DNA from: an archaeon
GTDB taxonomy: Archaea > Aenigmatarchaeota > Aenigmatarchaeia > GW2011-AR5
NCBI GenBank assembly: GCA_035289405.1
Contig: DATDXH010000092.1
Location: forward strand, 1 to 27,857
Reading direction: 5' to 3'
DNA length: 27,857 nucleotides
The notes beneath the pieces were generated by a model that did not search any database, had not been told where the DNA came from, and saw only the letters and a list, made by a program, of their open reading frames with translations. Shown here in pieces: positions 1 to 27,857 of this stretch. How positions within the stretch are numbered: position 1 is the stretch's first letter; the number at the start of each line of letters is the position of its first letter. A program made the position numbers and the translations under genes.

Positions 1-1
1 A

Positions 2-265
2 AAGAAATTCATGTACATGCCCAATGCATTTGTATGGCACATCAAAACACGACAGGGCGGAGCCGACAAGAACTATGAACATTTTTATTTGTGCGGCAAA
101 TACCACCGGGTCTTTGCAGACAGGTTTTTCCCAAAATGGAAGTCACATTTATCCTGGATATTTTGGTCTGTTTCACCGCCCTGCATATGGCTGTGCGTGC
201 TGCTCGCAATCTACAGACGTGATCTGTCAATACTCAAATGGCACAAGGGTCTTTGGGGATTGTAA
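2..265 (+). CDS. C-terminal fragment of a probable GT2 family glycosyltransferase (5' end outside window)
   Basis: Frame open from base 2: KKFMYMPNAFVWHIKTRQGG resembles the K-x-x-Y-x-P-x-A-x-V-x-H segment at GT2 C-termini, followed by a hydrophobic tail; stop TAA 263-265. Confidence 0.55.
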   Translation, partial: KKFMYMPNAFVWHIKTRQGGADKNYEHFYLCGKYHRVFADRFFPKWKSHLSWIFWSVSPPCIWLCVLLAIYRRDLSILKWHKGLWGL

Positions 266-267
266 AT

Positions 268-359
268 TATAGTTCTCCAAGGAAAATACAATGTCACACC
301 CTTGGAAACTATATGTGAAGCAAATGTGTAATACCGTACTATTTATTTGCTTCATTATA
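268..359. repeat. Two tandem TA-bounded hairpin units
   Basis: 268-313: TATAGTT-c-TCCAAGG / CCTTGGA-AACTATA. 312-359: TATG-TGAAGCAAAT / ATTTGCTTCA-TTATA. The units share the TA at 312-313. Confidence 0.8.
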
Positions 360-375
360 ATTCCATTACTGCACT

Positions 376-390
376 AGAAACACTTTAAAT
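376..390 (+). promoter_or_regulatory. Archaeal BRE/TATA promoter
   Basis: AGAAAC then TTTAAAT (384-390), 29 nt before ATG 413. The same TTTAAATCCTTT string lies at 7316, also 29 nt before an ATG. Confidence 0.65.
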
Positions 391-412
391 CCTTTCTTTC
401 CATCTTCTCCAA

Positions 413-1363
413 ATGCGGGCACTAATAACTGGCATCACGGGGTTCACCGGCAGCCATATGGCCGAGTACCTGCTCAAGAACGGCCACGAAGTCGTTGGAA
501 CCGTACGCGGGCGGAATAGGCAAACAGAATTCATAGACGGCCTCAAGAACAAAATAACACTTCTCGAATGTGACCTTACAGACACGAACTCCGTCTCGCA
601 GACGCTTGACGAGGCTACGCCCGACGTTATATTTCATCTTGCTGCGCAGTCCTTCGTGCCTACAAGCTGGCGGGCTCCGCAGGAAACAATCAACACGAAT
701 GTCATAGGCACACTCAATGTCTTGGAGTCCATGAGGAGGTCAAAAACAGATGCAGTAATCCAGATAGCGGGCAGCAGCGAGGAGTACGGGCTTGTACACG
801 AGAACGAAACGCCAATAAAAGAGACAAACCAGCTGAGGCCGCTAAGTCCGTATGCAGTTTCCAAGGTTGCGCAGGACTTGCTTGGCTACCAGTACCACAA
901 GAGCTACGGAATGAAAGTCGTGCGCACACGCGCATTCAACATAGTTGGGCCTCGCAGCGCAGAGAAAATAGTCACTGCGGCATTCGCCAAACAGATAGCC
1001 GAGATAGAGAGAGGCGCAGAGCCGGTTATACACGTGGGCAATCTTGACGCGTTCAGGGATTTCACGGATGTGCGCGATATAGTACGCGCTTACACACTTG
1101 CGGTCGAGAAGTGTGAGTATGACGAGGTGTACAATATATGCTCAGGGAAGACTTGGAAGATACGGGACGTGCTACAAATGCTGCTTTCTATGTCTACAAA
1201 GAAAATTGAAATACAAGAGGACCAAGCAAGGATGAGACCTAGTGATGTCCAGATACTTCTCGGGGACAATACAAAGTTTCGCAGCAAGACTGGCTGGGCA
1301 CAAAAGATACCATTTGAGCAGACACTGAAAGATGTCATGAATTACTGGAGAAAGAAGGCCTAG
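413..1363 (+). CDS. GDP-sugar SDR enzyme, Rmd-like (GDP-4-keto-6-deoxymannose reductase / Gmd family), paralogue 1
   Basis: GITGFTG Rossmann motif, HLAAQSFV, GSSEEYG, YAVSK catalytic motif, VGNLDAFRDFTDVRD and RPSDV closely resemble characterised Rmd. Confidence 0.85.
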   Translation: MRALITGITGFTGSHMAEYLLKNGHEVVGTVRGRNRQTEFIDGLKNKITLLECDLTDTNSVSQTLDEATPDVIFHLAAQSFVPTSWRAPQETINTNVIGTLNVLESMRRSKTDAVIQIAGSSEEYGLVHENETPIKETNQLRPLSPYAVSKVAQDLLGYQYHKSYGMKVVRTRAFNIVGPRSAEKIVTAAFAKQIAEIERGAEPVIHVGNLDAFRDFTDVRDIVRAYTLAVEKCEYDEVYNICSGKTWKIRDVLQMLLSMSTKKIEIQEDQARMRPSDVQILLGDNTKFRSKTGWAQKIPFEQTLKDVMNYWRKKA

Positions 1364-1608
1364 TAGATTTACACTAAGGTAGTTTTTAGATTTAAAATGT
1401 CTACTATGTTATAGTTAACCAAGTAAAGAATCCGGATATTATAACTTGGTTTACTATGCTCAGAAAGCAAAGCTTTCTGGCATGCCGAAGAACTTTGTTC
1501 TTCGAGCATATGTGACCAACTTGTGTTATACGAGAAAGAACGAAGTTCTTTCTGTACAACAAGAGCTTGCTCTTGTTTGTATACCAAATATTAAGTTGGT
1601 CAACTATA
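1361..1608. repeat. Array of TA-bounded hairpins with two Y-shaped twin-hairpin units
   Basis: Hairpins 1361-1406 (TAGTAGA/TCTACTA) and 1410-1457 (ATAGT-t-AACCAAGT/ACTTGGTT-t-ACTAT); twin hairpin 1457-1508; hairpin 1509-1608 (TGACCAACTT/AAGTTGGTCA) with twin hairpin 1531-1579 in its loop. Confidence 0.85.
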
Positions 1609-1625
1609 ATAGAGGATGTGATTTT

Positions 1626-2588
1626 ATGGACTGGAATGGCGTTAGAGTTCTTGTAACAGGCGCGGACGGGTTTATGGGTTCGCATCTTACAGAGCGGCTT
1701 TTACGTGAAAGGGCAGACGTTTCTGTTTATGTACGCGGAACATCTGACAGTGGCACTGTCCAATACAAGCTGAAAAATATAAACCACATACAAAAGGATC
1801 TTAAATCAATAGTTACTGGCAACATAGGGAATGCCGATTCTATAAAACTAATAGAAAAAAACAATCCACAAATAATTTTTCACCTCGCGGCCGATGCTTA
1901 TGTGCCGAATTCTTTCGAGCACCCTCTTGAGGTTATGGAAACAAATGTCATAGGCACACTAAATGTACTACACGCTTCTATGCACCTGAAAGAACTTCAG
2001 CAGGTTGTTTGTACATCTTCGAGCGAGATATACGGTTCTTCCAGCATACCCATAAACGAGGACCACCCACTCAACCCTACCTCGCCTTATGCCGCATCAA
2101 AGGTGGCTGCAGACAGATATTGCTTTTCTTACTGGAATACCTATAAACTACCCGTTGCGATAATAAGGCCGTTCAACACTTACGGCCCTAGACATACCTA
2201 TGACGTAATACCAAAATTCATCAACCTAGCTCTACAAAACAAGAACCTTACTATATACGGGACTGGAAACCAGACAAGAGATTTTACGTACGTCGACGAC
2301 ATGATAAGCGCATTTATTTTAATGGGATCGGAAAAGAAGGCTATTGGCCAGGCCGTAAATTTTGGCACTTCAAAAGACATAAGCATAAAGGATGTGGCCG
2401 AAAAGATAATAAAAATAAGCAGGTCAGCCGCAAGGACGGTGCATGTGAAAGAAAGACTTGCAGAAGTTACAAGACTTTGCTGCGATTACAATAAGGCTAA
2501 TAAGCTGTTTGGATGGGCCCCTACTATAGGGATAGATGAAGGTCTAAAAAGAAATATAGAATGGGCTTCTGCAAGTACAAAATTCTAG
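1626..2588 (+). CDS. NAD-dependent NDP-sugar 4,6-dehydratase, LegB-like
   Basis: VTGADGFMGSHL, TSSSEIYG, HPLNPTSPYAASKVAAD, RPFNTYGPR and EVTRLCCD match the LegB-like dehydratase group. Start moved to ATG 1626 (GTGAT site upstream); the ORF-track extension runs through the repeat array. Confidence 0.8.
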   Translation: MDWNGVRVLVTGADGFMGSHLTERLLRERADVSVYVRGTSDSGTVQYKLKNINHIQKDLKSIVTGNIGNADSIKLIEKNNPQIIFHLAADAYVPNSFEHPLEVMETNVIGTLNVLHASMHLKELQQVVCTSSSEIYGSSSIPINEDHPLNPTSPYAASKVAADRYCFSYWNTYKLPVAIIRPFNTYGPRHTYDVIPKFINLALQNKNLTIYGTGNQTRDFTYVDDMISAFILMGSEKKAIGQAVNFGTSKDISIKDVAEKIIKISRSAARTVHVKERLAEVTRLCCDYNKANKLFGWAPTIGIDEGLKRNIEWASASTKF

Positions 2589-2607
2589 ACATGAGGCAAT
2601 GATAACG

Positions 2608-3540
2608 ATGCGTATAATTATAATAGGCCCAACACTTTTGACAAGGCATTGTTTGGAGGCAATTATAACAGAAGGCAAAGATGAAATATTGGCTGTTTAC
2701 GTACTCGACGACACATTTGCATGGGTTAAAAGCCGTTTTGCAATTATGGATGATACAGCGCAAAAAAATAACATAAATCTTTACAAGGTATCAAATATAA
2801 ACGACAGGTCTGTAATTGATCAGATTAAAAAATTCCAGCCTGACGTAATTCTCGAGCTTGGCTGGTCCCAGATAATTTCACCTGAGATACTTTTGATACC
2901 TAAAAAGGGCTGTATAGGTGTTCATGCGTCATTGCTGCCTAAGAATAGGGGTGCTGCATCGCTTAATTGGGCACTTATCAAAGGCGAGAAGAAAACGGGC
3001 GTCACACTTTTTTATCTTGCTGAGAGGCCAGATGACGGTGATATAATAGCCCAAAAGGAATTCGCTGCGGACGAACGGGATGACATTGAAACGTTGCACG
3101 CAAAATCAGACCTCGCAAGCGTTGAACTTCTAATGGAAAATATGGGTGCTATAAGAAATGATACTGTTAAAAGAATACCGCAAGACATGAAACAAGTCAC
3201 GTACACACCTAGAAGAAAACCGGAAGACGGGGTAATAAGCTGGACAAGACCCTCCATTGAAATTTACAACTGGGTAAGGGCCCAGTCGCACCCTTTTCCA
3301 GGCTCATTCACATTTTGGAAAAACAAAAAATTATATGTGTGGCGCGTAAAAATTTCTGAATACAAGTCTGTCTCAAGGCCTGGAGAGATTTCCATGATTA
3401 AAAACAAACAGGGCGTACTTGTAAATACGACTGATAACATGATCCTCTTGGAACGTGTTCAATTTGATAATGGAATAGAGATGTGGGCCGATGAACTAGC
3501 AAGAAAATACAACCTTCAAGATGGTGATTTCCTTGGATAA
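2608..3540 (+). CDS. N10-formyl-THF-dependent formyltransferase (Fmt/ArnA N-terminal-like), probably a sugar N-formyltransferase
   Basis: GVHASLLPKNRG, PDDGDII and a C-terminal Fmt-type domain (PEDGVISW...EIYNWVRA...PFPGSFT). Alternative start 2599. Confidence 0.85.
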   Translation: MRIIIIGPTLLTRHCLEAIITEGKDEILAVYVLDDTFAWVKSRFAIMDDTAQKNNINLYKVSNINDRSVIDQIKKFQPDVILELGWSQIISPEILLIPKKGCIGVHASLLPKNRGAASLNWALIKGEKKTGVTLFYLAERPDDGDIIAQKEFAADERDDIETLHAKSDLASVELLMENMGAIRNDTVKRIPQDMKQVTYTPRRKPEDGVISWTRPSIEIYNWVRAQSHPFPGSFTFWKNKKLYVWRVKISEYKSVSRPGEISMIKNKQGVLVNTTDNMILLERVQFDNGIEMWADELARKYNLQDGDFLG

Positions 3541-4669
3541 TAACATAAATAATGCTATGTCATGGCTACTGAATTCCGGAATACAAAATACAAAAGACGA
3601 CAATACTGGCAGTTTTAATGCTTGGTATGACATGTCTACAGGAACCTACCCATTTATTTATTCAGAGATAACTGGGTACGGAATAAGTACACTGGTTTAT
3701 GCAAACTCTATCAACAAGGATGATGCCTACAAGGAACATGCAAAGACTGCGGCCAACTGGATTATAAATTTAATGACTGCGAATGGCAACATTATTGCAA
3801 GAATTTATTCTGGCCACAAACCTGATTTAAAGTATTTTGGTAGTAATGTATCTTACACATTCGATAATGGAATGGTTCTTTCTGGTCTTGTAAGTATTTA
3901 CTTGGCAACAAAAGATGACAAGTACCTACTAGCAGCGATAAAAATTGCAGAATCCATCTTGAAGACGCAAAAAAGTACAGGACTATTCAATGCAGCTTAC
4001 GATGCAGCAACCGGGGAATATATTGATATTCAGGACAAGTGGTCGACACAGTCTGGAAGCTATCACGCAAAGCTTGCCATAGGGCTTCTTGATTTGTACG
4101 AGGCAACACATAATAAAATTTTTAAAGACGCAGCGGTTGGCGTATGCAACGCATCACTTGGGTTGCAGGCTGATGACGGCAGGTTTGTAACACAACAGAA
4201 TGAGAACAGCACACATATGCATCCACACTGCTATTCGGCAGAAGGACTCGTCTACGCGGGAATTGGCCTTGGTGAAAAGCGGTTCCTTGATAGTGCCTTG
4301 CGCGCTGTTAAATGGGCCCTTGATAACCAACTTAGTAATGGTGGCATGCCGTGCAAATATGTCGATGGCAAATTCATTGAACATGAACGCAGCGATACGC
4401 TTGCGCAGGTTCTTAGATTAGGGGTAATCCTGAAGGATATCGGATTGCTCGTTGGTTATGAAAAGCGTCTGGAGCGGCTAGCTTCTAGGCTTGTTCAGTT
4501 CCAAAACACTTCAGTTGATAATAGCGGTGGATTTTTCTACGGAACGGAGCTTGACGGAACAAAAAAACCTCACCTAAATTCGTGGGTGACCATGTTTTCC
4601 ATACAAGCAATGCACATGTACAATAGTTACACAAAAGGCGAAAGAATAGAATTAAAGCCTTTTGTATAG
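3533..4669 (+). CDS. Uncharacterised alpha/alpha-toroid protein (prenyltransferase/squalene-cyclase-repeat-like)
   Basis: Repeated helix + Q-x-x-x-G-x-F motifs (QKSTGLF, QADDGRF, QLSNGGM) and YSEITGY motif. Start TTG 3533 proposed from GGTGAT 5 nt upstream; ATG 3521 and 3557 are alternatives. Confidence 0.6.
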   Translation: MDNNINNAMSWLLNSGIQNTKDDNTGSFNAWYDMSTGTYPFIYSEITGYGISTLVYANSINKDDAYKEHAKTAANWIINLMTANGNIIARIYSGHKPDLKYFGSNVSYTFDNGMVLSGLVSIYLATKDDKYLLAAIKIAESILKTQKSTGLFNAAYDAATGEYIDIQDKWSTQSGSYHAKLAIGLLDLYEATHNKIFKDAAVGVCNASLGLQADDGRFVTQQNENSTHMHPHCYSAEGLVYAGIGLGEKRFLDSALRAVKWALDNQLSNGGMPCKYVDGKFIEHERSDTLAQVLRLGVILKDIGLLVGYEKRLERLASRLVQFQNTSVDNSGGFFYGTELDGTKKPHLNSWVTMFSIQAMHMYNSYTKGERIELKPFV

Positions 4670-4679
4670 CCATAAGTTT

Positions 4680-5927
4680 ATGGATAAAGTTTTTTCTATT
4701 ATAGAAAAAGAAAAACAACGCCAGCTTGATACGTTAGAACTTATCCCTTCGGAGAACTACGTTTCGCAGGCCGTATTAAGGGCTTTAGGGTCTGAAATGA
4801 ATAATAAGTACTCTGAGGGTTACCCTGGCAAGCGCTATTACGGCGGCAACATTTTTGTAGATGAAATAGAGAACATAGCTATAGAACGTGCAAAGAAACT
4901 CTTTGGTACAAACCACGCAAACGTACAGCCCTATTCAGGCAGCCCAGCCAATATGGCGACTTGTTTTGCATTGCTGGAACCAGGTGAAAAATTAATGGGC
5001 ATGAGCCTTTCTTATGGTGGACATCTAACACACGGTCATGCTGTGAACTTTTCAGCCCGATATTACGGCTCTGCGCAGTACCCAACAGGAAAAGACGGGT
5101 GGCTAGACTACGATCTTATAGAAGAAATAGCGAGACGCGAAAGACCAAAACTTATTTTTTGTGGTGCAACAGCCTATTCGCGCGTCTTCGATTTTAGACG
5201 TCTCGGAGAGATAGCGACATCAGTGGATGCATTTCTTGTGGCCGATGTCGCGCACATAGCAGGTCTAATAATCGGGGGCGTTCATCCAACCCCAGTTGGC
5301 ATAGCTGATGTTATTACAACAACTACACACAAGACGCTGCGCGGGCCGAGGGGTGCGATGATATTGTGTAATGGCAACAGTTCTGACCCGCTCAAGGTGC
5401 CGGAAAAGACGCGCAATAACCTACCGTCTCTGATCGATCGTGCAGTATTTCCAGGCTTGCAGGGTGGTCCTCATAACCACACTACGGCCGGTATAGCTGT
5501 TGCTCTTGGCGAGGCATTGGAGCCATCCTTCGCTGAATATGCAAAACAGATAGTCAAAAACGCAAAAGTTTTGGGTGCGACTCTTATAGAGAACGGTCTT
5601 GATGTGGTCACTGGTGGCACTGATAACCACCTATTACTTCTTGACCTAACCAAAATCGGAATCACTGGCAAAGAGGCAGAAACATTACTTGATATTGCTG
5701 GAATAACTGTCAACAAGAATACAGTACCTTTCGATAAAAGAAAACCGTTCGATCCTAGTGGCATAAGACTGGGCACACCTGTCGTGACTACAAGAGGTAT
5801 GAAAGAAAGTCATATGGGGTTAATCGGCGACATGATTGTTGATGTTCTGATCAGGAAAAAGAAACCAGAATATGTTAGGGAGAGTGTGTTCGATCTTTGT
5901 AAAGACTTTCCAGCTTTTGCATGGTGA
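4680..5927 (+). CDS. glyA: Serine hydroxymethyltransferase, bacterial-type
   Basis: PSEN, NKYSEGYPGKRYYGG, NVQPYSGSPAN, GGHLTHG, PLP lysine in TTTTHKTLRGPRG, FPGLQGGP. Confidence 0.96.
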   Translation: MDKVFSIIEKEKQRQLDTLELIPSENYVSQAVLRALGSEMNNKYSEGYPGKRYYGGNIFVDEIENIAIERAKKLFGTNHANVQPYSGSPANMATCFALLEPGEKLMGMSLSYGGHLTHGHAVNFSARYYGSAQYPTGKDGWLDYDLIEEIARRERPKLIFCGATAYSRVFDFRRLGEIATSVDAFLVADVAHIAGLIIGGVHPTPVGIADVITTTTHKTLRGPRGAMILCNGNSSDPLKVPEKTRNNLPSLIDRAVFPGLQGGPHNHTTAGIAVALGEALEPSFAEYAKQIVKNAKVLGATLIENGLDVVTGGTDNHLLLLDLTKIGITGKEAETLLDIAGITVNKNTVPFDKRKPFDPSGIRLGTPVVTTRGMKESHMGLIGDMIVDVLIRKKKPEYVRESVFDLCKDFPAFAW

Positions 5928-5931
5928 TTGT

Positions 5932-6786
5932 ATGGCGGCACAAATACTGGACGGCATGAAAATAGCATCAAGTATAGAGGAAGATGTTAAAAGAGTGCTT
6001 AGTAATTCCGATGTCAAGCCTTCAATAGTATTTTTTGTTGTGGGCGACAACCAAGCAACCAAAGTTTACGTAAGGAAAAAACAGGAGGCATGTGAAAGGG
6101 TTGGAATTTTATCTAATGTTGTCTCATTTAATGGGGACGTTTCGGAGAATGAGTTGATAGAAAAAATACAAGAGGTAAACTCCTCCAACACAACCGGTAT
6201 AATAGTCCAGCTGCCGCTGCCAAAGCATATAAATGAGAACTTAGTCGTCTCATCTATTTCTACGGAAAAAGACGTGGATTGCATGCACCCAGAAAATATA
6301 GGCAAACTTCTCTACTCTTCGGAGCTTGTACCTTGCACTGTGTCAGGGATAATGAGACTTATAGAAGAAACAGGTACAAATGTCGCTGGCAAGAATGTGA
6401 CTGTGATAAACAGGCGACATATAGGTAAGTGCCTTTCCATACTACTGTTAAACATGAAAGCCACCGTGTCGGTGTGCGGACGTAACAGCCAACTAGAACT
6501 TTATACAAAACACGCTGACATAGTAATTAGTGCTGCCGGATCTCCGGGGTTGATAAAAAGAGACATGATAAAACCGGGAGCGGTTGTAATTGATGTTGGA
6601 ATAAGCATGTACGAAGGAAAAATAAGGGGTGATGTAGACGACAACGTCAGAGATATCGCCTCGTTTGTCACGCCTGTGCCGGGCGGCGTAGGTCCCATGA
6701 CAGTTGCAATGTTAATGAAGAATACGTCTGACATGGCTGTGAGAAACTCAATTAGCCATGATTTATACAAGAAACACAACATTTAA
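5932..6786 (+). CDS. folD: Methylenetetrahydrofolate dehydrogenase/cyclohydrolase
   Basis: YVRKK, VQLPLP, KDVD, PCT, VIDVG and TPVPGGVGPMTVAML; GGTGAT site before ATG 5932. Confidence 0.93.
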   Translation: MAAQILDGMKIASSIEEDVKRVLSNSDVKPSIVFFVVGDNQATKVYVRKKQEACERVGILSNVVSFNGDVSENELIEKIQEVNSSNTTGIIVQLPLPKHINENLVVSSISTEKDVDCMHPENIGKLLYSSELVPCTVSGIMRLIEETGTNVAGKNVTVINRRHIGKCLSILLLNMKATVSVCGRNSQLELYTKHADIVISAAGSPGLIKRDMIKPGAVVIDVGISMYEGKIRGDVDDNVRDIASFVTPVPGGVGPMTVAMLMKNTSDMAVRNSISHDLYKKHNI

Positions 6787-6811
6787 TTTTTGTTGTTACA
6801 CGGTGTAATTA

Positions 6812-7252
6812 ATGGAAACTAATTTGATATTATTGATCGCCCTTGGTATTGCATTTAATGTTTCTATAAGGCTAATCTTGCGAGGTTCAAGACATTTTAT
6901 AGGAGTAGATGCTATGCCGGCATTTCCAATTGCCGCTGGTTACCTCTACGGATTTACCGGCGGATTATGGGCGGGTATAGTGATTTCTGTAAGCTATTAT
7001 TTCATGGGTGGCAAGAACATTTCATACGCACCTCTTATAGTTTTAATTAACGCGCTCGTTGGAGCATTTTCTACATTATTTGCTGGCTGGACGTTCGTAA
7101 CGGCAGGATTTTTACTACTTTTTGTTTATCATGCGATTTCGCTGTTCGTAGTCTCTACGTTAAGCGAACCAGGGCCTGGATATTTCACTTTTATGGTGTT
7201 AAATCTCGTATCTTCCGGTTTGATAATTTATTTTGCCTCACAATTTATATGA
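6812..7252 (+). CDS. Small polytopic membrane protein, possibly ECF S-component-like
   Basis: 146 aa, almost entirely hydrophobic, about 5 helices; IAAGYLYGFTGGLWAGIV resembles the helix-2/3 G-P-x-x-G-x-x-x-G pattern of S-components. Confidence 0.5.
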   Translation: METNLILLIALGIAFNVSIRLILRGSRHFIGVDAMPAFPIAAGYLYGFTGGLWAGIVISVSYYFMGGKNISYAPLIVLINALVGAFSTLFAGWTFVTAGFLLLFVYHAISLFVVSTLSEPGPGYFTFMVLNLVSSGLIIYFASQFI

Positions 7253-7315
7253 GTAGTCAGAATTTTAGCGTAGTATATTTCTAGGCTTGTACCAAAATGT
7301 GGTATATTTATGGCG

Positions 7316-7322
7316 TTTAAAT
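7316..7322 (+). promoter_or_regulatory. TATA box
   Basis: TTTAAAT 29 nt upstream of ATG 7345, same context as the 384 box. Confidence 0.6.
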
Positions 7323-7344
7323 CCTTTTTTCAGGTTTGTTATCT

Positions 7345-8457
7345 ATGAAAATCGCCATCATAGTCGGAACAAGACCAGAAATAATAAAATTCAGTCCAAT
7401 AATACGTATATGCGAACGTGATAAAATAGATTATTTTGTAATACATACCGGGCAGCACTACTCGTATGAAATGGACAGCATATTCTTCAAGCAGTTGAAG
7501 TTGCCGCAGCCCAAATACAATCTTGGCATAAAATCTTCGGCGCCTCATCTACAGGGAGAACATACAGGCAAGATGCTGATAGAAATAGAAAAAATACTGC
7601 TGAAGGAAATGCCTTCTATAGTTCTTGTTCTTGGCGATACAAATACTGTTCTCGCGGGCGCACTAACGACGAAGAAAATAACTACTACCAAGTCTTTCAC
7701 AGGATTCGATATCAAACTTGGCCATATCGAAGCTTGTATAAGGAGCCACTGGGACGAGATGCCTGAAGAGGTGAACAGGAAAATAGCAGACCATTTATCG
7801 GATTTTCTTTACGCACCTACAGCCAAGTCAGTCGATAATGCCCATAGGGAGAATATAGACATGAGTAAAATAATTATAACAGGGAACACAATAGTTGATG
7901 CGGTTCATCAGATATCGGAAATAGCGAAAGATGTGAAAATATTGGATGACATGAAACTCGACGGGCAGAAGTATCTTGTTGCAACGATGCATCGCCAAGA
8001 GAATGTCAATTCCGAAAAAAGATTCGTAGGCATATTGAAAGGCCTCGAAAAAATATATAAGAAATATCGTATGCCAATTGTTTATCCTATACATCCCCGT
8101 ACACGAAAAATTATAGATAAGATGGGCATTGTGATGCCTGAAGGCGTGATAGAAACAGAGCCTCTGGGGGTTTTAGAATTTTTCCAGCTGCAGAAAAACG
8201 CATGTTTGGTGCTGACAGATTCTGGAGGAGTTCAGGAGGAAACATGCATATTGGGTGTCCCGTGCGTTACCCTCAGGGATAATACAGAAAGACCAGAAAC
8301 GCTTGATGTTGGAAGCAATATACTGGCAGGCGCCGACCCAGATGTAATACTCTCCTGCGTTGACGAGATGCTGACGAGGCCACGAGAATGGAAAAACCCG
8401 TTTGGCGATGGCAATGCAGCCGAAAAAATTATTCAACATATTCTTAAGAATGTCTAG
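7345..8457 (+). CDS. wecB: UDP-N-acetylglucosamine 2-epimerase (non-hydrolysing)
   Basis: GTRPEIIK, HTGQHY, GDTNT, MPEEVNR, TGNTIVDA, DSGGVQEE, RDNTERPE. Confidence 0.92.
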   Translation: MKIAIIVGTRPEIIKFSPIIRICERDKIDYFVIHTGQHYSYEMDSIFFKQLKLPQPKYNLGIKSSAPHLQGEHTGKMLIEIEKILLKEMPSIVLVLGDTNTVLAGALTTKKITTTKSFTGFDIKLGHIEACIRSHWDEMPEEVNRKIADHLSDFLYAPTAKSVDNAHRENIDMSKIIITGNTIVDAVHQISEIAKDVKILDDMKLDGQKYLVATMHRQENVNSEKRFVGILKGLEKIYKKYRMPIVYPIHPRTRKIIDKMGIVMPEGVIETEPLGVLEFFQLQKNACLVLTDSGGVQEETCILGVPCVTLRDNTERPETLDVGSNILAGADPDVILSCVDEMLTRPREWKNPFGDGNAAEKIIQHILKNV

Positions 8458-8479
8458 GTCAATATGTATTTGTGATTTT

Positions 8480-9199
8480 ATGAAAGATTTTATGTCTGTC
8501 GTAATACCTGCCTATAACGAGGAGCAGAATATAAAAAGGATACAGGATGAACTCATGCCAGTTATGAAAAGTATGCCACTGACTTACGAGATTATAGTAG
8601 TCGACGATGGTTCTACCGACAATACTTATAATGAGGCCCTGAAAATTTCAAAGACAAATAAAAAAGTCCGGATAGTAAGACACAAGAGGAACATGGGCCT
8701 TGCAGCGGCCACACGTACTGGCATAAAAAGTTCTCGAGGCAATATTTCAGTTTTTCTGGATTCTGATTTTACCTTTCATCCCAGCGAGATGCCTAAACTT
8801 TATAAAAAATATAAAGAAACTGGTTGCGATTGCGTTGTCGGCTCCCATTTTGGCCCGAGTGGCGATCCTGATCTATTGTTCCACAGGCTTGTATTGAGCA
8901 AAGGCGTTAACAAGCTTTACAGCACATTTCTTGGCAAAAAGATATCCACAATAAGCTCCATTTTTCGTCTTTACAAAACAGCCGAAATAAAGAAACTCAA
9001 GCTAAACAGCAAGGGATTTGACATATGCGCTGAAATCCTTGTCAGGATGATACAAAATAAATGCCACATAGAGGAGGTTCCGGTAAGGCTGACTACTAGG
9101 ATATATGGCGAGTCAAAGCTTAACAACAGGAAAGAATTTGTAAATCATATTAAGATGCTCTCTAAGGTGGCGTCGTGGAAGATAAAGGGAAAACAATGA
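8480..9199 (+). CDS. GT2 polyprenol/dolichol-phosphate sugar synthase-like glycosyltransferase
   Basis: SVVIPAYNEE, VDDGSTD, DSD motif, GESKL. GTGAT upstream of ATG 8480; ATGA overlap with the next gene. Confidence 0.88.
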   Translation: MKDFMSVVIPAYNEEQNIKRIQDELMPVMKSMPLTYEIIVVDDGSTDNTYNEALKISKTNKKVRIVRHKRNMGLAAATRTGIKSSRGNISVFLDSDFTFHPSEMPKLYKKYKETGCDCVVGSHFGPSGDPDLLFHRLVLSKGVNKLYSTFLGKKISTISSIFRLYKTAEIKKLKLNSKGFDICAEILVRMIQNKCHIEEVPVRLTTRIYGESKLNNRKEFVNHIKMLSKVASWKIKGKQ

Positions 9200-10740
9200 A
9201 ATCCCCAAAAATAGCTAATTGGCACATACTAATCTTGATACTTATTTTTGCATTAATTTTAAGACTCCCTGGCATAAGCGCAAATTTTACCGGCGATGAG
9301 ATAGATACAGTTGGTCCTGCAAGGAACTTTGTTGTTGCTGGAGATTTCAGAGCGTTTGATACGGCACATGGACCATCTTATAATTTCACACACCCTCCTG
9401 TAAGGACGCTTCTGTATTCTTACTGGGCACTCATGTTCGGGTTTTCAGATATAGCCTTGAGATTGGTTTCAATAGTGTTTGATATATTTTTTATTGTTGT
9501 AGTTTTTTTAATTGCTAAAAGTGTCTATTCTGAAAAAGTCAGCATCATTGCTGCCGGACTAGCTGCCGTTTCAAGATATTCTATATGGTTTGCTGACACA
9601 GCCAGCGTTGATACTGGGCATTTTTTGTTCACGACGTCAGCAGCGGTCTTGTTCTTCCTTATTTATGTAAAAAATGACGACAAAAGATATCTTGGAACAT
9701 CTTTTATTTTCCTTCTCGTAAGCATGCTGACAAAATTTAGTACAATCATAATTTTTATACCTATTATCGTTGGGGCATATTTTTACAAAAAAAGTACAGT
9801 TGGTGCAGTTTTAATTGTATCGGCTCTCTTATGTACAATATTTTTCATGTTTGTGATTTCTTCTATATTTAACAACGGTCAGATGTTTGAAGAGCCTCTC
9901 AAGGTATTTTTAGAGTACTCAAGTAGCAGCTCCCCAAGTATTGGCGAATACCTGTTTAATAAAGTATTCAAGGTTGCGACAATATCGTGGCAGATGACAC
10001 CATTCTTCGCCATAATGGTCTTTGCGGCCATTTATACACTTAAAAAAACGAAGGATTTCTTCATCATGGCATGTTGGCTAATTTTAGGGTTTTTTATTGT
10101 ATTTGTGCCGTATGGTCAAGATTCACAGAGATATTTTGGTGTAGCACTGACCCCTGCTTACATACTTGTAGCCAAATACATTGAGTCATTTGATTTCAGG
10201 AACAAGGTCATGTTACTATCGGTATTAGCTACTGTCGCTATCTCTTTATTTATTGGGCTCAATGACTTGATGGGATATTATGCTCCAGCTTACCTTGGAA
10301 TATTCTACATAGCGGCAGTTTTGCCTATAATGCACAGGAAATATATGAAACCTGTCCTTATGGGAGGATTCTTGGGGCTTAGCCTGTTTTTTGCACTTAC
10401 ACACGCCAGTAATTTGTACATAGTGTCAGACTCGGTTGATGCGTTGTCAAAAAATGTAATTGATAACAATTACATGTACAAGGAAGTATGGGCGAGCAAA
10501 GACATAGCCTACTATATAACCCCAAAAAATGAAACGGTCTACCTAAATTTAATACCAGATATAAACTTCTTCACTATGGAAAATCTAAGAGAGAACAATG
10601 TCATGTATATAGCATTTTATTCAACTCCAGACGAGAATAAAATTATCGAAGCGGCAGAATTTTGTTTGGATGCATACACTTACAGTTCTTACGGACATAC
10701 AATAGGCTTCGTATGCCGTGTAGATCAAGGCAAGCTTTAG
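9196..10740 (+). CDS. GT-C (ArnT/PMT-like) membrane glycosyltransferase
   Basis: Many TM segments; first loop GDEIDT...HPP, then LRLVS and KFS motifs typical of GT-C. Confidence 0.8.
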   Translation: MKSPKIANWHILILILIFALILRLPGISANFTGDEIDTVGPARNFVVAGDFRAFDTAHGPSYNFTHPPVRTLLYSYWALMFGFSDIALRLVSIVFDIFFIVVVFLIAKSVYSEKVSIIAAGLAAVSRYSIWFADTASVDTGHFLFTTSAAVLFFLIYVKNDDKRYLGTSFIFLLVSMLTKFSTIIIFIPIIVGAYFYKKSTVGAVLIVSALLCTIFFMFVISSIFNNGQMFEEPLKVFLEYSSSSSPSIGEYLFNKVFKVATISWQMTPFFAIMVFAAIYTLKKTKDFFIMACWLILGFFIVFVPYGQDSQRYFGVALTPAYILVAKYIESFDFRNKVMLLSVLATVAISLFIGLNDLMGYYAPAYLGIFYIAAVLPIMHRKYMKPVLMGGFLGLSLFFALTHASNLYIVSDSVDALSKNVIDNNYMYKEVWASKDIAYYITPKNETVYLNLIPDINFFTMENLRENNVMYIAFYSTPDENKIIEAAEFCLDAYTYSSYGHTIGFVCRVDQGKL

Positions 10741-10742
10741 AC

Positions 10743-12239
10743 TCACTCAGTTTGCGCCATTTCGAATGTAGTTCCGGATTCCCACCCGAAGCTTCTTTTA
10801 ACCATCATGTCAAGGAATTTTATACTGGCAGTTTTCTCGAATTTATGCTTTTCCCAGTTCTTCTTGTAGTTTGCAGACAACGCGCGTATGAAGAACTTGG
10901 GGACTCTTGTGTTTCTAAGAACCTGGCAAAGCCGTTTTCCGTCGACAAATTTAGACGTGTACATTATTGTCTCTAGCATCTCTTTCTTGTCCTGTATCCA
11001 TGGCGTATAGGTCTGCTGCCTGCTGAAGGCCACCCATTCCTCCAGTGTTTTTGGCACTACAAATCCCTGCTGCACGGCGTAGTCGAACAGAGGCGCACCG
11101 AGGTACGGCACAAAGATGTAGAACTGTGTTATATGAGCGTTCCGGTTTTCTTTGACCAGTTGCAACGCAAGGTCAACGGTTTCCATGAGCTCCTCGTACG
11201 ATTCGCCTGGAAAGCCCATCATGAAATTGTAAAATGCCTTGATATTTGTTTGTGCGAGTTTTTTATTGGCCGCGATCATCGTCGCTTTGTTTTCAGCCTT
11301 GTTAATGAGTTTCAGTATACGGTCGCTGCCCGACTCAACGCCTGGCTCTACAACGCGCAGGCCCCCTTCCTCGAGTTTTTTCATGTCCGTAATTAACATG
11401 TTGTCCATACGTGCCTGCATGGACCAGCTGAATTCACCGTTAATCATTTCAGCTATTCTTTCAGCACGTCTTGGATTCGACGTGAAGTTCTCGTCGTAAA
11501 ATTTCACGACGTTGAGCTTGTACTTCTTTACCATCTTGCTTACACGTTCGTAGGCAAGCTCGGCTGTCATGCTCCTCCAATTCCCCTTGCTTATTCCTGC
11601 CGTGCTACAGAATGTGCATGTGTAAGGGCAGCCGCGGCTCGAGATAAAGGGCAGTGTTCGTTCCTTGGCGTCAAATGAAATTCCGCCGCTTTTCACATAA
11701 TTCTCAACGTCGACAAGATCGTACGGTATTTCCGGTATCTTGTTCGGATCTGGCGATTCCGCTCGCGGGTTCATTTTAATGGCGCCATTCTCTTTGTAGG
11801 CTATACCATTTACACTATCAAGTTTGGTTTTGCCGTCAAGCGCAGCCATTATGTTCTGCAGAACAAACTCGCCTTCGCCCACTACGATCATGTCGATTAG
11901 ATTATGGCCTATGGTCTGTTCTGGCATAAGGGTCGCATGCACGCCTCCCCATAGGACAACCGATTTTGAATTGTTCTTTACAGAGCGTGATATATCCAGT
12001 GCATATTTGAGTTGTGTCCCTGTCATCGATGGTATCAAAACAACGCGCGGCCCTTTTGACAGTTCATTAGAAAAATTGGATTCGAAGTTGTCGTCTACCC
12101 TCTGGTCTAGTATCTTTACGTTATAATCGGCGTGCAAAGTGGACACCGTAGACAGGAGGCCTAGCGGAAGCTCGACTGACGAATTCTTTATATCGTATCC
12201 CGTCTTCGGGTACACTCCTAAGATGTCTGCCATTTTCAT
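10743..12239 (-). CDS. B12-binding domain radical SAM enzyme 1
   Basis: N-terminal PLGL...GGVHAT...GEGE cobalamin-binding domain; SRGCPYTCTFC; GVESG; MMGFPGE. Start 12239 or 12233. Confidence 0.9.
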   Translation of the reverse strand: MKMADILGVYPKTGYDIKNSSVELPLGLLSTVSTLHADYNVKILDQRVDDNFESNFSNELSKGPRVVLIPSMTGTQLKYALDISRSVKNNSKSVVLWGGVHATLMPEQTIGHNLIDMIVVGEGEFVLQNIMAALDGKTKLDSVNGIAYKENGAIKMNPRAESPDPNKIPEIPYDLVDVENYVKSGGISFDAKERTLPFISSRGCPYTCTFCSTAGISKGNWRSMTAELAYERVSKMVKKYKLNVVKFYDENFTSNPRRAERIAEMINGEFSWSMQARMDNMLITDMKKLEEGGLRVVEPGVESGSDRILKLINKAENKATMIAANKKLAQTNIKAFYNFMMGFPGESYEELMETVDLALQLVKENRNAHITQFYIFVPYLGAPLFDYAVQQGFVVPKTLEEWVAFSRQQTYTPWIQDKKEMLETIMYTSKFVDGKRLCQVLRNTRVPKFFIRALSANYKKNWEKHKFEKTASIKFLDMMVKRSFGWESGTTFEMAQTE

Positions 12240-12250
12240 TATTACAATAG

Positions 12251-12270
12251 GCGAACTTTTAAGGTTTCTG
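12251..12270. promoter_or_regulatory. Bidirectional BRE/TATA promoter
   Basis: GCGAAC-TTTTAAGG on + toward ATG 12294; AGAAAC-CTTAAAAG on - toward ATG 12239/12233. Only about 55 bp separate the divergent starts. Confidence 0.55.
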
Positions 12271-12293
12271 TATAGTAGAAAGAATGACATCAT

Positions 12294-13772
12294 ATGGGAG
12301 TTGGCAAGAGGTTCTTTGGGCGTAATTACGGGCTTATTCTACTTGCCATTATTTTGGTAACAGCTTTTTTTCTCCGGTTTAACGACCTTTCATGGGAGAC
12401 ATATGGGTATGGAGAAGTTGAAATAAAGCAGGCCGCAGACGAATACGTAAAAGGAAATTTCGTGAATAATTTTTATATCTTTGATACGCCTCCGCTTAGC
12501 AAATATATGTTTGCATTGTCGATTGCAATTTTCGGGGCCTCGGAATCCGCATTGAGAATAGTGCCGCTTATTTTTGGCATGCTAACGATTGTGGCGATAT
12601 TCCTTGCAACAAGAAAAATGTACAATGAAAAGACGGCTTTGCTCGCCTCCGCAATAACGGCCTTTTCCATACTCCAAATAGAGTTCAGCCGATACGCGCA
12701 GCTAGAGACCATGTTAAGCTTTTTTTACGTTCTTACAGTATATTTCCTCTGGGGAGCTGTCAACAACAGGAAATATGCGTACGTCTTTTTCGGGCTATCA
12801 CTTGGCCTGTCAATTGCAATAAAATTCACGTCAGTTATAATCCTCGTCGGAGCGCTTGTTTACATATTATATACAAAACAAGTAAAATTCTCCATAAAAC
12901 CCAGCTTTTCAATTAGCATTAAAAACTGGATATTGAAGTCACTTGTCATAGCGCTAGCCGTTTTTATAGTATCATGGCCTTTCGGGTTTTCACAGCTTTA
13001 CATGTCTGCCGATATAAGTGTGAATTATGGCGGGCAAATAAGGGAACAGCATATAGAAGCCGACGCCCCAATAATGCTACTGTCTTTTGCCAGACGTATC
13101 TTTTCTAGCGTGGAGTCTGATGTTGTTTACCCTCTAGCAATGAAAATACCGATATTGAATTACTTTCTTCTTTATGCGGTAAGGGAGAGCCTACTATTTT
13201 TGGCGCTGCTTGTTGCTGGCATTTATTTCGCGGCCAGGAAGCCGCTGCAACAGGACAGACTGATAATAATATTTATTGTAACGTTCCTTGTACTGCTTTC
13301 GTTCCAGAGGACTCTCATATCATACCGCCATATAGTTCCTATGGTGCCTCTTCTTGCCATTATTTCATCCAGGTGGCTGACAAAATTAAGCAACAGTAAG
13401 CAGTTCGTGTCGATATCTGTAATAGGTTTAATACTTCTGCTGTACGCAGCCCTTTCCGGCACGTCTTATTCACTTTCATACAACCCGCTTAAGAATGTTC
13501 TTGGCGTCCCAGACTCGGAGTTCAGGTTTTCGGAAGGCATGCGAGAGACTATAGACTATGCCAAAGAAAATTGCGAGAGCGTTTTCACGAGCGACTATTA
13601 CAAGTTCATAATGGAGCCTTATTACGACAAATTCTCGCCTTCTGCGGAATGCGCTGTAAAGGGAATTAGCGGCACCGCCATGGTCGATGAATATGTTGTG
13701 TCGCATAGTTGCGTAATATCAAAAACAATAACCAAGAATTCTATAAGTCTTATCGAGATTTATTCGTGCTGA
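12294..13772 (+). CDS. GT-C (ArnT/PMT-like) membrane glycosyltransferase 2
   Basis: LRF...PPLSKY...LRIVP...SRYAQLE...KFT pattern with many TM helices. The usual DE and HPP residues read GE and TPP. Confidence 0.78.
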   Translation: MGVGKRFFGRNYGLILLAIILVTAFFLRFNDLSWETYGYGEVEIKQAADEYVKGNFVNNFYIFDTPPLSKYMFALSIAIFGASESALRIVPLIFGMLTIVAIFLATRKMYNEKTALLASAITAFSILQIEFSRYAQLETMLSFFYVLTVYFLWGAVNNRKYAYVFFGLSLGLSIAIKFTSVIILVGALVYILYTKQVKFSIKPSFSISIKNWILKSLVIALAVFIVSWPFGFSQLYMSADISVNYGGQIREQHIEADAPIMLLSFARRIFSSVESDVVYPLAMKIPILNYFLLYAVRESLLFLALLVAGIYFAARKPLQQDRLIIIFIVTFLVLLSFQRTLISYRHIVPMVPLLAIISSRWLTKLSNSKQFVSISVIGLILLLYAALSGTSYSLSYNPLKNVLGVPDSEFRFSEGMRETIDYAKENCESVFTSDYYKFIMEPYYDKFSPSAECAVKGISGTAMVDEYVVSHSCVISKTITKNSISLIEIYSC

Positions 13773-13774
13773 AG

Positions 13775-15130
13775 CTACTGGCTAAGTACCATACCCTTGA
13801 CTACTTTCAAGCCCGTCATGTTTTTCTTAAGCTCCGAGAAAGACCGGATCTTTGAGACCCTTCTTAAGATATACTTCGGGCGCATGTAAAATCTCCTGAA
13901 CGCTTCCCTATGAATTTCAAGCAACTCCTCGCGGTTCTTGTATCCGTGCGGCACGAAGACCGGCGACCATCCATGGTAATCCTTGAAATTCTTGTCCAAT
14001 GTGCCCCACTTTTCATAGTTGTCCCACAGCTGGGTGCCGGGATAGGGCGTTGTAATTGAAAATTGTGCGTAATCAGGATCCATTTCTATTGCAAGCTGGA
14101 TTGTCTTACGTGCAAGTTCGGGCGTTTCGCCGGGTAGCCCGACCATGAAGGAGCCCCTTATTTCTATCCCGGACTTTTTCACGAGCTTGACCGCTGCTTT
14201 CATCTGTTCCACTGTCATCTTCTTTGTTATGTTGTCCAGCAGCTCTTGCGCACCCGACTCTATACCGAAGAATATGTTCCAACATCCGGCCTTTTTCATC
14301 GCATGGAGCAACGGCTCGTCTATAAGATCCAGACGTGTATAACATGACCAAATTATACCTTCTTTTTCCATCTCCTTGCAGAACTCATGGGTCCATTTCT
14401 TGTTTATTGTCAGTATGTCGTCCCAGAAGGCAATTTCCTTTATCTTGTAAGTTTCTTTGAGTTGCCTTATCTCGGTCATCACGTTTGCAACACTCCTCTG
14501 CCTGAAAAGACCCATCGCGTCAAAGCAGAACGTGCATGTAAACGGGCAGCCCCTGCTGGTCACCATTTGGAACGTGCCAGGATCTTTTTTGTAAGTATTG
14601 GGAAGTGAGGAGTATTTTGACATATCAAGCAGGTGCCGCGCGGGCAGCGGCAAAGAATCGAGGTCCTTGACCTTGCCTGCGTTGACCACCCTAAGCTGCT
14701 TGTACTTGTCAAGATTGTTTACAATGTCAATTATTATATTGTCGGCCTCTTCCTGCACTATTATGTCAGCCCTTGTCGTTTGCGCAAGCTCTTTCGCCAT
14801 TATAGTCGCGTGCGGCCCGCCCAACAGCACTACGACATTCGGAAACTGGTTTTTAATCAGGTCACAAAGCTCCTTTGTAACGTCGGCAAGGGACGTTAAA
14901 GCGGCTATACCGACCAGCTCAGGCTGAAAATTCATTATTTCTGTTGTGATATCGCCTGCGCCATGGTTATTGACGGGACAGTCCATTATATGAACTTCAT
15001 GCCCCTCCCTCTCAAGGACGGCTGCCATGTAGCATAGGCCAAGCGGCGGCAGGAAACCCCCAATACCTTCCACGTTGTGGGCGTACCTTTCAGTAAGCGT
15101 TTGCGGCGGAAAAATTAGTAATACTCTCAT
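13775..15130 (-). CDS. B12-binding domain radical SAM enzyme 2
   Basis: PPLGLCYMAAVL, GGPHAT, SRGCPFTCTFC, GIESG, MVGLPGET, PYPGT. Confidence 0.92.
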   Translation of the reverse strand: MRVLLIFPPQTLTERYAHNVEGIGGFLPPLGLCYMAAVLEREGHEVHIMDCPVNNHGAGDITTEIMNFQPELVGIAALTSLADVTKELCDLIKNQFPNVVVLLGGPHATIMAKELAQTTRADIIVQEEADNIIIDIVNNLDKYKQLRVVNAGKVKDLDSLPLPARHLLDMSKYSSLPNTYKKDPGTFQMVTSRGCPFTCTFCFDAMGLFRQRSVANVMTEIRQLKETYKIKEIAFWDDILTINKKWTHEFCKEMEKEGIIWSCYTRLDLIDEPLLHAMKKAGCWNIFFGIESGAQELLDNITKKMTVEQMKAAVKLVKKSGIEIRGSFMVGLPGETPELARKTIQLAIEMDPDYAQFSITTPYPGTQLWDNYEKWGTLDKNFKDYHGWSPVFVPHGYKNREELLEIHREAFRRFYMRPKYILRRVSKIRSFSELKKNMTGLKVVKGMVLSQ

Positions 15131-15153
15131 GATTCATAGTAAGGTGTATACCT

Positions 15154-15894
15154 TTAAGAAATTGTCCCGGCACGATGCGGCGAGTATTTTTTGAGCCTTA
15201 ATTTTACGTAAAGCCTTGAAAGGTTATTCAACATATCCACTATATTGTCCACGATAAATACGTTGCTCTCTTTCCGTTCATACCAGTCTATAGGAATCTC
15301 ACATATCTTGTATCCCATTTTTTCCGCGTAGATGAGAAATTCGGTATCCCAGAACCAGCCTTTATTGCCTATATACGGAATTAGCTTTTTGGCCAGGGAT
15401 TTTCGGAAAGCTTTGTAGCCGCATTTCGTGTCACGCATACTTGTCCGAAAAAGCAACCTCAGCAATACAGAAAAACTTTTGCCTGCAAACGACCTGGCGA
15501 ACGACCTCCTGACTGTCGCGGCAGGGCTGTATCTGGACGTAATAACTATGTCGTATTTTTTCATTTTTTCAAGGACTTCTTCTGTTATATCGAGGCTTGT
15601 CGAGAGGTCGATGTCCATGAAAATTATTTTTTCGCCTTTTGACGCATGTATTGCCTTCTCAATGGCTCCGCCCTTTCCGAGCCTCTTATTGCTGTGTATA
15701 TGCCTTATTTCCTTGTATTTTTTGGCGAGCTGCTGGCATATCTCTGGAGTCCTGTCATTGCTCTCCTCTACTATGACTATCTCGTAGTTTTCACCATATT
15801 TTTTCCTTATAGAATCCATTTTCTTTTTTATCAACAGCGCATTTTTCCTTGCTAGCAGCTGTTCATTATACGCTGGGATTATTATTGACAGCAT
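15154..15894 (-). CDS. GT2 dolichyl-phosphate sugar synthase-like glycosyltransferase
   Basis: SIIIPAYNEQ, GKGGAI, FMDID, DTKCGYKAF, WFWDTE, EIPIDW. Start ATG 15894, TATA 31 nt upstream. Confidence 0.88.
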   Translation of the reverse strand: MLSIIIPAYNEQLLARKNALLIKKKMDSIRKKYGENYEIVIVEESNDRTPEICQQLAKKYKEIRHIHSNKRLGKGGAIEKAIHASKGEKIIFMDIDLSTSLDITEEVLEKMKKYDIVITSRYSPAATVRRSFARSFAGKSFSVLLRLLFRTSMRDTKCGYKAFRKSLAKKLIPYIGNKGWFWDTEFLIYAEKMGYKICEIPIDWYERKESNVFIVDNIVDMLNNLSRLYVKLRLKKYSPHRAGTIS

Positions 15895-15917
15895 CGAGAA
15901 ACCACACTTTTTCAAGG

Positions 15918-15925
15918 TTTATATA
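15918..15925 (-). promoter_or_regulatory. TATA box
   Basis: TATATAAA on the minus strand, 31 nt upstream of ATG 15894. Confidence 0.6.
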
Positions 15926-15945
15926 CATTTACCAAATAACGCTTT

Positions 15946-16091
15946 TATAGCTGTACAAGGGGACGGTAATGTTATTAGTTCCTTGTGAGCTATACATGGC
16001 TAAGCCGTGCTTAGCCTGTACAGGAAAACCGTTGGTTTTCCGTGTATGCGAACCCATAAAATATGTTGGGTTCTTTTATGGGTTAGCTATA
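15946..16091. repeat. Hairpin + Y-shaped twin hairpin + hairpin array between divergent genes
   Basis: 15946-15994 TATAGCT..ACAAGG / CCTTGT..AGCTATA; 15995-16044 GGCTAAGC-cgt-GCTTAGCC TGTACA GGAAAACC-gtt-GGTTTTCC; 16051-16084 AACCCATAAAA / TTTTATGGGTT ending AGCTATA. Confidence 0.85.
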
Positions 16092-16092
16092 A

Positions 16093-17034
16093 ATGACAAA
16101 TATTTTGATAACGGGCTGTGAGGGTTTCATAGGATCGTACATGGCAGAACTTATGCTTGAGAAGGGCCACAGCGTTTATGGCACGGTGTTCGGGTCTACA
16201 GAAAATATAGACCACCTAAAGGGTAAGATCAACATACTAAAGGTTGATATGTCCGACAAGGCCCAGATAGAAGACGCAGTCAAAAAATCCAGACCTGACA
16301 TAATTTTTCATCTTGCCGCCCAGAGCTACGTCCTGCCGTCGTGGCGGGACATTGAGGGGACACTAAATTTGAATGTCCTGGGCACGGTACACCTTTTTGA
16401 TGCGGTCAGAAAGACAGGCATAAATCCGGTGATAGTATTTGCAAGCTCCTCAGCGGGTTACGGGCTTACACACGAAGATGAAATACCCATAAAAGAGAAC
16501 AAAGAGTTAAGGCCGTCCTCTCCGTACGCCGTAAGCAAGATATCGGCCGACATGTTTTGCTACATATATTGGAGAGCATACGACATGAAAATCATACGCG
16601 CAAGAATTTTCAACACAATAGGACCAAGAAAAAAGGGCAATGCCATCTCGGATTTCGCACGGATGATTGTAGAAGTAGAAAAAGACCGGCGTGAAAAAAT
16701 AACCGTTGGAAATCTTGAGCCGGTTCTTGATTTGACTGACGTAAGGGACACGACGAATGCTTTGTGGACCCTTGCAAAAAGCGGTGCACACGGCGAAGCT
16801 TACAATATATGCTCGAGCAAGGGCCGCAAAATAAAGGATGTACTGAACATGATGATATCTCTTTCAAAAAAACCTATAAATATAGAGGTCGACCGGAAGA
16901 AATTCAGGCCGGCAGACGACCCAATATTTGTTGGGGACAACACAAAGCTCAGGGGCCTTGGCTGGGAACCAGAAATAATTATAGAGAAATCATTGAAAGA
17001 TACTCTGGATTATTGGAGGAAGGTAATTAAATGA
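16093..17034 (+). CDS. GDP-sugar SDR enzyme, Rmd-like, paralogue 2
   Basis: GCEGFIG, HLAAQSYV, SSSAGYG, YAVSK, VGNLEPVLDLTDVRD. Ala replaces the Glu of SSE, which fits a reductase or epimerase better than a dehydratase. Confidence 0.8.
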   Translation: MTNILITGCEGFIGSYMAELMLEKGHSVYGTVFGSTENIDHLKGKINILKVDMSDKAQIEDAVKKSRPDIIFHLAAQSYVLPSWRDIEGTLNLNVLGTVHLFDAVRKTGINPVIVFASSSAGYGLTHEDEIPIKENKELRPSSPYAVSKISADMFCYIYWRAYDMKIIRARIFNTIGPRKKGNAISDFARMIVEVEKDRREKITVGNLEPVLDLTDVRDTTNALWTLAKSGAHGEAYNICSSKGRKIKDVLNMMISLSKKPINIEVDRKKFRPADDPIFVGDNTKLRGLGWEPEIIIEKSLKDTLDYWRKVIK

Positions 17035-17969
17035 AAACGCTTGTTACGGGCGGGGCAGGATGTATAGGCTCCGAGGCCGTTTGCAGACTACTGGAACGGG
17101 GAAAGGTTGTCATAGTGGACAATCTCAGCAGCGGCAAAATCGAGCACATAGAAAAATTCCTAGATAACAAGGATTTCAGGCTGGTCGAGGCGGATATAAC
17201 GAGCGATGACCTTACAGGCCACCTCGATGGCGTCGACATGGTTTTTCATCTTGCCGCAAACCCGGACATAAAATTCTCAGCCGGAGACAGGACGGACAAA
17301 GATCTTAACCAGAATACCATAGCGACGTACAATGTTCTCGACGCCATGCAAAAAACTGGCGTGAAGAAAATTGCCTTCTCGTCGTCGTCGGTTGTCTACG
17401 GCAAGGCTGACAGGATACCGACACCCGAGAACTATGGACCACTAAAACCTACGTCACTTTATGGTGCCAGCAAACTTGCCTGTGAAGCCCTGGTCTCTGC
17501 GTATTGTAACATGTTCGGCATGCAGGGCTGGATATTCCGCTTTGCAAATATTGTAGGCGATAAAAGCAGGAAAAAAGGACGTACTGTTGTGTCAGATTTT
17601 ATATTCAAGCTTCGTAATGACCCTACACATCTGGAAATCCTCGGGGACGGCAGGCAGTCAAAATCTTATTTACTTGTGGACGAATGCGTTGACGGCATGA
17701 TTTTTGCAGTGGACCATTCAAACGACCCTGTGAACATATTCAATCTGGGGACAAAAGACGCCATAACCGTTGACGAGATAGCAAAAATAGTTATAAATGA
17801 AATGGGTTTAAAAAATGTGAAAATCTCCCATACGGGAAGCTCGGGCGGGTGGCCAGGCGACATTACAAATTTTTTACTGGACGTGACAAAACTAGAAAAA
17901 CTCGGATGGTCATCTCGCCACAATTCTGCCGAGTCTGTCAGAACATCTGCGAAAAGAATGCTTGGTTGA
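17031..17969 (+). CDS. NAD-dependent epimerase, archaeal UDP-glucose 4-epimerase-like
   Basis: GGAGCIG, DNLSSG, HLAANPD, SSSSVVYG, YGASK, DFIFKL, LGDGRQSKSY and GWPGD resemble characterised archaeal GalE; ATGA overlap with the upstream gene. Confidence 0.82.
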   Translation: MKTLVTGGAGCIGSEAVCRLLERGKVVIVDNLSSGKIEHIEKFLDNKDFRLVEADITSDDLTGHLDGVDMVFHLAANPDIKFSAGDRTDKDLNQNTIATYNVLDAMQKTGVKKIAFSSSSVVYGKADRIPTPENYGPLKPTSLYGASKLACEALVSAYCNMFGMQGWIFRFANIVGDKSRKKGRTVVSDFIFKLRNDPTHLEILGDGRQSKSYLLVDECVDGMIFAVDHSNDPVNIFNLGTKDAITVDEIAKIVINEMGLKNVKISHTGSSGGWPGDITNFLLDVTKLEKLGWSSRHNSAESVRTSAKRMLG

Positions 17970-17977
17970 CAACTCGG

Positions 17978-18355
17978 CTATTTTGGTGAATTATCTTTCT
18001 TATTTAGCCATTCTATCTCGGGAAACGTACCGTCCATTCTGCCGTCTTGGACATATTTTACACCGAGCTTCATGCATGTCCATGCCCGGGTCAATTCCTT
18101 GGAAAGATAACCAACATGATCTCTCATTATGCCTGGCACGTCTTCCACTATCTGTCTGTATATGTCTTGTGGCAGTTTGCCCACCCAGAATTTTTTAATG
18201 ACATTTATGTTTTTGTAATCGCAAAGACCGGCCTCGATGACATCATTGTTTATCCTTATCAAAAAGTACCCAATTGGATCCATCTCTTCGTCGCCTTTGG
18301 GCTTGCATTCCACTGCTTCAGCCTCGGTCTGCGGTTTTTTCATGTCAAAGTGCAT
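17978..18355 (-). CDS. DUF4346 domain protein
   Basis: DPIGYFLI...G...HVGYLSKEL..A...G..YVQD matches the DUF4346 pattern. Start 18355 or 18343. Confidence 0.75.
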   Translation of the reverse strand: MHFDMKKPQTEAEAVECKPKGDEEMDPIGYFLIRINNDVIEAGLCDYKNINVIKKFWVGKLPQDIYRQIVEDVPGIMRDHVGYLSKELTRAWTCMKLGVKYVQDGRMDGTFPEIEWLNKKDNSPK

Positions 18356-18373
18356 TTAGTCACCAGATGTTTA

Positions 18374-18432
18374 TCCGAGAATGCATTGAAAACTGACTTC
18401 ATGAAAGCAGATGAAACTCAATGCATTCTGGA
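18374..18432. repeat. Inverted repeat
   Basis: Perfect 12-bp arms AGAATGCATTGA (18378-18389) / TCAATGCATTCT (18418-18429), extendable by TCC/GGA. Confidence 0.75.
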
Positions 18433-18435
18433 CGC

Positions 18436-18483
18436 TATGTTCCATGAAACCCACGACTTTAGTCGTGAGATATTAGGAACATA
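18436..18483. mobile_element. Possible IS200/IS605-family end relic inside a TA-bounded unit
   Basis: GAAACCCACGACTTTAGTCGTGAG (18446-18469) resembles IS605/IS1341 end hairpins; it is enclosed by TATGTTCC / GGAACATA. No transposase is present in the window. Confidence 0.45.
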
Positions 18484-18536
18484 TCATTTATTAAGCGTAA
18501 CATTTATGAACCTTCGTTTCTACGAACAATCGGATT

Positions 18537-18632
18537 TATAGTTAACCCAGTAAAGATCCTTAATATGATTTACTGGGTTCACATATAACTCACAAGGAAG
18601 TAATATTCTTTTTGTTTCCTTGTAGAGTTATA
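18537..18632. repeat. Two tandem TA-bounded hairpin units
   Basis: 18537-18587 AACCCAGTAAA / TTTACTGGGTT; 18584-18632 TATAACTC-ACAAGGAA / TTCCTTGT-a-GAGTTATA. Homologous to the reverse complement of 15946-16091 without the Y unit. Confidence 0.85.
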
Positions 18633-18656
18633 AGCTTTATCACGAGATATAACTCC

Positions 18657-19061
18657 ATGTCATGCGAATTTTGCGATTATTTTGCAAACATAGAACCCCA
18701 GCGTATTGTTTACGAGGACGAGGATTATATGGCTTTTATAGCCAGGGAACCCGTGTGCAACGGCCACTGTGTTATAATACCAAAGGAACATTCCGAATCA
18801 ATCTCAGACGTTGTCGAATTAAAACGATTTTTTGCACTTATTTCTTATCTGTGCCAGGCAATAAAAGACGCCGTTAATGCAGCAGATGTAAGAATAGAAA
18901 CACTTTATTCGCATGACAAAATAAAACACACACATGTACATTTGATTCCTTCGTTCTCTAATGAAAATGATGCGAACACTGCAGAGTCGATAAGTAATGC
19001 AGACGAAAAAATACTGGGTAATTTGAGAAAAAGCAAGTGGTATAACACACTGAATGCCTAA
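18657..19061 (+). CDS. HIT family protein
   Basis: CEFC zinc motif, PVCNGHCVIIPKEH and histidine triad HTHVHLIP; TTATAA 29 nt upstream of ATG 18657. Confidence 0.88.
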   Translation: MSCEFCDYFANIEPQRIVYEDEDYMAFIAREPVCNGHCVIIPKEHSESISDVVELKRFFALISYLCQAIKDAVNAADVRIETLYSHDKIKHTHVHLIPSFSNENDANTAESISNADEKILGNLRKSKWYNTLNA

Positions 19062-19141
19062 AAATTCTATATTACGAAAATTGCCCTATGCCAGCTAAAA
19101 GCATAAATAAATGAAAAGGTTACCTAATAACAGTGTTATCA

Positions 19142-20608
19142 ATGAGAGTGGCATTTGTTATTCCCGCCAGTGTCGGAGATTATTTCAGTGCACAGGTACC
19201 GCATACCGGCGTAGCTTACATATCTGCGGTCCTGAAGAAAAACGGAATAGAAACAAAAATAATAGACATGCGGCTAGGCTACACACATGATGAAGTGTTC
19301 AGCATGCTTGATGATTTCAACCCAGAGTTTGTGGGCATAACGCTTTACAGTTTTGGCTTCAACAGGTCTCAGGAGACGATAAACAGGATCAAGACACATA
19401 GCGGATCGTATCGCGTAATTATTGGCGGGCCTCACGTGGCAGCGCTAAAAGGCCAGTCATTAATCGACACGTTAGCCGATTTTGGCGTGCTCGCCGAGGG
19501 AGAGTTTCCAATGCTAGAGCTGTGCCAAGGTAAGCCAGTTGGAGAAATATTGGGACTAATATGGCGCGACGGCGAAAAGATTGTAGTTAATGCTGAAAGA
19601 CCTTTTGACAGCAATCTTGACGATCTGCCTCTACCGGACTACGAAGGCTTTGAATTGAAGAAATATCTTGGTTATTCAGAAAAGCATTTGCCAATAATCA
19701 CATCGCGCGGCTGTCCATACCAGTGCGTCTTCTGCTCGATAAGGCTGAGTATGGGCTTAAAGTTCCGACCACGTTCACCAGAGAATGTTGTTGACGAAAT
19801 ACAGCATTGGTATGACAAGGGCTGGAGGAGCTTCGAGGTGGATGACGACAATTTTACTTTAGACATGAAAAGAGCTGAAAAGATATGCGACATGATAATA
19901 GAACGCGGCCTAAAGATAACGTGGAAATGCGATAACGGCATACGCGCCGACAGGCTTACTAAGGAATTGCTGCAAAAAATGAAGGACGCTGGTTGCATTT
20001 ATGTCTCGTTCGGCGTTGAGGGCGGAAATAACAAAATGCTCGCTGCCATGAAGAAGGGCGAAAAAGTTGACGTTATAATAAACTCGATAAAAATGGCAAA
20101 GGAAGTCGGCCTTGGCGTCGGCGCGACGTTCATAATAGGGACGCCGGAAGAAACGTATGAAGATTTTCTCGACTCGCTTAAAATAGCGCAGGAACTTCCT
20201 GTAGACCACGTCTCATTTTATAACATGGTGCCGTATCCGGGCACGGAAATGTATAAATGGGCCGAACAGCATGGCAGGTTTGTCATGGACAAGGAGACGT
20301 TTTTGTACAATGTCGCCCACTGGAAGAACAAACCGGTGTTCGAAACAGAAAACTTTACCGAAGAAGAGCGCATAAAGGCCTACGATGTGGCGCATGATTT
20401 TTACAGGAAAAAGGTCCTCGAGATGAAACTTGGGAAGAAGCTTGGGTTTGTGGCATGGAAGATGACTGGTAATGAAAATGTGGAGCGCGCGCTAAAGAAA
20501 ATTGTGCTTACACCGGGCCCCGGCAGATACGTGTTCAACAAGATCAAGAGGGATCCGGCCAAGCAACCTTCAAGGCTTGTTATAGAACCGACGACACGAA
20601 ATGTGTAA
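19142..20608 (+). CDS. B12-binding domain radical SAM enzyme 3
   Basis: PHTGVAYISAVL, GGPHVA, EGE, SRGCPYQCVFC, DDDNF, GVEGG, PYPGT. Confidence 0.92.
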   Translation: MRVAFVIPASVGDYFSAQVPHTGVAYISAVLKKNGIETKIIDMRLGYTHDEVFSMLDDFNPEFVGITLYSFGFNRSQETINRIKTHSGSYRVIIGGPHVAALKGQSLIDTLADFGVLAEGEFPMLELCQGKPVGEILGLIWRDGEKIVVNAERPFDSNLDDLPLPDYEGFELKKYLGYSEKHLPIITSRGCPYQCVFCSIRLSMGLKFRPRSPENVVDEIQHWYDKGWRSFEVDDDNFTLDMKRAEKICDMIIERGLKITWKCDNGIRADRLTKELLQKMKDAGCIYVSFGVEGGNNKMLAAMKKGEKVDVIINSIKMAKEVGLGVGATFIIGTPEETYEDFLDSLKIAQELPVDHVSFYNMVPYPGTEMYKWAEQHGRFVMDKETFLYNVAHWKNKPVFETENFTEEERIKAYDVAHDFYRKKVLEMKLGKKLGFVAWKMTGNENVERALKKIVLTPGPGRYVFNKIKRDPAKQPSRLVIEPTTRNV

Positions 20609-20675
20609 GCAGTGGCGCACCAAAACCTTTTTAATGTCGGATGATTTTATAAGTAACAGTATCAGATGTGATAGC

Positions 20676-22058
20676 ATGAAAATAATTTTGTTTTACCCGC
20701 CGAATAACGAGGAGTACGGAGTATTCGAGGACGCACAGCCTCTGGATTATCCACTGGGACTGTGCTATGTTGCTGCCGTCCTTGAGAAACGCGGTCATGA
20801 AGTAAAGATTTTCGATCTTGCACATGACAGAAGACTAAAGGGTCTCAATAGCGCGGAGACACTTATCAGGCAAGAAAAGCCCGACGTAGTCGGGATAAGC
20901 TGCCTAACTTACAACAGGAAGGGCGCATTCAGGATAGCGAAAATCACTAAATCTATAGATGAGAGCATCAAGGTCTGGATGGGAGGGCCGCACGCGACGT
21001 TTTTCCCTGGCCAGATACTGGAACACATACCGTCGGTTGACGTTGTTGTGACTGGCGAAGGTGAAGATACTGTAGTAGAACTCATGGACGCCATAGAGAA
21101 CAAAAAAAGTTACGAGGACATAGACGGCCTTGCAACAAGGGATGCAAGTGGCAACATTAAAATAAACAAAACACGCGAGTGGTCGGCCGATATCAATTCG
21201 TTACTCATGCCTGCCCATCACCTTTTTGCCGACCAGATACGCGAGAAGAAGTGGGCGCATGTCATAGGCAACAGGGGCTGCCCGTTCGGATGCAATTTCT
21301 GTTCGACTACTTATTTCTGGGGTCTGCGCACGAGAAAGCGCGACCCGAAGAATGTGATAGACGAGGTGGAGAATCTTGTAAAAGAGTATGGTGTCGAGAA
21401 TATTTACTTCGAGGACGATACGTTTTCCATAGACCAAGAATGGGCACGTGGGATATGTGAGGAAATAATAAGGCGCAATCTTAAGATAAAATGGCAGGCT
21501 ATATCACGATTCAACTGCATTACGAAGGAACTGCTTGCAATAATGAAGGAATCTGGATGCGAGCGCCTAACTTTCGGACTCGAATCAGGAGCGGCTAAAA
21601 TATTGAATAACCTTCATAAGGGCCTCAATAAGCAGATCGTGATAAAGGGTTTCGAGCTGCTAAGAGATTCAGGAATAGAGGTCGGGTTGTTCATGATGGT
21701 CGGCAATCCTGGAGAGGACGAGGAGACTGTGAAAGAAACATGCGAACTGTTTGATACCGTTGGATATTATGACGTGGACTCAATTTCCGTCCTGCAACTG
21801 TTTCCAAATACACCCTTCTATTACATGGCAAGAGAAAAGGGACTCATATCAGACGATTTCTGGATAAAAGAAGACGCACCAATACCCTATTACCTCGGGG
21901 AGCACGACTTGCGCACATTGCAGAAATACGCGCTCCAGATAATAATGCACTGCCAGAAGAAGAAGGGCATCAAGAATTTTGTAAAGTTTTCAGTCAACGC
22001 GGGCAAGCGAATCACAGTCAGGAAAGTGAAGGAGTTCAAGCAGATGTGCATAGCGTAG
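20676..22058 (+). CDS. B12-binding domain radical SAM enzyme 4
   Basis: PLGLCYVAAVL, GGPHAT, GEGE, NRGCPFGCNFC, EDDTF, GLESG. Start ATG 20676 with TTTTATAA 31 nt upstream. Confidence 0.92.
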   Translation: MKIILFYPPNNEEYGVFEDAQPLDYPLGLCYVAAVLEKRGHEVKIFDLAHDRRLKGLNSAETLIRQEKPDVVGISCLTYNRKGAFRIAKITKSIDESIKVWMGGPHATFFPGQILEHIPSVDVVVTGEGEDTVVELMDAIENKKSYEDIDGLATRDASGNIKINKTREWSADINSLLMPAHHLFADQIREKKWAHVIGNRGCPFGCNFCSTTYFWGLRTRKRDPKNVIDEVENLVKEYGVENIYFEDDTFSIDQEWARGICEEIIRRNLKIKWQAISRFNCITKELLAIMKESGCERLTFGLESGAAKILNNLHKGLNKQIVIKGFELLRDSGIEVGLFMMVGNPGEDEETVKETCELFDTVGYYDVDSISVLQLFPNTPFYYMAREKGLISDDFWIKEDAPIPYYLGEHDLRTLQKYALQIIMHCQKKKGIKNFVKFSVNAGKRITVRKVKEFKQMCIA

Positions 22059-22220
22059 CTACTGGCGTTCGAATTTACCGCAAGGGCACTTGTGGCTTAC
22101 TTCAGAGCCGTTTTCGATCTTCGTGAGGATGACGGAGCATCCCATGTTCTGAAACCCGTGAAGCATTACGTCGTGACCACATTTGCAGTTTAGTTGCTCG
22201 ACCTTTTTCTTTTCCATCAT
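22059..22220 (-). CDS. Small Cys/His-rich putative zinc-binding protein (52-53 aa, absent from the ORF track)
   Basis: MMEKKKVEQLNCKCGHDVMLHGFQNMGCSVILTKIENGSEVSHKCPCGKFERQ*; CxCGHx4H...C...CxCxxF; fills the gap exactly and has a TATA about 30 nt upstream. Confidence 0.75.
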   Translation of the reverse strand: MMEKKKVEQLNCKCGHDVMLHGFQNMGCSVILTKIENGSEVSHKCPCGKFERQ

Positions 22221-22242
22221 AAACATATAAAATCATGTTAAA

Positions 22243-22251
22243 ATTTAAATA
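22243..22251. promoter_or_regulatory. Palindromic bidirectional TATA box
   Basis: ATTTAAAT (22243-22250) lies about 30 nt from both ATG 22274 (+) and ATG 22220 (-). Confidence 0.65.
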
Positions 22252-22273
22252 TTCACATGGATGGTTGATCAGG

Positions 22274-23353
22274 ATGAAAATAGCAGTCGTATGGGATTTT
22301 CTAATAGATAAGGGCGGCGCGGAGAGGGAACTAATAATAATTGCAAGGGCCCTTGACGCCGACATAATTACCACCCACTTTTTGAAAAATAAGACGTATG
22401 CGGAATTCTCGAAGATGCGTGTAGTGCCACATCCGCTAAAATCCTATCCAACACCCCTCCTGATGCAAAAAGAGGCGTCTAAGATCTTCAAGAAAATTGA
22501 TCTATCAAAATACGATCTGGTGATATCCATGGGCGACTGGGCAAAATTTGTCTCCATGAACAAGACTCTCCGTGCACGACATATCCATATCACAATATCG
22601 CCACCTAGGATGTTCTACATGAAGTCGTCCGTTAAAAACCAGCTAGGTATGGCCAAGCGCGTTGTGTTCAGTACATGGGCGCATTTCGCGGCCAAGAGAG
22701 ACGTGGAGGCCATGCGACGCATAGACGAGGTGATTGTCCAGTCTCTGGAAGCGAAGCGGCGTGTGGAGACATACTACAACAAAAAACCACACCGTATTGT
22801 GCTATACCCACCGACAGAAATACAGAAATTCAAGTCCGGGAAAAGCAAAGGATATTTCATGTCCGTGCAGAGATTGATGCCGCAGAAAAACATAGAAATA
22901 CAAATAGAGGCCTTTAATGCACTGCCAAAAGAAAAATTAATAGTGGTTGGAAGCATGCTTGACAACAAAATTGATTATTTTAAAAAACTGAGGGCGTCTG
23001 CAAACAAAAACATAAAATTTGTCACTAATGTCAACGATAAGGAACTTGTAAAACTTTATTCACACGCTAAATGCGTTATACAGACGTCTGAAAATGAAGA
23101 TTTCGGGCTTGTCCCGGTTGAGGCAATGGCGTCGGGCAAGCCTTGCATAGCAGTGAACGAGGGCGGGTTCAGGGAGACCATAACGAATAAGACCGGTATA
23201 CTGATAGAGAAGCCGTATGTCGAGAGCCTGATAAATGCTGTTAATAATTTTGACGAGAACAAGTTTTCTACCAGAGAGTTAAAGGAAAGGTCAAAACTCT
23301 TTTCAGAAAAGATATTCATAAGAAACCTCATGAAAGTAATCTCAGGTGTCTAA
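22274..23353 (+). CDS. GT4 family glycosyltransferase
   Basis: DFLIDKGGAER, QRLMPQKN, EDFGLVPVEAMASGKP. Confidence 0.9.
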   Translation: MKIAVVWDFLIDKGGAERELIIIARALDADIITTHFLKNKTYAEFSKMRVVPHPLKSYPTPLLMQKEASKIFKKIDLSKYDLVISMGDWAKFVSMNKTLRARHIHITISPPRMFYMKSSVKNQLGMAKRVVFSTWAHFAAKRDVEAMRRIDEVIVQSLEAKRRVETYYNKKPHRIVLYPPTEIQKFKSGKSKGYFMSVQRLMPQKNIEIQIEAFNALPKEKLIVVGSMLDNKIDYFKKLRASANKNIKFVTNVNDKELVKLYSHAKCVIQTSENEDFGLVPVEAMASGKPCIAVNEGGFRETITNKTGILIEKPYVESLINAVNNFDENKFSTRELKERSKLFSEKIFIRNLMKVISGV

Positions 23354-23354
23354 A

Positions 23355-24458
23355 ATGAAAGTAAACATACTTACTACATCATTCAAATCTTGCCTATGGT
23401 ATTCTGGCATATCAAATGCAGCTTTCCTGCTGGCTAGGGGCCTAAATAATAAATATGGCGCAGATGTAAAGATATTCGCGCCGCATGATGGCGGACCAAA
23501 GAAAGAAAAACACAAGAATTTCTCTGTAGAACGTTTTTCTACAATAGATATTAGAAAACTTTGCGGATATTCTGTTTCTACAGAGGCTTTTGGAATGCTT
23601 GGGAAAGAGAAACCAGACCTGATACATTCGTTTCACTACGGATATTTCCCGGCTACCATAGGATTTATTGCAGCAAAGAAAAAACAGGTACCGCACATAT
23701 TCACCACGGCGTACCATCCGCCAAGCTCCGCCCTTAAGAAAAAAATATTCAAACTTTACAATATTTCACAGGGCGCACACATCATAAAACACTCGGATGC
23801 CGTGTTGCCTTTCAATAAGAACGAAAAAAACGAGCTCTCGAAAATAGCAAAGGGCAATTTCAAAATAGTCCCCTGTCCCATAGACCACAAAATATACAAG
23901 CCACGCCAGTTAAAGTCCGGCAAACTAACCGTGGCATTTGTCGGCCCGATGGAACTATGGAAGGGCCCTCTGGTTGCCTTCGGCATATTCAAGGAGATTG
24001 AAAAGGAAAGGAATGACGTCAACTTTGTTTTTGTGGGGAACGGTACCCTCGCTCACCAGATTGACTTATATCGTGATTTGAAGGCCAAGGCCGGAAAACG
24101 GTTCACATTTACACGAAACCTGTCCCCAGAAAAACTGTCCGGCGTGTATAACAGGGCGGATGTGCTGGTGGCGCCTACTTTTTACGAATCTTTCGGGTGC
24201 ACCATAGCCGAATCCATGATGTGCGGCACACCAGTGGTATCTACCAGTGTCGGTGCGGTGCCGGAGACAATCGGCAATGGCGGGCTTCTTGTAAAGTATG
24301 GGGATTGGAGTGGCATGAAGGATAACATAAACAGGTTACTTGATAATACAAGACTCAGGAAAAAAATGTCAAAGAACGCGATAAGACACTCAGAACAATA
24401 CAGGGACGATGTTGTCGTCAAAAAAATACACGACATTTACAAAAACGTCCTAATTTGA
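23355..24458 (+). CDS. GT4 family glycosyltransferase
   Basis: GPMELWKG, ESFGCTIAESMMCGTPVV (E-x7-E). GTG 23346 is an alternative start. Confidence 0.9.
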   Translation: MKVNILTTSFKSCLWYSGISNAAFLLARGLNNKYGADVKIFAPHDGGPKKEKHKNFSVERFSTIDIRKLCGYSVSTEAFGMLGKEKPDLIHSFHYGYFPATIGFIAAKKKQVPHIFTTAYHPPSSALKKKIFKLYNISQGAHIIKHSDAVLPFNKNEKNELSKIAKGNFKIVPCPIDHKIYKPRQLKSGKLTVAFVGPMELWKGPLVAFGIFKEIEKERNDVNFVFVGNGTLAHQIDLYRDLKAKAGKRFTFTRNLSPEKLSGVYNRADVLVAPTFYESFGCTIAESMMCGTPVVSTSVGAVPETIGNGGLLVKYGDWSGMKDNINRLLDNTRLRKKMSKNAIRHSEQYRDDVVVKKIHDIYKNVLI

Positions 24459-24510
24459 GTACATTTTCTATCGTTTTAAAAAGGCTTTTGGCTAGTCGTA
24501 TAGTGATACT

Positions 24511-25458
24511 ATGAAGGCGCTCATAACAGGAATAACCGGCTTTGTAGGTTCACACCTTGCCGAGCACCTCCTAGCACGTGGCGACGAAGTCTACGGCACT
24601 ATGCGATGGAGAAGCAGGATGGACAACATAAATCATATAAAAAATAAGATAAAATTCATAGAGACGGATATACGCGATTCTTACAGCATTGAAAAGGCAA
24701 TAATGTCTGTGGAACCTGACGTGATATTTCACCTGGCTGCACAATCGTTCGTCCACACGTCATTCCACGCCCCACAGGAAACTCTATCAACAAACATAAT
24801 AGGAACTGTTAATTTGCTTGAGGCTATCAGAAATTCAAAGATATCACCCGTTATACAGATAGCGGGCAGCAGCGAGGAGTACGGGCTTGTACACGAGAAC
24901 GAAACGCCAATAAAAGAGACAAACCAACTGAGGCCGCTAAGTCCGTATGCAGTTTCCAAGGTTGCGCAGGACTTGCTTGGCTACCAGTACCACAAGAGCT
25001 ACGGCATCAAGACGGTCATAACGCGCGCATTTAATCATGAAGGGCCTAGACGCGGTGAGGTTTTCTCAACGTCAAATTTTGCCAAGCAGATAGCTGAAAT
25101 CGAGCGAGGAGCAGAACCGGTTATTCAAGTAGGAAATTTAGACTCCAGCAGAGACTTCACAGACGTCAGGGATGTGGTAAGGGCGTATACGGTTGCCGTA
25201 GAGAAATGCGACTATGGCGAAGCGTATAACATTTGCAGCGGCAAGGCGTGGAAAATAAGCGAAATGCTTAAGCTGCTCCTGTCCATGTCGACAAAAAAGA
25301 TCGAAATAAGGGAGGATCCTGCGCGGATGCGGCCTAGCGATGTTCAGCTTCTATTGGGAGATTTTTCTAAGTTCCACAAAAAGACCGGATGGAAACCTGA
25401 AATCCCGTTCGATAAGACGATGAAAGATCTTCTGGATTACTGGAGAAAATTAGTCTAG
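24511..25458 (+). CDS. GDP-mannose 4,6-dehydratase-like SDR, paralogue 3 (most Gmd-like)
   Basis: GITGFVG, RWRS, HLAAQSFV..SF..P, GSSEEYG, YAVSK; FNHEGPRRGEVF matches the Gmd FNHESPRRGE motif. Confidence 0.85.
   Translation: MKALITGITGFVGSHLAEHLLARGDEVYGTMRWRSRMDNINHIKNKIKFIETDIRDSYSIEKAIMSVEPDVIFHLAAQSFVHTSFHAPQETLSTNIIGTVNLLEAIRNSKISPVIQIAGSSEEYGLVHENETPIKETNQLRPLSPYAVSKVAQDLLGYQYHKSYGIKTVITRAFNHEGPRRGEVFSTSNFAKQIAEIERGAEPVIQVGNLDSSRDFTDVRDVVRAYTVAVEKCDYGEAYNICSGKAWKISEMLKLLLSMSTKKIEIREDPARMRPSDVQLLLGDFSKFHKKTGWKPEIPFDKTMKDLLDYWRKLV
24856..25004 (+). repeat. 149-bp near-identical copy of 761-909
   Basis: 148/149 identical; the only mismatch is synonymous (G832 vs A24927). Confidence 0.95.
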
Positions 25459-25488
25459 TGCATCGCTATTTTTCATGACGGCGATAAA

Positions 25489-27009
25489 ATGGAATACATA
25501 AAAAGTGCAGTAAAAAATAGTTACCTCGTATTATTCTTATCACTGTTCGGCATAATAATAGGATACGCGCTCAGAATTTTCCTTTCTAGGTCACTCACAA
25601 TAGAAGATTTTGGACTTTTTTACGCTGTAAGTGCTTTTGTAGGGCTTTTTACAATTGTAAGATATATTGGGCTTAACCAGGCACTGACAAAGTTTATACC
25701 GGAGTTCATCGTTAAAAAAGAAAAAATAAAAATAAAATCGTCGGTTGTTCTGGTGCTGATAATCCAGGGCATTACTATACTGGCGTTCACGGCGTTTGTT
25801 TTTTTATTCGAAAATAACCTGTCTGCATCGCTTTTCAGGTCTGACATGGCCGGTGCCGTTCTAATATTAATGACACTGAGCTTTTTTCCTAGCATGTTCT
25901 TTACGGTATTCCAGTCAGTTTTTCAGGGCTACCAGAAGTTTAAGACTTACGCACTGGTAGAACCGATAAGAATATCACTTACATTTACGTTCTCCATAGT
26001 TTTCATAGGACTCGGGGTTGCCGGCATTGCACTGGCGTACTTGGCCGCTGCAATTGTTACAAGTGCTGTATTCCTTTTCAGTTTTCACAGGCTTGGCACG
26101 GGGCCGAAGATAGAGCTTTCGTCAGACCTTACAAAAAAACTTTTCCGTTTTGCCATTCCAGTTTTTATGGGCAGTATAGCGCTCATAGTTATCAATTTCA
26201 CAGACACCATTGTTATAACATTTTTTAGGACTCTTGAGGAAGTAGCGCTGTACCAGGTGGCACTTCCTACTACACAGCTTCTTCTTGTATTTTCAAGCGC
26301 CATAGCCGCTGTTGTATTTCCCCTTGTTTCTTACCTCTATTCCGGCAAGAAAATTCAGGAGATAGGGCGTGGAATAAGAATAATAACAGTCGTGCTGATG
26401 TTTGTACTGCTTCCATTCGTTATATTGATGTTTTCTTTCCCGGAAATAATAATACAAATTCTTTTTAGCAGCCAATTTTTACCGGCGGCAAATACGATGC
26501 GAATACTTTCTATCGGCATGATATTTTACTCAATGTTCGTTGTGTTCCAAACGACGCTCGATGGAATTGGAAAGCCCTTCATCAATACAAAAATAATGTT
26601 TTCCATGGCGGCACTTAACCTTGTAATTAATCTGGCGTTAGTCCCGGTCATGGGAATAATGGGATCGGCCGTTGCATTCTCCGCAACGTTTTTGATTGGC
26701 ACGCTTGTCGGGTTTAATTATGTTAAAAAACATACTAGTTTATCACTGGCGTACCTGAGAATGGCCAAGATATTTTTTGGAGCTTTCATATCAATAGCGG
26801 TGATACATGCAATAAAAATCTGGATCGACGTGCCGATTTACGAGGAGCTTATTGTTGCATTGTTGGTGGGCTGGCTGGTTTTCCTGACAGTGGTTATAGG
26901 TTCAAGATGCATTACAAGAGAAGATATAGACTTTATAGAATCCAAAAACATGCAGCTGCCGGCGTCATTAAAGAGGGCGGCTAAAATGATTTTCAGGCGA
27001 AGAAAATGA
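25489..27009 (+). CDS. Wzx/MurJ-like oligosaccharide flippase
   Basis: 506 aa with roughly 12-14 TM helices; RSLTIEDFGLFY, EEVALYQVA and GKPFINTK patterns of polysaccharide-export flippases. Confidence 0.88.
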   Translation: MEYIKSAVKNSYLVLFLSLFGIIIGYALRIFLSRSLTIEDFGLFYAVSAFVGLFTIVRYIGLNQALTKFIPEFIVKKEKIKIKSSVVLVLIIQGITILAFTAFVFLFENNLSASLFRSDMAGAVLILMTLSFFPSMFFTVFQSVFQGYQKFKTYALVEPIRISLTFTFSIVFIGLGVAGIALAYLAAAIVTSAVFLFSFHRLGTGPKIELSSDLTKKLFRFAIPVFMGSIALIVINFTDTIVITFFRTLEEVALYQVALPTTQLLLVFSSAIAAVVFPLVSYLYSGKKIQEIGRGIRIITVVLMFVLLPFVILMFSFPEIIIQILFSSQFLPAANTMRILSIGMIFYSMFVVFQTTLDGIGKPFINTKIMFSMAALNLVINLALVPVMGIMGSAVAFSATFLIGTLVGFNYVKKHTSLSLAYLRMAKIFFGAFISIAVIHAIKIWIDVPIYEELIVALLVGWLVFLTVVIGSRCITREDIDFIESKNMQLPASLKRAAKMIFRRRK

Positions 27010-27028
27010 GGACAATGGAGGTGGTAGT

Positions 27029-27857
27029 GTGAGAATAGCAATAATGCACGATTACTTTCGATAAAAGGGGAGGCGGCGAGCGCCTTGTAATAAACCTAGC
27101 CAGGCAGCTCAAGGCAGACATTTACACAGGTTTCATAGACAAGAAAAAAACTTTCGACACTAGCGGCATAAAGATAGTAAATCTTGGAGTGACAGGTCCG
27201 CAGCTTTATCGGAATATGAAAATAGCCAAAAAGTTTGAGACCCTAAGACTAAATGGTTACGATGCATATATTTTTTCCGGTGTTTGGTGCATCTCAGCTG
27301 TAAAGAATCATAAACCAAACGCCCTTTACCTGCACACACCAATGAGGATACTTTACGACCTCAAACAATATTTCCTTGACAAATCAAACCCTTTGCAACG
27401 AATTGCAGTGAAGAGATTCATAAAATACTGGACGCCGAAAGATAAGACATACATGAACCAGTTTGATGCGATAGCCGCCAATTCAGGCAATGTAAAGAAA
27501 AGAGTTCTAAGATACTATGGGAGGAAACTTTATTCGAGGACTTCTGTCGTTTATACAGGTATAGAAACAAAAAAATACAGGTATATCAGGAGTGGTGATT
27601 TCTACCTCTCCGCGTCACGACTTGATACTTTAAAACGCATCGACATGCTGATAAACGCTTTCAAAAAAATGCCAAACCGCAGACTTGTTATAGCCGGCAC
27701 AGGGCCTGATGAGACCAGATTAAGAAAAATGGCAGAGGGGTTAAGGAATATAGAATTTATAAGGGCCGTTTCAGACGATGATATGCGAAAACTATATGGC
27801 ACTTGTCTTGCTACGATAGCTGCTAACAAGGACGAAGACCTTGGATTGGTTGCGATA
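27029..27857 (+). pseudogene. GT4 glycosyltransferase with a +1 frame break near the start (pseudogene, sequence error or programmed frameshift); runs off the 3' end
   Basis: GGAGGTGG site then GTG 27029 reads MRIAIMHDYFR* (stop 27062-27064). The +1 frame from 27060 reads DKRGGGERLVINLARQ... and stays open to ...EDLGLVAI at the window end. Confidence 0.8.

Follow-up and report, generated by a model that had tools for sequence, protein, structure and literature searches.

The TA-bounded hairpins scattered through the intergenic regions of this archaeal genome are, with high probability, the halves of a MITE of ~92-150 bp that derives from an IS630-type insertion sequence (IS) of the same archaeon. 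The hairpins were studied in a window of 27,857 nt, i.e., the whole stretch of DNA that was analysed, and in the corresponding bin, a Ca. Aenigmatarchaeota from groundwater (725 kb, 111 contigs), whose placement in the Aenigmatarchaeota is given by RpoB. The MITE, a non-autonomous DNA transposon, would have arisen from a 1128-bp IS630-family IS through an internal deletion, and this IS would be endemic to Ca. Aenigmatarchaeota. A previous sequence-only reading of the window took the 46-51 bp hairpin as the element, whereas it is the hairpin pair, of 92 bp (96 bp with both TAs), that was observed to move.

Hairpin units and composite arrays

With regard to the units listed in the sequence-only reading, eight of the nine TA-bounded hairpins of 46-51 bp were borne out, namely 268-313, 312-359, 1410-1457, 1509-1608, 15946-15994, 16045-16091, 18537-18587, and 18584-18632. 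Folded as ssDNA, these eight units gave z values of -4.0 to -6.5, and 0/200 shuffles folded equally well. The TATAG...CTATA ends and the TAs common to neighbouring units are visible in the window sequence. The likeness between subfamilies was also confirmed, as 1409-1442 is 79% identical to 18536-18569, and the reverse complement of 15945-15994 is 76% identical to 18584-18633 over 50 nt. The ninth unit, 1361-1406, is not a member of the family: 42/200 shuffles fold equally well, the TATAG ends are absent, and no second copy was found by BLAST in the bin. Two of the arrays (15946-16091 and 18537-18632) lie between divergent genes, as had been claimed, and the remaining two lie between same-strand genes. 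The twin-hairpin units present within the same arrays (1455-1510, 1531-1579, and 15995-16044) and the oriented pairing of the hairpins were absent from the earlier reading.

Table 1. Elements, nested units and rejected candidate in the window. z values refer to ssDNA folding.
Position	Strand	Description	z	Other observations
268..359	.	Double-hairpin MITE, halves 268-313 and 312-359; TA at 268-269 and 358-359; diverged member	about -4.1 to -4.3 (halves)	Flanks T...A; recovered by the TA-palindrome scan; aligns with the IS ends and the remaining units
1361..1406	.	Non-member; overlaps the stop codon of gene 413-1363	-0.62	
1410..1608	.	Composite MITE: 1410-1457 (full TIR left), 1455-1510 (twin-hairpin), 1509-1608 (full TIR right)	-4.1, -6.3, -6.5	Near-copy of 201 nt, 97% identical, at C21:10989-11190
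1531..1579	.	Nested twin-hairpin (S-S) unit; TA at 1529-1530 and 1580-1581		Filled/empty comparison with C11
15946..16091	.	Composite MITE of ~146 nt: hairpin 15946-15994, twin-hairpin 15995-16044, hairpin 16045-16091	-4.0, -7.1, -5.9	Stops 1 nt short of the ATG at 16093; 84% copy at C11:13169-13320
18537..18632	.	Double-hairpin MITE; 92-bp element 18539-18630 between duplicated TAs 18537-18538 and 18631-18632		

An excess of hairpins over shuffled sequence, the absence of which had been named beforehand as refuting the family, was observed in the 725-kb bin. We scanned for TA..TA palindromes of 42-58 nt with a gapped arm score >=11 and obtained 166 of them, against about 5 in a Markov shuffle. 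At a score >=12, there were 130 against 2, and a stricter run gave 96 in the bin against 0-1 in the shuffle. The gapped score replaced an ungapped scan, which missed most units because their arms carry 1-nt indels. The palindromes occupy ~100 loci on 55 of the 111 contigs and make up 1.16% of the bin. A BLAST search of 1361-1620 against the bin gave 36 matches.

Element anatomy and the IS630-family partner

The complete element is 92 bp long, or 96 bp with the TA at each side, and exhibits one IRL-type and one IRR-type end. Each end comprises a ~29-nt TIR, made of TATAG, seven variable bases, AGTAAAGAA, and TCTGGAYAT, behind which the first ~17 nt of the same end recur in inverted form. Each half therefore forms a hairpin of 46-51 nt by folding back on itself. 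The full TIRs face outward in 30 of the 31 orientable pairs, which yields elements of 92-96 bp, or of ~147 bp when a twin-hairpin unit occupies the central TA. This orientation prevails by 18 to 1 in the abutting pairs, and where an insert of ~50 nt separates the halves, all 12 pairs that can be oriented show it. Many pairs combine one IRL-like with one IRR-like end. Pairs and composites are thus small, non-coding, and bounded by outer inverted ends of ~29 nt, as is characteristic of MITEs. As regards the target context, the left TA comes after a T in 33 and the right TA before an A in 31 of the 46 pairs. TIR positions 6-12 vary among subfamilies, and also between both outer ends of one element, a variation that a single enzyme would have to tolerate. 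The complementarity is 0.78 between the arms of one unit vs 0.53 between units, and that of the stems is kept across 41 different core sequences.

The sequence-only reading proposed to check for co-occurrence with an IS630 transposase, and an intact gene of this family is present in the same bin. It belongs to a 1128-bp IS630-family element, at C24:2046-3173, and codes, at C24:2051-3094 on the minus strand, for a transposase of 347 aa with an HTH-HTH-DDE organization (Pfam HTH_32/HTH_33/DDE_3; NCBIfam NF033545 at 225 bits, cut-off 100). The ends of this IS start with TATAG, and the stop codon of the transposase is inside IRR. The outer arms of the hairpins are up to 28/30 identical to its IRL, whereas the TATAG-starting 30-mers of the genome centre on 12/30, so the MITE ends match those of an autonomous IS. 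Its own IRL and IRR are identical at merely 22/34 positions. Five independent IS copies at unrelated loci, with 69-89% amino-acid identity, are each exactly 1128 bp long and exhibit the same ends and T-TA...TA-A flanks. The IS4/IS5-type elements of the bin exhibit unrelated ends.

We infer that the 347-aa C24 transposase, or a relative, mobilises the MITEs by binding their ends in trans. It would excise the element and insert it at a TA, with a preference for T-TA-A, thereby duplicating the TA. Among 41 relatives, the transposase was found only in G000 and G015, and as fragments in G026, whereas the elements were found in 20. It was not found in the near-complete element-bearing assemblies G013 (2 contigs), G010 (3 contigs), and G014 (10 contigs). 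Its homologues are often located on stand-alone contigs of ~1130 nt, which binning would drop; nevertheless, this does not account for the assemblies of 2-3 contigs. A search for related loci with the transposase gave two loci only, and a protein search was more informative.

The IS ends fold weakly (-3 to -7 kcal/mol), in contrast to the strong hairpins of the MITE units, and a plain internal deletion therefore fails to explain the fold-backs and their compensating changes. Rather than being a by-product, they may be needed, either for recognition of extruded hairpin or cruciform ends by the transposase or for the maintenance of the elements as portable promoter-preserving or promoter-donating modules, but we consider this explanation tentative and rather doubtful. 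Hairpin or cruciform recognition would explain why TATAG and the TCTGGAYAT box alone remain constant whereas the stems change in a correlated way. As promoter modules of genome-reduced archaea, the elements would persist because they insert into the T-TA-A of a TATA box and restore such a box at both of their ends.

The twin hairpins probably constitute a second family of TA-specific, non-autonomous elements, of 48-52 nt, with the frame TACA-stem-GTAC-stem-TGTA. They would land in the TAs offered by the first family, i.e., the central TA and the loop TA, which would thereby give the composites of ~147 nt and ~199 nt. In the bin, 21 perfect twins were counted vs 0 in the shuffle, and they share no sequence with the IS ends. 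The hairpin 1509-1608 carries one such unit, its array's second, nested at the loop TA, and its empty form, with a single TA, is found at C11:15166-15216 (51 nt). MAFFT misplaced the gap between the filled and the empty form, so the comparison relies on the common flanks evident from the sequences themselves. Metagenome contigs skip 1529-1579 and 1456-1507, with a 2-nt ambiguity. Family searches of the bin found no second TA-duplicating transposase: the TnpB-type family PF07282 had no match, and neither had the mariner family PF01359, for which the control search matched in no genome, so that this negative carries no information.

Insertion polymorphism and distribution

Presence/absence polymorphism between strains, another check proposed in the sequence-only reading, was found at 18537-18632. 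In the same-locus alignment, six assemblies are empty and exhibit a single TA (..GGATT-TA-AGCTT..), whereas the three filled ones (the window, L065, and L070) exhibit the 92-bp element and a second TA; linked SNPs are otherwise the sole differences in the flanks. A contig joint, 18536->18631, represents the empty form as well; it skips 94 nt with 2 nt shared and, in two runs, reaches a depth about 0.4 times the main one. One insertion at least is still segregating among strains that co-exist. The nested twin hairpins duplicate the TA exactly as well, both at 1531-1579 compared with C11 and at C67:1315-1467 compared with C36:4548-4596; the target-site duplication typical of MITEs is thus seen in same-locus alleles, at the contig joint, and in nested cases. 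The nearest copy of the polymorphic element in its own genome is merely 84% identical, and whole-pair copies with 80-92% identity are found in the searched genomes of the same genus. In G009, from the same genus, the orthologous intergenic region contains neither the pair nor the 120-nt repeat; its divergence, with 72-75% in the flanking coding sequence, is too great for exact edges to be set. The loci 268-359, 1410-1608, and 15946-16091 have equal gene spacing in other assemblies, and therefore no polymorphism was seen there; the elements at 268-359 (in all other assemblies of the locus) and at 15946-16091 are fixed.

The family is multi-copy, dispersed, and polymorphic, as are MITEs in general. 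It has no detectable copy in G004, a species of the same genus. The exact 30-nt degenerate TIR pattern matched 44 stretches among 185,579 species genomes; all the matches labelled with a phylum are from Aenigmatarchaeota, and the rest are labelled just 'archaeon'. Two degenerate patterns had no match in viral contigs. Within the bin, 77% of the units are intergenic vs a non-coding share of 16% of the DNA, and the orientation of the flanking genes follows intergenic length. As the sequence-only reading stated, the units are not terminators: no T-run is found in the window units, there is no bias to 3' or 5' gene ends, and convergent genes enclose only 18 of the 104 placed units, in agreement with what intergenic length predicts. 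In contrast, enrichment at the glycan locus, proposed as a check, was not observed, since the 4 arrays per 27.9 kb of the window and the 100 loci per 725 kb of the bin both correspond to about one per 7 kb. Similarly, nothing shows the recombination or gene shuffling that would make the units recombination hotspots for glycan genes.

Alternative explanations and known elements

The single hairpin of 46-51 bp could be an independently mobile unit, with arrays that arise as insertions make new TATA-rich targets alongside. All the hairpins are TA-bounded on both sides and share the TA with their neighbours, lone TATAG-type hairpins exist (e.g., C34:2216-2270, C101:8062-8108, and C71:4325-4373), and twin hairpins do insert into existing units. 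However, the pairs are oriented by 30 to 1 with the full TIR outward, a single step takes the polymorphic locus from the empty site to the complete pair, and entire pairs are kept across species at 80-92% identity. As the pairs also join an IRL-like with an IRR-like end, like the IS, and as many 'solo' calls are due to partners missed by the scan or to other hairpin families, we consider this explanation unlikely. The sequence-only reading described a REP/MITE-like family, of which the dispersed, TA-targeting, MITE-like mobile family stands and the REP-like part does not. Dissemination of REP/BIME-like palindromes by a RAYT, a HUH tyrosine transposase for which single-stranded hairpins are the substrate, would be in line with the four solo Y1_Tnp genes of the genome, the compensating changes in the stems, and the mosaic arrays. 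Nevertheless, the two Y1 proteins tested are of the IS200 type (108 and 96 bits, cut-off 55), the sole match to the RAYT model reaches 28.5 bits for a cut-off of 80, unrelated GC-rich hairpins flank all four Y1 genes, and one IS200 sits within a hairpin unit that it split. The elements are moreover symmetric, with a duplicated TA target and ends that match IS630, and they are devoid of the GTAG/CGTC tag as defined in PMC3733652, which leaves this mechanism largely refuted and extremely improbable.

Selection for a host function, with the elements acting as promoter/TATA modules, RNA stabilisers, terminators, or protein-binding sites and their mobility being incidental, is very unlikely. The stem complementarity kept over 41 core sequences, the TATA-like CTATAA recreated at each end, and the element ending at 16091, 1 nt before an ATG, could be interpreted in this way. 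This also applies to the 47% of gene-facing array ends located 10-35 nt from a candidate start codon, but free TTAA sites are found at this distance in 35% of cases, a non-significant difference (p = 0.07) obtained with crudely called starts. In addition, one of the co-existing strains lacks the 18537-18632 copy although the rest of its locus is nearly the same, gene orientation simply tracks intergenic length, U-tracts are absent, Rfam gave no family at gathering score on the window, and G004 is without detectable copy.

The preferred reading, i.e., a MITE with an IS630-family partner, places these elements close to RUP (repeat unit of pneumococcus), a ~107-bp MITE attributed to IS630-Spn1. 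Both are non-coding, of ~100 bp, dispersed in many intergenic copies, and inserted at a TA that is duplicated, and their ends match an IS630-family IS of the same genome. Unlike RUP, the present elements have a DPANN archaeal host, different outer TIR cores, nested twin-hairpin passengers, and a separate fold-back behind each TIR, so that two hairpins form next to each other instead of a single long one. The Correia elements of Neisseria (CREE/NEMIS) exhibit TA duplication, TATAG ends, a size of 100-155 bp, a high copy number near genes, and promoter-like ends; they are not known to have a parent IS, and a specific 26-bp TIR and an internal IHF site characterise them. The units had been described as much shorter than these elements, but the 92-bp pair belongs to the Correia/RUP size class. 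As only the TATAG start and the TA duplication are common to both, this is a resemblance and not membership, and here a parent IS630 element is present, in a different domain of life. More broadly, the elements are close to the prokaryotic MITEs of IS630/Tc1-mariner origin, such as MITEEc1, listed as MITEEc1_IS630 in PMC11602168. The Sulfolobus MITEs (SM/SMN1/SM3A) are also archaeal and non-autonomous; according to PMC3718332 (citing Redder et al. 2001), they measure 164-320 bp and are mobilised in trans by resident IS transposases. In contrast to the present elements, they depend on ISC1733 or ISC1058, exhibit no double fold-back, and belong to Crenarchaeota rather than DPANN. REP/BIME/REPIN sequences are likewise short extragenic palindromes with mosaic arrays and co-varying stems, from which the present family differs by its TA target duplication and DDE-type TIRs and by the lack of a RAYT gene and tag.

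The family had been presented as undescribed, and we found no description in the literature searched. The element is of a common type, although its lineage has received little study; MITEs that derive from IS630 and duplicate a TA are familiar, so the surprise is limited; the autonomous IS partner and the same-locus filled/empty pair are new. The genomes of DPANN archaea, at about 1 Mb, are regarded as streamlined. Even so, the density in this Aenigmatarchaeota bin, ~138 loci per Mb, falls in the range that ranked highest among archaea in a survey from 2024 (PMC11602168). MAG assemblies break at the copies, which could also be misread as RNA genes or regulatory palindromes and are lineage-specific markers of Aenigmatarchaeota, and the named parent IS provides the family with a testable mobilising enzyme.

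Hairpin units and their pairing

The sequence-only reading had listed nine single-hairpin units in the window. Folding as single-stranded DNA bore out eight of these (z of -4.0 to -6.5, with 0/200 shuffles as good), while 1361-1406 was removed from the family, as it scored only z -0.62, lacks TATAG ends and has no second copy. The bin (G000; C-numbers denote its contigs) was then scanned for sequences of 42-58 nt that have a TA at each end and gapped self-complementary arms above a score cut-off. At a score of at least 11, 166 TA-bounded palindromes were observed versus 5 in a Markov shuffle, and at least 12 was reached by 130 versus 2; the hairpins are therefore real and far above chance, and both the genome-wide copies and the excess over shuffled sequence named earlier as checks are present. 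The 166 palindromes comprise 156 single hairpins and 10 twin hairpins, the latter being a second, TA-specific family of 48-52 nt units. About 100 array loci on 55 contigs make up 1.16% of the bin, and their lengths have two peaks, near 95 nt (33 loci) and near 147 nt (13 loci). Many contig ends share exact 141-nt overlaps (e.g. C40:1-141 = C10:8762-8902), which reflect the assembler k-mer and not biology, and which inflate naive repeat counts.

The aligned hairpins are asymmetric: one arm bears a motif of about 29 nt (TATAG, seven variable bases, AGTAAAGAA, TCTGGAYAT), of which the other arm inverts only the first 17 nt or so. Abutting hairpins with a callable orientation have their full arms outward in 18 cases and the reverse in 1. 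The same holds for 12/12 orientable pairs lying about 50 nt apart, whose spacer is always a twin hairpin with the frame TACA-stem-GTAC-stem-TGTA. The 46-51 bp units described earlier thus exist, but they come mostly as full-arm-outward pairs, and the unit seen to have moved, at 18537-18632, is the whole pair. All window arrays follow this plan, with or without twin hairpins.

The bin also contains two or more further hairpin families flanked by TA, with different ends (TATTGAGAACTTTGA... and TACAAGGAATACCACC...); the table gives their locations as a group of four (C79 to C16:5294-5339) and a group of three (C43 to C35). The window also carries, at 18368-18489, a structured repeat of about 120 nt comprising two long hairpins, each with an inner hairpin. 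It has many copies in same-genus genomes, occurs whether the adjoining pair site is filled or empty, and in its C103 copy bears a twin-hairpin insertion.

Locations of pairs, other repeats and mobile-element genes
Feature	Location	Remarks
Plain pair	window 268-359	
Plain pair	window 18537-18632	
Pair with twin hairpin at central TA	window 15946-16091	
Pair with central twin hairpin and second twin hairpin in right-half loop	window 1410-1608	C21 copy, 97% identical
Copy of 120-nt repeat	C56:1056-1181	88%
Copy of 120-nt repeat	C46:4514-4637	85%
Copy of 120-nt repeat	C103	
Copy of 120-nt repeat	C106	
Other TA-flanked hairpin	C79:2699-2744	
Other TA-flanked hairpin	C85:3522-3566	
Other TA-flanked hairpin	C86:2130-2175	
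Other TA-flanked hairpin	C16:5294-5339	
Other TA-flanked hairpin	C43:676-729	
Other TA-flanked hairpin	C16:4961-5014	
Other TA-flanked hairpin	C35:5444-5498	
Y1 transposase of IS200-type element	C85:2393-2827	minus strand; GC-rich end hairpins
IS4/IS5-type DDE transposase	C25:7869-8795	
IS4/IS5-type DDE transposase	C100:1123-2157	
IS4/IS5-type DDE transposase	C24:5310-6242	
Tyrosine recombinase with zinc ribbon	L016 4441-5616	adjoins an IS200

Insertion polymorphism and the probable parent element

The 18537-18632 locus was retrieved from other assemblies via a flanking 125-aa protein. Six assemblies are empty (GGATT-TA-AGCTT), the window and two others carry the 92-bp element and a second TA between the same flanks, and two further assemblies exhibit scaffold gaps at the site. 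Apart from two linked SNPs, filled and empty alleles have identical flanks; the insertion thus distinguishes co-existing strains, which is the presence/absence polymorphism that had been proposed as a check. The SNPs, at about 18641 and 18681 (upstream and start region of a HIT gene), are fully linked to the filled or empty state in nine assemblies and mark two co-existing strain haplotypes. In two runs, contigs also pass directly from 18536 to 18631, with 94 nt missing and 2 letters shared, at a depth about 0.4 that of the main form; with a shorter side of just 28 letters, this joint is weak evidence by itself. Exact TA duplications were observed for the twin hairpin in the 1509-1608 loop, compared with an empty 51-nt form on C11, and for that of C67:1315-1467, compared with C36:4548-4596. 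Among 46 pairs, the base before the left TA is T in 33 and the base after the right TA is A in 31, a T-TA-A context equal to that of the IS copies described below.

A single intact transposase gene of the IS630 family is present in the bin, on C24 (Pfam HTH_32, HTH_33 and DDE_3; NCBIfam NF033545, 225 bits, cut-off 100), as the suggested co-occurrence with such a transposase would have it. The element is 1128 bp long, from TATAG to CTATA, with the transposase stop codon within its right end. Full hairpin arms are up to 28/30 identical to its left end, whereas its own two ends are less alike (22/34); genome-wide, all 30-mers that start with TATAG centre on 12/30, with the hairpins forming a separate tail. 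The IS could merely have landed within an older hairpin, but this is ruled out by five independent copies at unrelated loci, each exactly 1128 bp with the same ends and flanked by T-TA...TA-A, so the ends belong to the IS. Public data contain about 55 clusters of transposase relatives (57-89% identity), two labelled Aenigmatarchaeota, and many of these relatives occupy a contig of about 1130 nt by themselves.

In the five copies, right-end variants look like the second common type of hairpin. As many pairs combine one end like the IS left end with one like its right end, the pair looks like an internally deleted IS630-family element. Plain deletion is nevertheless an insufficient explanation, since the IS ends fold weakly whereas the units are strong hairpins, 100 oriented units exhibit 41 distinct 8-nt cores, and stems vary by subfamily, with a complementarity of 0.78 to their own partner versus 0.53 between units. 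The fold-back complementarity may come from palindrome-internal repair, separate IS-variant origins or structural selection.

Other readings and the host genome

The proposed REP-like nature and link to HUH (TnpA/RAYT) transposases did not hold: the four Y1 transposase genes of the bin have GC-rich hairpins of an unrelated kind on their flanks, and the two proteins tested score as IS200, below the RAYT model cut-off. One IS200-type element, at about 2341-3035 of C85 (locus L017), is inserted in a hairpin unit, leaving a 15-nt left and a 38-nt right piece. Intergenic positions account for 77% of the units, versus a non-coding share of 16% in the genome, and the orientation of their flanking genes tracks intergenic length; they are thus neither terminators, as had been stated, nor tied to divergent promoters. 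No Rfam family was matched in the window. Enrichment at the glycan locus, also named as a check, is not seen: four arrays in 27.9 kb equal the genome-wide density. In the non-coding DNA of the whole bin, free TTAA sites are most frequent 20-29 nt before candidate start codons (174/897 within 150 nt), consistent with TATA boxes and mostly leaderless genes. Element ends lie 10-35 nt from start codons in 47% of cases versus 35% for free TTAA sites, a non-significant difference (p = 0.07), so target availability explains the gene proximity.

The bin (725 kb, 111 contigs, 74% complete) includes the window as an entire contig, C92. It is archaeal by its SSU rRNA match, the nearest named relatives of its RpoB are all Ca. 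Aenigmarchaeota/Aenigmatarchaeota, and its DNA was found in groundwater and soil metagenome runs of 2015-2016. The 16S rRNA gene (C9:1794-4905, L009/L010) aligns to the archaeal model of 1478 positions as two segments over about 3.1 kb, indicating large insertions, possibly introns. The mobilome is rich given a genome size of about 1 Mb, with the IS630 element, four IS200 copies, three IS4/IS5-type genes and a tyrosine recombinase.

Distribution and relation to known families

With the composite 15940-16095 as query, copies were found in 9/10 same-genus species, 16/24 family genomes and a few genomes from the order's other families, and none in a same-genus species assembled into 8 contigs. 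A 30-nt degenerate pattern of the terminal inverted repeats was searched in 185,579 species genomes and gave 44 matching stretches, every one in a MAG labelled Aenigmatarchaeota or just "archaeon", one of the latter being GW2011_AR5. Among the related genomes searched, the IS630 transposase was found only in the bin, G015 and G026 (fragments). Binning loss of repeat contigs of about 1.1 kb explains part of the missing transposases, but probably not their absence from 2-3-contig assemblies, and orphan copies seem to be present in many lineages.

The family is an IS630/Tc1-mariner-type MITE and works like RUP, MITEEc1, Correia elements and Sulfolobus MITEs (PMC3718332, PMC10969869). According to a 2024 survey, the three archaeal genomes densest in MITEs include two from DPANN, those of Ca. 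Altiarchaeum hamiconexum and of a member of the Woesearchaea (PMC11602168). Our literature search found no paper describing this Aenigmatarchaeota family; the new findings are the parent IS, whose ends match, and a filled/empty pair at the same locus.

Follow-up and report, generated by a model that had tools for sequence, protein, structure and literature searches.

A 50-bp twin-hairpin element, probably a TA-duplicating MITE, nested in hairpin arrays of an Aenigmatarchaeota genome

The window analyzed here, a stretch of 27,857 nucleotides (contig DATDXH010000092.1), belongs to a 725-kb draft genome (G000) of a small groundwater archaeon of the Aenigmatarchaeota (DPANN) and contains arrays of short hairpin repeats directly upstream of the start codons at 1626, 16093, and ~18657. 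The genes that adjoin these arrays are glycosylation genes. The arrays contain the following features.

1410..1456, unstranded: single-hairpin MITE, L type, host of unit 1, which is on its right side (hairpin fold and IS630 end match)
1455..1510, unstranded: twin-hairpin unit 1, GCATGC type; core 1457-1508, TA on both sides at 1455-56 and 1509-10
1509..1608, unstranded: single-hairpin MITE TATGTGACCAACTTGTGT...AAGTTGGTCAACTATA, its loop split by unit 2 (hairpin fold)
1529..1581, unstranded: twin-hairpin unit 2, TGTACA type; core 1531-1579, TA on both sides at 1529-30 and 1580-81
15946..15994, unstranded: R-type single-hairpin MITE that hosts unit 3 on the left (aligns to 18584-18633)
15993..16046, unstranded: twin-hairpin unit 3, TGTACA type; core 15995-16044, TA on both sides at 15993-94 and 16045-46
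16045..16091, unstranded: L-type single-hairpin MITE that hosts unit 3 on the right (IS630 end match)
18537..18587, unstranded: L-type hairpin of the empty array (alignment and IS630 end comparison)
18584..18585, unstranded: TA target without an insert, the counterpart of the unit 3 insertion point (filled/empty alignment)
18584..18633, unstranded: R-type hairpin of the empty array (hairpin fold and alignment)

The first-pass annotation had described three units at these positions, and the sequence bears this out: in each, two perfect hairpins of 8-9 bp, with loops of 2-3 nt, flank GCATGC or TGTACA, and TA stands at both edges. Their placement was also described correctly: units 1 and 3 lie where two single-hairpin repeats meet, and unit 2 is within the loop of one such repeat. 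Near-identical copies of unit 1 with the same left flank are found at C21:11036 and C25:2877, and a reverse-complement copy is at C103:4557; one hairpin of unit 2 has a 2-nt loop where its paralogues (C21:11109 and C15:4007) have 3 nt. The closing stem that was thought to give each unit a Y shape is not part of the predicted minimum-energy fold, since DNA parameters give two extended tandem hairpins as the best structure.

Further copies, for which a search had been suggested, exist in G000 and in its relatives. A strict pattern found 35 copies in G000, compared to 0 units in each of 10 dinucleotide shuffles of this genome, and a relaxed scan found about 46; a reversed-pattern control had 0 matches in 41 genomes and 0 in 251 genomes. 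The units are small, non-coding, multi-copy, and dispersed, as MITEs are, and they adjoin unrelated genes, in intergenic regions that may be divergent, convergent, or tandem. No member of the family was found outside Aenigmatarchaeota; 18 of 41 relatives have units (2-15 in G014, G022, G010, and G013), and its TGTACA type is confined to one taxonomic family. In viral contigs, the unit pattern had no exact match. Unit copies are 94-96% identical between species, while the flanking genes there are 67-76% identical. The first-pass annotation had suggested comparing orthologous intergenic regions, and in the same-genus AR5 genome (G010) all 15 of the syntenic regions lack the unit; in G007, G002, and G005, the region upstream of the orthologue of the 1626 gene is short and has no array. 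Since the divergence of the species in this genus, the twin-hairpin unit has moved.

The family core is 50 bp long and reads CA-[8-9 bp hairpin, 3-nt loop]-TGTACA or GCATGC-[hairpin]-TG, with TA on each side. It is built of two abutted self-complementary halves of ~25 bp each, CA-(N)-GGNNAANC-loop-GNTTNNCC-TG. Terminal inverted repeats are present: CA-N-GGNNAANC and, at the opposite end, its complement. The match is perfect over 5-6 bp and degenerate over ~25 bp. Either register of pairing is open to the outer CA/TG and the central TG-TA-CA; the additional outer base pair follows Watson-Crick rules in 37 of 48 units, compared to 98% for the hairpin stems. Pairing within the stems is 97.8% Watson-Crick, against 71% when partners are shuffled, G-T accounts for 7 of 768 pairs (0.9%), and 12 of 16 stem positions show 2 to 4 pair types. 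The proposal that structure rather than sequence is conserved stands in part: the stems share the template GG-N-N-A-A-N-C, in which covariation is limited to the N positions, and 5 of the 8 stem positions are conserved in sequence. Among units of identical stem, loops are found flipped (GAA/TTC and AAA/TTT), folding energies have z values of -5 to -7.6, and the pairing architecture is alike on both strands. The hairpin constraint acts at the DNA level and equally on both strands, and the strict Watson-Crick stems, the likeness of the two strands, and the flipping loops point to DNA-level behavior and not to an RNA gene.

These data also bear on whether the units are functional structured RNAs or protein-binding regulatory sites, conserved for a role at the adjacent glycosylation genes. 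Their position directly upstream of the three start codons and their strong folding would fit such a role, and the conserved stem positions could be protein contacts. However, the stems do not tolerate G-U, both strands have the same architecture, the orthologous sites of relatives lack units (15 of 15 syntenic sites), and units lie in convergent as well as divergent gaps beside unrelated genes. No Rfam family covers the units, nor was any found in the window at gathering thresholds. We therefore regard a conserved regulatory or RNA role as having hardly any likelihood, while secondary co-option of units may occur at single loci.

Comparison of filled and empty sites bears on how the units arrive. 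Within G000 we found more than 15 paralogous filled/empty pairs with one clean ~52-bp gap, equal to the 50-bp core and one TA, and with a single copy of TA at the empty site. The empty sites are in hairpin-repeat junctions, in hairpin loops, and in one repeat unrelated to the hairpins, which is filled at C45:2602 and empty on C73 and C29. The proposed empty site for the array of unit 3 is real: the reverse complement of 15940-16096 aligns to 18536-18642 with one 52-bp gap, accounted for by unit 3, and flanks of 78% identity, the empty version reading GGGTTCACA-TA-TAACTC and the filled one GGGTTCGCA-TA-[50 bp]-TA-TAGCTC. Empty versions of the unit 1 host are at C11:15193-15261 and on C54, C39, and C88; in the filled/empty alignment for unit 2 the empty counterpart is C25:2905-2979, and an uninterrupted copy of its host hairpin (1509..1608) is at C25:2933-2980. 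The pairs support the suggested insertion with TA duplication, and the ~52-bp gaps point to TA as the duplication length, which had been left open, with the GCATGC type as an exception that counts against this reading, as its copies have gaps of 50 or 54 bp without a clean TA duplication. When TGTACA-type units of G000 were collected without imposing flanks, 21 of 21, in 15 distinct contexts, had TA on both sides, and in G014 one near-identical unit occurs in at least 6 different host contexts. The unit inserts whole at a TA dinucleotide and very probably duplicates it. Most insertions fall in other small hairpin MITEs, at their TA-rich boundaries or loops, which results in the nested arrays upstream of genes in the window. 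On this basis, we consider it very probable that the units are a TA-duplicating mobile mini-element.

We rejected an origin from two independent 24-bp hairpin insertions sharing a TA (at the center of TG-TA-CA), since every gap spans the full 52 bp, the outer ends are one base longer than the inner ones, and the GCATGC type has no central TA. When metagenome contigs from four DNA runs were compared to positions 1-19000 of the window, skips of 51-59 bp were seen at units, but their sides were only 20-31 nt and their depth was ~7-fold, so we attribute them to other copies of the host repeats and not to alleles. No presence/absence polymorphism of unit 3 was found, as the filled allele is identical in the six other assemblies of this population that have the 16093 gene.

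An intact IS630-family element in the same genome is the source from which the single hairpins hosting the units derive. This insertion sequence (G000:C24:2046-3173) encodes a 347-amino-acid transposase that scores 225 bits against NF033545 (cutoff, 100), and 31 of the 33 positions in its terminal repeat are shared with the L-type host hairpins. In the window, the end TATAGTTAACCAAGTAAAGAATCCGGA of the hairpin at 1410..1456 matches the terminal inverted repeat of the C24 element at 24 of 27 positions, starting from the terminal TATAG, and 16071-16092 matches it at 20 of 22 positions, the L-type hairpin there (16045..16091) stopping one base short of the start codon at 16093. The first-pass annotation had suggested looking for a cognate transposase; a TA-duplicating IS630-family enzyme is indeed present in the genome, but its ends match those of the single-hairpin hosts and not those of the twin-hairpin units. 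The units have the TA target and duplication of IS630/Tc1-mariner MITEs, but they begin with TA followed by CA-N-GG (CAAGG... or CATGG...), unlike the two IS630-family elements examined (TA followed by TAGCTAGCC and by TAGATAACTGC), whose ends read TATAGCTAGCC..., TATAGTTAACCC..., and TATAGATAACTGC..., and they lack the outer 8 bp of the IS630 terminal repeats. By eye, the unit arms CAAGAAAGAAC and CATGGAGAATC resemble the inner part of the C24 terminal repeat, CATGAAAGAATC, a weak pointer to IS630.

Another reading is that the unit is immobile by itself and is carried as a passenger in ~150-bp composites (hairpin, unit, and hairpin) or shuffled by recombination among arrays of TA-bounded modules. 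Most of the recent copies in G000 are whole 150-bp composites with 94-99% identity, the outer hairpins bear IS630-type ends that could mobilize a composite, and about three-quarters of the units are within other repeats. Still, one and the same unit is found flanked by various pairs of hairpins, inside hairpin loops, and within a repeat of another kind, each time with exact TA edges and an empty counterpart, and the near-identical unit of G014 has at least 6 contexts, so we judge passive carriage to be very improbable. We conclude that the units very likely belong to a mobile, non-autonomous MITE whose length is only 50 bp.

As to how this MITE moves, a transposase making a 2-bp staggered cut at TA would act on it in trans. 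The best candidate would be an enzyme of the IS630/Tc1-mariner type, such as that of C24, whose own derivatives are the host hairpins; mobilization by an IS630-family transposase is a realistic possibility, to which we give somewhat less than an even chance. Duplex DNA of 50 bp is too short to loop, which counts against such an enzyme, as does the perfect palindrome of each half, which a transposase reading terminal repeats leaves unexplained. The palindromy might be kept by hairpin or cruciform formation (template switching), or might be needed for recognition. In addition, an IS630 gene, while present in G000, was not found in G010, G013, G014, G022, or G002, although the AR5 genome also has 10 true IS630-type MITE ends without a transposase, which weakens the argument from gene absence.

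Searches for other enzymes found no gene-bearing element between ends of the twin-hairpin type, and when single unit halves lacking a second half beside them were sought, all that turned up were twin hairpins of variant or chimeric form. TnpB (PF07282) and Harbinger-type (PF13359) models had no match in five unit-bearing genomes, among them G014, G022, G010, and G013; mariner (PF01359) had none in the five unit-bearing genomes nor in any control genome, so that its lack of matches carries no information. IS4/IS5-type genes (PF01609) in G010, G014, and G000 have no recognizable inverted ends and no link to the units, and an IS6-type element on C30/C80 is unrelated to them. A 153-amino-acid helix-turn-helix (transposase-type) protein found with the IS630 model was rejected as a partner, as it is a universal single-copy gene present in 39 of 41 genomes.

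The unit could also be moved as single-stranded DNA by a hairpin-reading enzyme, either a Y1 HUH transposase (IS200/IS605 or RAYT) or an undescribed structure-specific one, in which case the hairpins would be the left- and right-end recognition sites and the apparent duplication would be the target TA plus the element's own TA. A minimal derivative of IS200/IS605 would be expected to look like a twin hairpin, and the strict base-pair covariation fits recognition of shape. The sequences do not separate the two modes of insertion: since TA is its own reverse complement, a 50-bp core with a duplication looks the same as a 52-nt TA-ended element 3' of TA. Several unit-bearing genomes lack an IS630 gene, and Y1_Tnp matches above the Pfam cutoff are present in 9 of 18 genomes with units compared to 2 of 23 without, an association that is not independent evidence as it comes largely from one genus. 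G000 itself has four Y1_Tnp genes (on C83, C85, C65, and C87), one of which encodes a 227-amino-acid RAYT-like protein. However, none of these genes is flanked by units, the RAYT-like gene on C87 has no flanking repeats, the IS200-type copies in G000 have their own G+C-rich end hairpins that are unlike the unit, and Y1_Tnp had no match in the unit-bearing G010, G013, G014, and G022. Moreover, IS200/IS605 ends are strand specific, while the unit is symmetric on both strands, as is the flank outside the TA, where A is found at -3 in 37 of 42 flank reads (the right flank taken as the reverse complement; most hosts are palindromic junctions). We find this route unlikely. Slightly better placed, though still doubtful, is the idea that an enzyme not recognized as a transposase moves the units by reading extruded DNA hairpins or cruciforms rather than terminal sequence. 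If true, this would make the units a new class of ultra-small "foldback" transposon, able to proliferate in genomes without a detectable IS630, IS200/IS605, mariner, or TnpB gene, such as G014.

Among known systems, TA-duplicating prokaryotic IS630/Tc1-mariner MITEs include the Correia elements (CREE) of Neisseria, RUP of Streptococcus pneumoniae, and the 79-bp SM1 of Sulfolobus. Like these, the units are gene-less, dispersed, and mostly intergenic, duplicate TA, have inverted ends, are nested, and share a genome with an IS630-family element; they differ in being only 50 bp long, in that each half is a perfect palindrome, giving two hairpins and not one long one, and in ends that do not match those of the resident IS630. 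IS200/IS605-derived palindrome-associated elements (PATEs) have two subterminal hairpins with little between them, as does the unit, which is however strand-symmetric and has ends different from the IS200-type ends in G000. The inverted terminal repeats of parvoviruses (AAV) are T-shaped, with a short closing stem, two ~9-bp arms, 3-nt loops, and flipped orientations. Their likeness to the unit is one of architecture only (stem, arms, loop size, and flips), since they are the ends of a linear animal-virus genome, no relationship is implied, and a three-way fold is not the predicted optimum here. REP/BIME/REPIN elements are associated with RAYT (Y1 HUH) transposases (PMC2817692). The units resemble them as short palindromes in pairs with structure-based conservation and high intergenic copy number, but the units have an apparently clean TA duplication and no conserved REP-type 5' tetranucleotide, the Y1 genes here are not flanked by units, and several unit-bearing genomes have no Y1 gene.

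The element is an unusually small and oddly built form of a familiar kind of selfish DNA, the MITE. DPANN genomes are tiny and gene dense, yet the long gaps here are filled with nested mini-transposons that reshape the regions upstream of genes. Two perfect palindromes in 50 bp bring this element close to the smallest size at which anything transposes as a unit, which raises the mechanistic question of how ends 50 bp apart come together and why each half must base-pair. For annotation, such hairpin arrays should not be taken as RNA genes, terminators, or operators. Since copies from different species resemble each other far more closely than the genes of these species do, they might serve as markers for the exchange of DNA between uncultured archaea in groundwater.

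Folding of the three long intergenic regions of the window showed them to be built almost wholly from hairpin modules set end to end, with TA or TATA at their borders, and the window sequence bore out the three TA-flanked, Y-shaped twin-hairpin units that the first-pass annotation had placed there. As it had also described, two units lie at hairpin-hairpin junctions (units 1 and 3, each between two single-hairpin modules) and one lies in a hairpin loop (unit 2, within a single module). An Rfam search gave no family match anywhere in the window, so the competing reading of the units as parts of a known noncoding RNA family gained no support.

Twin-hairpin units of the window, each with TA on both sides
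1457-1508, unit 1 core, TGCTC-AGAAAGC-AAA-GCTTTCT-GGCATGCC-GAAGAAC-TTT-GTTCTTC-GAGCA
1531-1579, unit 2 core, CA-N-[8-9 bp stem, 2-3 nt loop]-TGTACA-[stem, loop]-N-TG
15995-16044, unit 3 core, same CA-N-...-TGTACA-...-N-TG form as unit 2

In unit 2 the loop at window position 1566 is 2 nt long (GCTTGC), where its paralogues read GCTTTGC; an extra T is present here in about half of the summed depth of metagenome contigs, a depth that probably comes from paralogous copies. The arrays end in CTATAA at, or 20 to 30 nt before, the start codons at 16093, 1626, and ~18657.

CTATAA array ends in the window
16087-16095
1603-1628
18628-18659

Such ends could act as TATA boxes in an archaeon; alternatively, TATA-like DNA may be what the elements target. 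Where the window genes have CTATAA-ended arrays, the orthologues in relatives have a different, short upstream region.

In a search for empty sites, both flanks of each unit were joined and matched against the source genome, which gave 94 spanning matches. Filled and empty copies align with one 52-bp gap, with TA-[50 bp]-TA in the filled copy and a single TA in the empty one. The pair proposed earlier as evidence of insertion with TA duplication (filled array 15946-16091, carrying unit 3, and empty array 18537-18633) behaves in this way, with 78% identity over 99 flanking positions. The hosts include several different single-hairpin pairs, hairpin loops (empty copy at C25:2933-2980, C-numbers denoting contigs), and a repeat unrelated to hairpins, at C45:2602 compared with C73 and C29, which reads GACGGGG-TA-TTAAACC when empty and GACGGGG-TA-[CATGG...CCTTG]-TA-TTAAACC when filled. 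A search for TGTACA-type units, named by their centre, that set no condition on the flanks returned 21; a TA stood on either side of every one, 15 different contexts were represented, and the base directly beyond the TA was mostly A. Copies of the GCATGC type align less cleanly (gaps of 50 or 54 bp) and probably go back to few events. In six assemblies of the source population, the insertion at 15993-16046 is fixed.

The expectation of copies beyond these three held across the entire draft genome (725 kb in 111 contigs, the window being C92): a strict scan, with the minimum set at 7 bp for each of two perfect hairpins and at 4 bp for the closing stem, and with loops of 2 to 6 nt, found 35 units, about 32 of one family, and a relaxed scan found 46. 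Each of 10 dinucleotide-preserving shuffles contained 0 units. The contigs are non-redundant, having only 150- to 220-bp repeats in common, and about 280 repeat intervals are scattered through the intergenic DNA. Several other repeats and elements were seen in this genome.

Other repeats and elements in the source genome
Window 18378-18483, nested palindromic repeat of another kind, AGAATGCATTGA...TCAATGCATTCT enclosing CCCACGACTTTAGTCGTG, with a pterin-binding-domain gene on one side and the empty hairpin array on the other; present ~5 times, with further copies at C103:4213-4400 and C106:1462-1586
C106:4322-4373, C39:161, C46:4444, C56:8285, C1:1600, C32:1158, and, in the separate AR5 genome, C1:57082, other twin-hairpin families of the same geometry with a non-palindromic centre, e.g., CTCG-[hairpin]-GCGACTC-[hairpin]-CGAG; further centres are GCGCAC and AAGGCTT
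C9:1596, C13:4378, C14:2441, C19:1449, C32:2392, C38:1175, C56:4411, C64:12228, C69:1829, repeat CTGG(A/T)AGCTAC-TTTTCTTTT-loop-AAAAGAAAA-GGAGTT in at least 9 intergenic gaps, some convergent by crude gene calls; could be terminator-like
C98:1905-2065, C107:2855-3022, C14:2351, exact ~48-bp tandem repeat (…AAGCTTAAGCAAAAGAAATGAGGTCGTTTTATGAAATCGGAA…) at contig ends; a CRISPR-like reading was ruled out, as it has no spacers
C30:740-1555 and C80:1-916, two gene copies, 85% identical, whose 271-aa product has an IS6-type DDE domain (DDE_Tnp_IS240) preceded by a zinc ribbon at the N terminus

The additional centres indicate that the twin-hairpin architecture is wider than the TGTACA/GCATGC family.

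We also compared orthologous intergenic regions. The AR5 genome, from the same genus, contains 16 strict units, but all 15 syntenic gaps that hold a unit in the source genome are unit-free in AR5, as predicted for empty sites, and most are far shorter there. Likewise, the gene at 1626 has orthologues in three other species with short, array-less upstream regions. Between species, repeat copies are 94 to 96% identical and neighbouring genes 67 to 76% identical, and in another relative (G014) about 14 occurrences of one near-identical unit span at least 6 host contexts. Thus, the units are not conserved in place, yet they are conserved in sequence.

To describe the constraint on the fold, we collected 48 distinct units by the anchor TACA-N20-TGTACA-N20-TGTA, with no pairing requirement. 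Stem positions were paired in 97.8% of cases versus 71% with shuffled partners, 12 of 16 had 2 to 4 Watson-Crick pair types, and G-T pairs (7 of 768) were not above other mismatches. The unit reads identically on either strand and occurs in divergent, convergent, and tandem gaps, by crude gene calls. This pattern fits a constraint at the DNA level, not on a strand-specific RNA. Behind a C-G closing pair that never varies, most loops are GAA/TTC or AAA/TTT, and stems that are otherwise identical can carry them either way round, from which we infer loop inversion by hairpin-mediated template switching. The closing stem and two hairpins of the Y shape are present, but folding with DNA parameters predicts two extended tandem hairpins as the optimum in place of a three-way junction, so the Y is one among several near-equal folds.

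Outside the window, the source genome has an intact IS630 element.

C24:2046-3173 (L064), IS630-family insertion sequence with TA flanks and a 347-aa transposase

The transposase matches DDE_3 (E = 7e-34) and NF033545 (225 bits versus a cutoff of 100), and a 69%-identical copy of the element with the same ends is found in another genus (L063). Because its terminal repeat, TATAGTTAACCCATGAAAGAATCTGGACATGTT, matches the 5' arm plus loop of L-type single hairpins, one of two host kinds, at 31 of 33 positions, the host hairpins are ordinary IS630-derived MITEs (small gene-less mobile elements), which explains their conserved "loop" TCYGGAYAT. The C24 repeats are the source of the TATAG...CTATA single-hairpin MITEs filling the window's intergenic gaps.

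The twin-hairpin unit shares TA duplication with the IS630 type and has a motif that, to the eye, looks like the inner part of the C24 terminal repeat, whereas its termini differ from those of the C24 element and of a second IS630-type element. A search for a cognate transposase, proposed as a check, turned up no element that carries a gene between unit-type ends. Five genomes with units yielded no IS630 gene, an absence that weighs little, since AR5 has 10 true IS630-type ends and no gene. We favour movement in trans by an IS630/Tc1-mariner-type enzyme; the main rival is an enzyme that reads structure. Genomes with units more often have Y1 (IS200-type) transposases, but these carry their own end hairpins, different from the units, and four well-assembled genomes with units lack them.

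In a genome collection of 185,579 species, 47 stretches contain the exact unit pattern, mostly in records named Aenigmatarchaeota and otherwise in archaeal MAGs named "archaeon" or "uncultured archaeon," including archaeon GW2011_AR5. With up to 2 mismatches it was found in 18 of 41 relatives (reversed-pattern control, 0), and with up to 1 mismatch in 12 of 24 same-family genomes versus 0 of 226 others sampled from the phylum; it was not found in a viral contig collection. In the source genome, the match of the 16S rRNA gene (C9:1794-4905) to the archaeal model falls into two pieces that far exceed the model in length, a sign of large insertions or introns. A literature search found no paper describing these twin-hairpin elements, and a MITE survey mentions DPANN merely in passing (PMC11602168). 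The unit fits the generic definition of a MITE. It failed such REP-RAYT and IS200/IS605 tests as were feasible, and the mismatch of its ends keeps it from being classed as derived from the resident IS630 elements. The best name for it is a TA-duplicating MITE of 50 bp, twin-palindrome in build and restricted to Aenigmatarchaeota.

What the first reader, a model, noticed from the sequence alone, without database searches (positions are those of the whole stretch)
1626..7252. Self-contained folate one-carbon cassette embedded in a glycan locus
One tightly packed + strand block runs LegB-like dehydratase, formyltransferase, toroid protein, glyA, folD, small membrane protein. GlyA makes 5,10-methylene-THF from serine and FolD converts it to 10-formyl-THF, the donor used by sugar N-formyltransferases (established). 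Archaea do not formylate initiator tRNA, so the Fmt-like enzyme needs another acceptor. GlyA is of the bacterial THF-using type. The block starts right after the largest palindrome array and looks more AT-rich by eye than the radical SAM genes. Inference: an acquired module that carries its own formyl-donor supply for surface-glycan formylation; I do not know of a description of this arrangement.
Basis: partly seen in the sequence, partly recalled or inferred. Interest (0 to 1): 0.82.

Follow-up and report, generated by a model that had tools for sequence, protein, structure and literature searches.

The report
Formyl-donor genes inside archaeal glycan locus
A tiny groundwater archaeon (Aenigmatarchaeota, DPANN) keeps the folate enzymes that make the formyl donor (GlyA, FolD) in the same operon as an ArnA-like formyltransferase and its barrel-shaped partner. 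The operon lies inside the organism's surface-sugar locus, so the cofactor supply appears to be wired to a sugar-formylating step, although the sugar and the source of its amino group are unknown.

Summary
On the + strand, 1626-7252 encodes an SDR, a formyltransferase (FT), an alpha/alpha toroid (TOR), GlyA, FolD and a small membrane protein. The operon continues with WecB, a polyprenyl-phosphate GT2 and a GT-C (to 10740).

- **FolD-FT link:** it is strong. The same linkage recurs in 8 of 11 related FT-TOR loci, with 5-formyl-THF cyclo-ligase and sometimes FolC added. A related contig lacks SDR1/FT/TOR and FolD together. In 151 genomes of the phylum, 23 of 25 FolD holders have a formyltransferase, 19 within 4 kb.
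- **No other formyl-THF user found:** the genome (74% complete) shows no other formyltransferase, and no Fhs, PurH or deformylase.
- **Not self-contained:** GlyA is the only copy, groups with thymidylate-synthase-linked GlyA of relatives, and stays in the locus when FT and FolD are absent.
- **Not foreign:** FolD groups with other DPANN FolDs, not with a bacterial donor.

FT resembles the ArnA formyltransferase domain more than Fmt, but has Gly where the canonical catalytic Asn sits. No sugar aminotransferase was found. TOR is fused to FT in relatives and folds like AGE-type epimerases.

I found no paper describing this arrangement. This scan has noted the same theme before on other DNA, in nonulosonic-acid operons.

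The parts
1364..1625 (.). Intergenic spacer with a palindrome array. It is the left junction of the SDR1-FT-TOR insert relative to the empty-site contig L150.
   Evidence: 9 inverted repeats. In L150 the SDR0-GlyA spacer is only 48 nt.
1626..2588 (+). SDR1: extended short-chain dehydrogenase acting on a nucleotide sugar. Specificity unresolved (4,6-dehydratase, UDP-GlcA decarboxylase or epimerase type).
   Evidence: Pfam Epimerase/GDP_Man_Dehyd. NCBIfam LegB-like 264 bits, below its 475 cut-off. PDB best hits: Pal 182, UDP-GlcA 4-epimerase 159, RmlB 156, UXS 140 bits. Motif TSSSEIYG. Preceded by Ugd plus NTP-transferase in G007, G002, G005 and L158.
2599..3540 (+). FT: ArnA/Fmt-architecture formyltransferase (N- and C-terminal domains). 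Public gene calls start at 2608.
   Evidence: ArnA NF005998 216 bits, Fmt 174 bits (below its 201.5 cut-off); PDB ArnA FT domain 151.7 bits against Fmt 124. Motif IGVHASLLP has Gly at the usual Asn position.
3521..4669 (+). TOR: (alpha/alpha)6 toroid of a large unnamed family. Overlaps FT by 20 nt and is fused to FT in relatives.
   Evidence: 1123 cluster representatives. Fusions to FT, WecB, hexapeptide acyltransferase and NTP-transferase. pLDDT 96. Foldseek best matches are cellobiose/glucose 2-epimerases, AGE and YihS, TM about 0.75. FT-TOR complex prediction gave weak support.
4680..5927 (+). GlyA, serine hydroxymethyltransferase. Only copy in the genome.
   Evidence: SHMT 517 bits; NF000586 555 bits, above its 335 cut-off. 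Single hit in the genome. Tree.
5872..6786 (+). FolD, methylene-THF dehydrogenase/methenyl-THF cyclohydrolase. Only copy in the genome. An alternative start is at 5932.
   Evidence: Tree. Phyletic link to formyltransferases.
6812..7252 (+). smTM: 146-aa polytopic membrane protein of a DPANN-restricted family. Function unknown; it looks like an ECF S-component by predicted structure only.
   Evidence: No Pfam hit even at E 10. Atlas structure match to an ECF S component (TM 0.77) and to MreD. It follows GlyA or FolD in G004, the ena 8344-bp contig and L150.
7345..8457 (+). WecB, non-hydrolysing UDP-GlcNAc 2-epimerase. A conserved member of the module.
   Evidence: TIGR00236 378 bits, above its 210 cut-off; NeuC model only 57 bits. 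Syntenic in all related loci.
8480..9199 (+). GT2a: polyprenyl-phosphate glycosyltransferase (DPMS/GtrB/ArnC class).
   Evidence: PDB: Pyrococcus DPMS 99.5 bits, GtrB 68, ArnC 66. NCBIfam: AglJ 81, ArnC 76 bits.
9175..10740 (+). PMT2a: GT-C glycosyltransferase of the PMT_2/ArnT-like family. Presumed user of the lipid-linked sugar on the outer face of the membrane.
   Evidence: PF13231 45 bits. No PDB sequence match. Always follows GT2a in relatives.

Best explanation
The block is the cytoplasmic half of a glycan-decoration operon (1626-10740) in a DPANN archaeon. An ArnA-type formyltransferase, working with its toroid partner TOR, puts a formyl group from 10-formyl-THF on an amino sugar.

**Formyl supply.** GlyA makes 5,10-methylene-THF from serine. 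FolD oxidises it to 10-formyl-THF. In this genome the FT is the only detectable user of that product.

**Export.** The sugar precursor is shaped by SDR1 and WecB. The sugar is then loaded onto polyprenyl phosphate by GT2a and transferred outside the membrane by the GT-C enzyme PMT2a. This is the same layout as ArnA-FT, ArnC and ArnT.

**Shown here.** Gene identities, operon packing, conserved linkage, joint gain or loss of FT/TOR with FolD, and FT-TOR fusion in relatives.

**Inferred.**
- The acceptor is a nucleotide-activated sugar.
- GT2a and PMT2a carry the formylated product.
- FolD serves only this FT, while GlyA is shared with general one-carbon needs.
For: **Linkage of FolD to FT-TOR**
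- FT-TOR loci that carry FolD within a few kb are the window, G004, G007, G002, G021, the ena 8344-bp contig, L158 and L159. The extra folate genes are 5-FCL in G007, G002, G021, L158 and L159, and FolC in G021 and L159.
- L150 keeps SDR0-GlyA-smTM-WecB-GT2a-PMT2a but lacks SDR1/FT/TOR and FolD together.
- Among 41 relatives, FolD occurs in 11 genomes, all of which have a formyltransferase hit.
- Among 151 genomes of the phylum, 23 of 25 FolD holders have PF00551, against 16 of the other 126. In 19 of those 23, FolD and the formyltransferase lie within 4 kb.

**No other use for 10-formyl-THF in this genome**
- One formyltransferase only.
- No PurH, no Fhs and no deformylase.

**FT is sugar-directed**
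- It is nearer to the ArnA FT domain than to Fmt.
- Homologues sit next to DegT aminotransferases (L152, L154), or next to a PIG-L deacetylase in a nonulosonic-acid cluster that also has GlyA, FolD and a fused 5-FCL (L153).
- Other homologues are fused to GT2 or to a CMP-transferase domain.

**Precursor and export**
- Ugd (AglM-like, 494 bits) and an NTP-transferase precede SDR1-FT-TOR in G007, G002, G005 and L158.
- GT2a belongs to the DPMS/GtrB/ArnC class.

**Precedent**
- N-formylated sugars exist in archaeal N-glycans: 5-N-formyl-legionaminic acid in Halorubrum sp. PV6 (PMC6137143).
Against: - **No amine source found.** No DegT-type sugar aminotransferase was found in the window or in the genome. 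The one weak hit is a class-V aminotransferase. None was found in G002 or G005 either, and 9 of 11 FT-TOR loci have none nearby. The genome's PIG-L deacetylase is on an unrelated, transposase-rich contig.
- **Unusual FT active site.** FT and its TOR-linked relatives have Gly where the canonical catalytic Asn of the N-x-H motif sits (the role of that Asn is from memory of ArnA, PurN and Fmt work). The chemistry may therefore differ.
- **Three FT-TOR loci lack folate genes nearby:** L152, L154 and L160.
- **GlyA is in the locus without FT and FolD** in L150.
- **Half of the FolD-formyltransferase pairs in the phylum are PurN-type**, in purine-synthesis settings. The rule is therefore 'FolD sits by its user', not something specific to glycans.
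- **The genome is 74% complete.** Absences are not proven.
- **No expression or glycan data.** No RNA runs hold the stretch.
Confidence: 0.6

Rival explanations
1. Housekeeping neighbourhood. GlyA and FolD are simply the lineage's ordinary one-carbon genes, serving thymidylate and other needs, and happen to lie in a conserved stretch next to glycan genes. There is no dedicated supply relationship to FT.
For: - GlyA is single-copy.
- It is sister to the ThyA-linked GlyA of G013.
- In relatives GlyA sits next to ThyA, ThyX or FolC.
- It persists in the locus without FT and FolD in L150.
- A ThyA-like domain protein exists on C57.
Against: - FolD is not needed for thymidylate synthesis.
- FolD is found in only 25 of 151 genomes of the phylum, and 23 of these have a formyltransferase, mostly adjacent.
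- FolD and FT/TOR are present or absent together.
- 5-FCL and FolC join the same spot in relatives.
- One homologue is an FT-5FCL fusion.
Confidence: 0.15
2. FT-TOR acts on something other than an aminotransferase-derived amino sugar. One option is that it builds an N-formyl hexosamine or uronic acid from a pre-existing amine (GlcN-1-P, UDP-GlcN, or a de-N-acetylated sugar), with TOR as an AGE-like epimerase/isomerase step. Another is that FT uses formyl-THF for a different transfer or hydrolysis, because its catalytic Asn is missing.
For: - There is no DegT in 9 of 11 FT-TOR loci, nor in G000, G002 or G005.
- TOR is fused to FT, to hexapeptide N-acyltransferases, to NTP-transferase and to WecB. 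These are the enzymes of UDP-HexNAc making and 2-epimerisation.
- TOR's fold matches N-acylglucosamine, cellobiose and glucose 2-epimerases.
- Asn is replaced by Gly in the TOR-linked clade only.
- WecB is always present.
- A PIG-L deacetylase exists in the genome.
Against: - No enzyme of this fold is known to supply or handle an amine in this way.
- L152 and L154 do carry DegT next to FT-TOR.
- Ugd and SDRs next to FT in several loci point to an Arn-like uronic-acid route.
- Agl32, which has the same structural neighbours, is a glucuronyl C5-epimerase acting on a lipid-linked glycan (PMC13308652).
Confidence: 0.2
3. Initiator-tRNA or purine formylation. FT is a true Fmt, as public annotation says, or it feeds purine synthesis.
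For: - Public records name close homologues 'methionyl-tRNA formyltransferase'.
- FT has the two-domain Fmt architecture.
Against: - The TIGR00460 score is 174 bits, below its 201.5 cut-off, and lower than the ArnA score.
- FT is present in only 6 of 40 relatives.
- No deformylase was found in 5 genomes.
- No PurH was found.
- Archaea do not formylate the initiator tRNA (established knowledge).
- FT is fused to a sugar-enzyme-like barrel.
Confidence: 0.02

Closest known systems
Arn (L-Ara4N) pathway of E. coli/Salmonella: Ugd, ArnA (dehydrogenase + formyltransferase), ArnB, ArnC, ArnD, ArnE/F, ArnT
   Same: - FT's best sequence and PDB matches are the ArnA formyltransferase domain.
- An SDR sits directly upstream, like a split ArnA in reverse order.
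- Ugd is adjacent in relatives.
- A GT2 that loads polyprenyl phosphate and a GT-C of the ArnT-like PMT_2 family follow in the same operon.
   Different: - No ArnB-type aminotransferase was found, and ArnD was not searched for.
- The acceptor cannot be lipid A in an archaeon.
- FT has Gly at the catalytic Asn position.
- TOR, WecB, GlyA and FolD have no counterpart in arn operons.
- All scores are far below the family cut-offs.
Sugar N-formyltransferases of nonulosonic-acid and deoxy-amino-sugar pathways (predicted HrrPV6_1050 in the Halorubrum sp. PV6 5-N-formyl-legionaminic acid cluster, PMC6137143; PseJ, WlaRD, VioF)
   Same: - Folate-dependent N-formylation of a surface sugar.
- An archaeal N-glycan with a formylated sugar is documented.
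- A 43%-identical homologue (L153) sits in a NeuB/CMP-transferase cluster with GlyA and FolD.
   Different: - No NeuB was found in this genome.
- WecB here is of the non-hydrolysing type.
- PDB sugar formyltransferases match far more weakly (34-65 bits) than ArnA does.
- The Halorubrum paper does not mention folate supply genes ('tetrahydrofolate' occurs 0 times).
AglQ (Haloferax volcanii) and Agl32 (Halobacterium salinarum glucuronyl C5-epimerase): archaeal single-domain helical-barrel enzymes of N-glycosylation
   Same: - They have the same set of structural neighbours as TOR: cellobiose 2-epimerase, mannose isomerase, AGE, YihS and unsaturated glucuronyl hydrolase (PMC3827465, PMC13308652).
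- They lie in glycosylation clusters together with Ugd (AglM).
   Different: - They are not reported as fused or coupled to a formyltransferase.
Gtr-type and DPMS/PMT-type lipid-carrier decoration (GtrA flippase, GtrB GT2, GtrC GT-C)
   Same: A small membrane protein, a polyprenyl-phosphate GT2 and a GT-C lie in one operon. GT2a's best PDB match is archaeal Dol-P-Man synthase.
   Different: - smTM has no GtrA (PF04138) signal, and it is missing from most related loci that keep GT2a-PMT2a.
- No folate or formyl link is known in Gtr systems.

Membership tests
Methionyl-tRNA formyltransferase (Fmt) | Score at or above the equivalog cut-off of TIGR00460 | tested here: not met
   173.7 bits against a cut-off of 201.5. 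The ArnA model scores higher, at 216 bits.
Methionyl-tRNA formyltransferase (Fmt) | Housekeeping distribution, together with peptide deformylase | tested here: not met
   Strong matches in 6 of 40 relatives. No PF01327 hit in G000, G002, G004, G007 or G021.
Folate-dependent formyltransferase superfamily (PurN/Fmt/ArnA) | Asn-His-Asp catalytic set within N-x-H-x-S-L-L-P ... D | tested here: inconclusive
   His109, SLLP and the downstream Asp (PDDGD) are present. Asn is replaced by Gly here and in 76 of 105 nearest homologues. The role of the Asn is recalled from memory, not tested.
Arn pathway | ArnA-type formyltransferase domain | tested here: inconclusive
   It is the best match (NF005998 216 bits over the FT part; PRK06988 191 bits; PDB 2bln/1z7e 151.7 bits), but below the cut-offs of 777 and 316.
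Arn pathway | UDP-GlcA supply (Ugd) and a C4-oxidising decarboxylase (ArnA C-terminal domain) | tested here: inconclusive
   No Ugd in the own genome by tblastn. Ugd is adjacent in G007, G002, G005 and L158. SDR1 matches UXS (140 bits) no better than dehydratases or epimerases.
Arn pathway | ArnB (DegT-family) aminotransferase | tested here: not met
   The only PF01041 hit in the genome is 25 bits, on a class-V aminotransferase. The genome is 74% complete.
Arn pathway | ArnC-type GT2 and ArnT-type GT-C | tested here: inconclusive
   GT2a is in the same class but closer to DPMS (99.5 bits against 66 bits for ArnC). PMT2a reaches the PF13231 cut-off, but has no PDB sequence match.
Arn pathway | ArnD deformylase and lipid A acceptor | not tested
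Archaea have no lipid A (established knowledge).
Legionaminic/pseudaminic acid (nonulosonic acid) pathway | NeuB-type synthase and a hydrolysing NeuC-type 2-epimerase | tested here: not met
   No PF03102 hit in G000, G002, G004 or G021, and only a marginal 26.5-bit hit (E 1.6e-6, just over the 22.1 cut-off) in G007. WecB fits the non-hydrolysing model (378 bits) and not NeuC (57 bits). The LegB model scores 264 bits, below its 475 cut-off.
AGE superfamily (N-acylglucosamine/cellobiose 2-epimerases, YihS) | (alpha/alpha)6 barrel fold | tested here: met
   Foldseek TM 0.72-0.77, E about 1e-11, for a model with pLDDT 96.
AGE superfamily (N-acylglucosamine/cellobiose 2-epimerases, YihS) | Conserved catalytic His pair / Arg of AGE enzymes | not tested
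   The family's invariant residues are W15, E49, Y53, D115, K184, H234, Y238, E241, Q296 and R299. No residue-level superposition was available.
ECF transporter S component (for smTM) | Match to PF12822/PF07155 or to a FolT model | tested here: not met
   No Pfam hit at E up to 10. There is only a predicted-structure likeness (TM 0.77) and low feature scores of 0.77-0.79.

The most novel reading that the evidence does not exclude
The Gly-for-Asn formyltransferase and its toroid partner are one two-part enzyme, fused in some relatives. It makes an N-formyl sugar without any DegT aminotransferase. For example, it could take a pre-existing hexosamine amine and combine formylation with an AGE-like epimerisation or isomerisation. 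In Aenigmatarchaeota this unit has drawn a whole folate kit (FolD, 5-FCL, FolC, GlyA) into the glycan locus. That would be an undescribed route to formylated surface sugars, and the first function for a family with more than 1000 cluster representatives.
Probability: 0.15. Interest if true: 0.8.

Novelty: new variant of a known kind. Interest (0 to 1): 0.55.

Why it matters
DPANN archaea live on other cells and have very few biosynthetic genes. Whatever they keep for their surface is therefore likely to matter for attachment or recognition.

Here a folate branch that serves nothing else detectable is kept next to its single user. This gives a clean, testable case of cofactor supply being packaged with a glycan-modifying enzyme.

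It also corrects the public label 'methionyl-tRNA formyltransferase' for these archaeal proteins. And it ties a large unnamed barrel-protein family to N-acyl transfer on sugars.

If a formylated sugar is confirmed, it would extend N-formyl glycans from haloarchaea to DPANN.

Tried and rejected
- **Fmt or purine role for FT:** rejected.
- **FolD feeding formate-THF ligase:** no Fhs in 5 genomes.
- **Nonulosonic-acid pathway in this genome:** no convincing NeuB (one marginal 26.5-bit hit, in G007 only), and WecB is non-hydrolysing.
- **Recent bacterial origin of FolD:** the tree puts the window plus G004 with other DPANN FolDs. The support is only moderate, and deeper branches are unresolved.
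- **A glycan-specific GlyA paralogue:** rejected by the tree.
- **SDR1 as a definite UDP-GlcA decarboxylase from its S-S-E motif:** dropped, because GDP-mannose-type dehydratases share an S-E motif (from memory).
- **smTM as GtrA or as a recognised ECF S component:** no family hit. The word-based search gave only 4 homologues.
- **FT-TOR binding test:** ipSAE 0.59 against a best control of 0.08, runs agree in 100% of contacts, partner pLDDT at least 89, verdict 'weak support'. In the tool's calibration the pass mark was reached by 51 of 78 solved complexes and 2 of 108 mismatched pairs, but only 5 of those 78 solved complexes scored 0.60 or under, and all 4 mismatches that passed did. I count it as weak evidence only.
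- **Expression evidence:** no RNA runs hold the stretch. The DNA occurs in groundwater and soil metagenomes.
- **Literature:** searches for folD or glyA with sugar formyltransferases, DPANN, Aenigmarchaeota, or Arn in archaea found no description.
- **Swiss-Prot structure search:** it did not return AglQ or Agl32.

Full report
**What is there.** The window is the whole contig C92 of a 725-kb assembly that is 74% complete. Nearest named homologues come from Candidatus Aenigmatarchaeota, a DPANN lineage. The DNA occurs in groundwater and soil metagenomes.

ORF listing and family scans give this + strand operon:
- SDR1, 1626-2588
- a two-domain formyltransferase FT, 2599-3540
- a toroid protein TOR, 3521-4669, overlapping FT by 20 nt
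- GlyA, 4680-5927
- FolD, 5872-6786
- a 146-aa membrane protein smTM, 6812-7252
- WecB, 7345-8457
- a polyprenyl-phosphate GT2 (GT2a), 8480-9199
- a GT-C of the PMT_2 family (PMT2a), 9175-10740

Around it lie more GT2, GT4 and GT-C genes, four B12-radical SAM genes, SDRs and a Wzx flippase. On a longer copy of the same contig, AglB/STT3 lies upstream.

The 262-nt spacer in front of SDR1 holds nine inverted repeats.

GC3 is 0.33-0.44 from SDR1 through PMT2a. The genome median is 0.50 and the radical SAM genes are at 0.53-0.59. The block is thus somewhat AT-rich, but the low GC3 covers the whole operon to 10740, not just the folate genes, and it lies within the genome's normal spread.

**Copies and other users.** The genome has one SHMT, one FolD and one Formyl_trans_N gene, all in this block. 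I found:
- no formate-THF ligase
- no PurH, FolC, 5-formyl-THF cyclo-ligase, Ugd or DegT by tblastn with relatives' proteins
- no 5-FCL family hit
- no ThyX
- no peptide deformylase
- no NeuB

A ThyA-like domain sits in a MtrA-ThyA-PterinBD fusion on C57. Within the limits of 74% completeness, the only detectable consumer of FolD's product is FT.

**FT is not Fmt.** It scores 216 bits on the ArnA model over the formyltransferase part, 191 bits on the stand-alone ArnA-type formyltransferase model, and 174 bits on Fmt, below that model's 201.5 cut-off. Against solved structures, the ArnA formyltransferase domain gives 151.7 bits and Fmt 124. Strong homologues occur in only 6 of 40 related genomes.

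Homologues elsewhere always sit in sugar clusters:
- next to DegT aminotransferases (L152, L154)
- in a NeuB/CMP-transferase/PIG-L cluster as an FT-5FCL fusion followed by GlyA and FolD (L153)
- as fusions to GT2 or to a cytidylyltransferase domain

One oddity stands out. The motif reads IGVHASLLP, with Gly where ArnA, PurN and Fmt have their catalytic Asn (the role of that Asn is from memory). Gly is found in 76 of 105 nearest homologues and in all TOR-linked ones. More distant bacterial homologues, the FT-5FCL fusion and the short formyltransferase of G010 all keep Asn. I have no explanation for this.

**The FolD-FT link.** Fetching 12-20 kb around the homologues in relatives gave these orders:
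- **G004:** FT-TOR-GlyA-FolD-smTM-...-WecB-GT2a-PMT2a.
- **G007 and G002:** NTP-transferase-Ugd-SDR1-FT-TOR-WecB-FolD-5FCL-(GlyA)-GT2a-PMT2a.
- **G021:** FolC and a YhhQ-type transporter next to a 694-aa FT-TOR fusion, then 5FCL-GlyA-FolD-WecB-GT2a-PMT2a.
- **G010:** WecB-FolD-5FCL-GlyA-GT2a-PMT2a, with a DegT plus short formyltransferase pair about 9 kb away.

Further contigs repeat the pattern:
- The ena 8344-bp contig matches the window's order.
- L158 has the full G007-type order.
- L159 has SDR-FT-TOR-FolD-FolC-5FCL-GlyA-GT2-PMT_2.

Three FT-TOR loci (L152, L154, L160) have no folate genes within 8-9 kb. That makes 8 of 11 informative FT-TOR loci with FolD.

A related contig, L150, has SDR0 (78% identical), GlyA, smTM, WecB, GT2a and PMT2a in the same order, but lacks SDR1/FT/TOR and FolD together. 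This is a filled-site and empty-site pair for both inserts.

Phyletic counts agree. Among 41 relatives, FolD occurs in 11 genomes, all with a formyltransferase hit, while GlyA occurs in 24. In an even sample of 151 genomes of the phylum, FolD passes its cut-off in 25. Of these, 23 have a formyltransferase, against 16 of the other 126, and in 19 the two genes lie within 4 kb. About half of those partners are PurN-like, in purine-synthesis settings (for example G025: 5FCL-GlyA-YggS-FolD-PurH). The general rule is that FolD sits beside whichever formyltransferase uses its product. The glycan version is one form of that rule. Related genomes are not independent, so these are counts, not statistics.

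**GlyA is different.** Where it lies outside the glycan locus in relatives, it sits next to ThyA (G013), ThyX (G016) or FolC (G022, G005). In a maximum-likelihood tree the window's GlyA is sister to the ThyA-linked GlyA of G013 (98/96). Locus-resident GlyAs do not form a clade of their own. Together with L150, this shows that GlyA is the lineage's ordinary single-copy enzyme, shared with thymidylate metabolism. It is not a dedicated second copy.

**Was the module acquired?** The FolD tree pairs the window with G004 (100). It places them loosely (93 SH-aLRT) with other Aenigmatarchaeota and an Iainarchaeum sequence. The FolDs of G002, G007 and G010, from the same genus, form a separate well-supported clade. 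So two FolD lineages occupy the locus within one genus, and no bacterial donor stands out. This points to gain, loss and exchange within DPANN. It does not show direction, and it does not support a recent foreign origin.

**TOR.** It belongs to a family of 1123 cluster representatives without a Pfam model. Members are fused to FT, to WecB-type 2-epimerases, to hexapeptide N-acyltransferases and to NTP-transferases. In relatives, TOR accompanies every long FT.

The AlphaFold2 model (pLDDT 96) matches cellobiose and glucose 2-epimerases, mannose isomerase, YihS and N-acylglucosamine 2-epimerase at TM about 0.75. These are the same neighbours reported for the haloarchaeal N-glycosylation enzymes AglQ and Agl32. 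Agl32 is a glucuronyl C5-epimerase that acts on a lipid-linked glycan (PMC3827465, PMC13308652). I could not test sequence homology to them.

An FT-TOR complex prediction gave ipSAE 0.59 against a best control of 0.08, which the tool rates as weak support. In its calibration the pass mark was reached by 51 of 78 solved complexes and 2 of 108 mismatched pairs, but only 5 of those solved complexes scored 0.60 or under and all 4 passing mismatches did. The runs agreed in 100% of contacts, and the partner's pLDDT was at least 89.

**Which sugar?** Unresolved.
- **For an Arn-like route:** FT's similarity to ArnA, Ugd (AglM-like, 494 bits) and SDRs next to FT in several loci, and the GT2 plus GT-C pair.
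- **Against it:** no DegT aminotransferase in the window, in the genome (the one weak hit is a class-V aminotransferase), in G002 or G005, or in 9 of 11 FT-TOR loci.
- **Another possible amine source:** a PIG-L deacetylase exists on contig C24, but among transposases.
- **SDR1:** its specificity cannot be read from similarity.

**smTM.** It belongs to a DPANN-restricted family. It resembles ECF S components only by predicted structure, and it follows GlyA even in L150. A role in folate uptake is a lead, not a finding.

**Known or new?** Folate-dependent sugar N-formylation, the Arn layout, and a formylated sugar in an archaeal N-glycan (PMC6137143) are all known. I found no paper describing folate one-carbon genes embedded in glycan loci. 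This scan's own notes record the same theme on other DNA, mostly in nonulosonic-acid operons of DPANN and CPR organisms. The present case differs in three ways: the TOR-coupled, Asn-less formyltransferase; the absence of an aminotransferase; and the polyprenyl-phosphate GT2 plus GT-C setting. I class it as a new variant of a known kind.

Noticed in passing
window 17978-18355 (-); G000 C57 (L069 987-2456, -); L043 699-1289 (-): A stand-alone PterinBD-DUF4346 protein lies inside the glycan locus between SDRs and B12-radical SAM genes. A homologue lies in G021's locus. The same domain ends a 489-aa MtrA-like + ThyA-like + PterinBD fusion on contig C57. This is a second pterin/folate link in the locus, and its function is unknown. 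The + strand ORF 18047-18541 that overlaps it has no family hit and may be spurious.
   Followed up: partly
L043 13972-15912 (G021); L159 11941-13296: FolC (TIGR01499, 351 bits) and a YhhQ/Vut_1-type transporter sit directly beside the FT-TOR fusion in G021. FolC also lies between FolD and 5-FCL in L159. Some relatives therefore carry up to four folate genes in the glycan locus.
   Followed up: partly
L031, L037, L039, L040 (FolD of G004, G002, G007, G010): Two distinct FolD lineages, only 41-44% identical to the window's FolD in one of them, occupy the same locus within one genus. They come with two gene orders: GlyA-FolD-smTM, and WecB-FolD-5FCL-GlyA.
   Followed up: partly
L055 4714-6483; L046 2732-4675 and 6815-9448; L045 13001-14752: Inteins or homing-endonuclease inserts occur inside glycan-locus genes. 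The B12-radical SAM gene upstream of the window on the longer contig carries an Intein_splicing domain. G005 has a 647-aa SDR split by a LAGLIDADG-type insert and an 877-aa radical SAM gene with a large insert.
   Followed up: no
L055 6520-6783 (just upstream of the window's start): An 87-aa PQ-loop/MtN3 (SemiSWEET-like) membrane protein lies between a radical SAM gene and a GT2 in the same glycan island.
   Followed up: no
G000 C24 (L157 1-7991): The genome's only PIG-L family deacetylase lies on a short contig with two DDE transposases, a GNAT acetyltransferase, a radical SAM/SPASM protein and a Fic protein.
   Followed up: partly
L048 7498-11522 (G025), L049 (G038): In another family of the same order, the folate genes form a purine-type cluster: 5-FCL, GlyA, a YggS-like PLP protein, FolD, a PurH-like protein and a PurN-like formyltransferase.
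   Followed up: no
GlyA tree: GlyA sequences of the same genus fall in at least three well-supported places, and the window's GlyA is closest to that of another genus (G013, 72% identical). This suggests exchange of GlyA within the family, or imperfect genus assignment.
   Followed up: no

Follow-up and report, generated by a model that had tools for sequence, protein, structure and literature searches.

The window analysed here, a stretch of 27,857 nucleotides from an archaeon of the Aenigmatarchaeota, carries a tightly packed block of genes (1626-7252) that ends with the gene of a small membrane protein, the target of this study (Table 1). Exactly 25 nt separate the folD stop from the target ATG, as the preliminary description had it, and gene callers predicted the same target gene in other assemblies. 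The GlyA of the block matches bacterial-type PDB entries. No folate-synthesis gene was seen within the window, again as first described, and a search for folP and folK in the 74%-complete genome to which it belongs likewise gave no match. A scan for promoters and terminators gave results no better than chance level. The glycan cluster of the window (413-27857) has a dehydratase and an N-formyltransferase, yet no evident sugar aminotransferase among its ORFs; this region also encodes four radical SAM proteins of the B12-binding type and two PMT-family glycosyltransferases, and a stand-alone PterinBD-DUF4346 gene lies in the window at 17978-18355 (-).

Table 1. Genes of the block that ends with the target gene, and the downstream neighbour
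Feature	Position	Strand	Matches and remarks
LegB-like nucleotide-sugar 4,6-dehydratase, first gene of the block	1626..2588	+	TIGR04180, E 9e-79, below cut-off
ArnA-like formyltransferase, likely user of 10-formyl-THF	2608..3540	+	PF00551, PF02911; best NCBIfam match ArnA, E 8e-64, below cut-off
Uncharacterised protein	3521..4669	+	Weak alpha/alpha-toroid matches (GH76/GH88/pectate lyase); retained in the block at related loci
glyA, serine hydroxymethyltransferase, high-scoring (bacterial-like) type	4680..5927	+	PF00464, E 3e-155; PDB matches
folD, methylene-THF dehydrogenase/cyclohydrolase	5932..6786	+	PF02882, E 1e-52; PF00763, E 2e-31; ATG at 5932
Membrane protein with modelled S-component fold, short folate-linked form, 146 aa; last gene of the block	6812..7252	+	ATG to TGA
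UDP-GlcNAc 2-epimerase, downstream neighbour	7345..8457	+	PF02350; linkage in closest relatives only

The target protein is very hydrophobic (GRAVY 1.21); to call it all-hydrophobic, as was done at first, slightly overstates the case, since it contains four Lys/Arg residues (R20, R24, R27 and K68) as well as D33, E2, E119, H28 and H107. An AlphaFold2 model built from 16 sequences reached a pLDDT of 91.3 and a pTM of 0.87. DSSP assigned five helices to this model, of which the long one, 37-64, is taken to combine helices 2 and 3 with the conserved G47 at their junction; as modelled, the target has the S-component fold, with six membrane helices in the S-component arrangement. The best 12 Foldseek matches were all S-component chains, with E-values of only 0.07-0.7. 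In a VIA-align search covering 48,161 chains, the best 16 matches all had the S-fold (Z 14.2-8.7) and the first unrelated chain followed at Z 6.8; the scores were 14.2 for HmpT, 12.6 for ThiT and PanT, 12.5 for RibU, 11.1 for FolT (5d0y; rmsd 3.6, 140 residues aligned), 10.4 for BioY, 10.3 for MreD and 9.0 for BtuM. The Atlas structure match agrees with the S-fold (TM 0.77). High scores may arise by chance among helical bundles; here a single fold fills the list and the whole chain is covered, 140-146 of the 146 residues aligning to solved S-components. Structure comparison by all three routes thus supports the S-component fold that had been proposed, rather than an unrelated fold, and settles the initial worry that the protein is shorter than six-helix S-components: in the model, its shortness reflects trimmed loops and termini, with no helix missing. 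The S-component-like glycine pattern noticed earlier is conserved among 88 short-form sequences (G31, 100%; G47, 94%; G51, 80%). Direct Pfam and NCBIfam scans of the target and its family returned nothing above cut-off, and a profile search of PDB sequences with the family gave no match, so that the homology of the family is visible in structure only. Among 34 members, three matched PF12822 weakly (best E 0.005) and one each PF07155 and PF09515, all below cut-off; a weak match to PF07694 (5TMR-LYT) had an E-value of 0.02. Homodimer prediction for the target gave a score of 0.22, the mark being 0.42, which speaks neither for nor against a dimer.

The family profile matches 42 of 301 genomes of the phylum Aenigmatarchaeota. 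A well-supported branch of the tree splits the family into a short form (139-150 aa, identity down to ~25%), carried by 28 genomes from three families and 10 genera, and a long form or paralogue (about 170-195 aa), found in 20 genomes; six genomes have both. The carrier genomes are interrelated, and their completeness ranges from 74 to 97%. Named homologues come from Aenigmatarchaeota. A related-locus search with a narrower alignment recovered genomes of the Aenigmatarchaeota class only (one record labelled Micrarchaeota proved to be G195, of the same class) and no viral homologue, and clusters resembling the family, with scores of 0.92-0.95, are listed by the Atlas for Undinarchaeota and Woesearchaeota. 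The family is so far unannotated, its members being labelled hypothetical protein, and no description of it was found in the searchable literature, from which subscription journals are mostly missing. The long paralogue (L046:5939-6505, L057:1726-2298 and 18 other loci) combines the S-fold with an extra N-terminal helix and a basic N-terminus; its homology to the short form rests on comparisons other than the A2-versus-A3 score, which is inflated because A3 includes three short-form rows. Its neighbours, recognised by eye, are radA/Bud32 kinase-like, polymerase X-like, MinD-like and PCNA-like genes.

Gene context was scored by counting glyA, thyA, thyX, folA, folC and folD as folate-dependent genes. 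Such a gene lies within 2 kb of the short form in 26 of the 28 genomes and within 300 nt in 18, covering 9 of the 10 genera and three families; at the 20 loci of the long paralogue, some of them cut by contig ends, none was found within 5 kb. The nearest partner shifts across the tree (folD, thyA, thyX, folA, folC or glyA). With S denoting the S-fold gene, the arrangements include (i) glyA-folD-S, (ii) thyA-S-folA, (iii) glyA-S-thyA-folA, (iv) S beside thyX, (v) S beside an MtrA-ThyA-DUF4346 fusion, and (vi) a run in which two divergent short-form copies occur together, glyA-S-folC-S-thyA-folA (L092:4800-9581). The genomes are kin and the counts are not independent; still, the pathway is constant across many changes of partner gene. 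Metagenomic homologues repeat the link, and a few homologues, including that of G106, have no folate neighbour. The tie to folate genes put forward in the preliminary description is therefore upheld. The block has no thymidylate gene and serves sugar formylation both in the window and in the closest relatives, which leaves folate as the common factor of the contexts. The distribution of the short form is patchy, and 39 glyA clusters from non-carriers are without it, so that the short S-fold protein is not the sole route.

Three further observations concern these neighbourhoods. A fusion of MtrA, ThyA-like and DUF4346 domains is encoded in the same genome as the target (G000 contig C57:987-2456), and directly adjoins the S-fold gene in several relatives (L041, L095, L177). 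A single frame of 599 aa at L089:658-2457 encodes both a P-loop kinase domain and GlyA; the two are separate genes elsewhere in the genus, and the joined frame is either a real fusion or an assembly error. Three genomes of a family without the short S-fold gene have an OPT-family transporter gene within a few kb of glyA/thyX (L149:793-2400, L150:2060-3655, L153:7138-8721); this transporter may offer folate polyglutamates or peptides another way in.

The carriers use folate and appear not to make it. DHPS (folP), HPPK (folK) and FolT (TIGR04518) were each detected in 0 of the 28 short-form carriers, and GlyA in 27; in the remaining carrier (G266, 77% complete), which gave no glyA match, the short-form gene adjoins thyA-folA. 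Neither canonical ThyA, ThyX, DHFR and FolC nor a BT1-family transporter or any other folate importer was found in the target's 74%-complete genome. Across the 301 genomes, the GlyA proteins (PF00464) of Aenigmatarchaeota fall into two clearly separated types, with E-values of about 1e-150 or better and of 1e-52 to 1e-78, respectively. Carriers make up 24 of the 87 genomes with the high-scoring GlyA and none of the 48 with the low-scoring type only. Two GlyAs of the low-scoring type match 4BHD/4UQV best, which we take to be the Methanocaldococcus enzyme.

The preliminary description had suggested that the target binds folate like FolT, as the S-component of an ECF transporter. EcfT (PF02361) above cut-off was found in none of the 28 carriers, 10 of which are at least 90% complete, and in 28 of the 301 genomes overall; the four ABC ATPases of the target's genome resemble LivF/G, LolD and SufC types by sequence and neighbours. 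TIGR04518 did not match the target, nor did the family alignment match any NCBIfam model. Only 9 of the 88 sequences have the EcfT docking motif AxxxA (PMC4820897) in helix 1; the target itself has A10-x3-A14, but position 10 is mostly Leu or Ile. With EcfT not found in the carriers and AxxxA rare, the protein looks solitary, like BtuM, and not an ECF subunit. The pocket residues and the predicted orientation, described below, also speak against the FolT-like reading, which we have given up. Elsewhere in the phylum a conserved operon joins an HTH/CTP-dependent riboflavin kinase, a canonical S-component, EcfA and EcfT (L209-L212, L214, L215, L217-L221), and is probably a riboflavin ECF importer. 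A folate role considered for the EcfT-linked S-components that share an 'ID..PW' stretch was dismissed, since their genes lie behind that of the CTP-dependent riboflavin kinase and the profile comparison was not significant (probability 0.7%).

The conserved polar and aromatic positions of the 88 sequences are D33 (100%), H/Y62, Y106 (94%), F127 (99%) and N131. In FolT, folate is bound by R26, K36, D64, F80, T81, R142 and K145 (PMC4525288). Mapped by helix position, the essential R142, K145 and D64 of this set have no counterpart in the family: helix 6 has no conserved basic residue like R142/K145, helix 3 has no conserved Asp, and the invariant D33 sits at the end of L1, whereas the Asp of FolT is in helix 3. 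Folate, if bound, would therefore be bound differently. FolT (PDB 5D0Y, 4Z7F, 4HUQ; group II ECF) shares with the target the six-helix fold (Z 10.2-11.1, 139-141 residues aligned) and probably the ligand class, at 12-14% identity. Closer in structure is HmpT/PdxU2 (4HZU chain S, pyridoxamine; rmsd 3.4, 142 residues aligned), an ECF-dependent protein 13% identical to the target, whose pocket residues are E41, H84, Q87, Y120, N140 and Q143 (PMC4860826). Mapped by topology only, E41, Y120 and N140 correspond in place to D33, Y106 and N131, a partial resemblance in which each protein has an acidic residue in L1, a Tyr in helix 5 and an Asn in helix 6.

The distribution of charge sets the short form apart from known S-components. 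In 88 of 88 sequences Lys/Arg are in excess on the pocket side (L1, L3 and L5), with a mean of 4.75 against 0.83 for the termini, L2 and L4. As a control we took the S-components of the riboflavin-kinase/EcfA/EcfT operon: with the same windows in the same phylum, all 15 of these canonical proteins show the reverse bias (8-23 versus 0-3), the one also seen in FolT, which has an N-in topology (PMC4820897). The pocket-side windows are somewhat larger (42 versus 32 positions) and one or two of their basic residues could be ligand contacts; the stronger signal is that the other side has almost no basic residues. By the positive-inside rule, the reversed bias predicts that the short form is inserted upside down, with both termini outside and the resting pocket facing the cytoplasm; the canonical N-in/C-in topology, with the pocket loops outside, is predicted from charge for none of the 88. 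The same inverted core is predicted for the long paralogue, in which basic residues precede the extra N-terminal helix. Such a helix is also present in the 5TMR receptors, which with MreD (9dvb, Z 10.3) represent the non-transport S-fold; in 5TMR it starts outside and the core has the canonical orientation (PMC11109136), the opposite of what the basic N-terminus of the paralogue predicts. PF04093 (MreD) matched none of the 34 members, and the loci read showed no mreB/mreC or kinase neighbours and no signalling domain.

Two solitary S-fold proteins, BtuM and BioY, transport their vitamins without an ECF module, and for BtuM toppling, facilitated diffusion and metabolic trapping have been proposed (PMC6072759). 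Like the target, BtuM (cobalamin; 8ovv) and solitary BioY (biotin; 4dve) are encoded beside enzymes that could trap the vitamin; they differ in their gene partners, in having no detected sequence similarity to the target family, which is archaeal and predicted to be inverted, and in that transport has been demonstrated for them while the target family is known from sequence and model. We put at about 0.5 the probability that the short form is a solitary, BtuM/BioY-like folate carrier that works by facilitated diffusion and trapping in archaea that use folate without making it. We infer for the short form a ligand, a direction of transport and a topology as follows. Folate would be bound in a pocket closed by L1, L3 and L5, through D33, H/Y62, Y106, F127 and N131. 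With no ATP motor, the protein would topple in the bilayer, as proposed for BtuM, and let folate move down a gradient kept up by binding and conversion through GlyA, FolD, ThyA/ThyX, FolA and, where present, FolC. At rest both termini would be outside and the pocket turned toward the cytoplasm. In the window, GlyA and FolD would load the folate and supply 10-formyl-THF to the sugar formyltransferase, and in most relatives the folate would feed dTMP synthesis. Against an importer of folate stand the unmirrored key residues of FolT and a best structural match that is HmpT and not FolT. Furthermore, uniport of an anion is opposed by the inside-negative membrane potential, and a pocket predicted to be inside at rest also suits retention or export. 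A passive carrier moves its ligand either way whatever its resting orientation, and for this reason we rank the solitary importer with trapping first. A broader proposal, made more tentatively, is that of an upside-down S-fold family that handles folate without an ECF motor, be it as a carrier in reversed orientation or as an internal retainer of folate. If true, it would give DPANN archaea a route of folate acquisition and show the S-fold to work in both orientations.

The retainer taken by itself we consider unlikely. Here folate would be bound and not transported, the protein acting as a cytoplasm-facing retainer or as a membrane anchor for folate enzymes and so saving the cofactor that the cell takes from its host by contact. 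The reversed charge bias of the short form and the inverted core likewise predicted for the paralogue favour it, as do the rarity of folC near the gene (a few loci only) and the non-transport roles of the fold in MreD and 5TMR receptors (PMC11109136). A facilitated carrier, however, works in either orientation, so that inversion is compatible with transport; the changing neighbour enzymes speak against one fixed protein partner, and some of the basic residues could contact the ligand, as R26 and K36 do in FolT.

Improbable, and kept alive by the top structural match to HmpT and the partial resemblance of its pocket residues, together with the PLP requirement of GlyA and the absence of PdxS, is a carrier of vitamin B6 (pyridoxal phosphate or a precursor) that serves GlyA and only accompanies the folate cluster. 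PdxS was found in 0 of the 28 carriers and glyA lies within 5 kb at 22 of the 28 short-form loci, a context compatible with the other needs of this enzyme, PLP and serine. Yet the gene is often flanked directly by thyA and folA, or adjoins folC or thyX, none of whose products uses PLP, and G266 keeps it beside thyA-folA with no glyA match. The other GlyA type also requires PLP, and genomes with that type only are never carriers. No B6 salvage gene was seen adjoining the short form, pyridoxal kinase gave only partial matches of the PfkB type, none full-length, and a Z rank among chains of 10-16% identity does not identify the ligand.

Two further alternatives have, in our estimate, only a slim chance each. 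The first is a carrier of another input of the pathway (serine, deoxyuridine or thymidine), suggested by glyA being almost always close and by frequent neighbours of the dCTP deaminase-like, deoxyribosyltransferase and kinase kinds; it is countered by the sugar-formylation blocks, where folate and no thymidylate gene is shared, and by the fact that S-components mostly bind vitamins present at low concentration. The second is an exporter of pterins and p-aminobenzoyl-glutamate, products of folate breakdown by which the folate enzymes would be inhibited. An inward-facing pocket, as predicted, and basic loops suited to anionic cargo would agree with this, and the inside-negative potential favours anion efflux; no exporter with the S-fold is described in the literature examined, and import is the more obvious need of carriers that lack folate synthesis, the more so as the target's genome yielded no other importer. 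Least probable of all is an accessory membrane protein of a surface-glycan cluster with an incidental folate link, for, even though the closest relatives place the gene before UDP-GlcNAc 2-epimerase and one homologue is preceded by sugar genes and by no folate gene, the gene sits in thymidylate clusters without adjacent glycan genes in most carriers, and the constancy of its folate neighbours largely refutes this reading.

Overall, DPANN archaea keep folate-dependent enzymes without folate synthesis, and no paper naming the route by which they obtain the cofactor was found in the searchable literature. The short form is a candidate that is small and expressible and comes with a specific prediction of its ligand, and a family of hypothetical proteins now has an assigned fold and pathway. 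For the transporter field it would add, beside BtuM and BioY, a folate-linked S-fold protein without an ATP motor, and its reversed charge bias offers a direct test of the toppling model, which assumes an outward-facing pocket in the free S-component at rest. For the organisms themselves, the family is a candidate for how tiny, host-dependent archaea obtain or keep their folate.
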